A program made the position numbers and the translations under genes. DNA of 64,000 nt from Chiloscyllium plagiosum. Lineage: Eukaryota. Below, piece by piece: positions 1-64,000 of the stretch. Under the pieces are notes generated by a model, which was not told the origin of the DNA, made no database searches, and worked only from the letters and a program-made list of their open reading frames with translations. Where the stretch lies: positions 38,795,920 through 38,859,919 of the forward strand of contig NC_057730.1 in the NCBI RefSeq assembly GCF_004010195.1, read 5' to 3'. Position 1 is the stretch's first letter; every line of letters starts with the position of its first letter.

Positions 1-154
1 ACAATTCCAAATGGTGACTGTGATACAAATGGATGAGAAATGTGATAGGATGACATTTCTTTTATCATACTTATCGACACATTTGACTGAATCACAGAAT
101 AATACTGGTGCAGAGTTGGCCATCATAACTATAGTATATCTTCCAAGTTAAAAA

Positions 155-273
155 TCAAACAACACCTGATGAAAGAATAAGCTTGTAACTTCCAAATAAA
201 CCTATTGGACTATAATCTGATATTGTGTGATTTTTAACTTTGTCCATCCCAGTCCAACACCGGCACCTCCACA
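155..273 (+). mobile_element. PLE family A terminal repeat fragment, hammerhead stem II deleted
   Basis: cacctgatga...agcttgt..ttccaaataaacctattggactataa...cccagtccaacaccggcacctcc matches the family A terminus at 20934-21054. Confidence 0.8.
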
Positions 274-431
274 TTATATCTTTCGAAAGTACTGTTGAAT
301 TCATCCCATTTTTCCACACATGGCCCATAGATATGACCATTTATTGCTTTTGGATTCTGAATCCTTTTGAAAAATGTTATTAGGCGGTATCTGATGGGAG
401 CATGAATTTCCTGGGCTCTGACAAGATTTAT

Positions 432-1549
432 GGCAGAATTAGGTAAGAAGATTGGCGAGACCCATCTAACCATTCAGTTGCACCTCGCTGCATCTTTTGT
501 GTATTTGCCAAGCAGCAAGTTGCCAATTATAATTTAATAAAAGATTTAATATTGCCACAACTCATTCATACTCAGCTTCCTATCTTTTCAAAGTGGCCAA
601 ACAAGCTAGACATTGAGAATTCTTGATATGGACATCAGGGTGGGTACCTGGCAGCATCAACTTGCTGCTTTCTCCCAAGGACATCTCAGGGCACACTCCA
701 GGGGTACTAGCCACATGTACCCTATATCCATGGGCATTGGCATCTGACATGCGCCAACCTCTAAGAATTGACATGGCAATTTCTGATCCATTTACAATGC
801 ACCTGTGCACCTTAATTCTCCACCTTGGACTACACCAGCAGCTATCGTTTCAATACTGCTGCAAGGACACTATGCAGTCAGAGATCCACACCCAGCTCAT
901 GGATTAGACCAGGCTGTGTCTCTGGGCTCTTTGCTTGCTCTCATGGTGCTCACTCACTCGGCACCTACCTTGATGCTCATAGGGTCCCTGCCTTGATTTG
1001 CGATTTTGTACTTTGCCGTCTCAACCAGAGATCTCAGGCTCACCGTTCTTCGTTCTTGCCTTGCCGTTTAGCACACACACTGTTGTCAGCAGGCCTCAGT
1101 CAAATCAAGGTGGATAGCCTTCATTCAGGGATTCCTGGTCCAGTAAGTCAGGGGCAGGTTCCAGTACCTGTCCAGGGGCTCAGGCACAGTCAGTCAGCAG
1201 TTAGCAGTGGTCAGAGTCAGGATGTTGTTTACATAAGAGGTTTGGAGTTGAAAAACAAGCAGCTCATTCTTGTTGCCCTCCTGTAGACTGGCTTCCTCCT
1301 GGAGTGACAGCAAGGTAGTTGTTATGGGAGATGAAGGTGTGTGGCCCAACTGTTAGTTTTGGTGTAGATGCGGTTTGTCCTGAATTGAGTGAGCGGGCAG
1401 CACAGTGCATCCTTACATGTATGCTCAATTCCTTTCATGAAAAGAATGTCATCCCATTCTCCTTCAAGACTACATGTGGTATCAGCAGATTAATGTTTGT
1501 GACACATGCACTAGAACACCCAAATCCCTCTAGTCCTCTGAATTCTGCC
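432..1549. mobile_element. Possible old non-autonomous DNA transposon (Harbinger-like?)
   Basis: 9-bp inverted ends ggcagaatt (432-440) and aattctgcc (1541-1549); interior resembles 22.6-23.2 kb in composition; no clear TSD. Confidence 0.25.
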
Positions 1550-1960
1550 TTCGTTCTCCATTGAAGTAATACCCTGCTGCTTCTTTCCTTTTTTTGTTCT
1601 TCCTGCCAAAGGGAACAACTTCCCATTTTTCCACATTATACTCATTCACTCAAACCCAAATCTTTCTACAGCTCCCTTTTGTCATAGAGTCATGGAGTAT
1701 TATAGCATGGAAAGAGGCGATTTAACCTATTGTGTCCATGTCTATCTATTTCTACCCCATTTTCCAGCACTTATCCTGTAGTGTGATGTGCTGTTGCATT
1801 TCAAGTGACCTTCTGAAATGATGCAACGGCTCTGCTACCATTTCAGGAGGTGAAGTCAGTAACAAAGTGTTATTAATTTAAAATTGTCATGAGCAGAATG
1901 GGGACAGAGTTTAAAAGAAATCTAATTGCAACCATGTTTTTTTACAGCAATGGTTGAATG

Positions 1961-2279
1961 ATATAGAATCCCTGCAGTGTGGAAACAGGTCCTTTGACCC
2001 AACAAGTCCACAGCAACCCTCCGAAGAATAACCCACCCAGACCCATTCACCTCTGAGTCACATGCACCTAACCTACACATCCCTGAACATTATGGGCAAT
2101 TTAACAAGGCCAATTCACCTAACTTGCACATCTTTGGATTGTGGTAGAAGAGACGAGAGCACGGAGGAAACCCACGCAGACACAGGGAGAATGTGCAAAC
2201 TCCACACAGGCAGTTGCCAGAGGCTGGAATCCAACCCACATCCCTGGCACTAGGAGGCAACAGTGCTAACCACTGCCGC
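1961..2279 (-). mobile_element. HE1-like tRNA-derived SINE
   Basis: Reverse complement has the cagtggttagcactg head, the gtggagtttgcacattctcc core and a CR1-type tail; homologous to 61886-62200. Confidence 0.85.
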
Positions 2280-3623
2280 TCCGGTTAAGACAGAGACATT
2301 AAATCTCTTTGAAGCAGAGAGATGCCCTGGGATGGAGAGAAAGAACATGAAGCCTTAGTTCTGAATTGTTATAGCCAGGAACTGGCAAAGCTACATTGGG
2401 CCAAGTGACCTCTTTCTGTGCTGTAAAACTCTCTGCTTTTAATTACCAAGGCCTCAAAATCGAATTCAGTCTGCAATTAAAGATATTTGCCTACATGTAA
2501 ATCAATAAGTGAACAAAAGAAAGATCATATTGCATTGCAAATTTAAAATCTTCCAACATTGGAAGTTTCAAATGATTTTGTGTTTCCTAAGGTGCAGCTA
2601 AACTATGGGTTTGAGGCCAGTCCCTGGTTCAGGTGATGCACAGCCAGCAAGTACAAGTGATACTGCCAACTCTCCATTGTTATATGCCAGGGAAAGAAAA
2701 GGGATCCTCTGTTCCATTCAAATACGGGAAATATTTTTATGTTAGCAGACGGGAATAGTCAGTTCATTTCCAGCAGTAAAATGAAGCTTTAATCGGACTC
2801 AAGTAGTTCAGTGAACCTTCTGGGAACTGTTTCAAAGTTTGCTTTGTATTGATTGCTATTGAAGTGCCTCCAGTGTGAAGTCGAGCTTGTTCATCCCATT
2901 TCAGTTCGAGTGACATTAAACCTGCATTTTTCTATATTTTGTGCACCAACAGGAAGACCCCCAACACTGATGCTAAATAGATGGCTGCACTAACTTACTT
3001 TGCAGTGAAGGGGTGAAAATAAGTTGTGCAATGCCAGCCTGCTAAGTCTGGCTTCTATTCAGTGTACAGGAGTAGGAATAACACATTTATCCCGGTTTTA
3101 CATTTAATTAGATTGTAGCTGATGGTAGAAATGGAAAATGCTAAAGGCAAGATATCGTTTCAGGGCGTGATATACCACAATATTAGATGGAGTATAAAGC
3201 AATAAATGATGAGGCCTTGTCAGAATGATTGTTGAGGGTTTGGGGGAATTTTTATCTCCATTTGAACTGGAAAAGTCAGATGGGCAAAGATAACATGGAA
3301 GAAAAGTTACTAGAATATATCCAGGATAGTTTCCAAGAACAGCATGTTGTGGAGCCAACCAGACAGTAGGTTGTAATACACCAGATATCATGCAATGAGA
3401 AAGGATTAATCACCAAAAAAAACCTGTAGTGAAGGCATCCCTAGGAAGCCACGTCCATAATATGATTAGACTTCACATTTCATTTGAAGAAGAGGAGTGG
3501 ATCCAAGACTAATATTTCAAGCTTAAATAAGGACAATTCTGAGGGAAGAGTAAGCTAACAATGACAGCCAAATTAATTTAAGATAGAAATCAATAGTGAT
3601 GCAGTGGCAAATATTTAAGATAA

Positions 3624-3782
3624 AATCAGGTCACTATAGTCCTGCTCCCTCATTAGAGAGAAAGGGATGACCGGTAATGGTTAAACCTGAGGGTTACCAC
3701 ACTTCAGGTGAGAGGTGAGGTTGAGAAGCTAGTAGGAATTGAACTTCATGTTACATTGCAAACCAGCCATCCAGCCAACTGA
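3624..3782 (-). mobile_element. Old tRNA-derived SINE inserted in the CR1
   Basis: Reverse complement begins cagttggctggatggctggtttgcaatg...gttcaattcc (A-box/B-box-like); a similar head occurs near 44290. Confidence 0.4.
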
Positions 3783-4349
3783 TTTCCCCAAGCCCTAACT
3801 GGATATTTAAGAGTACACAGAATAGATGGATTCTAATAGTAAAGGACAATTTCTAAGAGAGAACTTGCTGTTAGTAGCTAACAAAAAAAAATTAAAGATC
3901 ATATCAGACTTGAAATAAAGACATATAATTAAGCCAGTATGTGTGACAAGTTCGAAGATTGAACAGAATATAACAAACAGCAAAGAATGACTAAAACAGT
4001 AATAAGGGAAAACAGTAATAAGGGAAAACTTGGAGAGCAACATAAAATCAGCTGAAAATTTAAAAACAAATATAGGGAGTTTCTGCAGATATTTTATAAA
4101 GAAAAAAGTTAATAATGTGAGCACTGGTCCAGTATAAAGTGAGTAGAGGGAATTAATCATTGAGAATAAGGAGAACACAAATGAATTGAACAGCTATCTT
4201 GCATTACTCTGCACTAAAGGGGATGCAAGTCATAGCCCAGAAATAGCTGTATCCAGGAAATGGAAGAAAGGAAGGTAGGTAAGACATTTACAACCACTGA
4301 GAGGTGGCACTAAGCAAATTGGTGAGGTTATGGGCTGACAAGTACTCAG

Positions 4350-4597
4350 CTGAAAATGTGTTGCTGGAAAAGCGCAGCAGGTCAGGCAGCATCCAAGGAA
4401 AAGGAGAATTGACGTTTTGGGCATGAGCCTTTCTTCAGGAATGGCTCCTGAAGAATCCTTCTTCTGGATTCCTGAAGAAGGGCTCATGCCCGAAATGTCG
4501 ATTCTCCTGCTCCTTGGATGCTGCCTGACCTGCTGCGCTTTTCCAGCAACACATTTTCAGCTCTGATCTCCAGCATCTGCAGTCCTCACTTTCTCCC
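4350..4597 (+). mobile_element. PLE family B fold-back insertion with hammerhead motif
   Basis: Long inverted repeat; TSD ctgacaagtactcag at 4335-4349 and 4598-4612; ctgaaga-a-gggctcatgccc-gaaatgtc core. Confidence 0.88.
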
Positions 4598-7500
4598 CTG
4601 ACAAGTACTCAGGTCCTGATGAACTTCAGCCTAGAGTCTTCAAAGAAATGGCTAATGAGATAACTGAGGCATTGGTTTTCATTTTCCAAAATTCCATAAA
4701 TTTGGGAACAATTTCATTAGAGTGGAAAATAATAACTGTAACTCTTCTATTCAAAAAATGATGGAGACAGAAAGCAGAAAATTGCATTCTGGTTAGCTTA
4801 GCATTTGTCATAGGGAAAATGTTCAAAGCTATTACTAAATATGTTATTAGTAAGGCATTTAGAAAAGTTCAAGGTAATTAGGGAGTCAAAATGGTTTTAT
4901 AAAATTAATTTAATGTTCAGCCAATTTATTGAAATTCTTTTTTAAACAATGTAACATGTGCTGTGAATAAATGAGAATGGTGGATGTTCTGCACTTTGCT
5001 TTCCAGAAGGCATTTGCTACATTGTCACATAAAGGTTTATTGCTGAAAATAAAAACTTGTGCTGAGGAGGTTAATCTATGGGGATGGATAGAAGGTTGGC
5101 TAGCTAAATGAAGAGAGAGAGTAACCATAAATTTATCATTTTCTGGTTAGCAGAATGTAATAATTGGTGTGCCACATTATCAATGGTGAGGCCGAAACGA
5201 TTTACAACTGACATAAATGACCTGGCTAAAGGGACAGAAGATATGGTTGTTAAATTTCCTGGTGTCACAAAAATAGGTAAGAAGGTAGGATCTGAAGACT
5301 ACTAAAGACTGCTATCAAGAGATATAAATAGACTGAGTGAGTGGGCAAAGATCTGCCAAATAGATTATACAATGGGGATATGTGAAATTATTCATCTTGG
5401 CAGGGAGATTTTAAAAAACTGTATTTTCTAAGAGATTGCAGAGCTCTGAGCTACAGAATGATCTGGGTGCCCTAGTGCATGAATTGCAAAAGGCTAGGAC
5501 ACAGGTGCACCAAATAGCTAGGAAAGCTAATAGAATGTTATTGTTTATGACAGTGGTGAAACCTCATCTAGATTACACTCTGAAGAATTGGCCTCCTTTA
5601 GATAAGGAAGGATTTAAATACAGTGGAAACAGTTCAGAGAAAGTTTCCTCGACGAATACTCGAATGGGTGGATTGTATTCTGAGGAAAGATTAAGTTGTA
5701 TTCGCTGGAGTTTAGAAGAGTCAGAGATGACTTGAATAATAAAACATATGAAATCCTGAAGGGACTTGATACTTGAGCCTAAGTGGAAAGAATGTTCTGC
5801 CTTCTGAGGGAATATCAAATTAAGAAATCATTTTCATAAATCAGGGGTTGCTCGTTTAATCCGGAGACACGGAGAATGTTTTCCTCATGGAGTCTTTGGA
5901 ATTTCCTTTCTCAAGATCTTTCATTGATCCAGGTGGGATTTATTATTCCAGTGAATGGTTGATTGGCATCCCACTGATGGTCAGCAATACAACAAAATCT
6001 GTTGCTCTGAGTTTTGAATATTTTTAATGACCTCGTGTGTTGCCCTTTATGAGCTTTCCGTTTCCGCCACCTCCATATACTTCATATTAAAATTCCAGAA
6101 GACCTGGTTTTTTTCTTTTTAAGGTTCTAGCTCTCTAGAGGAAATTAACACTGCTTGTGTTTCTTAACTCTACCAAATATGTTTGATAATCAATCTGCCT
6201 GCATTCTCATTCTGCGTCCTTAAGTTTCCAGGTATTTTCAACGTTTAGAAGTGAGTGAAACATCTGCTCTGTCTTTTTCAGAGATGGTACCCTGTTGGCT
6301 AGCCCACACCACTTGCTGCTTGTATTGTGTTAAATTATATCTATTGTCTTGTTCACATTCCCATTCATTAGTACAGCATCACTTTCTGAACTGAACATCA
6401 TTGAGGATCGTGCGTTTTATGGGCAGGTTCAGTAGTTATGTGATCATGCATTAAAATGAACATTCCCACTGTGAAAATATTTTCATCTGCGATTGTAAAG
6501 AAGATTTCTAAAAAGCAATTCCAATATAGATATGATAGGCTGGAGGTTCTCCATTTACAATGGAAAATTCTACGATAGAGATGAGCATAGATAGTTGCTG
6601 ATTAGACCAGGAGGCAAGCTGCCGATGAATTATGCAAGAGAGGCAGATGGAAATCAATCATGTATATTGTCCAAATGATTATTTCAGACATATTCATCAA
6701 CATGAATTCTGTTTAAAAAGAAACAAAGGTTTACAATTTCCTATTATATGACATGTGGCTCAGAGTTTGTCATTAACAGCAAACTTAATCAGTGTTGCAT
6801 ATATATTTATAAAAGTATGAGTTCATCTGCTGGCGTTTATCTGTCTGGATTTATTACCAAACCGATTTGCCCCAAACAAAATGACATTAGACCTTCTGCT
6901 TGAACCACAACAGTCTATAGGGTGATGGTACTCTTAAGTAGAGAGTCCCAAGGATTCAACGCAGTGGACACTAAGGAAATGATGATGCATCTAAATGTGG
7001 TAGTGCCTGACTTCAAAGGAAATTTAAAGATTATAATGATCCTGTGCACATTATTTAATTGGCCTTTGAAACATTTCTGTCAAGCATTTGAAAATGGATG
7101 GAGAATTGCTCTACATATCTGAAATGCTCTACATATCAGACGCACTCTATTTCCCCAGCCTGTGCATTTCAGTTGAATTCAGCATGTCTACTAAGTTACC
7201 AGTTACAACCAGTCAATATTAAGTCAGGCTCCAACTATTTTTTGGATTTTAAGAAATAGATGTTCGTTCACGTGCAATTGAGCTTGCAATTTCCCATTGA
7301 AGGTTTGACCACACATATTTGGAGGGTTGTACACATGTACTTGGCCTCTTTAATAGTATGACCACTCAATCTGTTGTCCTCCTATTTGCAGAATGGCAAT
7401 AATAGTTCAATTGCATTCCAATTAGCTATGAATTGTGGGCAAAGCAATAGAACTGAACATCACCTTTGCTTTCAATGTGTCAGCCAGTGTGTGATTGCCT

Positions 7501-7859
7501 TTCCATCCTGTTGTGAGTAATGAAGTTGATGCATTGCCTTATTGGATGTGACAGGCCCAGTACATAAAGATTAGTTGTGCTGTAATTAAATGTGCTGTAG
7601 CCAGCAGAATGTTTGCTGATATTACTTCATGCAGAAGTAGCGATGGTGGCAACTGTGATTGTGTTGCTTTTCCCCAGTTTGGCCTTCAGAGACAAAGCAG
7701 CATAATCCATGAAATGTGTTGCTGCTCAACCTGCTGCGAGAAAGATGAAAAATAAAATCTATAATTATGTTTTACCTTGCATGCTCCGTCATAGGACAAC
7801 TTACATTTCAGGGAGTCTCAAGGTTTGTCATATTTACAGGTAGTTTCTCTAAGGTCCCA

Positions 7860-8110
7860 TCTACCTTCTCAGGTGAAGGTAAAGCATACTATTCAACTAT
7901 TCCAACGAAGACAGGAGCTTTTCCTGGTCCAATGTTTATCTCTCAAATATTATCATTATCATATTGTTGTTTATAACAGCTTTGTTTGCTCAAATTGGCT
8001 TGTGCATTTTGTACTTTTCAGTAGCCAGAACACTTCAAAAGTGTTTCAATTGCTCCAAAGTGCTTTGGGACTAGCTGAAGATGCTCAAAGGGCTACCTAA
8101 TGGAAGCATT
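7860..8110 (+). mobile_element. Deu-domain SINE (SacSINE/AmnSINE-like), decayed
   Basis: actattccaacgaagacaggag...cctggtccaatgtttatc...caaattggct...aaagtgctttgggac; similar to copies at 16.0, 27.1, 36.3, 47.6 and 60.4 kb. Confidence 0.55.
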
Positions 8111-9023
8111 TCTCTGTATTCCTTTCTTTCTTCCAATGTGATTGACAGTGAGGGAGAGAGTGGGTTGGACATTCATGTCAATTACAGTATGATAAAAACT
8201 AGGATCAATTAACAAATCCCATTGAGAGCATTCACATAATTCAAAGCTCATGCAATGCACAATTTGTTTGACAAACGGCAGCAGAGGGAGAGAGGGACAT
8301 GATACAGCAAGTTAAAGAAAAAGTTGATCCTAAAGCCTGTCACTGATTGCCAGCTAGCCTGTCATCTGGCTTGCATTGATTTTTGTCAGAAATGGCCTTT
8401 TTTCGAGAAAGACTAAGAGAGGATGGTTAGCGAAGAACTTATTCCAGTAATATTGTCAGCATGTTAACTTGGACAGTGTAGTTATTTTAAAACAGCTTAA
8501 AAATAGATATTTTTTCCAGCAGAAAGTCTCACGTGTGAATCATGTCATAGTTAATTACCAGTGGACTCCAATTTTCAAGTCATGACACTAAGTAATCCAT
8601 AGAAATAGTTTCTCTCTGCCTTGAAGGGAATGCAACTCCACTTCCTTAAGCCCAGAAAATATAGGCAAGCTTGGAGAGACTCAAAGCTTGCAAGCTGCCA
8701 GTATTTAACCAAATAAAACCCTCACAATGTATCAATACAGAGCACAAGTTTCACACGCCTCTTCAGAGAGGATCAGGCTAACCATTCTGGCATGGGCCTT
8801 TAAGATCGTCTTTCAATGTTAAAACATTAATATTTTTGTGTTCTTCTGATTCTGACTTCTTGCTCAATCCTAATTTTCATTATCTTATCAAAAGTCGTTA
8901 TCTCGATATTAGACTCTTTGACCAAACCAAAGTTATCTGTCCCAAAGCCACCTGTCCCAAAATTATTTCATGTATTGTGATGTCAAATCTTGTCTGATAA
9001 ATGCCTTTGCATTTATATTAAAA

Positions 9024-9530
9024 AGTCATAGAGTCATAGAGATGTACAGCATGGAAACAGACCCTTCAGTTCAACTCATCCAGGCTGACCAGATATCGTA
9101 ACCTAATCTAATCCCATTTGTCAGCATTTGGCCCATATCCCAAGAAACCCTTCTTATTCATGTACTCATCCAGATGCCTTTTAAATGTTGTAATTGTACT
9201 TCCTCTGGTAGCTCATGCCATACATGCTCTATCCTCTGTGAAAAGATTTCCCCTGACGTCCCTTTTAAAACATTCACCTCTCACTTTGAACCGATATCCT
9301 CTAGTTTTGGACTCTCCCACTTTGGGAAAAGATCTTGGCTATTCACCCATGTCCCTCATGATTTTAGAAACTCCTCTAAGGTCATCCCTCAATCTACAAC
9401 GCTCCGGGAAAACAGCCCCATCCTAGTCAGTCTCTCCCTATAGTTGTAACCCTCCAACCCTGGCAACATGCTTGTAAATCTTTTCTGCACCCTTTCAAGT
9501 TTCACAACATCCTTCCGAAAGCAGAGATAG
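9024..9530 (-). mobile_element. CR1/HER1 LINE 3' end
   Basis: gtcatagagtcatagag is the reverse of the (ctctatga)n tail; the body is the reverse complement of 12650-13140. Confidence 0.9.
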
Positions 9531-10218
9531 CTGAACTGGGTCGAGTAGGTTCAGCCTGTTTTCAGTGGAATTTAACTTTATTGAAATATACAAGATTCTT
9601 TGCGGGCCTGACAGGGTAGACATCGAGACCTATAAATGCAGGAGCATAGTTCCTTGAAAGTGGATTTGCACATAGAAAGGGCGGTGAAGAAGGCATTTTT
9701 CATGCTTGTTTTCATTGGTTATAACATTGAGTATAGGAGTTAGGATACCAAGTTACAGCTATACAGAACATTGGTGAGGCCGCTTTTAAATACTGCATTC
9801 AATTCTGATCACCCTTCTATTGAAAGGATGTTAAACTTGAGAGCATGCAGAAAAGATTTACAAGGATGTTACCTGGACTGGAGGGCTCAATCTGTAGAGA
9901 GAGCTTGAATAGGCTGGAACTCTTTTCTCTGGAATGTCAGAAGTGAAGGGGTGACCTTATAAAGATTTATAAAACCATGAGAGGCATGGATAGGGTAAAT
10001 AGCCAAGGTCTTTTTCTCAGGGTAGAGGAATCCAAAACTAGAGGGTATAAGTTTAAGGTGAGAGGGGAAAGATTGAAAAAGGTGCTGAGGGGGTAACTTT
10101 TTCACTCAGAGAGATGTGCATGCATGGAATGAGCTACAAATGCAGTTTAATGTGGATAAATGTGTGGTTATCCACTTTGGTGGCAAGAACAGGAAGGCAG
10201 ATTACTACCAAAATGGAG

Positions 10219-10419
10219 AAAGTGAGGTCTGCAGATGCTGGAGATCAGAGATGGAAATGTGTTGCTGGAAAAGCGAAGCAGGTCAGGCAGCATCTAGGGA
10301 ACAGGAGAATCGACGTTTCGGGCGTTAGTCCTGAAGAAGGGCTAATGCCCGAAACGTCGATTCTCCTGTTCCCTAGATGCTGCCTGACCTGCTGCGCTTT
10401 TCCAGCAACACATTTCCAT
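10219..10419. mobile_element. PLE family B fold-back insertion
   Basis: Inverted arms of ~80 bp; TSD tactaccaaaatggag / tactacctaaatggag (1 mismatch). Confidence 0.9.
10327..10362 (+). ncRNA. Minimal type I hammerhead ribozyme motif (family B)
   Basis: agtc-CUGAAGA-a-GGGC-uaau-GCCC-GAA-ACGU-C^-gauu: core intact, 4-bp stem II, palindromic ACGU stem III, short stem I; activity untested. Confidence 0.7.
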
Positions 10420-11259
10420 CTACTACCTAAATGGAGTCAAGTTAGGTAAAGGGGCAGTACAACTAGATCTAGGTGTTCTTGTACATCAGTCAATGAAAGC
10501 AAGCATGCAGGTACAGCAGGCAGTGAAGAAAACTAATAGAATGCTGACCTTCATAACAAGAGGCATTGAATATAGAAGCAAAGAGGTCCTTCTGCAGCTG
10601 TACAGGGCCCTGATGAGACCGCACCTAGAATGTTGTGTGCAGTTTTGGTCTCCAAATTTGAGGAAAGAGATTCTGGCTATTGAGGAAGTGCAGCGTAGGT
10701 TCACGAGGTCAATTCCCGGAATGGCAGGACTATCTTACGCTGAAAGATTGGAGCGACTGGGCTTGTATCCACTTGAGTTTAGAAGGCTGAGAGGGGATCT
10801 GATTGAGATACAAGATTATTAAAGGATTGGACACTCTGGAGGCAGGAAGCATGTTTCCGCTGATGGGTGAGTTCCGAACCAGAGGACACAGTTTAAAAAT
10901 AAGGGGTAGGCCACTTAGAACAGAGTTGAGGAGAAACTTCTTCACCCAGAGAGTGGTGGGTGTATGGAATGCTCTGCCCCAAGAAAGAGTTGGATAGAGC
11001 TCTTAAGGATAGTGGAATCAAGGGTTATGGGAATAAGGCAGGAGCAGGATACTGATTGAGGATGATCAGCCATGATCATAATAAATGGTGGTGCAGGCTC
11101 AAAGGGCAGAATGGCCTACTCCTGCACCTATTGTCTATTGTCTATTGTCTACCAGAACAAATGTGGAGGCTGGTACAATTAAAACATTTAAAAGGCATCT
11201 GGTTGGATATATGAATAAGAAGGGTCTGGAGGGGTATGGGCCAAATGTTGGCAAATGTC

Positions 11260-13205
11260 CATATTACAGAGGGGGAAGTGCTGGTTGTCTTGAAACACAT
11301 AAAGATAGATAAATCCCCAAGACCCAATCAGGTGTACCCTAGAATGTTGTGAGAAGCTAGGAAAGCGATTGCTGGGCCCTTTGCTGAGATATTTGTATCA
11401 TCGACAGTTACAGGTGAGGTGCCGGCAGACTGGAGGTTGGCAAACGTGGTGCCACTGTTTAAGAAAGGTAAAGATAAGCCAGGAAACTATAGACCGGTAG
11501 TGAGCAAGTTGTTACAGGATGTACATGTATTTGGAAAGACAAGGACTGATTAGGGATAGTCAACATGGTTTTGTATGTGGGGAATCATGTCTCACAAACT
11601 TGATTGAGCTTTTTGAAGAAGTAACAAAGAGGATTGATGAGGGCAGAGTGGTGGACGTGATCTATATGGACTTTAGTAAGGCGTTCGATAAGGTTTCCCA
11701 TTGGAGACTGGTTAGCAAGATTAGATCTCATGGAATACAGGGAGAACTAGCCATTTGGATGCAGAACCACTCAAAGGTAGAAGGCGGAGGGTGGTAATGG
11801 AGGGTTGTTTTTCAGACTGGAGACCAGTGACCAGTGGAGTGCCACAAGGATCGGTGCTTGGTCCACTACTTTTTGTCATTTACATAAATGGTTTGGATGT
11901 GATCATAGGAAGTATAGTTAGTAAGTTTGCAGATGACCTCAAAATTGGAGGTGTAATGGACAGATTACATTGGGATCTTGATCAGATGGGCCAATGGGCT
12001 GAGGAGTGGCAGATGGAGTTTAATCTAGATAAATGTAAGATGTTGCATTTTGGGAAAACAAATCTTAGCAGGACTTATATACTCAATGGTCAGGTCCTAA
12101 AGAGTGTTGCTGAACAAAGAGACCTTGGAGTGCAGGTTCATAGCTCCTTGAAAGTGGAGTCACAGGTAGACAGGATAGTGAAGAAGGTGTTTGGTATGCT
12201 TTCCTTTATTGGTCAGAGNNNNNNNNNNNNNNNNNNNNNNNNNNNNNNNNNNNNNNNNNNNNNNNNNNNNNNNNNNNNNNNNNNNNNNNNNNNNNNNNNN
12301 NNNNNNNNNNNNNNNNNNNNNNNNNNNNNNNNNNNNNNNNNNNNNNNNNNNNNNNNNNNNNNNNNNNNNNNNNNNNNNNNNNNNNNNNNNNNNNNNNNNN
12401 NNNNNNNNNNNNNNNNNNNNNNNNNNNNNNNNNNNNNNNNNNNNNNNNNNNNNNNNNNNNNNNNNNNNNNNNNNNNNNNNNNNNNNNNNNNNNNNNNNNN
12501 NNNNNNNNNNNNNNNNNNNNNNNNNNNNNNNNNNNNNNNNNNNNNNNNNNNNNNNNNNNNNNNNNNNNNNNNNNNNNNNNNNNNNNCACTTTTGGAATAT
12601 TGCATTCAATTCTGGTCTCCTTCCTATCGGAAGGATGTTGTAAACTTGAAAGGGTTCAGAAAAGATTTATAAAGATGTTGCCAAGGTTGGAGGATTTGAA
12701 CTATAGGGAGAGGTGTAATAGGCTGGGGCTATTTTCCCTGGAGCATCAGAGGCTGAGGGGTGACCTTATAAAGGTTTATAAAATTATGAGGGGCATGGAT
12801 AGGATAAATAGACAAGGTCTTTTCCTTGGGGTGGGGGAGTGCAGAACTAGAGGGCTTAGGTTTAGGGTGAGAGGGGAAAGATATGAAAGAGACCTAAGGG
12901 GCAACCTTTTCACGCAGAGGGTGGTACGTGTATGGAATGAGCTGCCAGAGGAAGTGGTGGAGGCTGGTACAATTGCAATATTTAAAAAACATCTGGATGG
13001 GTATATGAATAGGAAGGATTTGGAGGGATATGGGCCGGTGCTGGCAGATGGGACTAGATTAGGTTGGGATATCTGGTTGGCATGGACGAGTTGGACTGAA
13101 GGGTCTGTTTCTGTGCTGTACATCTCTATGACTCTATGACTCAATGTCTGGATGTCTGAATTGGACTGAAGTGTCTGTTTCCATGTTGTATGACTCTATG
13201 ACTGT
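11260..13205 (+). mobile_element. CR1/HER1 LINE RT region and 3' end (contains an assembly gap)
   Basis: SQHGFV, YMDFSKAFDKV, SGVPQGSVLGPLLFVIYIN, SKFADDLK; (ctctatga)n tail. Confidence 0.95.
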
Positions 13206-13653
13206 ATCTATTGGGCTTAATTTACTGTGGCTTTAAGTTTCCATCTTGGGAATCTGATTGCCTCTTCCAGGATTGTTCATATTACTGAGCCTAGTCTTGG
13301 CCAGTTTCAAATAACACCTTCAGGTTTGAACCAAATATTTCTGGTCTAGAACTTTTAAACTAAATTACTTACACTGAGGTAACCTCTTCCTTAACAGACC
13401 TAAAACTACCCCTGTTTTCCAACAGCAGCTATTTTATAAATCCAGCTTCAGCCATGACTTTTACAAACTGCTCCAATCTGAAATCTTTTTCCAAGTGATG
13501 GGTGTTTCATCAAAGCTGGATTTCAGAATTATTTATGTGAAAACATATGCCTTTCTTTTACTTTGTTTGCAAGTAAACTCTCCCAGTGTAAATAAATCCC
13601 ATTACTCCATAGGAAATCTCTCTCTAATGTTGTGTTTTAAAATAAAGTTATAA

Positions 13654-13790
13654 GGTGTTGGACTGGGGTGGATTAAAATCAGAAGTCAGAAGCCACATGA
13701 CTTTTTCAGGTGAAGGAGCAACGTTCCGAAAGCTTGTGATTGCAAATAAACCTGTTGGACTATAACCTGGTGTCATGTGACTTCTGACTT
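13654..13790. mobile_element. PLE family A-related small fold-back fragment with degenerate hammerhead
   Basis: ggtgttggactgggg...gaaggagcaacgttccgaaagctt...aataaacctgttggactataacctgg. Confidence 0.7.
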
Positions 13791-14049
13791 TAAAATAAAG
13801 TCACCACAGCTACCGATAGATTCACAAGTTAGTCATCAAACACCTTCAAACACACAGAAAGCCCAAATGCCACTAGTTCAAAATTCAAAAATGAATGATA
13901 TTAAAACAGATATAAATCAGTCACTTTGCACCATAAATGACAGTAAAGTTGGTGCTGTTCAAAAGGCAAGTAGGCTTTGAAAATATTTTTGGCATTTTTT
14001 GTGGATTTAAAGATTATGTATCTAATGTGTTTTGCAAAAGAGTCACTAA

Positions 14050-15500
14050 AAGCATATGGAAGATGAGAAAAAGATTTTTTCACACAGGGAATCGTTACTG
14101 ACGGTAGGTGTAGTCCAACTGCAGTATTCAACAGGACATTAGATAATTATTTAAATAGATACAGTGTACAGGGTTGTGGGGAAAACTCAGGAGGTTGGTA
14201 CTTAGCCAAAATGCTTAGCGAGCTGATACAGACAAAATGGGTCAAGTGACCTCATTCTGCCCCATAACAATTCAATGATTCAGTATATGTTATTTGTAGC
14301 ATTGATAAAGGAAAACCAGGAGATGCAGTGAACTTGAATGTTCAGAGGGCTTTTGACAAGGTCTTATACAGGAGGTTAATAAACTTAATGGGCATAAACC
14401 TTCATAACATTTAAAAAATACTTAATATACACTTGCGGTACCAAGCATATAAAGCTATTGGCAAAGTGCTGGAAAATGGGAGTAGAATAGTTAGATGGTA
14501 GTTTTTCACTGGTGTACCAATGAGCTGAAGGATCCGTTTCTCTGCTCTAGACCTCAATGAAACTAAAATTAGAGTTTGTGGAGTTGAAGATAATGCAATT
14601 ATATGGATTGAGAATTGGTTGATAGGAAGTTGAGAATAGGAATTAAAAAGGTTATGATCAGGATAACAGACTGTTACCAATAGGGTAGTGCAAGGATTAG
14701 TGCTAGAATCACAGCTGTTCATACGCTATGCGAATAATGTGGACGTGGGCACCAAATAATATATTTCTAAATTTGCTGCTGACAAAGAAACTAGGTATAA
14801 ATTGTGAGGAAGATACAAGGAGGCTTTGAGCTGATTTGGACAGGCTAAATGAATGGGCAAAACATGCCAGATGGAATACAATGTGGATAGATGTGAAATT
14901 AATCACTTGGTTGAAAAAAAGCAGAACAATTGAATATTTCTTTAGTGGAGAAAAGTTTGGAAGTGCTGGTGGCCAAAGGAATCCTGGTGTACTTTTTCAA
15001 TAATCACTAAAAGTTAGCAGGGAAGTACAGGTCATTCTGCTATAATGCACATTTCATTAGCGTGAATTTGCGATTAATGGATTGGGGATACTGCCAACAT
15101 TTTTAGCGCTGTTTCTAAAGTGCAATTTTTCTACATTGCATAAGGACGCTCCCGTCGTGTTAGAGAAGAACTACCTGGACACAAATCAAATAGTCCAGTA
15201 AATTGTATGATGACTTTTGTCGCAAATGGATTTGAGAACAGGAGAAAAGATTGCTTTCTGTAATTATGTGAAATCTTGGTGAGACTGCAACGATTGTGTT
15301 GTGTACAGTTCTGGTCTTTTTAACCAAGGAAGCTTATATTTGCCAGAGAGGGAGCACAACAAATGTTCACAGATTGAATCCTGGGATGACAGGATTTTTT
15401 TGAGGAGAGATTGAGGAATTTACTAGAGCTTTGAAGAATCAGAGGTGCTTGCATTGGAGCTTACAATGTTCCTACAGGGTATACAGAGTGATAACAAGAA
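14050..15500 (+). mobile_element. Old CR1 fragments
   Basis: Degenerate AFDKV, PQG.VL, SKFA, W QM.YNV..C and CVQFWS motifs. Confidence 0.7.
15028..15177. mobile_element. Tigger/pogo-like MITE inserted in the CR1
   Basis: Imperfect TIRs caggtcattctgctataa / ttagagaagaactacctg; TA precedes the left end; 150 bp. Confidence 0.55.
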
Positions 15501-15999
15501 ATCAAAATAGCTGTAAGGTCTTTATCCTTTTCTTTCCTCAAGGATGATACACATGTGACTTGCTGAACCATGCCTGCAGCATTTCTTCATCTGGGTTAAT
15601 ACACAGGGGCAATTTCTTTCTCCACAGCACAGTGGTAAATCAGTCATGAAAATTGTAATATGGCTACTGACACGACTGATAGGACCCAGTGTAATTGAAG
15701 AGAACAGCATTTCATTCCCCACTGAGGGAATCAAAGTACAAACTGCAAAGGTTTTCCTCTGTTTTTCAATTTAAAACAAAGCTCTTTCACCCAAGCATAT
15801 CAAAGGTAGCTATTGTTTAGGAAAAAATATATGATTTTATGGATCGGTGATATTTGGCAGGAGATTTTTCACAGAACAAATGTCCCCACTGAAATTGAAG
15901 TGATCATTGCAATGATATGATGCATTGAGCTTACTCCCATGGTTCACCTTATGGAGTAACATAATCTGGTTCTGTTAAGTACTCTGACACACTGAGGCC

Positions 16000-16215
16000 A
16001 ATCCTGTCTATTTGCCGCATCTGTTAGTGAACAGCAGACAACTACTTTATTCCCCTAAAATCACAAAAAAAATGCATCATCTAGCTATCATCACATTTGT
16101 TATTCATGGGACCTTGCTGGGTGTAAACTGGTTGCCGCATTTCCTACGTTGTTGCTTAATTGTTTTGCAATGGCCTGAGGCTGTGCAAAATAGAATATAA
16201 ATGCAAATCTTTCTC
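16000..16215 (+). mobile_element. Deu-domain SINE 3' part
   Basis: tcacatttgttattcatgggaccttgctg...aactggttgccgcatttcctac...atataaatgcaa. Confidence 0.55.
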
Positions 16216-16334
16216 TTTTTGGTACGTTGGTGTCACCCTAGTTTTTCTAAACAGTTAAGTGTCTTCATTAATGTTACAGACAAAATAATATGAATGTGCT
16301 CAGTGACAGTGCTCAAATGAAATATTATTGCATG

Positions 16335-16910
16335 GGTTATCGGAAGGATGTTGTGAAACTTGAAAGGGTTCAGAAAAGATTTACAAGGATGTTGCCAGGG
16401 TTGGAGGATTTGAGCTATAGGGAGTGGTTGAATAGGCTAGAGCTGTTTTCTCTGGAGCATCGGAGGCTGAAGGGTGACCTTATAGGGGTTTATAAAATCA
16501 AGAGGAGTATGGATAGGTTAAATAGACACTTTGGGGTGTCCAGAACTAGTGGGCATAAGTTTAGGGTGAGAGGGGAAAGATATAAAAGAGACCTAAGGGG
16601 CAACCTTTTCACACAGAGGGTGGTGCATATATGGAATGGGCTACCAGAGGATGTGGTGGAGGCTACTACAATTACAACATTTAAGAGGCATTTGGATGGG
16701 TATATGAATAGGAAGGGTTTGGAGGGATATGGGCCGTGTCTGGCAGGTGGGACTAGATTGGGTTGGGATATCTGGTCAGCATGGACAGNNGAGGGATATG
16801 GGCCGGGTGCTGGCAGGTGGGACTAGATTGAGTTGGGATATCTGGTCGGCATGGACGGGGTTGGACTGAAGGGTCTGTTTCCGTGCTGTACATATCTATG
16901 ACTCTATAAC
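16335..16910 (+). mobile_element. CR1/HER1 3' end
   Basis: YRKDVVKLERVQKRFTRMLPGLE...FTQRVVHIWNGLP; ctctatgactctat tail. Confidence 0.95.
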
Positions 16911-17204
16911 TACAGAGAAGTACTTTGCAATGTGCATTATTTAAAACCGTGAGCAAACAGGTTGCCTCTGTTATACAATCCTAACTGTGCTGGGGAATCA
17001 GGAATATCACAGAGCCAAGGGTAGATACTTGGGGGGAAGCCATCATTTATTAATCAAGTATTTAGTGTCACCAAATCCATATAACTCAAGGACACTACTT
17101 TCATAAGCTGATCAATGGTATGAAAATTGTTGATGTTTTCCTTTTATTGAGGGGTGAAATTTCACCAGATGACTCCAGGTGACTGACAACATTTTTATAT
17201 GGGA

Positions 17205-18045
17205 ACCTTTGGCCGAGGAGTGGCAGATGAAGCTTAATTTAGATAAATGTGAGACGCTGCATTTTGGAAAAGCAAACCAGGGCAGGATTTATATACTTAA
17301 TGAGAAGATCCTGGGGAGTGTTGCTGAACAATGAGACTTGGAGTGCAGGTTCATAGTTCCTTGAAAGTGGAGTCGCAGGTAGACAGGATGGTGAAGAAGG
17401 TTTTTGGTATGCTTGCCTTTATTGGTCAGTGTATTGAGTACTGGAGTTGGGAGGTCATGCTGCAGCTGTACAGGATGTTGGTTAGGCCACCTTTGGAATA
17501 CTGTGTTCAATTCTGGTCTCCCTTCCATAGGAAAGATATTGTGAAACTTGCAAGTGTTCAGAAAAGACTTACAAGGATGTTGCCATGGTTGGAGGGTTTG
17601 AGCTATATTTGAGAGGCTGAATTGACTGGGATTATTTTTGTGGCAGCATCAGAGGCTTAGGGTTCATAGAAATTTATAAAATCATGAGTGGCATGGATGG
17701 GGTGAATAACCAATGTATTTTTTTCTGGGATGGCACAGTCCAAAACTAGAGGGCAAAGATTTAAGGTGAGAGAGGAAAAATTTAAAAGGGGCCTCAGAGG
17801 CAATGATTTCATGCAGAGAGTTGTGTGTGTCAGTAATGAGCTGCCAGAGGAAGTGGTGGAGGCTGGTACAATTACAACATTTAAAAGGCATTTGGATGTG
17901 TATATGAATAAGAAGGATTAGAGGGAAATGGGACAAATGCTGGCAAATAGGACTAGATTAATTTAGGATATCTGGTCAGCATGGATGAGCTGGACCAAAG
18001 GGTCTGTTTCCGTGCTATACAGCTCTATGATTCTATGATTCTATA
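17205..18045 (+). mobile_element. CR1/HER1 3' fragment
   Basis: LGVQVHSSLKV...LVRPPLEYCVQFWSP; (ttctatga)n tail. Confidence 0.92.
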
Positions 18046-18383
18046 AGCCTGGTGAGTAAAAGAGAAAGAAATTCTCTCTGGTGTGAGTACTGTAAAGGAG
18101 TATTGTTGGGATTAATGGGTTTGTATTTTACCATGTGTTTTGAAATTGTTCCTTTGTGTAATGTGTAAGTGGATTGTAATCTTGCTAAACATTATCTTCA
18201 TATCTTTTGTGTAATAAGCTTAAGTTTTATGGTTAAACTTGAATCTGCAACCTTGCATGTTTATGTTTCAATGAGTGACAGCTCCATTAATAGCAAAAGA
18301 AAAATTAAAATCTAACCCACCAAGCCAAGTTTCAACCTGGAATCTGATGTGTCCTGTAGCATAATCAACTGGGATCATGATAC
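18046..18383 (-). mobile_element. Fragment of an LTR-like repeat related to 41674-42510
   Basis: Reverse complement begins tgtatcatgatcccagttg...cagattccaggttgaaacttggcttg, similar to tgctatgatcttagctg...cagatcccagaatgaaacctggcttg. Confidence 0.45.
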
Positions 18384-18539
18384 AATGAGTGATCCACAAC
18401 TAACTCAAATCTATTGAATCCTGTCTAGTTGGTTGCACCCAATGCTGCACTACTTTAACATGGTGATGATGATATTCCTCTTGCTCAATATCCTCCTCTC
18501 TTGGAAGACTGCTCTTCAACATCCTGTCACATTCCCTGT

Positions 18540-19180
18540 TTTCCGACTCTAGTTGTGTAGGAACAGCATGAAAGTATTATGCAGTACTGTTTGTTTGGCT
18601 GCTCAAAGAATGGACAACCATGTATCATCAGTTGACCTCAGTCAGGGCGTTATGTGATGGATTCATCCTCCATGGCTGCAGAAGGTAGCCCTTGTCTCCC
18701 AGTTAATATCCTTGTAAGGCATCCAACCCTTGAAGCAAAGCAGGAACATAGGACTTCTCAAAGATCCAGAAATCATGGCAGGTGCCAGGGTACCGGGCGC
18801 AGACCTCTATTTTGTAGCATCGATTGTCACAGGTGACATGTACATTGATAGAATAGAAGCCTTTTCAGTTCATGATGTCAGCCATGTTATGATATGCTCC
18901 TGTCAACACAGCGTGTGTGCACAGGCTGCAGTGCCCTGCAGCTGGGGAAGGTTGGCTTGCTCTACTGCCCAGGCTGCTGGATTGACCATGTCACGGGGAA
19001 ATGAGATGAAATGGTGGGATTGTGCACAAATTGCATCAGTCGCACCCTTGGTACATTCATGGGCTGGGGATTGAGAGACCCCACACAGGTTCCCAATGTG
19101 TCCTTGGAAGCAGCCAGTTACATAAAAACTTCAGGAGCTGTCACCGTGACAATTGTTGGGCTGGGATGGCAGGTCCCACT
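18540..19180 (-). pseudogene. PIF/Harbinger (HARBI1-like) DDE transposase relic
   Basis: Manual translation across frames gives ordered motifs FYVTGCFQGHIGNLCGVSQSPAHECTKGATDAI, FPQLQG, N*KGFYSINVHVTCD, VCARYPGTCHDFWIF, LGDKGYLLQPWRMNP, IILSCC..HN. Confidence 0.85.
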
Positions 19181-19331
19181 CCAGTAGGATAAGCTCTGCT
19201 GTGGTTGGATCAGTTGGCCAAAGTTCCCAATCATCCTGTGTGGAGAATGTCGGTTAAAGAGCAGGTCCTTAGTAATGTGAACAGTTAGCATTTACATCAA
19301 ACACAAGTAACTGTTCAGCATAACTCTTGAT

Positions 19332-19506
19332 TTGGAGGTGCTGGTGTTGGACTGGGGTATTACCTTTATAAAGTTAAACATCCCACAATAAACCAGATTA
19401 TAGTCCAACAGGTTTATTTGGAAGCACTAGCTTTTGGAGTACTGCTCTTTCATCAGTTGGATGTCCACCTGATGAAGGAGCAGTGTTCCAAAAGCGTGAT
19501 TTTTAA
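19332..19506. mobile_element. PLE family A fold-back insertion (older)
   Basis: TSD cagcataactcttgat at 19316-19331 and 19507-19522; cttcatcag-like arm then cctgatgaaggagcagtgttccaaaagc. Confidence 0.85.
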
Positions 19507-20349
19507 CAGCATAACTCTTGATACAGCGAGACATGGAGCACTCAGCAAAGGCAATCATGAGATGACTTCGGCATGGTGGAACTTATTGCAATGTGTGCAG
19601 CACAAGTCATGTCTTACAAAGACAGTAAGCGAGTGTATGTGTGGTGGGGTTAATGAAGTCTTGTCCCACATCACACAAGAAAGTCAACTTTGCATATAAG
19701 AGCATGTTAGTGAACCCTTACAGTGCAAAGTGAGCAGATATCAGCTCTGCACCATTCTGCAGCCTTTGAAACTGGATTATCTTCTGAACTGTAGATCCTA
19801 GGTGCCACTTTCAAGGTTACCTGTGATGACTTCTGCTTAGCCGAGATGACTGTGCTCAATCTGTACTGACCACTGACATGATCAGGATCACTTGTGGCCA
19901 GGAGTTGTACCCACACAGCTGGGCACTGAATGCAGTGTGAATTACAGATGCCTTTAAGCTGCAGTGTGTAAGTGCCTGATTAAGGTAATTGTCCATTGAA
20001 GGGCCTCGCATCAATTACAATCTGTGTTCTCTTTCTGATATTGCCCACATAAGATTATTGTGACCATCTTGAATGGATTCAGCAAACCAAGCTGGATGGT
20101 ACCAGCACCACCACAGTAATACAAGGACAATCCTGATGCACTGAAGGTGTCAGTAAAGCCCAGGAGCAGCAATAACCTTCAGCCCCCTGCCACATTATGC
20201 AACTGTTCATAGAATCATCAAGGATGTGGAGGAGCTTTTGAAAACCAAGAATTGTACTGACCCTGAGTCGATTCCTCTAGATAATTGAAGCTCAGTGCAG
20301 AATGAGCTTAGGACAGAAAAGAACTGGCATCTGCTGCTCTCTCAAGAAA

Positions 20350-20720
20350 TGAGTGGCCATTCTATCCCAGTGGCTGCCAAGGTGACATCAGTGTTTGCTC
20401 CTAATGTCCAACCTAGCATCCATTATGATCTCTGTCGAAGCTCCCAATCTTCAAGCCACAAAGGTATCAAGGACCTTGCAAATTCAATTGTACAAGGTCA
20501 CATTGTTTCATTTATTTCATCCAAGGTGAAGAAAAATACACACCAGGGAGTGCTACAGCCTAGGTAATGGGATTTGCAAACAGCATTGGCTTCTCCCAGG
20601 AGTAGGCCACCATATATACACACGCATCATATTGAGAGAGCTATATTATCAGGTGGTTGAATTCATTAATAGAAGATGGGCCCACTCAATCAAAGCCTGA
20701 CCTCTCTGCGAGGTCTGAGC
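20350..20720 (+). pseudogene. Second Harbinger transposase relic
   Basis: HSIPVAAKVT...DLCRSSQSSSHKGIKD, GF..IGFSQ, FINRRWAHSI..LC match the HARBI1-type N-terminal half. Confidence 0.6.
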
Positions 20721-20828
20721 TTGGTAGCTGCCATGAGCATTAATATTTTAATAGACTTGATTCCAACATCTAAATTTCACCAGCCAGTGCTTAAAAACTC
20801 TATTCCAACCAGAACAATGCACCATGAT

Positions 20829-21054
20829 GTACAAAGTTAAAAATCACATGACACCAGGTTATAATCCAACAGGTTTAATTGGAAACACTAACTTTTGGAG
20901 CGCTGCTCCTTCACTAGGTGGTTGTCACATCTACCTGATGAAGGAGCAGCGCTCCAAAAGCTAGTGCTTCCAATTAAACCTGTTGGACTATAACCTGGTG
21001 TTGTGTGATTTTTAACTTTGTACAGCCCAGTCCAACACCGGCATCTCCAAATCA
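20829..21054. mobile_element. PLE family A fold-back insertion
   Basis: ~90-bp inverted arms around a ~15-bp spacer; + arm cctgatgaaggagcagcgctccaaaagctagtg (G12 to A); no clear TSD. Confidence 0.88.
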
Positions 21055-21109
21055 ATGAGGCAGAGTTTGAATGTTAATGTGGTGTTGGACCTCACCCATC
21101 CTTGAATGG

Positions 21110-21222
21110 GTCTGAAATGATCCTTTGAACTCAAAATGTTAACTTGGTTTCTCTTTCCACAGATGCTGCCAAAACCTGCAGTTTCTCCAGCATTTTCCAT
21201 TTTTATTTCAGATTTCCAGCAA
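21110..21222 (+). mobile_element. Old PLE-type terminal fragment related to family B
   Basis: aaaatgttaact...ccacagatgctgcc...tttctccagcatttt...cagatttccagca. Confidence 0.5.
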
Positions 21223-21780
21223 GTACTTCAGTAGGATGAACCTTTGATTCCTGACTAGTGCACTCATGAATGAGTAAGTGAGTGCTCGTAAGTTGGAATA
21301 TAAATGGAGGCAAGGGCTTCTCACAAGGTGTTCCCAATAACTTTGCAATCTGCAATCTCCTAAGCAAAATGAGAAGTATTGGTTGCAGTCATAAGCACGA
21401 GAGTTGAAAGATGTGTGAAATCAGTGGCTATCTAGGATGGCTTTCTCAGAGATAAGCAATGCATCATCACTACAACTTATATCTTCCCTGGGATGCACAA
21501 AGAGGCTGCATAACTCTGACACTGTATTCAGTTAACCAGGGCCTACAGCTAAACTAAGTCAAGCAGACAGCTAAGCATTGAAAGCGCGTATATGTACAAA
21601 TGTGTGATCCTATTAACAATGCAGTGACAGTCATGCCCCTATATGCTGGGGACAGAGGATTTTCTTTCTCCTTGCTCAGACACAATGTACAGGTACAATC
21701 CCAGGCACTGTCACATGGATGGACAAAGCCTGCTTTGTAATGGAGCCTGTTGGCCTTGAAGATTGGCCAGGTGACCCAGG

Positions 21781-22581
21781 TAAAAACAATGATTGCAGAT
21801 GCTGGAAACCAGAGTCTAGATTAGAGTGATGCTGGAAAAGCACAGCAGTTCAGGCAGCATCTGAGGAGCAGTAAAATCGACGTTTTGGGCAAAAGCCCTT
21901 CATCACGAATACAGGCAGAGAGCCTGAAGGGTGGAGAAATAAATGAGAGCAGGGTGGGGGTGGGGAGAAAGTAGCATAGAGTACAATAGGTGAGTGGGGG
22001 AGGGGATGANNNNNNNNNNNNNNNNNNNNNNNNNNNNNNNNNNNNNNNNNNNNNNNNNNNNNNNNNNNNNNNNNNNNNNNNNNNNNNNNNNNNNNNNNNN
22101 NNNNNNNNNNNNNNNNNNNNNNNNNNNNNNNNNNNNNNNNNNNNNNNNNNNNNNNNNNNNNNNNNNNNNNNNNNNNNNNNNNNNNNNNNNNNNNNNNNNN
22201 NNNNNNNNNNNNNNNNNNNNNNNNNNNNNNNNNNNNNNNNNNNNNNNNNNNNNNNNNNNNNNNNNNNNNNNNNNNNNNNNNNNNNNNNNNNNNNNNNNNN
22301 NNNNNNNNNNNNNNNNNNNNNNNNNNNNNNNNNNNNGTGGATAGGTGGAAAAGGAGATAGGCAGGTAGGACAGGTCATGGGGACAGTGCTGAGCTTGAAG
22401 TTTGGAATTGGGGTGAGGTGGGGGCAGGGGAAATGAGGAAACTGGTGAAGTCCATATTGATGCCCTGGGGTTGAAGTGTTCCGAGGTGGAAGATGAGGTG
22501 TTCTTCCTCCAGGCATCTGGTGGTGAGGGAGCGGCGGTGAAGGAGGCCCAGGACCTCCATGTCCTCGGCAGAGTGGGAGAG
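21781..22581 (-). mobile_element. 5'-truncated Penelope-like element, family B (GIY-YIG C-terminus, 3' UTR, terminal repeat)
   Basis: Minus ORF LEEEHLIFHLGTLQPQGINMDFTSF; terminus gtgatgaagggcttttgcccaaaacgtcga; TSD ggtgacccagg at 21770-21780 and 22582-22592; spans a gap. Confidence 0.88.
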
Positions 22582-23204
22582 GGTGACCCAGGGGCTGTTT
22601 GGAGATGGAGGACCAAGCCATATGGAGAGTGTCCTGCACAGACACGGTATCCTGCTTCTCAGCTGTATCTTTCACAGGCAGGCTGTGACTGAAAGGCAGG
22701 ATGGACGCACAGGAGACGTCTGGGGGATCCTGTGTATGTGGCACCAGCCTGTGTCCTTGAGAGGTAGGGGCAGCTGGAGTGAGATCAAGGTCTCTCATGC
22801 CCATGTCTCCTTGATGATCATTCCGAGTACCAGTGGCTGAAACAATGGAGTGGAGCTCTGTTGCATTTCTGGCTGCCACTGAGTGTTCTGCAGGACCTGT
22901 TTTTCCATGATATTCACAGAGACAGCCAGATACGAGCATGTCGAAGTCAACAGCATGGTTCTGATAACATTGGTGGATTCCTCCCATCTTAAGTCCATGT
23001 GATTTTAGTGCGTGTTTAGCCAACCTCCCATGCTGCTCTTGTTGCTGCCTGTGCATTTGCACAAAGTCATGAAGGGCTGACACCATGGGGACCTCCTCTC
23101 TGTGCTGAGGCTGAGGGATACCTGAGCTCCAGTGGTATTCTGCGTGCCAGAGTCCTCAGGCAGTGGTAGTGATGTGTTCACTAGACTATGCTCCTGCATC
23201 TAAT

Positions 23205-23465
23205 GAGCGATTGAGTGACAGAGGGATTGAGGGATTGAGGAACTGAGAGATTGAGTGCCTGAAAAACTGAGGGAATGCAGGACTGAGGGACTGAGTTACT
23301 AAGGGATTGAGTTACTAAGGGATTGAATGACTGAGGGACTGTTGGCCTGAGGGGCTGATGGAGTGGAGATTGATGGGCCGAGAGACTGAGAGACAGAGGG
23401 ACTGAGGGGCTGAGGGTTTGAGGAACTGAGGGATTGAGTGACTGTATAACTGAGGGACTGAGGAC
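23205..23465. repeat. Degenerate 8-bp tandem repeat (actgaggg)n
   Basis: Repeated ctgaggga/ttgaggga units. Confidence 0.85.
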
Positions 23466-23849
23466 TCTACACCAGCCTCAAGACATCCCCGTGCCACTAC
23501 TGCTCTCAGACCAACTCACACACCACTTCAACTGTTCAGCGTTTGACATTGGAGACCTGGGGCACCCATGACTTGATACTGCCCAGGCTGCTGTGTGTCC
23601 ACTTCATGTATCTGCACAGCACATATCTGATGGCCTTTAACTTCACATTTGAATGCTCACTCACTTAGAGGCTGCCAGCCACTGTGCCTTGCATTACTCA
23701 GCCAGCACAAAGGGATAGATGGGCTGCTTGTCTCAGTTGGGAGCACCCAGCAATCAAGGGGGTGGACATGTTGCTATGCAGCACTGAGCTACATGAACAT
23801 CCCACCTGCAGCATTGGCAGCAGATTATGTGGGAAACACACTGCAAATG

Positions 23850-24280
23850 CTTCAAGCAAGTGGGCATTTCTGAAATTCAAAGGGGAGCAGTCTTTAGTGG
23901 AGTTGAGGGTGAGTATCGTTTGTCAAGAGATAAAGTCGCACTGTGTCAAGGAGGTCACTGATTCCAGTCCAGAGCATTAGCCCCAGTCAGTCAGGATGCT
24001 GTGGAGTTATCAGTCCAAGGGATGGGTCCCAATCAATCAGAACTTTCCTGACAAGTCAGTCTGGGCAAGCCAGTATCTATCTGCTCCTTCACAGTGACAG
24101 GAGATATCAGCAGGCAGCTGGTGCACTGAGGATGTCATTATGCAATCCACTGGCTGTTTTCTAGGCTGTTGATACCATTTGAATCCACCTTGGTGTCACC
24201 TTCTACTGGAAAGACATGTGTCTCATCTTTCCCCTAGCAGTCGGCTATGAAGACTGGAGTTTAGTGTCTCAACACATCCA
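23850..24280 (+). pseudogene. Possible third, very decayed Harbinger transposase relic
   Basis: HCVKEVTD and LLHSDRRY.....RMSLCNP (compare LLGDKGY..WLMTPLRNP) occur in the expected order. Confidence 0.35.
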
Positions 24281-25029
24281 GATTCCCACATCTATTCCAC
24301 CTTCTAAAGCAAACTCAGGGTCAATATCTGAGCTGGTGATTACAGGAGTCAGACCAGCTGCTGAGGTTCTTCACTACCTGTGACCTGCTCCTCCTACACC
24401 CTTCCACACCAGTGGTGGATAGCTGCTGGTATGTGGGTCTCCAATGGGACAATGGCACAAGGACCATTACTGTGAGGAAATAGAGAGTAGGAGGTGTGTG
24501 TTCCACCATGTGCACCTTATATGCAGAGTGTATTTCAGGATGTGGGGCAGTAAGAGGGCAGAAGATGGATTCGGCAGAAATGTACCATCACCGTCTACAG
24601 GTTCAAATCCATTGTTAGACACAGCCTCAGTCATGAGCATTCTGATGGTTGCCAGAGCCACTTTCCCGTAACAGAAGGGCACACCATTTGGGGTATATCT
24701 CCCAATGACTGGTGGTAATGCCCCACATTGTCTTGAACAAGGGAGGGAATTATGTCTGAGCACAACACAACGTTTACCTGTTGTGCCTGTTGGCTGACAA
24801 CATGTGCAATCTGAGAGATCTTACTGTAGTCTGTCAGGATGTGCAACTGAGGCTATAAATGTGAGATATTCGATGTGCCTGCTAAAGGCGAGTGAAGTGA
24901 CTGAAGGGCATGTAGTGAATGGAGCAATGTTTGAGGCAAGTTATTCACTTGTAAGCTGATGGCATTCACTGTCCTTATTTCGTGGAGGTAGTCAGGAGGG
25001 AAAGGGTAGTGGCATAATAGGTAGCAATC

Positions 25030-25560
25030 AGCAGGAGCTTTCCTTGCACATGTCTGACCTAATGCCAACTAGATGTCCTGGATCCTGAATTAATCCTCCA
25101 GAGGAATCCTCCTGACTATGTTCTGCCAAGTGCCACAGAACACAATCAGGAATGCGAATGGTAGTGTCATTGTAAGGTATGGTTCAGTGAACAAGATTAT
25201 GTCAGGCTGTTGCTTGAATTATCTGTCGAACATTGCTGTTTCCAGTGCCTCAGTTTGATATCAGGTACTGCATCAATTTTCCATACAGTTGAGTGCCTTA
25301 GGACAGTTAAGAGTCAGCAACATTGCAGTGGGTATGCAGTCAAATGTGGGTTAGGGACAGTCGATTAACTTTCACAAAGAAGCATTGGTGAATCAGATGG
25401 GTTTTTATGGTGATGCAATAGTTTTATTATTGAAATTAGCCTTTAATGCTGGATTTATTCATAAATTGACATTAAATTGAACTAGTTGCCATACTGGGAT
25501 TTAATCCCATGACCCCAGAAAATTAGCCTGGGGCCTCTGTCTTACTAGCTCAGTACCATT
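25030..25560 (-). mobile_element. CR1/L2-group LINE 5' fragment (APE endonuclease N-terminus)
   Basis: Reverse complement translates KQQPDIILFTEPYL. Confidence 0.55.
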
Positions 25561-25779
25561 ATCATCGCACCATCCGCTCCCAATGTTATTGTAGTGTCTG
25601 TCTGCTCCTGTTGGAATAAGGCCACTCTCTTCCCTTTGACCTCATGCGTCCAGTGCTGTGGCAGAGGAATGCTGGAGCACAACATCGCTTATCTGTCGGT
25701 CCACTTACACTGTTGTTCCTGCTCAGCGACTCTTCTACAACCATTTGCAGTCAACGTTGCATCAACAAAACACCTACAC

Positions 25780-25890
25780 GTTCGAGAGGTGCAGCCAGGT
25801 TTCAGGTGGTGTAGCTCAGTTGTAAATTGTGCTGACGTTGCATGAACCTGGGCAGCCCCGGTGAGGTGTGCCACCTCTGCACGTCATGGC
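25780..25890 (-). pseudogene. Possible Myb/SANT-like (Harbinger second ORF) relic
   Basis: AEVAHLTGAAQVHATSAQFTTELHHL matches the spacing of W.EVA..V.A.....RT..QC.KK..DL; convergent with the 23.9 kb relic. Confidence 0.3.
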
Positions 25891-27079
25891 TCAGTGGGTT
25901 GTAATGTTGCCTTTGTTCAGATGGTTTTGGTCCTATCCACAGATTTGAGCACTCAGCGAGCAGCAAGTTTGTTCAACATTTTAATATGGTCGGGGAGGTG
26001 GGGGTGGGCACATTTCAATCTTTCTCTCACTCAGGGTGAGCAGGTTTTAGCAAAGTGAGGTTTAATTGCCAGAAGAGTGAACATGAGCTTGCAAAGCAAT
26101 AAATTGGGTAAATGAGTAATAAATAAAAGTGATCATTAAGAAGTGCCCAGCAGCTCCTCAGCGGTGCTGTATTGTGTGCAGCTATCAATAAAATGAGCAT
26201 AAACCGCTGAGTTTACACACTGCCTGCCTCATAACAAACAGGCACCAGTTAATCATGTGCCTGTTGATGAGCCTTGTCTGATTTTTCCCTCAGTGATGCT
26301 GACAATGTGAGTAAACTGCATTTACTCCCGTATCAGAGCAACACTTAATCCAGAAATGCTTCACGGATTGTTCATCTGCAGCTGTGTACATTCTAATTCT
26401 GATCCCTCCCACTGTCTAACCATTATATAACCAGCCTTGTAAACATCACTGATTTAATCTCGGTGGGTTTGCGTTTGGAAATTGACCTCTCAGTGATATC
26501 ATTGTACAAAATCTTAACTTGTTTGTATCAAGGTGCTTTGTGTGCTATTTTAATAAAGGCATTAACCTGTTTAAAATAAACACGATAGTCCTGTGTTATT
26601 TGATATGAATATGACAAGTACTCGTAGATAACATTAGGCAGAGTAGCCTTTATGCTTCAGGACTTTATCAGATTCTTTGAATCTTCTGAAGTGATGGCAG
26701 ATAAAGCTTTTGTGTCAAACATTCTGAATTTCAGAAATCTGCTGACTTCAAAAAAAAATGAAGCTTCTGTTACTATGGTTACTCATCTGACTAACTTTTT
26801 CTCTGGGCTAAAAATAAAATACAGTGAAGTGTGAAGCAGAAGGCATTAGAAGTGTACAAAGCACTTGAAAGCCAAAGGACAGTTACCAGTTTCAGCACAG
26901 GGTCTCATCCATATTGGTTATTTGTTCCTTAGAAAGGTTACATTTGACATGCTAATCTTTATTTGCACTTTCAGCAGTTTGATAGCCTCCGGCACTATTT
27001 GCATAAAGTACTTTGTGTAACTTTTATTCAGCTGTTCAATTAAAAAAAAACTTGTGTTTGTATGGCCACTTCTAGACTT

Positions 27080-27480
27080 CAGTCACTGAAGTACGATAGT
27101 TCCCATTGTAATGTAGGGAAGCATAGCAGACAATCTGGGCACAGCAATTTCCAGCAAGCAGCAATGCAATAAATACTAGGCCACCGCTGTTTGGGAGTGA
27201 GAAATATTTGCCCAGGACTCTCAGGAGAACTCCCCTGCTCTTTGGAATAGTGCCAAAAGGTCTTTTACAGGGACAAAAAAATCTGCAGATGCTGGAATCC
27301 AAAGCAGACAAGGAGGAGGCTGGAAGAACACAGCAAACCAGGCAGCATCAGGAGAAGCCTGATGTTTTGGATATAAGCCCTCTTCAGGAAGAAGGGTTAT
27401 ACCTGAAACATTGGAATTCTCCACTTCCAGCCTTCTGCCTGTCTACAAAAGATCTTTTACAGCTACCGAGAACCCTCACC
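27080..27480 (-). mobile_element. Deu-domain SINE interrupted by a family B-like insertion
   Basis: aaatatttgcccaggactctcaggagaactcccctgctctttggaatagtg is the reverse of the Deu core. Confidence 0.6.
27271..27445. mobile_element. Older PLE family B-like fold-back insertion
   Basis: ctgcagatgctggaatc...gcagcatc...cccttcttcag-like / gaagaagggttatacctgaaacatt; TSD caaaagRtcttttacag at 27254-27270 and 27446-27462. Confidence 0.75.
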
Positions 27481-28825
27481 TCCCATTACTTACTATTCAG
27501 TAACTACATTAGAATTACACAGATATATGGACATTCAATGAGAACAGATTTGCTTTGATTGTAACAGCCCCATAGTTTGCTGACGCATTCATAATCTAAA
27601 AAATACTGAGCTTAAATTGACTTTAAACTTCTGTAAATTACTTCACTGTACCATATGTTCCACACCATAGTACAGAGGAAACCAAATAGCTATTGGAAAA
27701 CTAGTTTGGATTGTGTCTTCATTCTGCTGGCATGTTATTGCCAAGGAATGTAAGTCAAACCAAGTCAGAACCGTCATTTGATAAGAGGATGTTGGTGACA
27801 CAAAATAACTTACTTTGCAACACAAAACCCAAGGCACTAACAGACTTGCCTTGTTCTTTCATTCAAGCTTGCATTGTCATTAAAGAAACATTATCCTGCA
27901 GCACAAGTCTCCTCCAACCTTACAAAAGGCTTCAAGAGTACTCTCTCCAGCTTAATGGACAATTGTCCAGCTGTCAAATGACAAAATAACCTGTCTTGCG
28001 TGTATTTTGATTACACCGTACTGTGGAGAGAATTAGGAAAAGACAAAAATAATAGCTAACTTCCAATAAACAACTTTTCAAGAAAGCGGATATTAATCAT
28101 AATGAAACAATAAATAATAGGTTAAAAGCAGTGAAATGTTTATCGTACAGCTATGAAACAGCAATCAGAGATTCTTCCATGAGTTATTTTTGATATACTT
28201 TCAACTTCAGAGAAGAGTCAAGGATACTAAGATTAAAATTAATAGAAAAGGTAAGAATTAATGATTCCCAAGGCTAGCGTATAAAGACCCTGCAGAATGC
28301 AGGATGATGACAAAGGAAGGTAAAGGCTTAAGAGAAATTTGAAAATAAAGCCAGAGGTGGAATTGATGTACTGAAAGTTGGGGATCCTGACATTCTCAAG
28401 TATCAAGCCTTGAACTCCAAGAGTGAAGATTGCAAATTTTAGTCCACACTACCAGTTCTCCGTAAAGCAACTTACATGTGTATCGCCCTTCAATGTAGCC
28501 CAAAGTCCCAACGTGTTCCACAATATAAGGTTTAACCCCCAAGCAGTTGAACTGAGTTCTCTGTTTTTGTGCTGTCGCTTTATGTAATTCCCAAGTAATC
28601 AACAGAAAAGTCTTTGTCAATAGATTACTGCACAAGGGATCACTGTCACCTGACCTCTGGCCTACTGCAATTCATTATTTGCCAGTGTCATGTCCAGCCA
28701 AATATCTTGCATATTAATGTCAATGAGAGCAACATTAGTCAGGGTCACAATGGATTGTACTCTGTCAGGTTACCACTGTGTAGCAAAGTTCAAAGTAAAC
28801 CAAGTTACCATCTGTATAACAAAAT

Positions 28826-29146
28826 GATTTGGAGATGCCGGTGTTGGACTGGGGTGTACAAAGTTAAAAATCACACAACACCAGGTTATAGTCCAACAGG
28901 TTTAATTGGAAGCACTAGCTTTCGGAGCGCTGCTCCTTCATCAGGTGGATGTGGAGGACACAATTGTAAGACACAAAATTTTCAATCTATCATATCAGTT
29001 ACATCGCACTGTAAACTTTTGCGATAAATTCTGTGTCTTACAATTGTGTTCTCCATAACCACCTGATGACGGTACGGCGCTCCGAAAGCTGGTGTGCTTC
29101 CAATTAAACCTGTTGGACTATAACCTGGTGTTGTATGATTTTTAAC
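28826..29146. mobile_element. PLE family A fold-back insertion
   Basis: ~115-bp inverted arms; TSD tataacaaaat at 28815-28825 and 29149-29159. Confidence 0.9.
28913..28947 (-). ncRNA. Minimal type I hammerhead ribozyme motif (family A, intact)
   Basis: Reverse complement: cac-CUGAUGA-a-GGAGC-agc-GCUCC-GAA-AGCU-A^-gug; activity untested. Confidence 0.7.
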
Positions 29147-29230
29147 AATATAACAAAATTAACCCTTCTAAATCCTTCTATTTTACTTCACAATACGATT
29201 ATAGATTAGTCTCTGTCATAGTTGAGTGGT

Positions 29231-30560
29231 GATTTGATGGTGCCCATGTTGGACTGGAGTGGACAAAGTTAAAAATCACACAACACCAGGTTATAGTCCA
29301 ACAGGTTTATTTGGAAGCACTAGCTTTCAAGTTGAACCGCCTCTTCATCAGGCGGTTGTAGAACAAGCCCATAAGACACAGAATTTATAGCAAAAAGGTT
29401 ACAGTGTAATGGATCTTTAATGATATATTAAACAAATTTATATTAAGACTTTCCTCTTTTAGAATGGAGTATGTTAGTTTTGGTTCTTTAATATGTAAAT
29501 CCCAGAACTCCTTTTAAGTTACCTTCTCAAGATAGCTTCAGCTTTTCGAACAATAGATGCCATTTCAGCCCAGACAATGCATTAAAGATGTGAGGTTAAA
29601 GTCTGTCTGTGTCCCAATGTTGCGTCAGATTGGTTCTATTTCTAAATGGAACTTACAGAATGTTACATGAATTAATGCAGTTTTTGAGCAAAATAAAATG
29701 TAATTCTGCAAATACAAATTTACCCCATAAACCTGTATGTGTGTATGTGCACAAGAGTGTGTGAGTGTGCATGAGTGTGCATGTAAGTGTGTGTGTGGGT
29801 GTCAGTGCATGTGAAACAGTGTGTGTGTATATGTGTGTAAGCTTGGTCAAGTATGTGTCTGAGTGTGATGGGGTATAAGCCTGTGAGAGGGTGCGTGCAT
29901 GAGTGTGAGTGTGGGGGCTGCATATGTGTGCTTATGAGAGAGAGCTTGTGTATAGGAGAGGGTCTGCGTGAGTATGTGAGTATGTTGAAGTGTGAGTGTA
30001 TGTACGTGCGTGTGTACATGTGTGTGTATACATGTGTGTGTATACATGTGTGTGTACGTGTGTGTGTACGTGTGTGTGTGTGTACGTGTGTGTGTGTACG
30101 TGTGTATGTATGCATTGCAGTGGAGTCACTTGTTATGTGACATGAACCCAAGGTCCTGGTTGAGGCCATCCCCATGGGTACCGAACTTGGCTATCAGCCT
30201 CTGCTCGAGGTCTGCCTTGGAGGACAGTCATCCGAAGGTCTGAGGTCGAATGTCCTGGACTGCTGAAGTGTTCCCTGACTGGAACAATGATGAATTGTTG
30301 CGCAGTGCCCAATTATCATTGCCATAGCCTCTGCTCGACCTTGCCAGTGTACCATGCCTCAGGGCATCCTTGTCTGCAGCATATGAGATAGACATTGGTT
30401 AAGTCACATGAGTACTCGCTGTGTACATGGTGGGAGGTCTCCCCATGTATAATGGCGGTGTCTGTGCCAACACTCTGGCATGTCTTGCAGTGGCTGCTGC
30501 AGAATTTGTGGGCAGAAATGGGTTGGCTTCCAACAAGGGTTTCCTTACTCTCCCAGTGTC
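29231..30560 (-). mobile_element. 5'-truncated Penelope-like element, family A (GIY-YIG domain, microsatellite-containing 3' UTR, terminal repeat)
   Basis: CSSHCKTC, NVYLICCRQGCPEAWYTG..EQRL, HFSSPGH..SDL, EQRLIAKFGTHGDGLNQDLGFMSH*; ends in the family A terminus. Confidence 0.9.
29734..30115. repeat. Compound (TG)n / (TGTA)n microsatellite within the PLE 3' UTR
   Basis: Directly visible. Confidence 0.9.
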
Positions 30561-30811
30561 CTTGTGGATAATGATCTGTCCATGCTGTATTTGCACCTGA
30601 TGCTGCAATGCTTATGCCCATAACATGAGAGCCATGTGGCAAACATGCCTGAAAGATTCTTACAGGTATTTATTACAGCTGCTGATATTTCTCCATGAAC
30701 ATCTGTGTCTGGGCCAATGTTAAGTCATTTTGTTATATACTGTTGCGTGCTTCCATCAGCATGTCATGCTTCAAGTTGTCCCAATTAAGATGGAGTCTGA
30801 TATATTGTTGC

Positions 30812-30900
30812 CGAGAGTGTGGCGTTGGAAGGACACAGCAGGTCAGGTAGCATCCGAGGAGCAGGAAGTAGATGTTTCGGCCCTCCTGATGAAAGGCTTG
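30812..30900. mobile_element. PLE family B terminal fragment with short fold-back
   Basis: gcaggtcaggtagcatccgaggagcagg...gatgtttcggcc then cctgatgaaaggc. Confidence 0.7.
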
Positions 30901-31940
30901 TATTTTGCACAATAGCAATATTTTTACATGGTCTGAGGTCACTATTTACTTCCAAATTGATGACAAATTCACTTCGATCCAATAATTGGAGTTCAGTAGA
31001 AGAATCAACATTATTTACACACGCTCAAGTGTTGTACTGAAGTAAAATTCCATTGCATTGGGAAAGATTTCCCCTGGCAATGCTGAAATATGAAGCCATG
31101 AACATCACCTGGTGTTCGAATGAACAATTGTTTCTGAGGTAAATAAGGGGTCAATATACTTGATAATATTACAGCAGACTATCACACAATCATTAGCTGC
31201 ACGCGAATGAAATTTGCACCACTATTACAGGAGATTGTGCCATAAAACCTGAGAGCAGTTAACTAATCTCTGTACAGTGAAGATAAACATGCATTTGTAT
31301 CTTTACAGTATCTTATGACCCAGGGATGTAAATTAACCCAAATCAGAACCGCACCTGGCTAAAACAAGATACAAATAGCTTGGAATGCAACATTAAACCC
31401 ACCATAATGATAGAGCTTATCTTATTTTCCATTGGACATTACGCTGTCTTCCAGAAACATTATCATGCTCAACTTTGGCATTTTGTTTTGATGTTTTAAG
31501 TTGCTTTGCTGAAGCCAAGGACCTTCCGGCATACTAGCTAATCTTGGACAAGTCAAGTATGAAAATAATCCCTCGGATATTGTTTAGGTAACAGTGCACC
31601 ACGTAGTAAATCAGGACTGAGATGAGGCCATTAAATTGCACTTAAAAGCAACTAAATAGATGATAGTAATCAGATTCACTAATAAAACAACGATGATAGG
31701 ATAACCTGGATTTCTAGTATTCATTAGAGGATATCAGTTGAAAGAAGGGATAGTAGGTCAAACTCTGCAATGTGTAGGAAAGATGCAGGTGATGGAATAA
31801 AATTATGGCTTGATTCTAAAAACTTCCAAAAGTGCTGCCAACTGAACCATAGCATAAAAGATTGAAGGAAAGAATGTACTTGAGTGGGAGGTGCAGCATA
31901 TGATTTTATTTATTTATTTAAACTCTTCAAAGGGTGCTGT

Positions 31941-32034
31941 AAGAGTCAAGATCAGAGTGGTGCTGGAAATGCACAGCAGGTCAGGCAGCATCCGAGGAGC
32001 AGGAAAATCAATGTTTCGGGCAAAAGCCCTTCAT
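31941..32034 (-). mobile_element. PLE family B terminal fragment, ending within the hammerhead core
   Basis: gctggaaatgcacagcaggtcaggcagcatccgagg...atgtttcgggcaaaagcccttcat. Confidence 0.8.
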
Positions 32035-32502
32035 ACTATAGTTGATTGACACCTCGAAAAGGTTTTTGATGGACTTTTGATGTGTTTTAATGAATACAAA
32101 TCTTTGTTTTAATCAAATACTTAGGGATATTTAAACCAAATGAATGGGCTTTCATACATGGAAGTGCTTTTTAAAGAGTGAAATCTGTAATGGATATTTA
32201 AAACATTACTTTATTTCATTTCAGCATAGTTATGGAGGTCTGCCCACAATAGATATCAGGTTGATTGGTATGCAGGGTATAAAGGTAAATGAGTTTGTAC
32301 TAAATTGGTGATAAAATGCCATGGGAAGAAGTGAGAGGCATGGAGATCATGAGGAGCCAATTGGCGATGATAGGGGTATATGTGTTGTCATGGTGAATAT
32401 TAGGAGCCATGTATTCCAAAGACAGGCGTGCAGAGTCAAGAAATTTCCCAATACAAACCATCCACCTCGAAGATGAAAATCTAGCCTTTCTTTTATTGAA
32501 CC

Positions 32503-33705
32503 GAGAGTCACAGAGCCATAGAGATGTACAGCATGGAACCTCTCAGTCCAACCCGTCCATGCCAACCAGATATCCCAACCCAATCTAGTCCCACTGCCAG
32601 CACCCAACCCATATCCCTCCAAACGCTTCCTATTCATATACCCATCCAAATGCCTTTTAAATGTTGCAATTGTACCAGCCTCCACCACTTCCTCTGGCAG
32701 CTCGTTCCATACACGTACCACACTCTGAGTGAAAATATTGCCCCTTAGGTCTCTTTTATATCTTTCCCCTCTCACCCCCTAAACCTATGCCCTCTAGTTC
32801 TGGACTCCCCGACCCCAGGGAAAAGACTTTGTCTATTTATCCTATCCATGCCCCACATGATTTTATAAACTTCTATAAGGTCACCCCTCAGCCTCCAATG
32901 CTTCAGGGAAAACAGCCCCAGCCTGTTCAGCATCTTCCTATAGCTCAGATCCTCCAACCCTGCCAACATCCTTGTAAATCTTTTCTAAACCCTTTGAAGT
33001 TTCACAACATCTTTGTGACAGGAAGGAGACCAGAATTGAACGCAATATTCGAACAGTGACCTAAAACCAATGTCCTGTACAGCCACAACGTATCCTCCCA
33101 ACTCCTGTACTCAATACTACAGCGTGGGCAGCACGGTGGCACAGTGGTTAGCAGTGCTGCCTCATAGCGTCAGAGACCCGGGTGCAATTCCCGCCTCAGG
33201 CGACTGACTGTCTGGGGTTTGCACATTCTCCCCGTGTCTGCGTGGGTTTCCTCCGGGTGCTCCGGTTTCCTCCCACNNNNNNNNNGTACTCAATACTCTG
33301 ACCAATAAAGGAAAGCACACCAAACACCTTCTTCATTATCCTATCTACCTATGACTCCACTTTCAAGGAGCTATGAACCTGTGCTCCAAGGTCTCTTTGT
33401 TCAGCAATACTACTTAGGACCTTACCATTAAGTGTATAAGTCCTGCTAAGATTTGCTTTCCCAAAATGCAGCACCTCACATTTATCTAAATTAAACTCCA
33501 TCTGCCACTTCTCAGGCTATTGGCCCATCTGATCAAGATCCCGTTGTAATCTGAGGTAACCTTCTTCGCTGTCCACTACACCCCCAATTTTGATGTCATC
33601 TGCAAACTTACTAACTGTACCTCTTATGCTCACATCCAAATCCATATAAATGACAAAAAGGAGTGGACCCAACACCGTTCCTTATGACACTCCACTGGTC
33701 ACAAG
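32503..33705 (-). mobile_element. CR1/HER1 3' part
   Basis: Minus ORFs FTQSVVRVWNELPEEVVEAG and RLRGDLIEVYKIM; reverse complement encodes SKFADDIK. Confidence 0.93.
33126..33276 (+). mobile_element. HE1-like SINE inserted in the CR1 (cut by a gap)
   Basis: gggcagcacggtggcacagtggttagcag head; flanking duplication gtactcaatact. Confidence 0.88.
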
Positions 33706-34143
33706 TTCTTTAAGTTGAAAGCCAAAACTTAGCTGCAGCACATCTTTTCATGACCATTCTAAGGAAAAATTGTGTTTTTCAACATTGTGCAAATGGGTAT
33801 CGATGGAGCAGCATTCACCATATACCTCTGAGTGTCCCTGAGAAGGTGGACCAGGCATAATTCCTGAGAAATGTATTCTCAGTTAGGAATTATTTTGGCT
33901 TTTAAGTGGCTCACTTTATTGTGGAGCTGATGTATACACACCAGAATGATCCAGAGTGCAAATCTGGAGGCCCTTCTGGCTCAACCAATCTCAGACAAGA
34001 TGGTTTGCCCTATTACTGTGAAAAAAACATGGGAATGACTTGCTTTTGTTCTGCATCTACTGTGACTTCAGGAAGTTGCAAAGTACTTGTTTGAAGTTTA
34101 GTCACTCCTGTAACGGAGAAGATGTAGATACTGCCCAACTTAC

Positions 34144-34309
34144 CTACGCCTCCCAAAATAATTTCCCTTTCGATGGCCAGTGAAATCCTCCTGTTGGGGA
34201 TGGGGACGGGGACGTAAGGTATCAAATCCTACGGTGTCCTCCAGGTTAATTTACTTCAGCAGCTGCTTGAACAAGCTGTTCGAGGACTGACACTTTGTAT
34301 AGTCAATCT
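34144..34309 (-). other. Candidate exon (CpG-rich, no through-reading frame)
   Basis: Acceptor ccttctttttcag and donor ag/gtaagt; unusually many CpGs. Confidence 0.3.
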
Positions 34310-34839
34310 CTGAAAAAGAAGGCCACATTTTTGGGAAGAAAACAAAATGGAGCTAGAAATAAAAGGAAGAGCTTGATAATCTATGGTAAGGCAGCAATGG
34401 TCACTTCTGCACATTCTCCTAGTGTCCTACTGCTCAGGGATGTAAATGTATCCAAATCACAGCTGCAACCGGATTAGACAGCGTGTTTAGTACAAATAAC
34501 ATAGAAGGTAACACAAAACCCCTGATAATAATAGAACTTCTCTTGTTCATCAAGCTTCACATATCATGAAGTAATAACATCTGTACAAGAGATCTCTCTA
34601 ATGCTCAAAACAAGTCCACTCTTTGGTGCCATGAGTTTTCTAATATATGAATGGTCTTGTAAACATTCAATGGTAAAAGCCAAAATTTAAGTAACAGTGT
34701 ATTGCTGACAGGTTTCTTTCAAACGTAAGACGAGTGATCAGCTTCTGAAAATGGTTACTATATAGTTCAAACCATATTCCTAATATGAAGAATTATATAT
34801 TAATCTACTTCCAGTCCTGTATATTGTAAACAGTTGTAA

Positions 34840-36230
34840 ACTGTGACACACCTATTCAGAAAGGGAGGGAGGTAAAAAATGTGTAATTACAGGCCAATTA
34901 GCCGAACATCATTTATTGGAAAAGTATTGGAATCAATTATTAAGGGAGTAAAACAGAACAATTGGAAAATCATAATCTAATGAAGCAGAGACAGCATAGC
35001 TTCCTGAAAGAGAGATTGTGCCTGATTAATAATTGAGAGTTTTTTGATGAAATCTCACCCAGCATGGATAGATGGCAACCAGTAGATACGTTGTATTTGG
35101 GCTTCCAAAAGGCGTTTGACAAGGTACCTCACAAAATGTTAAGGTAAGGGCCCACAGTGTTGGAGATAGCATATTGGTATCAATAGAGAATTGATTAATG
35201 GGCAGGAAACAGCAAATGGGGATGAGGGGTTCTTTTTCAGGTTGGCAATCACTAACCAGTGGGATTCCCCAAGGATCAGAGTTGGGACTGCAATTATTTA
35301 CAATATATATTAATGACTTGGAGAAAGGAAGTGAATGTACTGTAGCCAAACTTGCAGATAAAAAAAAAAGGCAGAAAACTAGCTTGTGAGAAGAGACACA
35401 AACAGCTTACACAAAGACATTAATGAGTAAGTAAGCAGGCAAAAAGTTGGCAAATGGAGTATGATATGGAAAATGTGAATTGTTCATTTTGGAAGGGAGA
35501 ACAAAACAACAGAATACTATTCATATGGAGAAAAACTTCAGAAAACTACAATATGAAAGGACTTGGGGATACTTGTACGTAAAACACAGAAAGCTAGCAA
35601 ATAGGTGCAGCCATCAGGAAGGCACGAGTTGGTTCTTATTTCAAGGGGATTGGGGTTCGAGATTAGGGAGGTCTTACTGAAATTGTATAAGGTGTTGGTG
35701 AGACCACATCTCAAAGCAGTTTTGATCCCCTTATTCCAAAGAAGGTGCACTTGGATGATCCCTGGGATGACGGGAATGTCTTTTGACCAAAGGTAAAACA
35801 GGATGGGACTCCACTCACTGGAGTTTAGAAGAATGAGAGGTGATCTCATTGAACCTTCAGGATTCCTAAGGCGCTTGACAGGGTAAATGCTGAGAGGATG
35901 TTTTCCGTCACGGGAGAGTCGAGGACCAGAGGGCGTAGTCTCAGAATAAAGGGGCATCAATTTAAAACTGAGATAAGGAGCAATTTCATCTCTCAGAAGG
36001 TTGTCAATCTTTGGACTTCTTTGTCACTGGGAGCTGTGGGAGGATAGTCCCTGCGTATATTGAAAGCTGAGATAGATTCTTGATCAATAGGGGAATCAAA
36101 GGTTACAGGGAAAATACGGGAGGAGTGGATGTGAGGAATGTTGGATCAGCCATGATCCTATAGAATGATGAAACAATCTGAAGGGACTGAATAGCGTACA
36201 CCTTTTCCTATTTCATCTGGTTTTATGGTC
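34840..36230 (+). mobile_element. Decayed CR1 RT and 3' end
   Basis: FQKAFDKVPH, TSGIPQGSELGLQLFTIYINDL, LYKVLVRPHL. Confidence 0.88.
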
Positions 36231-36279
36231 ATTTAGAGGGAAAAAAGAATCACGTGAAGGTAAAAATAGTACATGAATA

Positions 36280-36700
36280 AATTGGTATTGAGGGTGCACT
36301 GCATTACTAGAGGCACTATCTTTCAGAGGAAATGCCACATTGAGACATCAGACATTTTCTCAGTTGGATCTAAAACATTCAATTGCACTGGTTTGATAAA
36401 AAAGTAGAGCACTTTGCTCTCATGTCCTGGCTAACCTTTATCCCTCAACTGACATTGAGATGATTGTAACAAAGTCAGGCGGGTGGACCTCATAGATCAA
36501 TGTGTAAATAAAGGATGACTTGGTGATGGGACACTGGCCTCTGTGGAGTTGTTTCAGACATCAATTCAAAGTAACTGATCTTGTCATTATAAAGTTGCTC
36601 GATCTGTCTTTGCTCTGTGCAAGTCAGCTGCAGTGTTCCTCCAATATTAGGCTGGGGCTACATCAGGTTATGTCATTCAATTTGTTGGTGTCACAGATTG
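36280..36700 (+). mobile_element. Deu-domain SINE, decayed and interrupted
   Basis: tattgagggtgcactgcatt...tgtcctggctaacctttatccctcaac. Confidence 0.5.
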
Positions 36701-37689
36701 TGTTAACTTTAAAATAAACCAGATAGATTTAATATTTTAAACCTTTTTATCCACTGATAGGTTATTTGAGAAAATCTATACTTTAAAAAAAAATTGTAAT
36801 GATATACCACCAGCATAAATAGTATAATTACCATTACTCTTTTTGAGATAATTTAAAACACATGGTATAAGAGGCATGAAGTTATTTAGCAATACTACAG
36901 AAAACACACCTCCAAGTTAATTTACAGTCATTTGACATTTCCATGTAATGCCATGAGTCCTGACATAATAGTCAACTAATCTCCAGAGGCCATGGTAAAT
37001 TTATATCTGCAACTTTACAATATTTTGTTACACAGAATTATAAATAAAACCAAATCAGGGTTGAAACTCGATAAGGCAATATATGGTAAAAATGATTTAT
37101 AATACAATACAAATGAAAACTATTTGAATGCGTTGCTATTCCATTAAACTTTACACTTGGCTACAGGAACATTACCCATTGTACTATAAATTTATCCCAT
37201 CTTCATCAAGTGTCATTGATGGATCTGATTTCTATCTGAAGGCATACATTTCTACAATGAAATACAGTAACAAGCTAATTGTTTTGGCTATCATTCAGGT
37301 AAATTTGTAGGATGGAGGTGAGGCCACTGAAAGCTTCTCAATAACAGGTGAATGAAAGTTGTGGCAATTGAGTTAGAAACAAACTCCAATAAACCAAACA
37401 TGGAGTGGCCACACTGTAGGACAAAGACAAACAAAATTCTGAAGCTCTGTTAAGAGACTAGCCCCCTTATTTGAGAAGTCCAGTAAAAAAAGCCTTCATT
37501 CACAGTTTAGTTCAGAAAGGTGAGAGAGGATCTAATTCAGCTAAGACAGTCAAGGTGCAGGAAGGGTGTTTCCCTTGATTGGTGAGTCAGGGGTCACAGT
37601 CTCGGGATATGGGAGAGCATTTAGGAGTGAGATGAGGGAACATTTATTTACTCCCACTGGTGCTCAGTAGCAGTAGTGTGTACTGCTGA

Positions 37690-37965
37690 CAACCCTGCAG
37701 GAATCCACAAAGCTTCTTCCGTCAGCACCTTCCAAGCCCACAACTGCTTCCATCGAGAAGTACAAAAGCAGCAGGTACATGGAAACATGACCACCTGCAA
37801 GTTTCCCTCCAAGGCACTCATCCAGATTTAGAATTTTATTGATTTTCCTTAACTGTTACTCGTGTCATAAACCTGAAACTCTGTCCCTAATGGCATTCTG
37901 GCATTGCTGACACCAAATGGATTGGAGTGGTTCAAGAAGGTAGCTCACCACCACCTTCTCATGGT
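37690..37965 (+). mobile_element. CR1/L2-group LINE 3' UTR fragment
   Basis: cagcaccttccaagccc...gttcaagaaggtagctcaccaccaccttctc; homologous to 52.4-52.7 kb. Confidence 0.65.
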
Positions 37966-38756
37966 GTCAGAACTCCAGCCACACTCAAACAGCATTTATT
38001 CCAGTAATTCTCTGAGGGCTCCTTTTGGGCTATCACACATTCTAACAAGTCAGCAAGGCAAAGGGAGGCTTTTGTCTTCATGTTCTTGCTAGGGATCTGC
38101 TTGCAAGACAATAAATGGGAGAAAGGTGTGAGATCAGGCAGAGCAGCTCAGCTCAGCTGCTTCAGGAGAGAGGGCCAGGATGGTCAAGCATAAAGTGCTG
38201 GACATATTTCACTCAGTGAGAGTCCAGGACATCTCTCCTCCCCTGAACTACCTCAAAAAGGATTTCTGTCTCTGAGAATCTGTGTTCCCTTTTGCTCAAT
38301 CCTTGAATCATCCTACAGTGTGGCGCTATGTGAAAGGTGGAGTGTTCCACAGCTTTAGTGGAAGTAGCTGCAAGGACTTCACATATAACTTCACAAGACT
38401 TTCACACATTCAGTGCTAAACAATTCCAGGCAAATTCAAATGATGGTATCGATAACTAGGATTAAATTCAGACTTTTAAACTAGTTTCATTATTACTGCA
38501 ACCATTTAGTGTCTGCTTTCACCATTTTGGCCAAAATAATTCATCTCTGACCCATGCTGTCCCAGTGTGGAAGCCCCTTATATTTGATATTGGAGATCAC
38601 ATGTTTTAATTGTATGTTCCTGTCCTTGGAGATTGACATACAATTAACCAACGAACTTTTTTGATACAGTAAGGAAATTGACCCAGTGTCTATTGCCAGA
38701 TTAATACCTAGAATAAACAGTTGCTTTATGAGTCTAGATGGGATAGGTCTGTATCT

Positions 38757-39362
38757 AGAGTCAAGAGTGTAGTGCTGGAAAAGCACAGCAGGTCAGGCAG
38801 CATCCGAGGAACAGGAGAATCGATGTTTTAGGACNNNNNNNNNAGGCTTGTGGGCCGGGGGGGCCGAGAGATAAATGGGAGGGGGGGGGGACCACGTGGG
38901 AAGGGAAATTGCAATGTTGGAAGAAGGAGGCCATCGGGGATTTTCTATGGTGGAATTGGTCATCCTAGGAACAGACCAGAGGAGGTGGAGGAATTGGGAA
39001 TAAGGGATGGTGTTTTAACAGGTGTAGAGTGGGAGGAGGTGTAGTCTAGGTAGCTGTGGGGGTTGGTGGGCTTGTAGTAGATGTCCATGTTGAGTCGGTT
39101 GCTGGAGATGGAGATGGAGAGGTCCTGGAAGGGGAGAGAGGTGACTGAGATGTTCCAGGTGAATTTGAGATCAGGGTGAAAGGCATTGGTGAAATTGATG
39201 AACTGTTCGACCTCCTTGTGGGAGCATGAGATAGCACTGATACAGCCATTGATGTAGCGGAGGAACAGGTGGAGAATGGTGCTAGTGTAGCTGCAGAAGG
39301 TGGACTGTTCCAAGGCAGGCATCGCTGGGGCCCATGCGTGCGTCCATGGCTTTCCCTTTGGT
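38757..39362 (-). mobile_element. Penelope-like RT fragment adjacent (across a gap) to a family B terminus
   Basis: LFLRYINGC (YIDD position), FHPDLKFTW, LPFQDLSI, DIYYKPTNPHSYLDYTSSH: the PLE RT/thumb signature. Confidence 0.88.
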
Positions 39363-39364
39363 CT

Positions 39365-39750
39365 GTAACTACTGGAGTTTAGAAGAATCAAAGGTAATTT
39401 CATTCAGACACACCAGTTTCTGAGAGTACTTGACTATGTAGATGGGGAAGGGATGTTTCCTGTTGTGGAGAGAATCTAGAACCGAGGATCAGAGTTTAAA
39501 AATAAGGGATCACCCATTTAAGGCAGAGATGAGAAAAGTTTTTCTCTCAGAAGGTTGAGAGTCTTTGGACTCCCCTTCTTCAATAGACACAGGATGCAGA
39601 ACCCTTAAATATTTTTAAGACAGAGGTAGATACATTTGTAATTACCAAGGGGATGAAAGATTATTGGGATATGCAACAAGTCAGACCCGTTGAATAAGAG
39701 AATAGACTCAAAGGGAAGAGTGATCTATTCTTGGTCCTTGTTTGTATTTT
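39365..39750 (+). mobile_element. Old CR1 3' end
   Basis: ctggagtttagaagaat...atttaaggcagagatgagaaaagtttttctctcag. Confidence 0.8.
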
Positions 39751-40658
39751 TGGGGTAGGCAGAGGAGACCTTCTGGGCCTTTGGATTAATAAACCCCAAG
39801 GCGACAGTGTGCAAAAGCATACGTAAACTAAAAGACAATACTGGAATGAATCCGAAAGCCCAGAACACCACAGCCAGACAAATTACTACTAATATACAAC
39901 ATTCCTAGTCCCCAAGACTACTGTCAGCTCTCCTAATAAATTTCTCTGCAAGTCAAACCTGTCCATTGGCATTATGCTGGTTCACGTACAATGCTTACAG
40001 TGAAGAGGAATGGTACAGATTTTTTAAAAATAACTGCTGGATTTATCGGTGATATGTTGACATGAGTGATGATGCTGATTTGGACTGGATTTGCAAAACA
40101 GACCAATTGCAAAGGAACGAGCCTTAATGGTTCAGTATCACGTGTAACACAGTATCAGGAAATGTTCAAAATATTTTATTTCAGTTGCTGCAATTGAACC
40201 TATGTTAAATTATTCACTGATTACAACAGTACTTAATGATTAATTAGGTATCATTAATCTCTAGTGATTTGCTTGATCACTGCATGTCCCTAGTAGTAGC
40301 ATATATTTTCGGTGGACTAAATAATTTAACAGTTTTGTCACTGAAATTGCTTACTGCAGTCAATTACAGATCTCTAACACAATGTGGTCATCTTCAATGG
40401 ACAATGGATTTGCCACAATTTGTGTGCACTTATTCAGCACTTACCCGACTGAGTCTCCTTAAGTGCCCAACTTGTAAAGTTCTATTCAAGTCAAAAGGAA
40501 CCATGTTCCCCAATTCAGAGCACCATTATAGGATTGTATGTCCTCCTCATGTTGTGCTTGTAAATTGACAAATTCTAGTGAAAGGACAGGACATGGTAAC
40601 AGTTCAAACAATAGGCACAGATGAAGAAGTTGGCTGGAACGTCCATTTTCCGTCACCA

Positions 40659-41000
40659 GGGTGGCACGGTGGCTCAGTGGTTAGCACTGCTGCCTCACAG
40701 TGACAGGGACCTGGGCTTGATTACACCCTCAGGTGACTGTCTGTGTAGAATTTGCACATTCTACCTGTGTCTGCATGGGTTTCCTCTGAGTGCTCCAGTT
40801 TCCTCCCACAGTCCAAAAGTGTGCAGTTTAGGTGGATTGACCATGCTAAATTGCACATAGTGTTCAGGGATGTGCCGGCAAGATGGATTAGCCATGGGGA
40901 ATGCAGGGTGACAGGTTACAGTGGGTCCAGGTGAGATGCTCTTTGGAGAGATGGTGTGGAGGGGCTAAATGGCCTGCTACCATACTGTAGGGATTCTATA
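40659..41000 (+). mobile_element. HE1-like SINE
   Basis: ggtggcacggtggctcagtggttagcactgctgcctcacag...ctgtagggattctat. Confidence 0.9.
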
Positions 41001-41673
41001 AAAGAAAAGGTCACAATGGCTGCAGTGTGTATTATCTGCAGGATGCATTGCAACAAATCACCACTAATTCATTGACAGCACATCCCAAAACTGCACACTC
41101 TATCAATTAGGAAGATAAGGTCAGTAGCTACACAGAAAAAATATAACTCCTATATTACTACACCTTGCTATAAAAAATGCACATCTAGAGTGCATTCCTT
41201 ACATTTCCCAATTGCAGTCATGGTAAGATTGTGAAGTGATCTCTCAGAGGGAATCTGTTCACAGGCACTGGTGATGACAGCAGGAGTAGAGCAAAGTAGT
41301 CACCGGGTTTCCTCAGTAAAATAACCCTTAACATCCTTGCAGCGAAGATCATCCCACATTGTCAAAGCTCACTTCCACATCAAAACTGAGATCTGATTCA
41401 ATTTAGCCAAGCACAATATAAAGAACTGACGATTATTATTAGGATTAAATGAGAACTTAACCGTCAGGAAAAACTGACCAAAATTGGGTTCTTGAGAAGT
41501 GATCTGATAAAGACTGCAAAAATTATAAAGGGGTTTCACAGAGCAGACAAAGAGATGATATTTTCTTGTGTAAGGATTTTATAAGAAACTCGTTTATTCA
41601 TAGAGTGGTGAGACTGTGGAACGTATAGCCACACAGACAGTTGAGGGGAGTAGCATTAGATATATTTACGGGA

Positions 41674-42510
41674 TGCTATGATCTTAGCTGTTAAGACAAC
41701 TGAGCAAGCCAGATCCCAGAATGAAACCTGGCTTGACAGAGCATATGTTAATTTGTTTTGTGTTATTAGTTAATGTGGTGGTTAATCACTGAGAAATATT
41801 GACACGAGGCTGCTGACCTTCTTTAACAACAGAACGGAAAATTGTCTTTAAAAAAAACAAACTATTGAAATACATACAGCAGATAGGATGAGCTCAAGAT
41901 GAACAACAAAACATGTTTCTCCTGTTTCCCAATGCTATCTGTTACGGAGACTTGAGTGCAGAGAAATGGCACGCCCTATCTTAAATCCTGAATGTTCTGT
42001 TTGACTAGCTGCTTCTAGTGTCCTTTTCCTTTTCACTGTAAAAATAATCATCAAGTCCATACTAAACCTGCCAAAGTGAACTTTACAGAAATTTGCTAGT
42101 CTAACCTTTCTCGGTTCTAATAACTTGTAAATATCTAACTAACTTCACCTGGTTTGTAAATTTCGTTAAATACACTGTTCTGCTCAGGTGTCTGGTCACC
42201 GAACCATCCTCAGCTACTCCAAGCAGCAAAACTAAACTACCTTCTAAACTCAACATAAATGCTTTCTGAACTGAATTCCAAAAATGTCTGCTCAGTGTTC
42301 TGAACTGAAATGAAATGAACAGCCTTGTGTATTTACTCTATCAGTTATAAACACACAATATGAACCCATTGATACTACACAATGCTACTGTTCCAGGAAA
42401 ACTTTCAAACGTCGCTTCTATTTATAAAGAAAGGCCACAACACCCACATGCATCTATTCTGAAATCCAGATCCAAAAATGATATTAATGTGTTATGCAGC
42501 TTCTATCACA
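41674..42510. mobile_element. Putative solo LTR inserted in an old CR1 3' end
   Basis: TG...CA ends (tgctatgatc...ctatcaca); CR1-like flanks at 41490-41670 and 42510-42650; related copy near 18.3 kb. Confidence 0.45.
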
Positions 42511-43322
42511 GGGTAAACCAAGGAAGTACGAAATAGGAGGAGGATATTCCTGATTGGGTAAACTGAAGTGTGTTCAGAGGGGGCTCATGGGGGCCATAAA
42601 CACTGATGTAGATCAGTTAGGCCATTCCTATCCTGTAAATTCTGTGTAATTCAATGCATCAGAAAAAGATTATGCAACAAAAGGTCAATATATTTGGAAA
42701 CTAAATTATTCAGGTAAGTTTGCAAGGATTCTTGAAATAATTCTGAAGAGGAATAGGCTGGCAGGCAGTACACTTGAAGAGGCCCTTGTGCTTTCTCAAC
42801 AACAGTGAAATTGTAGCTTCACAACAAGTGTAGGTGGTGGAACCGATCTTGATAATTTTATGAAGGCTCTGTTTAGCTTTTAATAAGACTGTAGATTTAT
42901 GTTCAGTCACCATCCATGATTGTTCGCCTTTCATGTCAGTATCTCTGATGTAGATGACTGAAAAGGTTTTGAAGCCTATGTTTAATATTGTGCATTTTAC
43001 AACAGTTCTCAATTGATTGCTCGACATTTATTCATATCTTCACTGCAATCGGATACAAAAAGTGGGCTCATTGTTGTTGGTGAATAATAGGCAGGAAAAC
43101 TATTTAGATCAATGACTGACAGGCTGTTTCCTTTATCATCTATTGTCGATAAAACTTGCCCAGTTGAGCAAATCCTTGTTTTGATATTTCAGCATTTCAT
43201 GGGAGTGAATGGATGATAGACTATCTTTGTAAATGTTCAGCATGACATAACACATTGAGCCTGCAATGTAATATTCCATTGTGGTGTAAAATAGGTCAGG
43301 ATAGCAAGTTCTTCTCTTAAGT

Positions 43323-44052
43323 CAGGTTGTAAGTTTGCTTGCTGAGTTAGTAGGTTTGTTTTCAGAAGTTTCCTCACCATGCTAGGTAACATCAGTGAGC
43401 CTCCATTGAAACACTGGTGTTCTGTCCCACTTTCTGTTTATGTGTCTTGGTCTGTTAAGGTGGATGATATTATTTCCAGTTCTTTTTCTCAGAGGTTGGT
43501 AAATGGGGTCCAAATTGATGTGTTTATTGATGGAGTTTCCACTGTAACAGCTACCAATGAACCTAAAGGAGCCTGTACCAACAACAAGCAAGACAAATGT
43601 CATTCACAAAATACCCTGCAAGGACTGCAGCAAAACTACATTGGACAGACAGGCAGGAGACTAGCCATTAGGATACACGAACACCAACTAGCCACCAAAA
43701 GACATGACCCACTATCACGAGCATCCTTACATACAGACAAAGAAGGACACCAGTTCGACTCGGACAACATATCCATCCTCAGACAGGCTAAACAGAGACA
43801 TTCATGAGAATTTCTAGAGGTCTGGCATTCAAACCAGAACTCCATCGATTTGGACCCCATTTACCAACCTCTGAGAAAAAGAACTGGAAATGATATCACC
43901 CACCTTAACAGACCAAGACTCATAAATAGGAAGTGGGACAGAACACCAGTGCTTCACCGGAAGCTCACTGATGATGCTACCCGGCATGGTGACGAAACCT
44001 CTGAGAACAAATCTACCAGCTCAGCTAGCAAACTTACAACCTGAACTACAAA
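43323..44052 (+). mobile_element. Truncated Penelope element, family C: inverted pseudo-LTR, GIY-YIG domain, pseudo-LTR
   Basis: NYIGQTGRRLAIRIHEHQLATKRHD; ~190-bp inverted terminal copies; TSD tctcttaagt at 43313-43322 and 44053-44062. Confidence 0.92.
43964..44005 (+). ncRNA. Minimal hammerhead motif (family C, one core-adjacent mutation)
   Basis: cuca-CUGAUGA-u-GCUACC-cggcau-GGUGAC-GAA-ACCU-C^-ugag; 4-bp stem I. Confidence 0.6.
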
Positions 44053-44069
44053 TCTCTTAAGTGGAAGGC

Positions 44070-44220
44070 ATCAGAGGGTCACAGGATGCAAAGAAAGCTC
44101 AAAGTAGATACTTTCAATCATCCTGTTCAGACATGTATGACCTGGGTTGGGAGCAGGTGGGACTTGAACCCAGGATTTCTGATCAAGAGGTTGGGCATTG
44201 CCACTTTAGCACAAGAGTCC
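44070..44220 (-). mobile_element. Old tRNA-derived SINE head
   Basis: Reverse complement has gctaaagtgg...cctgggttcaagtccc (B box). Confidence 0.5.
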
Positions 44221-44820
44221 TAGAAAAAGACATTATCTTGGCCTGGATATCTTTCTATTAGCTAACCAGTGATTAGACATCAATTAACTCAATTGGCTGG
44301 TTTGCAATCCAAAGTGATACTAACAGCATGATCTCAATTCTCAGGAGTCCACTTGTCACAGTCTGCGAATCAGATAAAACCCCATTAATGCGTATGCTGT
44401 ATTTTCTACCAGCCTGCCAACCTTCCATCCATTCTTATATATCCTGAAGGGGATAGAGAAAGGTAGGGAAATTGTGGAAAGGATTGTTTAGGGAAGCAAC
44501 AGAGATAGCAGTTTCAAGAGAGAACTGGACTGGTAGTTAATATAAAAATGGGTAAACAGATATTGGAGACAGAGTGGGAATGGGGGAGGGCGTTTGAATT
44601 TTGTAAATGTTTCCATTTCAGCTCTCCTTACGATAGTTCTTGGACTTCAGGGATTACAAGAACAAAATGCATGCATCCTCAGTAAAGATTTTTCCTTGAC
44701 TTGACTGCAATTTTACACAAAACCCCTACAACAAGGTTAACGGGTGATTATATGAATTACAACAACTTAAACCTTTCTGTGATTTGAATTTGGAAGTTGG
44801 AAATTGAAATTTGCAGTTAC

Positions 44821-45047
44821 CCGGATAGCTGGCTGTTGAGTTCTTGCTGTTGAGAGTAGACCTGGATCATGAGGCGACTGGTCTCTGTTTGCAGTACTGA
44901 CTTCAGTAATTACACTCCAGTGTCATCCTCCATTTATGATGATTCATATCCAAATCCAAATATCACACATACACCTCCTGATGTCATCCTGCTGATTTAA
45001 CAACATATTTATCCTCGGTTTGTTCCATCTCCTCATCTAGACGAGCC
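44821..45047 (-). other. Candidate exon (ARLDEEMEQTEDKYVVKSAG* then non-coding)
   Basis: Acceptor ttgttttctgttccccag; possible donor gg/gtaact; peptide not recognised. Confidence 0.25.
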
Positions 45048-47539
45048 CTGGGGAACAGAAAACAATACAATCCCTACCCAAACGTGGGCGATTCCTGGCT
45101 CCTGGATTGGTGGATGTGTGAATGCTCCTTCTGTACCATTGCTTATAGTGTGTCTTCTAGTATCTTCATAAAGTATCAAGTTAAATCCCGGAGAATTTAA
45201 ATTCTTAATTAAATAAGTTACAGTGAAGGTAATGGTTACCCAGGAAAAGTTAGACAGATAAAAACCTAGTCTAACCCCTGGGTAACTTTTAACCTACCCT
45301 ATAACTTGCTATGCATACTCCCAACTGCACATCCCTCAGACCCCTTGCACCAATCTGGACCTGATCATTCCAAACATGCTCCCCCCACCCTCAGGGCCCA
45401 ACTACCCACATCCCGCTCCACCCAAACCAATACAGACCTGACACCCCACCACACCGCTGGATCCAATACCCACCTGTACTCCCAGGACACAACGCGAACT
45501 TTGCACAAAACCTGGGGACCTCTCTCATTGCTGAACTCAACATTCCCCACCTCCGTCTGGGACTAGCTAATCACTGTCTCCCCTGGATGTGATATCGTCC
45601 TTTCCCTGGACCCAATAACCTACTCCGGAGACCCGACAATCCTCTCCCCCGGATCTCAATGCCTTTTTCACCCTGGACTTGAAGGCAGTTGGTGTCCACC
45701 TGAACACAGCACCCACCCCATGCTGCCAGTTCAAGAAAGCAGTTCATCACCACCTTCTCAAGGGCAATAAATGCTGGCTAACCACCCATGCCCATATCCT
45801 ACGAGTTAATATGTATAAAAAATCAAAGTGGTTGGCTGTGTTGCTGGACACTTAAAACAAAAAATGCTACTGCCATAAGGAAGGGGACATGTTTTGCTTT
45901 CCTTGGGCTATCCTGCATCACAAAGAGCCTATTAGATTTATGCTATACAGTACCCTGCATGTCCACAGGAGCCATGATCACAGTCCACTGCTGGAGACTC
46001 AAACCTCTGTTTTAGCAGAAGAAACTAGTAGGGTAAGGACAATCTGATGATGATTGCCACACCTTGGAAAATACCTCCCAATGTTACTCTCATTCTTCTT
46101 AGTGGCTGGAGATTCAGTTGCTTCACACCTTTGTAAGGTTAACCACTGCATACCTGTCTCACACAAACTACTGCATGTTGTGTCGAAGTTTTGTTCTTCA
46201 TAATTTACACTTTGAGGTCATGTTTAATGTTTTGCGCTGTTCTTTTCTGGATCTAACAATTTTTACAGTTTGGGAGTGGTCTTGTTCTTCAATTTTAAGT
46301 TCTTCCAGGGATAGTGTTGTGATCTCTTGTGACCTGCATACTCTTGCAAACCCAGGAAATTTCGCTCTGCTTGCAAAATTCATCAAAATTAAAGAGAAAT
46401 AGCTTGCAGTTGTATAGCCCTTTTCATGACTGGAGCCGAGGTAAGTAAAACATTGTGTGAAACAAAAGGTTAAAATTTGGAATGCATTATCTGGGCGCGT
46501 AGTAGAAGCAGCTTTCATCATAGCTTCCACAAGGAATTGGACAATTTTCTGAAGAGAGAAAAGAAAATCAACATGATTTGGACTAAAGGCAGCAGCATAG
46601 AACTAGCTGAGCTGCTCTTATGGAGAACAACCACAAAAATTATGGATCACCCTCCTTCTGTTTTATCACCCCATGGCTGTGGTTTAGAGCCACCCTCTAA
46701 TCACAGAGCAAGCAGCTTATTGAGGGGCTGATGTTAAAATTGAATGGGATATTGAGGTAGAGTTTAAACACCCCCACTGGCATTTTGTCAAAGACAAGTG
46801 TCCTCCCATTTGAGGACAATTGACGCCTCTTTGGTTTATGTCATTCATTCACGGAATGTGGGCATCATTGGCTAGGCCAATACTTATTGCACATCACTAA
46901 CTGCTGTTGAGAAGGTAGTGGTGAGCTGTATCTTGAACTGCTGCCGTCCATGTGGTGCAGGTACATCCAGAGTGCAGTCAGGGAGGGAGTTCAGTGACCA
47001 ATTAATGGTCATTTAAGGAATAATTCAAGCACCCATTAGTATTATCCCAGAGGTGATATGATGCAGAAGGAGGCCATTTGGATCGTCATGCCTTCACCCC
47101 AACCTCATTAAATGAACATCGTTAGCTACTTCACCAATGATGATATCCGATGCCACATGCCAAAGTGCTCAGGGATACCCTGGCAGTCTGACTGCAAGCA
47201 TGGGGAATGGGTGTGTCTTGTTTGCACACATGAAGGGCCCTGAAAATGGTAAGGGGCACCCTTGCTAAGTCTCTCAATTTCTCACCCTCACAACATTTCC
47301 TGAAACTTTCCCTGCAAGCCCATCCCAACTATGTCCACTTCAAGCCTTCACTGGTTTTCCTAGCTGCATTCCCTGACAGCTCTTGGAGGTGGGACATCCA
47401 GCGTCAAGTGGCTTGGACCCACAACCTCTGGCAATTAAATATCTGTGGACCATCAAATCCATCTGGGTTGGAGATGGGCTTGACCCTGACTTTCTAGCTA
47501 GTAGATAGGACCAGCACCTCCATGTTAAATCCCTCTCTG

Positions 47540-47860
47540 TGATCCTAAGACCTCAGAACTTCTCAAAGCACTATGCAATCAAGGAAAAGCTTTTGAGATG
47601 TAGCCACATGAATGCAGGCAATGTAGCAGCCAATTTGTATGCAACAGCAATAAGATAAAGGATCAATTCCTCTGGCATGTGAATTGAGGGATAAACATTG
47701 GTCCAGGCATTAAGAGAATTCTCCTGCTCTTCTTCCAATAGTGTTGCTGAATCTTTTACATCAACATGAGAAAACAGAAAGGGCCTTGGTTTCAGCTCTT
47801 ATCTGAAAGAGGAAACTCCAATAGTGCTTTGCAGAGTGGGGTTCCAATATTTCTTCAAGC
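47540..47860 (-). mobile_element. Deu-domain SINE
   Basis: gcagccaatttgt...ttgagggataaacattggtccagg...gagaattctcctgctcttcttccaatagtg. Confidence 0.65.
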
Positions 47861-50800
47861 TTCTGGCATCAAAAAAGTCTATAAAATTAGTGTAACATGA
47901 AGACAAAAGGAGAGAAAAAGATTGCTAATTTTTGTTGCAAATTAGTTCAATTAACTGTAATAAAGACAATTAAATAATTCTATTAGCCACTTTGTCTTAT
48001 CTATAAAAGTTTCACAGAAACATTGGGTGGCTCAATGAAAATCTCTTTATATATTGCACTTGTATATATTGTCTTATACACAAGAAAATATCTCACTGTA
48101 GCCCTTCAACGGTATTTTGTCATCCTGGAGCATAGGATTATAGTAAGTATTTTTGCTGTGGACTTGGTCCTTTGTCCCTGCCTTTTGTGGGCTCTTAATT
48201 AGATGCAACTTAATAAGATAGTTTTTAACCACAATCTAATTCAAGACTCAAGAGGATGAATGGTTTACTTCCATACCCGTCCTTCCCATGGAAGGGAAAC
48301 TAACAAATGAGTAATATTGGACTCACTAAGAGATTGTGTAAAACAAGTTTGGATTGTTTTCCTTTGTGATCTACATCAAATATATCCTCATAGAAAGGCA
48401 GCAATCATGGTGCATCCTGAGCTGTATTCCTATATTATTTCTTAATAGTGCAATGGATTACAGGATAAGCTAACAAGAAGGACAGCACAGAAACAAACAT
48501 TTGTTGAGTATGATGACGTCTTCCTGTCCTAAACAAGAATTTTTCTATCCTTTTGTTACACTCACGCTTCAGGGGTAGACACAACCTTTGGTTGCTAAAT
48601 TCAATGTCTCTGTGTTGAATGCTTTTGGTCTTTGTCTCTTTCTACTCTCGCTTTATCCTACCACAGATTCCATCACTTACAGCGTAGCTCAGGAAGTTCC
48701 TTCCACTAAGATTGAATTGTGCTGAAGCTAAATGACAATCATACATCACAAAATATGCCTCCTTTTTGGCTTGATATCCAGCTTTTCTTTTATGACTCTA
48801 AAACATGCCTAATAGCTTTTTCTTTTATAAACAAGTATCTTGGATTAGCTAAAAGAATTATGAGGTGCATACTTGCAATTCATCTTCCAACAAGTACCAT
48901 AATAATGAAATTTCAGAATCGTGGTATCTGAAGGAAGTGTTGATCAGCATTGTCCTAACAGCCAAGACTTCATCTTCATACATCAGTTCCTAGACAACTC
49001 AGCCTATTTGACTTAAGCTGTAAACAATATTACTCTTTGTCGTATTGAACCAGAGACAGTTTAGTTCCATACAAACACTCGTTTCTTCCCCTTCAGAAAT
49101 AACAAAGCATACACAGAAAGACCTGCTTTACATCATTGCCAGGAATGAGTTCTTAATGAACCAAATTTTGAGTATGGCGATTGAGCTTAGATAATGTCTT
49201 CCAATGATTCAACAAGAGTTTTGGAGAGATTTGCACAAATTACACCAGTGCATCAAATGTCTTAAAGTTCCATCAAAATCTTGTCAGCACATCAAACAGA
49301 TACTTAGAAATATGTATCTCTCATTGAAGAAATGATAGTCAGTGTATCTTTTCACAAAGCATCAGAGCTTTTCAGTTTTACTATAAATGGTCTGTATCTT
49401 TCGTTAAGTATACACTGGATTCTTAGTCTTTCATAGTGTTTGACATTAATATCCTTTTATTTAACCAGAGCTGTCACAGTGTATGGAAATAATACTGTCT
49501 ATTCACCTTTTCACAGGCTCACTTCAGACAAAAAAAGGTAGTTAAATTTAGATTAAATTTACCTAAAGCATGCACTACCAGAACTCATGGACACAGTTCA
49601 CTTCATCTTCCATAAATATATGAAGAGGAAATATGGATGCAATTTAGTTTCTATACTTAAATAAAGCAATTTTTTTGGCATTTGGAGAATTGGTAGAAAG
49701 CTTTGTCTTTCCATTATGTAGTTTTGTGCAACTCAACGCAGAATTCTTTCAATTAATTCTAGCTTAATTCGAAGAGTGTAACTGTATGTCGATACTGCCT
49801 GTATTTTAGCTATTGGGCTGTGGCTCCTCATCAGTTCATATCCTAGTCACCAAATCATATACTTATTACAATACAACGACCCTGTATTTAATTAGGTATT
49901 GAACCAAAATCCACACTGTAAAATATCATCACGATCAGAAAGAAGAGGGGATAAGAGATACACTCTTATACCATGAGATTAGATACAAATAATGCCAAAC
50001 AGAAAACACTGATTTTTTAAAAAAATTTCAACAATGTTCTAAGATTGGTTTCTGCTGCAACTAGACAACTTCTTGGTGCATCTCTGTGAGATGTTAATAT
50101 TGTCAGGTTTGACATTGAAGTGAGGTGTTGACAAAGTCACCACATTGATGATGAACAGATGATTTAATATCTCTCAAAAGAGCCAACCAAGAGTGAGTGA
50201 CACCACCTTGTTTATGGCAAAGAGAATTCTAAAATATCTCCAAAGCACCTCTCTTCTGTAATTGAACTGCATGCTGAGATAATGCAATTGCTTTTATACC
50301 AGAACTCTCACAGCCTTAAGTATTTTTTGAACTTTGATGTTTTCTTGGGTTTTCTTGTGACCTGAAGTGAATTTCATGTGCCCTGTAATCTGGAACCTGT
50401 CCTCTTCTGTCTAAGATGTAGAATAACATGTTCAGGGACTTGGAACAGGGAACCCTGAGTATCAATTCAACCAGTAAAAGTTTTATTTTAAAATAAAACA
50501 TGTGATGAAAAAGAAGACAACTTAAAACTGAGAGCAGTCACTCTTCTTAGAAATAAAAAGTAATAAAGATGCCAATTTTGTAAGTGCATATGCATTTCTT
50601 GTTGCAGACTTTCTTGGTAATGCCATTGCTGGCCCACTTCACACCATGTTGGGAGAGAGAGGAAGGCTGAACCTTCTTTCCAACTCCCTGAAGTCAATTA
50701 GATGGTGTGAGTTTGGATCTCCAATGCTGTCCATTAAAATTACTACTCCTGGCAGAATACTTATCCTGTTGTGTGAGCCTTTCCAGTATGCCAAGTGCCA

Positions 50801-51970
50801 GTATGCCAAGTGAATTCAGCCAATTCATTCATTCCAAGCGATACCAAGGAACAGCTCAGCTGGGCCTCTGGGGCCAGAATCTAGAAGCAGCAAAAGCACT
50901 GAAGACCTCTGCTGCAAGTTTGCAGTGCCCATAATCAAGCTTTTCTAGTATAACCACAGCACTGGCATGTGCCTAACAATGAGGACGAATCAAACCTGAC
51001 CAATTACTGCCCTATCATCAGCTAACTAATTGAAGGCAGTCATAACCACTGCTCTCAAGTAGTACTTGGAAAGGAATAGGTTGCTCTCTGATGTTCAGTA
51101 TGGCTTCCAGGTTTGGCCACTCAGCTCCTGACCTCATTACACTATTTGTCCAAACATGGACAACAGGGCTGAATTCTAGAGGATAGATAAGAGTGACAGT
51201 CTCTGACATCAGAGAGAGTGTGGTATCAATGAGCCCTCACAAACCTGCAGACAATGGGAATCCAGGGGAAATCTCCTTGCTGGTTGGAGTCATACCTAGC
51301 AGAAAGGAAGATAGCTGTAGTTATTGGCGGTCAATCAGCTCAGCTCCAAGGCATTACCATAGGAATTTTTCAAGGTAGTGTCCTAGGCTTAAACATCTGC
51401 AGCTGCTTCATCAATGACCTTCGATCCATCTTAAGGTCAGAAATGAGTTATTCTCTGATGACTGCACAATGTTCAGTAGCGTTCACAATTCCTCAGATAT
51501 TGAAATAGTCCATATCCAAATACAGCAAGACCTATGTAATATTGAGGCTTAAACAGTGGCAAGTAACGTTCATACCATTCCAGAGCCAAGCAATGACCTC
51601 CGCCAACAAGAGAGAATCTAATTATTGCACCTTTACATTCAATGGCATTACAGTTGCTGAATTCCCCAGTAACAACATCCTGGATGTTACCATTAACTAG
51701 AAACTGATCTGGTCCAGCCATGTGAATAAACAGTGGCTACAAGAGCAGATCATTAGGAATCTGACAATTAGTAACTCATCTTCTGACTTCCCAAAGACTG
51801 TCCACTATCTACAAGGCACAAGTCAGGAATGTTACTTCCTACCAAGTGGATGATTGCAGCTCTAACAATATTCAAGAAGTTTGATACCATCCAAAGACAA
51901 AGCAACTCACTAGACTGGTACCATATCCACTGCTTCCTTCTTTGCCTTCACCCCTAACACACAGTGGCTG

Positions 51971-52397
51971 TGATTTGGAGATACCGGTGTTGGACTGGGG
52001 TGTACAAAGTTAAAAATCACACAACTCCAGGTTATAGTCTAACAGGTTTAATTGGAAGCACTAGCTTTCGGAGCGACGCTCCTTCATCAGGTGGTTGTGG
52101 AGAACACAATTGTAAGGCACAGAATTTATAGCAAAAGTTTACAGTGTGATGTAACTGAAATTATAAATTGAAAAATACCTTTATTGTTGAGTCTTTCATC
52201 TGTTCGAGTACCATGATAGTTTCACTTCTTTCATGTGTATATCACAAAACTTTTTTTTTTAAAAGTTGCATTCTCAGGTTAACTGTAACAATTCGTGTTA
52301 GCTGGACAATATGTTGAAGGTGTTCTCTGTCTGTGCCATGATGTTTAGATTGATACTAATCTAAAAAGTGAGGTAACCGAGTTTACATGAATTCATG
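51971..52397 (-). mobile_element. PLE family A 3' end (terminal repeat plus UTR)
   Basis: Matches 29231-29680 and 28826-28980. Confidence 0.9.
52059..52093 (-). ncRNA. Minimal hammerhead motif (family A, intact)
   Basis: Reverse complement: cac-CUGAUGA-a-GGAGC-guc-GCUCC-GAA-AGCU-A^-gug; loop II differs from the 28.9 kb copy while the stem is retained. Confidence 0.7.
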
Positions 52398-53032
52398 TAC
52401 CGTCTGAAGGATGCACTGCAATAACTCACCAAGGCTCTTTGACAGCAACTTCCAAACTGTGACTTCTACCATCGAGAAGGAGAAGGGCTGCAGATGCATG
52501 AGAAGACTACCAGTTGCATGTTCCCCTCCAAGTCGCAGAATAAGCTGACTTGCAAATACATCACTGTTCTTTCACTAGGTCAAAATCCTGGAGCTCCCAT
52601 TCTGAAAAAATTGAGGATGTACCTATACCTCATGGATTGCAGTGATTCAAGAAAGAGGCTCCCAATCACCTTTAATAGGTCAATAAATATTGACCTAGCC
52701 AGCAAGGCTCATATCTGGTGAATGAATAAAAAATGTACCCTGTTCTATTTGCTGCACAATCTTCTGTGTGAAAGAGCCTCAGAATGTTGCATTGTTCAAC
52801 AAAATCACCTCTGATTTTTCTCCACTCCAGCTACCAACATTATCTCTGTTTCTTAACCTGATTGAAGTATAATGCCTCTGTCCTTATACCATAACAGACT
52901 TCAATTCTGTGCTCCAGAATTAGTTGGCTTTAACAACTATACACATTGCACTAAACTTTCTTTGCAGTAAATGTAACCCATATTCCATCTCGATCAGTTT
53001 ACCAAAGAACAATATATAGCATGCACCAGAAC

Positions 53033-55590
53033 ATGATTTGATTTGATTTATTATTGTCACATGAACCAAGATATAGTGAAAAGTATTATATTGCATGGTA
53101 ACCAGACAAATCGTACCCTACATAAGTACATTGGGGTAATAGAACAAAATGCGCAATATCATGTTACAGCTGCAGAGAGGGTGCAGGGAAAGATCAACTC
53201 TAATATACGAAAGGTCTATTCATAAGTCTGATAACACTGGTGAAGAAGCTGTTCTTAAATCTGTTGTACAGGTTTTCAAACTTTTGGATCTTCTGGAGAA
53301 AGTGAGGTCTGCAGATGCTGGAGATCAGAGCTGGAAATGTGTTGCTGCGAAAGCGCAGCAGGTCAGGCAGCATCCAGGGAACAGGAGAATCGACGTTTCG
53401 GGCATAAGCCCTTCTTCAGGGCTTATGCCCGAAACGTCGATTCTCCTGTTCCCTGGATGCTGCCTGACCTGCTGCGCTTTCCCAGCAACACATTTCCAGT
53501 TTTGGATCTTCTGCCCAATGGAAGAGGGTGGAAGACAGCATAACCGGGGTGGGGGAGACTTTGATGATGTTGGCTGTTTTTCCAAGGCAATGGGAAGTGT
53601 AGACTGAGTCAATGGAAGGAAGTCTGGTTTTCATGATAAACTGGGTTGCATTAACAACTCTAATTTCTTGTCATCCTGGGTACAGCAGTTGCCATACCAA
53701 GCTGTGATGCATCTGGATAGGATATTTTCTATTGAGCATTTATAAAAATTAGTAAGAATAATTGTGGGCATGTCGAATTTCCTTAACCTTCTGAAGAACT
53801 AGGGGCATTGGTGTGCTTTCTTGCGTGTAGTGTTGAGATGTATGGAACAGGACAGATTGTTGCTGATATCTACTCCGGGGAACTTGAAGCTGTCTACCTC
53901 CACCTCAGCATCATTGGTACAGACAGGGGCGGATTCCCCACTCTGTTTCCTGAAGTTAATGACCAGCTCATCATGTTGCTGACACTAAGGGAGAGATTGC
54001 TGTCTTTACGCCATGTCACTAAGCTGTGTTCTGTCTCTTCGTTGTTTGAAATCCAACCCACTACGGTGGTGACATCAGCAAATATATAAATGAAGTTAGA
54101 GCTCAATTTGGCCATAGAGTCACGTGTGCATAAGGGGTATAGAAAGGGACTGAGTATGCAGTTTGCAGGACATTGGTCTTGCGGATTACTATGGACAAGG
54201 TGTTGTTACCTATTTTTACTGATTTCGGTCTGTAGGTCAGGAAGTCAAGGATCCAGTTGCATTGTGGGGAGCAGAGTCCTAGGTCTCAGAATTTAGAGAT
54301 GTTTTGTTGGAATTATGGTGTTGAACATGGAGCTAAGTTCAATAAATAGGAGTCTAACAGGTATGTCCTTGTTATCCAGAAGTTCCAGGGATGATTGTAG
54401 GGTCAGGGAGGTGGCAACTGCTTTGACCTGTCGTGATGGGAGACAAATTGGAGCCGATCAAGGTAGTCGGGGAGGGTGGAGTTGATAAGTGCCATTACTA
54501 TCCTGTTGGAGTACTTCAAAATGATGGATGTTAGAGCTGCCAGGCAGTCGTCATTAAGGCATATTGCCTGATCTTTCTTTGGCACCAGGATGACGGTGGT
54601 CTTCTTGAAGCAGGTGGGAACCTCCCATCGTATAAAGGGGAGGTTAAAGATGTCTGTAAATACTCCTACCAGCTTGTCCTTGCAGGATCTGAGTGCACAG
54701 CAGGAGACTCCATCAGGGCCAGTTGTTTTCCATAGGTTCGCTGTCAAGAAGGCCGACCTGACATCTCCCCAGTGGTTACTGTGGGTACAGGTGCACCCAA
54801 AGCTGTTGGTGCAGGTGACATCATTTCAATGACCTTCTATTCAAAATAAGCAGAGGATGGATCGAGCTCATTGGGGAGGGATGCATTATTGTCAGCGATT
54901 CTACTCGACTTCGCTTTGTATCCATTATATAATGTGAGCTTTGCTACAGTCGACGTGTGCTCGTGTGGTTAGTCAGGGAGTCTAGTTTAGTCTGGCATTG
55001 TCTCTTGGCATCCCTGGTGAATTTACGAAGATTACCTGTATAGGTCATGGTCACCCGACTTGAACACCTCAGACCTGGACTTCAGTAGGGAGTGCATTGT
55101 CTGGTTCATGTGTGGCTGTGTAGCAAGGATCCAGGGTATTTGGGCCAATGGTGGGAAAGGAGACATGTTGGTGGTAACTTGGTAGCACACGCTTGAGGTT
55201 GGTCTGATTGAAGTCTCTGGCTACAATGAACAAAACCTCAGGATATTCAGTCTCAAGGCTATTTGTAGAGGAGTATATTTTATCAAGTGCACTCTTCACT
55301 TCCACATGAGGTGGGAATGTAAACTGCTGTCAGGAAAGCATAAGTAAACTCCCATGGCAGGTAGTGGGGCCAGCACCTCACTGTTAGACATTCAAGGGTC
55401 TGGGGCAGCAGTAACTAACTGAGGTCATCATTGTCCGAGCACCAAGAGGTGTCGGTCAGATGGCCAACTACCCCTGCCCTTTGCCTTGATCAAGGACACC
55501 GAGCCAACATTTAGTGAATTGAGAAGCCCTTAGATTGGACGGCACAATCAGGTTACGCAGGAGTGAGTCATGTCTCTGTTAAACAAAAGA
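53033..55590 (-). mobile_element. Rex1/Babar-like LINE, decayed
   Basis: GPDGVS..ALRSC..KLVGVFTDIFNL...PTCFKKTTVILVPKK...CLND...ALTS; FADVTTVVG.ISNNEET; ARDFNQTNLK; (caaat)n 3' tail at ~53033-53050. Confidence 0.88.
53296..53499. mobile_element. PLE family B fold-back insertion (young, near-perfect hairpin)
   Basis: ~82-bp near-identical inverted arms; exact TSD ttttggatcttctg at 53282-53295 and 53500-53513; intact hammerhead core on the minus strand at 53390-53420. Confidence 0.93.
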
Positions 55591-57619
55591 GCAGCCTCTT
55601 GGTTCCCTTTGGTCGAGGAGCAATAGGAAAGGCTGGAGGAGGGGGGGATTGGCAGGCTACATTTCAGGTAGGCCCCACAGAATGGATGGGGAGGCTGTCA
55701 GAGAACTCTGGCAATCTATTGCATCCACCACCCTCAACAAGAAACACCAAAAGACACCAGTCATGTCACCGCTGAAGTCAAGTCTTCCATAGACTTCCAA
55801 ATCAGTGGCCACTCAAAAGTTCAATTGGATACAATTTTCCAGTTGGTTCGGGACACTTTGAATTGTTTTGACTACTGGAGCTGAGTTTTTCCATTGCTGT
55901 GCAGTATGCTAGTTAAAAGAGGCTAAGAAATATTTTGGATGGGTAAAATCTCAGCCTGAAATATATATTTGCCTGGACAGTCCTCAGTAAAATGTAGCAA
56001 CTAATATGAGCTCCAAACTGCCTGGCAATAAGAGAGAGTGAAACTGTCATTGGAGAGATGAGAAGGCACTTGTCCAAGTACAGTGGCAGCTGAATACTGC
56101 TACTGAGTTGAGCAATCTGTTAATATCAATGTGAAGCTAAATATATTCTCAGCCAGCTGATCTATTGTTTAATCCAATGAATTTCTCTGGCAGCCTTTAA
56201 AATATGTATGTTTCACTTTTTAAAAACATGATTTTCAATAAAGTTTCTACCAAGACATCATAAAGAACAAATCAAACCACAAACGGATACTGACATCAGC
56301 ATTTGGAAACACTTGCTGTTATATACCAACATTATCACGTCTGCTCTTGGAGGGTAAAGAGTCAACAAAGTGCCCAGTTAGCACTGACTGTAATTCCTCT
56401 GTTTGCATCATAATGTCAACCCTGTGGTCAATAAAGACAGAGACATGTTCAAATACAACTCAGGATTCTCAGCATCTGAACTCTAACACTAACACTAACC
56501 TGAACAGACACACAGGGCAGTGATTTAATATGCAGGCCAAAATGTGCCACTCTCTTAGTGCACTTTGTGGGACTCACTTGACTTAGAGGGTAGCACTGTC
56601 ATTAAGTTCATCCCGAGGTTTCACCAAGACTCTGCAAACACTGATTGGCATGGCAACGGTTTGTCTTCTGGTTCCAGCAGTTGACGCTACACCCACGCCT
56701 CAGAGGTTAGTGCACTAAAAGAAACTGGAAGAAGTGATGCTTTGAATCTGAAGTCCAATATAGGGACCTGAGCACAAACACTAGGTGACAAATGCAGCAT
56801 TAGAAGGGTTCTGGACTGTCAGAAGTGTTGTCTTCCAAACTTCCCCTCCAAGCCACTTACCATTGTGGTTCGAAATCCTGGAACTCACTCCCTCAAGTGT
56901 ATCTGCAGGCTTCCAATGGACTCCAGCAGTTCAAAAAGGCAGCTCACCACCACCTTCTGAAAGGCAACCAGGGACTGGTAATAAATGCTGGATCAGCGTT
57001 TTAAAAAGATGAGAAAGTAGAAAGGCTGTGAAAGCTAAGGCTGCCTCAGGTCCAAATCTCCTCCAATTCTGACTTCCAGTAAAATGCTTGGATTTGCCTG
57101 TAAAGCAATTTAGTTCCCAATGTACATCAGCAACTTTAGAGGAATTCAACAACACTCCACCCTCAGCCACCTGGGCATACCTAAACTTTAAATCCTGAGA
57201 TCGGGAACCCTGACTGGTCTTTGATTCACATGAATTAATACTTTTATTTTTGGATTTAATATTTGTTCTCCTACAACTTTTTCACTTTCCTGTTTCTTTC
57301 TTGTGTTTGTGTGTATGTGAACTCACAAAGACTGTTCCAGATTCGAATGTGAACAGACTGTGTTTCAAGAGTTATTTATAAAAATTAACTGTACAAACTT
57401 GAGCTTGGGAAGCACATCACAAACTGTTTCAAACTGAACCATTCTGCCTATGGACAGAAGGTAAGGAGAAACAAGAGTTTCATTGGGTTCTCTCTCCCGT
57501 ATCGGTAACATTAATGGGAGCTTGCTGTGCAGAAATTGGCCTTCATATTTCTCATGTTACAACAGTGCTTACATCTCAGAAGAACTTCATTGGCTCTCCC
57601 TGACTGGCATTGTGAACAG

Positions 57620-58230
57620 TCATAGTCAGAGAGTCATAGGGCACAGAAATAGACCGTTCAGTCCAACTAGTCCATGTTTCCAAAACTAAACTAGTCCCAT
57701 CTGCATACACTTTGCCCATATCCGTCCAAACCTTTCCTGCTCATGAATGTATCTAAATGTGTTTTAAACATTGTAACTGTACATGCATCTACCTCTGGCA
57801 GTTCATTCCACACACAAACTACTCTCTGTGTGAATAAATTGCCCCTCATGTCCTTTTAAAATCTTTCTCCTCTCACCTTAAAAATATGCCCCCTAGTTTT
57901 GAATTTTCTCATCCTGGGGGAAAAGACCCTTGCCATTCGTATTATCTATTCACCTCATGATTGTAAAGGTCAATAAGGTCACCTTTCAACCTCCTACACT
58001 CCAGTGAAAAAAAAAATCCCTGTCTTTCCAGTCTATTTTGATATCTCAAACCGTCCATTCCTGGCAACATCCTGGTAAATTCTTTCTGAATCATCTCTAG
58101 TTTAATAATATCCTTCTGAGAGCAGGGTAAACAGAACTACACGCAGTACTCCAGAAGAGATCTCACCAATGTCCTATACAACCTCAGCAAAATGTCCTGA
58201 CTCCTGTACACAAAGGTCTGAGCAATGAAG
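57620..58230 (-). mobile_element. CR1/HER1 3' end
   Basis: gtcagagagtcatagg tail; body homologous to 9024-9530. Confidence 0.88.
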
Positions 58231-58981
58231 TTGGATTCTTAGTGAAAACTTTAGAAATGGGCCTCTCACCTATAATCCTTTGCCGTAGAGTCAATCATGA
58301 TTAGCTCAGTTTAATCCTTTCATTCTGATAATCTCAGCTCCCTCTGCAGGGATTTTCTGATGCACAGAATTTCCTGCATTTTCTGTTTGTATTGGAGGTT
58401 TCTAGCCACTGGTAGTATTTTGCTTTTGTTTAACTTTTGCCCTGTCTTGTAGCTTTTGTCCTGCACTTGTCCGGGTATGATTGAGAGTGAGTTCCAGCAG
58501 ATACCTACTGGAGCAGCAACAGTAGGATAGAGTGTAACACTTCACACATCCACTGGCAGTGAAGGGTTGTAGAAGCAATGATATTGACACTGTCTGACAA
58601 AGAATTATACAGGTATTGCAGCACAGAAACAGACCATTTAGTGTACAAGTTTTCACCTACTCTTCTCTACTTCAGTCCATCAACTTATCCTTTTAGTCTT
58701 TTAACTCTCAGTCTTTTCTAGGTTCCTCATAAGACCATTGCCTCAAATATTGCATCTGGTTACAAGTTCCATTCTCCAGGTAATTAATTTATTCCTGCAT
58801 CCCCTGCTGGGTTTATTAGTGACTATCATGTTTATGAACCCTAGTCCTAATTTTCTTACAAGTGAAAAGCTATTGAACCCTTCATAATTTTATATTCAGT
58901 TGTTAGAAATTCTGTGAGAAATAGAGTGGATATGGGGGTAAAAATGGGACATACACAACTCCCTTCCCCTGTTGTTTTCAG

Positions 58982-59017
58982 GGATTACCAAAGCATTGAA
59001 ATGATGCACTTATTCAG
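58982..59017 (+). other. Candidate 36-nt micro-exon
   Basis: Acceptor cccttcccctgttgttttcag and donor cag/gtaagt; one open frame DYQSIEMMHLF. Confidence 0.25.
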
Positions 59018-60399
59018 GTAAGTGTGGCTTTGTGTGTTTGATTCAGGAGAGTAGGGCATATGGTTTGACAACATTGGCCTGATTTTCCTGCAATGGTTCT
59101 AATATTGTGTACAGCACACACCTGCTCATTCTGCATTGGTTTCACACAGCACACTGTATTGGTTAGGGCCTTCGAGATACTCAGGTATCGTGTTCATCCC
59201 ATTGCCTCTGCACTTTTGGATAGGATAGGATTGGGAATGGGGACATTGACAAATATTTTGGACCCCTTTGCAAAATTGGTCACAATGTGACTGCTGAGCC
59301 CTGGACCATTAGTGTTTGTTTGTGCTTGTGCAATACATTTAATAGGTTCATTAATATGGCAGCCAGTCAGCCTACGTGAGGAAAGTCAATCATACACAGA
59401 ATAACAGGCTGGTCAAAACATGGCTCGATTAGATTAACCACCATGCTAGTCACTCCCAGTAACTCACTGATCAAGCTTCATCCCATGGTTGATTTTCAAC
59501 CTGGACTATTTTTATTAAAGACAGTCAATCTGGAACATCACCTTAACATCAGTAAAACACATCAGCTCCCATTGTCTGGATTGTTTATAAAAATGCTAAC
59601 AAACCAGGTTAACCCTGTGTTATGTGTTAGCTCTCCTTACAGCCTATCATCAAATGACAATCAACCTGGCATAGCCATCTGTCGCACTACATGGAACAAT
59701 GAAATGTAGAGCTGTAATTCATTCAAATGTATTAACATGACGACAGGAACTTGGATAATGTTCTCCAATCCCTACAAGAACTTTCCATGACTTTTTAAAT
59801 CATGCCGAGGTGTTAATTTTCACAATGTGCACAGTCAACATGTACACTGGAACCCAAACTTCTTTAATTAGAAGACAAGAGTTAACAGCAGACATTGGGC
59901 ACCTTACTTGGAAGTAAACAGTTTGAAAGGTCTCAAATAACATTTGAAACAATGAGAAGGATACAGGGCCCCTCTGATCAGCAAAGTCTTCTGGGATGTC
60001 ATACTGACTTGGAACACCCTTGTTCAACTTCTGACTGTAGATTTGTATACTCAGCAAATAAGTTTACAAATATGTGCACTTTTAGACAATAATTGAGCAT
60101 GGAGGTGATGAGCATATGCTTATGATTGAAAATAGATCAAGTGCAGATCTTATGAGCTAAACTGAAGAGATCTGAAATGTGACAACATTTTCTAATAATG
60201 GAAGATTCGATGTTAAGTGATTGTTACAATGGAAAAGCTAAAAGGTCATTTACCATTATAGCTTCTGTTTGCGATGGAGCAGAATAGCTAAGTCTCAGGT
60301 ATCACTCTCAGGTTTATGAATATCACAGAAGCCACTGAATCTTTTGTCTGAGTTGTACTTTGTAGGGGGACTACACTTCATACAATAACAGAAGGAAGG

Positions 60400-60800
60400 A
60401 CTTGCATTTGCATTGCACCTTTTACAACCACAGGATCTGCAAAACAGTTTACATGTAATAAAGTCTGTTCAAAGTACAGTCATTCCTGCAATGTGGAAGC
60501 TCATTTCTGCACAGTAAAGTCTCACAAGCAGTATTGAGATAATGGTCAGATAGCCACTTTACAATGTTATTGGTTGAAGGATAATTATTCTTCAGGCTAT
60601 CAGCTTATGTTCAAACAGAGACATGTGACATTGTGCATCCATGTGAGTGGGTAGACCTGGCTTTAGTTTGAATGGCAGTAACTCTGACACTGCTGCACTC
60701 CCTCTTTAAAGCATTGCATGTACTAGCCTGGATTTTCTGATCAATCCTCTGGAGTGGAATTAGAACCAACAGGCTTCTGGAAGAGGTAAAACAAATCCAC
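60400..60800 (-). mobile_element. Deu-domain SINE, decayed
   Basis: cttgcatttgcattgcaccttt...gttattggttgaagggataa...ctctgacactgctgcactccctc. Confidence 0.55.
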
Positions 60801-60839
60801 AACCACTTTTCAGTTCCATGTTTGAAAATTGCTGGAAGG

Positions 60840-61000
60840 ACAGGCTGGTAGCTCAGTAGTTAACACTGCTGCCTCACAATGCCAGGGACCTTGATTTTAA
60901 TTCCACTCTTGGGTGACTTTGTGGAGTTTGCACATGCTCTTTGTGTCTATATGAGTTTTCTCCCACAGTCCAAAGATGCATGGGTTAGTTAAATTGGCCC
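60840..61000 (+). mobile_element. Degenerate HE1-like SINE 5' part
   Basis: ggtagctcagtagttaacactgctgcctcac...gtggagtttgcacat. Confidence 0.8.
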
Positions 61001-61885
61001 AACTGTGGGGACTCCATGATTCTTTGATTGTGACAGTGACTGGACAGGATTAACACGTGTTGTATGACTGTCAAATATTGTCAGTAACATTGTTACCATT
61101 AATTTTTCGTTATATTCTGGATTGGATGAAAGCTTGGGAAGTCTGGACTATGTCGGATGGAGCCAACAATTCAACTTAGCTTTGCGCATTAATGCAGCTG
61201 CAGTGATATTTCAGATCTTATTTCATTTTTCATTTACCGTGAAGCATTTCGGTAGAATAAATAAGAAGCATTTTTGTCTGCAGTGTGGTGATAGTTTCAG
61301 CATAGCAAGGTCATTTTGATTTTAATATAATATCGGTGCAGCAAGCGCACATTTTGGATGAGGTCCACGCTGGACACCATTTTGGAAGTTCAAGACTGTA
61401 GCTTAATGCAGAAAAATATGTTTGTAGCCCTTTACTAGTGAGATTCTGATCTTGTCATTGAAATTTTCAGGGGAAATTTGAACTTTCTTTCCAAACATCT
61501 AGAATTGTATTTATTCATTTTTGTTGTATTCTCCCAATTTCTCATCATTGCCTGTGCCACTCAAGGGCTGGGATAAATTCTGCCAAGAAGTACAGTTTTG
61601 AGTCCTACATGACTGACTTCAGGTGGAAGAAGACTCATATCGGACCAATGCTCAAAATAAACTGGGACAATGCCACCCCTAAAAGTTCCAAATATCCCAT
61701 GAAATGTCAATCACTGGGCAACCAATCAGGGGAAAGTTGGGCACAGATGGTGAGATCATAAAAAAAGCATGAGTGTGACATTAGGTGCATCGTGTCTGTT
61801 CCACCATTGAATATGATTTTTGGCAATAGGCCAAAGGGCCTCTTCTGTACTGCATGATTCTATAATAAGAAGGTCATTGATCTGA

Positions 61886-62200
61886 GGCAGCACGGTGGCT
61901 CAGTGTTTAGCACCGCTGTCTCACAGCGCCAGGGACCCGGGTTGGATTCCTGCCTCCGGGCAACTGTCTGTGTGGAGTTTGCACATTCTCCCCGTGTCTG
62001 AGTGGGTTTGCTCCGGGTGCTCCAGTTTCCTTCCACAATCCAAAGATGTGCAGGTTAGGTGAATTGGCTGAGCTAAATTGCCCATAGTGTTAGGTGCATT
62101 AGTCGGAGGGAAATGGGTCTGGGTGGGTTCCTCTTCGGAGGGTCAGTGTGGACTTGCTGGGCCGAAGGGCCTGTTTCCACTGTAGGGATTCTAATCTAAA
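61886..62200 (+). mobile_element. HE1-like SINE, relatively intact
   Basis: A-box tggctcagtg, B-box ggttggattcc, central core, CR1-like tail gggccgaagggcctgtttcc...gggattctaatcta. Confidence 0.92.
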
Positions 62201-62800
62201 TGCAGCTTTAGCTTCACTTTTCACCGTGCATCTCATAATCCCTGGATGCCTTGTCAACTAGAAGTCTATTTAACTCAGTGTTGTTATCTATTCGATGACA
62301 CCGTCCCCACAGGTCAAAGTGAAAAAGAGTTCCACAGACCATCTACCATCTCAGAGAAGAGATTCTACCTCATTTCCATTTCAAATGGGCAGATCTTTGT
62401 TTTGAAACTGGACTCCTAATTCTAGTTCCCTCCACAAGGGGAAATACCCTCTCAGCATCCATACTGTCAAGTCTCCTCAGAACCTTATCTGTTTCAATAA
62501 AGTCACCTCTCATTCTTCTAAACACCAATGGGCAAAGGCCCATGCTGCTCAATTACTTCTCATGACAATTCTTTCATTCCAGCAATCAGCCAGGTCAGCC
62601 TTCTCTGAGCTGATTCCAGTACAAGTCTATCCCACCTTAAGTAATGAAACCAAAACAGCATTCCAGATGCTATCTTGCAAATGTATTGCATAATTGTCTC
62701 AAGAAGTCCTTACTTTATACTCTGTCTGCTTGCAACAAAGGCCAGCATTCGCCTTTCTAATCAATTGCTAACTTTTTTATTATTCATGTACAAGAGCTCT
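62200..62800 (-). mobile_element. Old CR1 3' fragment
   Basis: Minus ORF FRRMRGDFIETDKVLRRLD. Confidence 0.8.
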
Positions 62801-62924
62801 CGAGGCCTTTCTGCATGAAGAGAAAAGGGAGGAAAAGAGACAATGCAAATACTTCATTCTTCCTGCCGGACTATCCATGATCATCTTATTCAATTATTTT
62901 AGAACAATCCCTCACACGTCTTAC

Positions 62925-62969
62925 CTTTCTGTTGTTACTGACCAGTATAGCACCTTGATGGTCATAGTG
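62925..62969 (-). other. Candidate 45-nt exon
   Basis: Acceptor ttttttgtttcag and donor aag/gtaaga; open frames HYDHQGAILVSNNRK or TMTIKVLYWSVTTE; not recognised. Confidence 0.3.
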
Positions 62970-63799
62970 CTGAAACAAAAAACGCCTGAAGACTACTCCG
63001 AGCTAAACTTATTTTTAAAAATCTATCCAATACTCAATACAACAGTCAACTAATCGTGATGTTGCACCTGCTTAGAGTTTGTCTTGTGGGTCCCTTTCCC
63101 CTGTCCTAATGCACTTATGCTGGGCTATCCCCAACAGTGCAAAAAAGTTGGTGAAAAGCTGCTGATTTTCAGTCAGGGAGCCTGTTCATGGCCTTGCAGG
63201 ATAACCCATGATGTGTTGTGTCTAGTAGACCTTACTTTGAATGACATCAGCATAGCGAGGTGGCAGCGGATGGCAATAGCAAGAAGATTGGTGGAATGGC
63301 AATGCTGGGAGTGGATGAATCCTGCCACCTTGTGGGGCGGGGGGAGGTCAGACAAGCTCATGCTCCAAGGAACTGCAGCTACTGTGATCTCCTGGAGGAC
63401 AGTGAGACTAAAAGCCCCTTTGAGCACAGACCTAACAACAGCAGCAACAGTCTGAGGTGGCAAGTTGTGTTTGAGCAGCAACAAGCTGAGATCTCTAAAC
63501 GTCATACTGAGCATCTACTGCAGCATTCTGACATCTGATGGTAATGGAAGCTGAAACCATGATCAGGTCCACAAATGCTGTCATGGAGCTCTGCTCAAAG
63601 CCCTGTGTCATGTTGATGCTGGATTCCTCCATACCTTTAAAGACAACAGGCTTTTGGCAGGTCTGCCAATGCATGAAACATTTTTTTTTCAGTGCACATC
63701 AACAGCCTTTCTTGTTTATGAATCAACAAAGTCATTACCTGCATCCTCTTGTAAGCAATCTTGTTCTCTGGCAAGCCAATACTTATCCCATGAGGTATC

Positions 63800-64000
63800 A
63801 ATATCCCCAGTACCTGTATCCTCAGAATCTGTATCCCCAGTACCTGTATCCCCAGTACCTGTATCTCCAGTAGCTGTATCCCCATAAAATGTATCCCCAG
63901 TACCTGTGTCCCCAGTACCTGCATCCCAAGTACCTGTACCTTCAGTACCTGTATCTCCAGTTACCTGTATTCCAAGTACCTATATCTCCATCACCTGAAT
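63800..64000. repeat. 15-bp minisatellite (cagtacctgtatccc)n running to the window end
   Basis: About 13 degenerate units visible. Confidence 0.92.

What the first reader, a model, noticed from the sequence alone, without database searches (positions are those of the whole stretch)
4350..53499. Hammerhead-bearing fold-back mini-elements (family B) that behave like a discrete mobile unit
Seen: ~175-250 bp insertions at 4350-4597, 10219-10419 and 53296-53499, plus an older one at 27271-27445. Each is two inverted copies of the same terminus, flanked by its own 14-17 bp TSD. The three younger copies contain CUGAAGA-a-GGGC(N4)GCCC-GAAAYGUC (degenerate in the older copy). The same terminus caps GIY-YIG and RT remnants at 21.8 and 38.8 kb. 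Established: PLE pseudo-LTRs carry minimal hammerheads and often insert with an inverted partial pseudo-LTR. Inference: these are either a non-autonomous, retrozyme-like ribozyme-hairpin family mobilised by a PLE, or a strongly favoured abortive insertion product. Either way a transcript would form an ~80-bp dsRNA stem.
Basis: partly seen in the sequence, partly recalled or inferred. Interest (0 to 1): 0.8.

Follow-up and report, generated by a model that had tools for sequence, protein, structure and literature searches.

The report
Hairpin stubs from Penelope twin priming
These small hairpin-shaped inserts are real and very common, but they are not a self-copying element: they are rebuilt each time a Penelope-like jumping gene lands, most likely because both cut DNA strands start copying its RNA at two fixed sites and the two copies are stitched together.

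Summary
The four fold-backs, their 14-17-bp TSDs and the minimal hammerhead motif are confirmed. They are the hammerhead-bearing terminus of a Neptune-type Penelope-like element (PLE), with 60,377 exact arm cores genome-wide. They are not a discrete mobile unit. There are 43 junction types in 49 sampled copies, variants are mirrored in both arms of a copy, and one junction occurs in both polarities and several haplotypes. Outer ends fall at two sites about 36 nt apart, and 29 of 34 two-arm copies carry one of each. In 25 of 49 neither arm contains the other, and target preference is two-fold symmetric. Best reading: both nicks prime reverse transcription at the two PLE start sites, the cDNAs mostly stop just upstream of the hammerhead, and they are joined in place. 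This rivals the published self-priming idea. Against it: one complex junction is shared by two loci. RNA reads show fold-back junctions but no cleavage step or editing excess. This scan earlier noted de novo formation on other DNA of this genome. Known architecture; the mechanistic clue is the value.

The parts
4350..4597 (+). Fold-back 1: tail-less inverted arm 4350-4443, 24-nt patchwork filler 4444-4467, hammerhead arm with tail 4468-4597
   Evidence: junction unique genome-wide
4335..4349 (.). TSD of fold-back 1, left copy (right copy 4598-4612), 15 nt exact
4472..4499 (+). Minimal type I hammerhead core; predicted cut after 4499. A second, core-mutated motif lies on the minus strand at 4438-4411
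   Evidence: features as in PMC4209133
10219..10420 (+). Fold-back 2: tail-bearing arm 10219-10330 stops short of the hammerhead start; tail-less arm 10331-10420 holds the whole core (10331-10358). Neither arm contains the other
10203..10218 (.). TSD of fold-back 2, left copy (right copy 10421-10436), 16 nt with 1 mismatch
53296..53499 (-). Fold-back 3: tail-bearing arm 53296-53419 holds the whole core (53419-53392); tail-less arm 53420-53499. Same junction type as fold-back 2 with the tail on the other arm
53282..53295 (.). TSD of fold-back 3, left copy (right copy 53500-53513), 14 nt exact
27271..27445 (-). Older fold-back of a sister family (67-73% identity), degenerate core 27387-27361, part of the tail-less arm missing; TSD 27254-27270/27446-27462
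21781..22581 (-). 5'-truncated PLE of a sister family: endonuclease C-terminus, 3' UTR (327-nt N gap), hammerhead terminus with tail; 11-nt flanking direct repeat 21770-21780/22582-22592
38758..39359 (-). PLE remnant: RT piece joined to a tail-less terminus; 12-nt flanking direct repeat with 1 mismatch
31950..32032 (-). Solo one-arm terminus of a sister family
30810..30899 (-). Older solo one-arm terminus

Best explanation
Each fold-back is made anew at insertion by a Neptune-type PLE ribonucleoprotein. Positions below count from the predicted hammerhead cut (0 = first base after GUC). (1) The endonuclease makes a staggered, two-fold symmetric cut about 15 nt wide (inferred from TSDs and target profile). 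(2) Both 3' ends prime reverse transcription on element RNA from one source, one at about +61 and the other at about +97, the two start sites that bound the PLE tail (ends shown; priming inferred by analogy to the in vitro Poseidon data). (3) Both cDNAs run toward the 5' end and most stop at about -32, 4 nt before the hammerhead core (shown); this is probably the RNA 5' end of transcripts starting in the upstream pseudo-LTR, otherwise a structural stop (inferred). (4) The two cDNA 3' ends are joined in place by short microhomology or filler (junction anatomy shown; enzyme unknown), giving TSD-inverted arm-sense arm-TSD. If only one nick extends, a one-arm copy results. A few microhomologies near the stop are reused, so junctions recur without common descent. 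The product is mostly a dead end whose hammerhead is locked in its own stem.
For: Junction diversity 43 types in 49. Arms mirror markers: +57 28 T/T, 11 C/C, 1 discordant of 40; +14 28/5/1 of 34. The 53296 junction has the tail on the truncated arm in 22 and on the full arm in 10 of 40, 8 unresolved, across several haplotypes with private mirrored variants. Outer ends: 46 of 49 inverted arms at +57..+67, 92 of 93 tail arms at +94..+105; spacing 33-39 nt in 85 of 113. One tail plus one short end in 29 of 34 two-arm copies sampled without regard to tail; 29 of 32 classifiable against 50%, p = 2.6e-6. Tail-less arm reaches at least 5 nt further in 25 of 49, tail arm in 10. Arms sharing almost no sequence: L252, L255, L267, L047. 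Junction fillers copied from flanking host DNA: 34 nt in L035, 67 nt in L099. Target profile outside the TSD symmetric, r = 0.83, control -0.44. One-arm copies use both ends, short 22 and tail 9 of 32. Poseidon protein extends both strands, starts at two sites bounding the tail, is a predicted dimer and does not need hammerhead cleavage (PMC11167929).
Against: Fold-back followed by trimming of one tail can also give non-nested arms. L271 and L272 share a complex junction found at only these two loci, 98% identical over 222 nt with unrelated flanks, so a finished fold-back can be copied. A few copies have discordant arms (L096, L084, L173). In tandem templates (L277, L287) the two arms cannot both have primed 36 nt apart and ended at one RNA 5' end. 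RNA reads show no place where many molecules begin, and the cap-derived G hint at -33 is weak. Target-RNA microhomology is only slightly above controls.
Confidence: 0.65

Rival explanations
1. De novo formation by self-priming: one cDNA (or an antisense RNA, as proposed by Arkhipova et al. 2013) folds back at a short palindrome near the hammerhead and copies itself; the endonuclease later trims the tail from one end.
For: Mirrored private variants fit self-copying directly. 27 of 49 junctions have overlap between the arms, and the 53296 junction reads as a 4-bp stem with a 5-nt loop. Published interpretation (PMC3846280); tail ascribed to endonuclease resolution (PMC8557442).
Against: Simple snap-back needs one arm nested in the other; 25 of 49 are not nested in the required way, and L252, L255, L267, L047 have almost non-overlapping arms whose tail arm ends near the second start site. 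Flank-derived fillers at the centre (L035, L099) show joining at the target. One-arm copies with TSDs use both ends with no fold-back.
Confidence: 0.22
2. A discrete non-autonomous, retrozyme-like palindrome: master hairpin copies are transcribed and retrotransposed in trans as a unit.
For: 318 exact copies of one junction; 29 of the 30 best hits to the 53296 copy share it (selected by similarity, L027 with a 1-nt deletion counted). L271/L272 share a complex junction. Fold-back junction seen in 9 poly(A) reads.
Against: 43 junction types in 49; the shared junction spans both polarities and several haplotypes; variants are mirrored, not inherited asymmetrically; no shared upstream flank seen on inspection. 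A true master-derived tandem lineage in the same family (40 junction matches) looks different and still gains varied inverted arms. The hammerhead is sequestered in the stem.
Confidence: 0.05
3. Two separate RNPs or two RNAs from the same active locus each prime one nick independently; the fixed one-tail/one-short pattern comes from enzyme geometry, not from one RNA molecule.
For: Occasional discordant arms (L096, L084, L173); tandem templates L277 and L287 where the arms end at the same position of different units.
Against: Near-complete concordance across subfamilies (1 of 40 discordant at +57) needs strong cis preference; arms that stop at the second start site suggest collision on one RNA.
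Confidence: 0.08

Closest known systems
EN+ PLE insertions with inverted pseudo-LTR and 30-40-bp tail (Arkhipova et al. 2013, PMC3846280; Craig et al. 2021, PMC8557442)
   Same: Head-to-head inverted terminus, tail usually on one end only, TSD around the whole unit, partial tandems, variable 5' truncation.
   Different: Here about half of sampled copies are two-armed and most consist of the terminus alone, in tens of thousands of copies. Arm nesting and end pairing argue for two primed cDNAs rather than the self-priming proposed there.
Poseidon element of Anolis, in vitro (Frangieh et al. 2024, PMC11167929)
   Same: Two internal RT start sites bounding the tail, both strands cut and extended, hammerhead cleavage dispensable.
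   Different: That element is Penelope/Poseidon clade, prefers AT-rich ATT targets and starts its ORF in stem II. The family here has the Neptune-type linker, a G-rich preference 1-3 nt outside the TSD, and its long ORF appears to start about 35 nt past the tail. The parts I read do not explain inverted repeats.
Minimal hammerheads of metazoan PLEs (Cervera and de la Pena 2014, PMC4209133)
   Same: Core boxes, extra base before helix II, no loop III with palindromic 15.2-16.2, mostly solo motifs; that paper also notes pairs on opposite strands 100-700 bp apart.
   Different: Helix II is 4 bp and helix I is weak in the main subfamily (U-U mismatch); activity untested here.
Non-LTR retrozymes (PMC7229834; bioRxiv 10.64898/2026.07.22.740005)
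   Same: Short, non-coding, hammerhead-bearing, PLE-derived, long TSDs.
   Different: Retrozymes are head-to-tail tandems with two or more same-strand hammerheads yielding circRNA; these are head-to-head, with one usable motif per strand buried in a stem.
Twin priming of mammalian L1 (recalled, not read)
   Same: Both target nicks prime on one RNA; the cDNAs are joined by microhomology, giving a 5' inversion.
   Different: In L1 the second site is variable and the arms do not overlap; here both sites are fixed about 36 nt apart and the arms usually duplicate each other.

Membership tests
EN+ Penelope-like element, Neptune type (parent) | C-terminal GIY-YIG endonuclease upstream of the same terminus | tested here: met
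   PF01541 E = 1.1e-4 on L142; endonuclease, 3' UTR and terminus contiguous in L055, L154, L155
EN+ Penelope-like element, Neptune type (parent) | CX2-5CxxC linker before the endonuclease (Neptune/Nematis) and CCHH residues | tested here: met
   C-X4-C-XX-C linker and C, C, H, H read in L142, L154, L155; definition from PMC8557442
EN+ Penelope-like element, Neptune type (parent) | RT phylogeny placing it in Neptune rather than Nematis; intact single ORF | not tested
   Long copies are gapped in this assembly; only RT pieces seen; no tree built
EN+ Penelope-like element, Neptune type (parent) | Pseudo-LTR with optional 30-40-nt tail, direct or inverted | tested here: met
   End spacing 33-39 nt in 85 of 113; inverted and tandem forms
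Minimal type I hammerhead | Core boxes, extra base 9/10.1, helix II, palindromic 15.2-16.2 | tested here: met
   against PMC4209133; Rfam does not detect it
Minimal type I hammerhead | Helix I of 4-5 bp | tested here: inconclusive
   Main subfamily: 2 bp, a U-U mismatch, then 1-2 bp by inspection; not formed in the MFE fold. A sister subfamily has 4 bp
Minimal type I hammerhead | Self-cleavage | not testable with these tools
   No depth step at the cut in one RNA run; 10 of 117 arm ends at -4..+5, a weak and ambiguous hint
Non-LTR retrozyme | Head-to-tail tandem with at least two consecutive hammerhead units | tested here: not met
   Window copies are head-to-head; criterion from the bioRxiv preprint
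Non-LTR retrozyme | Expression as self-cleaved linear and circular RNA | tested here: inconclusive
   No such joint or end among the rows shown for 2,164 laid reads, about 2% of one poly(A) single-cell run; 8 joints were not shown; the library is unsuited to circles
Self-propagating non-autonomous element | Fixed internal structure inherited from master copies (junction tied to haplotype and polarity) | tested here: not met
   one exception pair L271/L272

The most novel reading that the evidence does not exclude
The PLE tail and the inverted pseudo-LTR are one phenomenon: a dimeric RT-endonuclease primes both strands of a symmetric ~15-nt cut at two fixed sites 36 nt apart on one RNA. Because initiation is internal, priming in the 5' pseudo-LTR yields ~130-nt run-off cDNAs, flooding the genome with some 25,000 or more hairpins that form 80-100-bp dsRNA when read through. 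This would replace the antisense self-priming model for PLE inverted repeats.
Probability: 0.5. Interest if true: 0.62.

Novelty: new member of a known kind. Interest (0 to 1): 0.4.

Why it matters
The architecture is known, so this is not a new class of mobile element. But how PLEs make inverted pseudo-LTRs and tails is still open in the papers read here, and this family supplies tens of thousands of young, minimal products whose ends, junctions and target sites can be counted. They point to a specific mechanism that the existing in vitro Poseidon system can test directly. It also warns annotators that such palindromes look like MITEs or retrozymes and that recurrent junctions do not prove descent. 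If transcribed within introns, they are a large potential source of dsRNA in this genome.

Tried and rejected
Rfam scan of the window: nothing. The 30 best genome hits to the 53296 copy looked like a uniform family (29 of 30 share the junction); rejected as selection by similarity once unbiased samples were drawn. Search for an intact parent ORF: the long open frames were N gaps. Pfam on the window's endonuclease and RT remnants and on the ORF N-terminus: no hit. Run search: no RNA holder listed on record. In the lay, run X20 gave 0 reads (no test); X19 tracked DNA copy number, with no start or end pile, no step at the predicted cut and no A>G excess (A>G 21, T>C 23, G>A 25, C>T 26 places); pooled paralogues and a poly(A) single-cell library make this a weak test. 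Cap-derived G at -33: 21 of 56, but about 9 are templated by the other arm, so only suggestive. Target-RNA microhomology at priming: barely above controls. An in-frame link between the stem-II ATG and the long ORF: rejected, the short frame stops after 26 codons and is out of frame. Splice acceptor as cause of the -32 stop: no shared upstream exon seen in one-arm copies. TSDs for the family-A fold-backs in the window: none found with the boundaries tried. No relatives' genomes are held, so no cross-species test. Look-up of earlier findings by sequence: nothing.
Full report
Observation. The 53296 copy folds into an 82-bp stem, z = -26; the 4350 and 10219 copies fold alike. The arms are unequal: one carries a ~36-nt extension. 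Below, position 0 is the first base after the hammerhead GUC; the core starts at -28.

Parent element. The window lies in a 3.56-Gb genome, G000; I call it shark-like from recalled repeat content, untested. The same terminus ends long copies that carry a GIY-YIG endonuclease (PF01541) preceded by a C-X4-C-XX-C linker, which PMC8557442 gives for Neptune and Nematis PLEs. Past the tail the terminus runs into the start of the long ORF, so it is a pseudo-LTR. No ungapped ORF was found and no tree was built. The remnants at 21.8 and 38.8 kb belong to sister families.

Abundance. A 32-mer spanning the tail has 16,579 exact matches and a 37-mer in the arm core 60,377. The first 100 listed core matches collapse by hand count to 80 elements, and 34 of 66 inspected are two-armed, which gives roughly 25,000 fold-backs as a lower-bound estimate.

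Is the palindrome a unit? The 30 best hits to the 53296 copy nearly all share its junction (29 of 30), but they were picked by likeness. I therefore took 93 of the first 100 listed tail matches (L036 dropped as a duplicate of L035). The script called 49 two-armed with TSD, 20 one-armed with TSD (on inspection L061, L088 and L103 have a missed inverted arm, and L043, L071 and L104 are complex) and 24 without a TSD call. The 49 show 43 junction types; the commonest occur 4, 3 and 2 times. The 53296 junction has 318 exact matches and the 4350 junction one. In 44 two-arm copies (12 duplicate, complex or long-filler loci left out) the arms mirror subfamily markers: at +57 28 T/T, 11 C/C, 1 discordant; at +14 28, 5, 1 (Fisher p 5e-9 and 2e-5). 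In 40 of the 318 copies with the 53296 junction, the tail sits on the arm cut at -21 in 22, on the full arm in 10, and is unresolved in 8; several haplotypes occur and private changes are mirrored (L161, L165, L181, L184, L195). The window repeats this: 10219 and 53296 have the same junction type, opposite tail polarity and different mirrored haplotypes. One master palindrome cannot give that; the junction is re-made.

Internal control. A head-to-tail 224-nt derivative of a sister subfamily has 40 exact junction matches. In 22 loci inspected many share a multi-part layout, as expected for descent from a master, yet their inverted arms differ from copy to copy (L275, L276, L277, L283, L287, L288). 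So even a self-propagating template gains its inverted arm at insertion.

Counter-evidence. L271 and L272, 114 kb apart, share a complex junction found nowhere else, are 98% identical over 222 nt and have unrelated flanks. That is re-copying or gene conversion of a finished fold-back; it is rare in my samples but real. A few copies have discordant arms (L096, L084, L173).

How the fold-back forms. Outer ends are sharp: 46 of 49 inverted arms end at +57..+67 and 92 of 93 tail arms at +94..+105. In 113 two-arm sites (including the 30 best hits) the TSD is 14-16 nt in 91 and the two starts lie 33-39 nt apart in 85. In a sample not chosen for the tail, 29 of 34 two-arm copies have one tail end and one short end; 2 were called tail/tail (L221 a misread, L263 real), 1 short/short, 2 other; one-arm copies are short in 22 and tailed in 9 of 32. 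Against an even chance, 29 of 32 gives p = 2.6e-6. Inner ends pile just upstream of the core: 50 of 117 at -37..-27, 31 at -26..-14, 10 at -4..+5. The tail-less arm reaches at least 5 nt further in than the tail arm in 25 of 49, the reverse in 10. In those 25 each arm holds sequence the other lacks, so neither is a plain copy of the other. L252, L255, L267 and L047 have arms that barely overlap, the tail arm ending near the second start. Of 49 junctions 27 overlap, 7 are near-blunt and 15 have filler; in L035 and L099 the filler holds 34 and 67 nt from the flanking host DNA. Base preferences outside the TSD mirror each other across the site (r = 0.83; reversed control -0.44).

These facts fit two target-primed cDNAs, one from each nick, started at the two sites that bound the tail and joined at their 3' ends. 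Frangieh et al. (PMC11167929; main text read) show that a Poseidon protein cuts and extends both strands, starts at two internal sites bounding the tail, is a predicted dimer and needs no hammerhead cleavage. The joining step and the one-of-each pairing are my inference. The published reading of such junctions is self-priming on an antisense template, left open there (PMC3846280; passages and Discussion). A fold-back with later trimming of one tail is not strictly excluded, hence 0.22.

The stop at -32. Of 115 arms reading through it, 59 continue into the 3' UTR and 56 end there. The site resembles an initiator (recalled motif), and Drosophila Penelope has its promoter in the pseudo-LTR (PMC2377424; passages). 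An extra G at -33 is seen in 21 of 56, about 12 after removing templated cases: a weak hint of a cap. RNA reads show no start pile, and L277 and L287 fit a structural stop as well. This step is open.

Ribozyme and RNA. The motif meets the minimal-hammerhead description (PMC4209133; first half of the text read), which needs a same-strand partner and cleaves poorly. In a fold-back the antisense arm is transcribed first and pairs with the whole core, so cleavage in cis is unlikely. In about 2% of one poly(A) single-cell run, 2,164 reads lay on a one-arm copy; depth followed DNA copy number, 9 reads from 8 starts crossed a fold-back junction, and there was no step at the cut and no A>G excess. That is a weak test; a second run gave no reads.

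Known and new. Inverted termini with a one-sided tail are standard for PLEs (PMC8557442 and PMC8969392, passages). Retrozymes are tandem (PMC7229834, passages; bioRxiv 10.64898/2026.07.22.740005, part 1 of 5 and passages), a feature not met here. [quoted passage not shown] L1 twin priming is recalled. Earlier notes of this scan on other DNA of the same genome reached de novo formation and the 5' pile-up; I had both before looking, and they are not independent support.

Verdict. Real, abundant, known in kind. De novo formation about 0.95; twin priming 0.65; self-propagating hairpin 0.05. Interest 0.4, for the mechanistic handle.

Noticed in passing
L126, L130, L273-L292 (40 exact junction matches): A head-to-tail 224-nt unit (end of 3' UTR, hammerhead terminus, start of ORF) of a sister subfamily with a 4-bp helix I and an AATAAA; many loci share one composite layout. 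It has consecutive same-strand hammerheads and is the better retrozyme candidate in this family.
   Followed up: partly
window 20826-21054, 19328-19495, 28825-29146, 29230-29386, 51971-52127: A second PLE-like family with a different minimal hammerhead also forms fold-backs and seems to have a long and a short end about 35 nt apart; no TSD was found with the boundaries tried.
   Followed up: partly
L271 and L272: Two fold-backs 114 kb apart share a complex junction found nowhere else; one has tails on both ends and no TSD call. Possible rare re-mobilisation or gene conversion.
   Followed up: partly
L060, L099, L064, L070: Some arms end at or next to the predicted hammerhead cut (both arms in L060 and L099); could mark a minority of cleaved templates or a local palindrome used for joining.
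   Followed up: partly
L123, L128, L133, L134, L135, L137, L140: Short direct tandems in which a terminus plus a variable stretch of the ORF start is joined to a second terminus beginning at or a little upstream of -32: template jumps that rebuild pseudo-LTRs.
   Followed up: no
113 target sites: Symmetric target preference: G-rich and C-poor 2-3 nt outside each TSD edge, unlike the AT-rich motif reported for Poseidon.
   Followed up: partly
L141:862-1995 and L142: The ORF N-terminal region carries a Thr/Ala/Pro-rich stretch with short tandem repeats, at which the assembly breaks.
   Followed up: no
window 23191-23468 and 63772-63976: Degenerate 8-nt and 15-nt tandem repeats.
   Followed up: no

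Follow-up and report, generated by a model that had tools for sequence, protein, structure and literature searches.

Minimal hammerhead motifs of dispersed PLE ends in the genome of Chiloscyllium plagiosum and the probable role of their palindromic stem III

In this study, the hammerhead motifs found in a stretch of 64,000 nucleotides of Chiloscyllium plagiosum (NC_057730.1, positions 38,795,920 to 38,859,919; hereafter the window) were investigated, together with related copies from the rest of the genome. The copies in the window were attributed to families A, B and C and to lineage E, and are given here with the features that accompany them:

52059..52093, minus strand: family A minimal hammerhead, the solo copy in the best state of preservation, with stem I CAC/GUG, its core at 52090-52084 and AGCU at 52066-52063; cleavage predicted after A 52062
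52032..52052, minus strand: stretch with the family A poly(A) signal ATTAAA at 52052-52047
52035 and 52032, minus strand: poly(A) addition positions of family A reads, which are genome-wide and may not come from the 52059..52093 copy
28913..28947, minus strand: family A hammerhead, core intact, AGCU 28920-28917, head-to-head with the 29063 copy
29063..29091, plus strand: inverted family A partner in which boxes and AGCU are preserved, stem II is disrupted and H17 is G
29318..29354, minus strand: family A copy with AGCU preserved and a degraded stem II
20845..21010, both strands: family A tight inverted pair forming a long hairpin; cores 20917 (minus, AGTT) and 20935 (plus, AGCT), both with G12 changed to A
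19384..19500, both strands: family A tight inverted pair, decayed; cores 19456 (minus, AGCT) and 19469 (plus, AGCG)
13707..13740, plus strand: family A copy, decayed, of the UU-triplet subfamily, AGCU
10256..10405, both strands: family B tight inverted pair; core 10331 (plus), ACGU 10354-10357, with cleavage predicted after C 10358
4355..4562, both strands: family B inverted pair; cores 4438 (minus, ACGU) and 4472 (plus, AUGU); outside the range of the first-pass annotation
53329..53498, both strands: family B tight inverted pair; core 53419 (minus), ACGU 53396-53393; likewise outside that range
21875..21906, minus strand: family B (B2) copy, decayed, ACGU
32007..32037, minus strand: family B (B2) copy, decayed, ACAU
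38812..38829, minus strand: family B 3' half, ACAU
43964..44005, plus strand: family C hammerhead with CUCA/UGAG as stem I and ACCU at 43997-44000
43362..43398, minus strand: family C inverted copy, ACUU 43369-43366, 3-nt deletion in the first box
43580..43804, plus strand: family C GIY-YIG-like endonuclease coding remnant, 5' of the sense-strand hammerhead
27386..27418, plus strand: lineage E copy, decayed, ACAU

A total of 18 window sites, each with a locatable core, were scored, leaving out the minus-strand copy at 38812..38829, the first box of which falls in an N gap. The first-pass annotation had read AGCU after GAA in family A and ACGU in family B, and both readings hold in the window, where AGCT was observed in 7/9 family A sites (exceptions AGCG at 19469 and AGTT at 20917) and ACGT in 4/6 family B sites (exceptions ATGT at 4472 and ACAT at 32037, both of which represent CpG decay). 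The two family C copies display ACCT (43997-44000, plus) and ACTT (43366-43369, minus), the latter with a first catalytic box short of 3 nt, and their proposed descent from an ACGU ancestor is borne out by random C1 and C2 copies, 10 of 18 of which harbor ACGT and 6 more ACAT or ATGT. The lineage E copy at 27386 (plus) shows ACAT at the palindrome position. Only 6/18 window sites have kept the two catalytic boxes along with a palindrome that is still perfect, and of those six the minus-strand core at 52090 is the only one that also preserves stems I and II and for which no inverted partner was found nearby. At family A ends, it was also observed that the poly(A) signal is used 27-30 nt past the point of predicted cleavage, and that the RNAs concerned are still uncut at that point; this polyadenylation just past the predicted cut is a useful side result.

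The motifs consist of CUGANGA, stem II, GAAA and UH in type I order, and the subfamily majority sequences have the G10.1-C11.1 pair, with one additional nucleotide separating 9 from 10.1, while a short helix I flanks the core, with 3-4 of its first 4 positions pairing in 6/6 lineages. Judged by sequence, the window motifs are published minimal, dimer-type hammerheads of Penelope-like elements (PLEs), the cleavage mode being predicted. An Rfam scan of the window returned no hammerhead family and only sub-threshold hairpin matches.

In families A, B and C the motif lies in the terminal repeat, 3' of PLE RT or GIY-YIG coding sequence on the same strand: a 725-aa RVT_1 plus GIY-YIG frame lies 366 nt ahead of a family B motif, two family A motifs 2,517 nt apart flank an RT, and a GIY-YIG-like piece is situated 164 nt upstream of the family C motif of the window. 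From the appearance of this EN piece, family C may be a Penelope/Poseidon-type PLE; Pfam gave no match on the piece itself, nor on 5/6 fragments. On locus L260, Pfam detected RVT_1 (E 2.8e-6) and GIY-YIG (E 6.5e-4), both just under curated cut-offs, and the family B translation from this locus has C-X4-C-X2-C ahead of the GIY-YIG region. Neptune/Nematis-type PLE are described as carrying a CX2-5CxxC zinc-finger linker between RT and EN (PMC8557442), a trait shared by family B, which may be of either type. For lineages D, E and F, the 700-900 nt ahead of the motif showed no RT or EN match in the small number of copies examined. A fully intact autonomous element was not found among these loci, as the EN region is missing from L011 and N gaps interrupt L260 and L268; a 962-aa open frame and several long family B frames were also rejected, no matching long N-free frame being present and the loci having N gaps. 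The two RTs furthest apart were those of B and C (29% identity), and B and A shared 35-37%, family C being a single row on a long branch of the RT tree.

Exact-core matches across the genome numbered 19,752 for family A and 113,666 for family B, with 0 matches for the reversed-pattern controls of both cores. Palindrome spectra are quoted from a random sample of 98 loci of 10 kb, since pattern-chosen loci are biased, especially for family A; clusters 3, 8, 9, 10 and 12 and 170 singletons or pairs were excluded as non-hammerhead repeats or chance. ACGU is the palindrome of lineages B, C, D, E and F, and AGCU that of A only (5/6 vs 1/6); here D, E and F are based on 10, 5 and 3 copies, E and F were assigned ACGU from their CpG-decay patterns, and the tails of D, E and F resemble that of family B, so that these three may not be independent lineages. 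The claim that the palindrome is family-specific is therefore not supported, since B and C are among the five lineages that have ACGU in common.

It had been further proposed that the palindrome acts as a family-specific dimerisation code, with A insulated and B and C perhaps able to cross-activate. The palindromes of A and B do differ, and with the nearest-neighbour model applied to subfamily majority sequences, the penalty for mismatched palindromes comes to about 7.6-8.4 kcal/mol in silico, and a swap made in both partners brings the energy back to within 0.8 kcal/mol; A is thus predicted to be incompatible with B or C, as had been anticipated. AGCU is also very stable, being retained in 21/23 random family A copies, but this is explained by its lack of a CpG, the CpGs of family A itself being 48-59% decayed. 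Moreover, as A15.1 and U16.1 are catalytic, only four Watson-Crick palindromes are possible, of which just two are in use, and one of these serves five of the six lineages. Stem I gives a different picture: its majority arms pair within 6/6 lineages at 20/24 positions, a level reached by 2/720 permutations, and across lineages it allows a full double hammerhead in 1/15 pairs and a single core in 4/15. While stem I excludes the full dimer in 14/15 lineage pairs, the palindrome permits 10/15 and excludes 5, all of them already excluded by stem I, so that it excludes nothing on its own (0/15). The suggested cross-activation of B and C likewise fails in prediction, because the swapped stem I is mismatched at the first pair in both directions, which leaves B+C predicted incompatible, as is A+B. 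A palindrome-swapped subfamily is absent from the A and B matches listed: 616 of the 19,752 family A cores are without G15.2, with ACGT in none among 100 listed, and B-bodied AGCT was noticed once among 100 listed of 960. AUAU was rejected as covariation evidence, since double CpG decay of ACGU yields it. We consider a palindromic code highly improbable. The lineage covariation of stem I is itself expected from self-pairing alone and is not evidence of selection for discrimination.

The first-pass annotation had also held that none of the motifs can fold a monomeric stem III. This stands for any usable register, as no monomer register of the subfamily majority sequences unites two or more stem III base pairs with a cleavable H17 and even a single pair in stem I; it does not stand in its literal form, as family A can form a 3-bp hairpin in a later register from A15.1 (AGC-UAGU-GCU), which has 0 stem I pairs. 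Homodimers, for their part, lie 5-19 kcal/mol above the monomer folds in the nearest-neighbour model, so a dimer needs help from outside the model, and the predicted dimer fraction is roughly <1e-8 at 1 nM-1 uM partner when protein-free. One might suppose that a protein folds the motif into a monomer that is then cut, or that no cut occurs at all, and that the palindrome is kept for RNA dimerisation, protein binding or the like. Cleavage of the anole hammerhead is reported as protein-dependent and dispensable for insertion in vitro, with no RNA-seq ends at its cut site (PMC11167929), and Naiad elements are said to have spread without canonical hammerheads (PMC8557442), which would suit this account. 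However, A15.1-U16.1 cannot be closed over a 2-nt loop and no alternative register is usable, a schistosome motif is described as cleaving when dimeric or trimeric and failing to do so as a monomer (PMC4209133), and core, stem I and palindrome are all retained across lineages with RT identity of only 29-37%, making this account quite unlikely.

Another possibility is that RNAs of dispersed ends, assisted by protein, pair with and cut transcripts of the same lineage in trans, with selectivity residing in stem I plus palindrome; the first-pass annotation had similarly suggested that solo termini could act in trans on full-length PLE RNA. Family A termini were found in sense, polyadenylated RNA, 67/177 sampled copies have no partner nearby, and the anole hammerhead is reported to be cut only with a protein that is predicted to be dimeric (PMC11167929). 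Yet the dispersed palindromes show neutral decay and no sign of selection: the palindromic CpG has decayed in 32% of random B1 copies vs 23% and 19% at adjacent CpGs, and in 49% of random B2 copies vs 28%, 37% and 38%. In addition, 66/177 sampled copies belong to inverted pairs less than 150 nt apart and are predicted to be hairpin-locked, like the family B motif of 10256..10405 (MFE -170 kcal/mol for 10240-10425). Poly(A) reads cross the family A cut site uncut and show no accumulation of read starts or read ends there, in a library that is blind to cut products. The decay and the locking of the copies, with the predicted instability of protein-free dimers, argue against the suggested role of solo termini. 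Trans cleavage is thus quite unlikely, though if it were true, PLE hammerheads would gain a function in controlling their own family. An extended form, in which stem I encodes lineage recognition and family A couples its hammerhead to the poly(A) site, so that transcribed family A ends supply sense, uncut hammerhead RNAs which, joined by the element's protein, cut and de-tail same-lineage transcripts in trans as a lineage-specific, ribozyme-based copy-number control, is very unlikely. A direct neighbour within 3.5 kb was found for only 7/177 sampled copies, and a non-LTR retrozyme with a hammerhead in each tandem unit was rejected on this count.

Probably, the palindrome is a structural need of strand-swapped pairing rather than a family label, with selectivity lying mainly in stem I and the solo ends being mostly fossils. 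The motifs would then be dispersed, mostly decayed PLE ends in which cleavage probably requires two hammerheads to join as a strand-swapped pair. In each active site, one copy would supply the catalytic boxes, stem II and the 5' arm of stem I, and the partner would contribute the UH triplet together with the 3' arm, the two palindromes building one shared stem III of 4 bp. This strand-swapped geometry is taken from the established double-hammerhead structure. Dimer cleavage of short-stem-III PLE hammerheads was reportedly described by Lunse, Weinberg and Breaker in RNA Biol in 2017. Lineage selectivity, if any, would come mainly from stem I, and the two copies of a tandem transcript are probably joined by the element's own protein, as the anole element suggests; ACGU may be the common form and the AGCU of lineage A a neutral alternative. 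Under strand-swapped pairing, the choice of partner lineage should lie with stem I rather than with the palindrome; a B+E pair is accordingly predicted to be active and a B+C pair inactive.

The motif type is already known, and this study adds another large set of the published motif, in which the proposed code is absent. Metazoan PLE pLTRs are described as carrying minimal hammerheads, min-HHR (Cervera and De la Pena 2014, PMC4209133), and the motifs here share with them the type I order, the extra nucleotide after A9, G10.1-C11.1, the palindromic 15.2-16.2, the short helix I, and the presence of several families per genome, most copies being dispersed singly and some lying in opposite orientation (PMC4209133). 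They differ in copy number, with more than 113,000 exact B cores compared to about 4,000-9,000 motifs given for coelacanth and Xenopus by another method (PMC4209133). PLE hammerhead variants with a short stem III, which is palindromic as here, cleave as dimers (as summarised in PMC6765202, PMC6466107); dimer dependence, reported there, is predicted here. The Poseidon element PAc of Anolis carolinensis likewise has a vertebrate PLE hammerhead in a pLTR and a dominance of uncut RNA, but its protein-assisted motif was assayed biochemically (Frangieh et al. 2024, PMC11167929), whereas the motifs here are described from sequence and reads. A weak palindromic helix III is also shared with the hammerheads of non-LTR retrozymes and amphibian satellites, which are reported to be more active as dimers (PMC7229834; bioRxiv 10.64898/2026.07.22.740005); those occur as short tandem repeats whose loops are canonical, whereas the shark copies are minimal motifs.

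The motif scans located 18 hammerhead cores in the window, which comes from a 3.56-Gb genome; an Rfam search of the same window gave no hammerhead family match. The palindrome after GAA read AGCT in 7 of 9 family A copies, ACGT in 4 of 6 family B copies, ACCT and ACTT in the two family C copies, and ACAT in the single copy of lineage E. Genome-wide, the exact core pattern matched 19,752 times for A and 113,666 times for B, with 0 matches for the reversed controls, and two looser searches, both including B variants, returned 42,071 matches (935 in the control) and 11,531 (61). In a random sample of 98 loci of 10 kb (941,521 non-N bases), AGCT was observed in 21 of 23 family A copies and ACGT in 46/72 of B1, 10/31 of B2, 7/10 of C1 and 3/8 of C2, the remaining copies of these four subfamilies being mostly ACAT or ATGT. 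The hammerhead motifs and their palindromes are therefore real, and the C1 and C2 counts confirm the ACGU ancestor proposed for family C in the first-pass annotation. Its claim that no motif folds a monomeric stem III needs qualification, since in a later register family A can fold 3 bp from A15.1 into a hairpin; this hairpin leaves out stem I, so that an active monomer is not predicted. For two of the A subfamilies the predicted fold pairs AAGC with GCUU, notwithstanding a 2-nt insertion, and hides the AGCU palindrome in a hairpin, and the third has a related fold; the hairpin may represent an off-state or simply follow from the stem I sequence.

52056-52069, minus strand: predicted palindrome-burying hairpin, found in the family A majority sequences too

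All these motifs are in sense orientation and downstream (3') of the coding sequence of Penelope-like elements (PLEs). One 725-aa frame, which matches RVT_1 and GIY-YIG slightly below the curated cut-off in both cases, ends 366 nt upstream of a B motif, and reverse transcriptase (RT) sequence is flanked by two A motifs spaced 2,517 nt apart at sampled locus L011 and by two B motifs spaced 2,737 nt apart at L268. In the window, a GIY-YIG-like remnant is followed 164 nt downstream by a family C motif; this family C remnant (43346-44050) is an endonuclease piece between inverted terminus copies, whose arms (43390-43520 and 43843-43973) are 92% complementary. Fragments of a LINE-like family of repeats are also numerous (9000-18050, 32555-33553, 57789-58230), with the family B hairpin at 10.3 kb apparently inserted into one of them. 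The first half of U6 snRNA is weakly matched at 12619-12667 (plus strand; 21.8 bits, E 0.52), directly ahead of a LINE-like fragment, which may be due to chance, and miRNA matches on a (TG/CA)-rich simple repeat were rejected as spurious.

33127-33200, 40660-40733, 60839-60912, 61886-61959: four copies of a repeat whose 5' end resembles a tRNA, probably a SINE
23191-23468: 8-nt minisatellite
63772-63976: 15-nt minisatellite
29996-30069: (TG/CA)-rich simple repeat
10256-10405, 53329-53498, 20845-21010, 19384-19500: tight head-to-head inversions of hammerhead termini

Among 177 sampled copies with a core, an inverted partner was found within 150 nt in 66 and within 150-3,000 nt in 37, a direct neighbour within 3.5 kb in 7, and no partner in 67, partners being undercounted in loci of 10 kb. 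Inverted 5'-truncated copies are a known trait of PLEs, according to passages of PMC8557442. The predicted cut sites were less than 150 nt apart in 66/103 inverted copies (random loci L013-L070 and L279-L318), mostly 45-70 nt, which places the fold-back point at the first catalytic box or immediately 5' of it, as though reverse transcription frequently halted or turned back on reaching the hammerhead.

The palindrome had been read as a family-specific dimerisation code, and this reading is not supported. Because the core dictates A15.1 and U16.1, just four Watson-Crick palindromes are available, and two families would by chance alone differ in half to three quarters of cases. Clustering by stem II and flanks gave six lineages, of which five (B, C, D, E and F) carry ACGU or forms derived from it by CpG decay, leaving A alone with AGCU; for D, E and F no linked RT was found, and copies are few (10, 5 and 3 in the clustered set; 16, 4 and 5 in random loci). 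Among loci with a nearby motif and at least 120 aa of RT, identity to B was 35-37% for A (two segments, each about 150 aa long) and 29% for C (one segment of 276 aa), and C formed the longest branch in a tree of 24 rows. Since B and C share ACGU at the lower identity whereas A differs at the higher, palindrome sharing does not track kinship. No palindrome-swapped subfamily was seen among the A and AGCT matches listed: for the 616 A cores without G15.2, the 100 listed include 0 with ACGT and 3 with AATT, and for the 960 AGCT motifs not captured by the strict A pattern, the 100 listed include one B body, the other 99 resembling A variants by eye.

In the type I double hammerhead, the partner strand supplies the UH triplet and the stem I 3' arm (an established geometry; Fig. 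1A legend of PMC4209133), so a mixed pair needs a stem I match too. The majority stem I arms are lineage-distinct and self-pairing (A CAC/GUG, B AUUC/GAUU or GAAU, C UCA/UGA, D AGUU/AACU, E AUUC/GACU, F AGCU/AGUU), filling 20/24 positions, a score reached by 2/720 permutations; this covariation follows from self-pairing and alone does not demonstrate selection for discrimination. When the first two stem I pairs are required, 1/15 lineage pairs can form both cores and 4/15 at least one; B-E is the sole combination across lineages for which a complete double hammerhead is predicted. The palindrome permits 10/15 pairs and excludes none that stem I permits. The predicted incompatibility of A with B thus stands with the palindrome redundant to it, and the suggested cross-activation of B and C is contradicted, the first stem I pair being mismatched in both directions. 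Within a family the palindrome is still of importance, as a mismatch there cost 7.6-8.4 kcal/mol in silico and was restored by swapping both partners. The downstream tail motif of B recurs in lineages D, E and F, in which stems I and II are lineage-specific.

27386-27418 in the window, and sampled loci L246, L247 and L185: observations of lineages D, E and F

Family A RNA was followed in X19, a poly(A) single-cell run of which about 2% was read, with a species label identical to that of run X15, whose contigs show 0-4 differences per 250-580 nt from the unique window flanks. T-runs join X19 reads at 52035 (343 reads) and 52032 (391 reads), 27 and 30 nt past the predicted cut; they are absent at those joins from the X15 contigs, so the tail was likely added to RNA. 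Family A RNA reads gain poly(A) 27-32 nt past the predicted cut (window 52032-52052, minus strand; L011 6931-6934). An AATAAA or ATTAAA is present after the motif in 74/95 A copies versus 1/216 others, this signal lying directly past stem I in family A and missing from that position in other lineages. A cut at the predicted family A site would take off the poly(A) tail. Continuous read depth across the site indicates uncut RNAs, in a library type that cannot reveal cut products, and RNA depth on the unique window flanks is almost nil, so the reads do not demonstrate transcription of the window's own copies.

These family A terminus reads, plentiful in X19 and mainly of the sense strand, would suit the proposal that solo PLE ends act in trans, but it is otherwise poorly supported. 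CpG decay in the palindrome is no slower than at adjacent CpGs (B1 32% versus 23% and 19%; B2 49% versus 28%, 37% and 38%); the difference always points to faster decay at the palindrome, with Fisher p = 0.03-0.27 for counts that were reconstructed from rounded fractions. Tight inverted pairs moreover bury the motif within long duplexes, and homodimers are predicted to be less stable than monomer folds by 5-19 kcal/mol at 1 M, a rough estimate because tertiary contacts of the core are left out of the model. For the anole element, PMC11167929 describes a hammerhead that cleaved solely in the presence of protein and that insertion in vitro did not require; by analogy, a protein-bridged pair appears the likeliest working form.

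A literature search gave no paper on hammerhead, heterodimer and Penelope together, and no cross-family analysis or report of a poly(A) site in the PLE terminal repeat (pLTR) by title or abstract start; the key Lunse et al. study lies outside this coverage, so unpublished status is not claimed. The motif and palindrome-mediated dimerisation are already known: PMC4209133 names the palindromic 15.2-16.2 of minimal hammerheads and states that dimers and trimers cleave weakly while monomers do not, and our motifs display all four traits given there by Cervera and De la Pena for minimal hammerheads.
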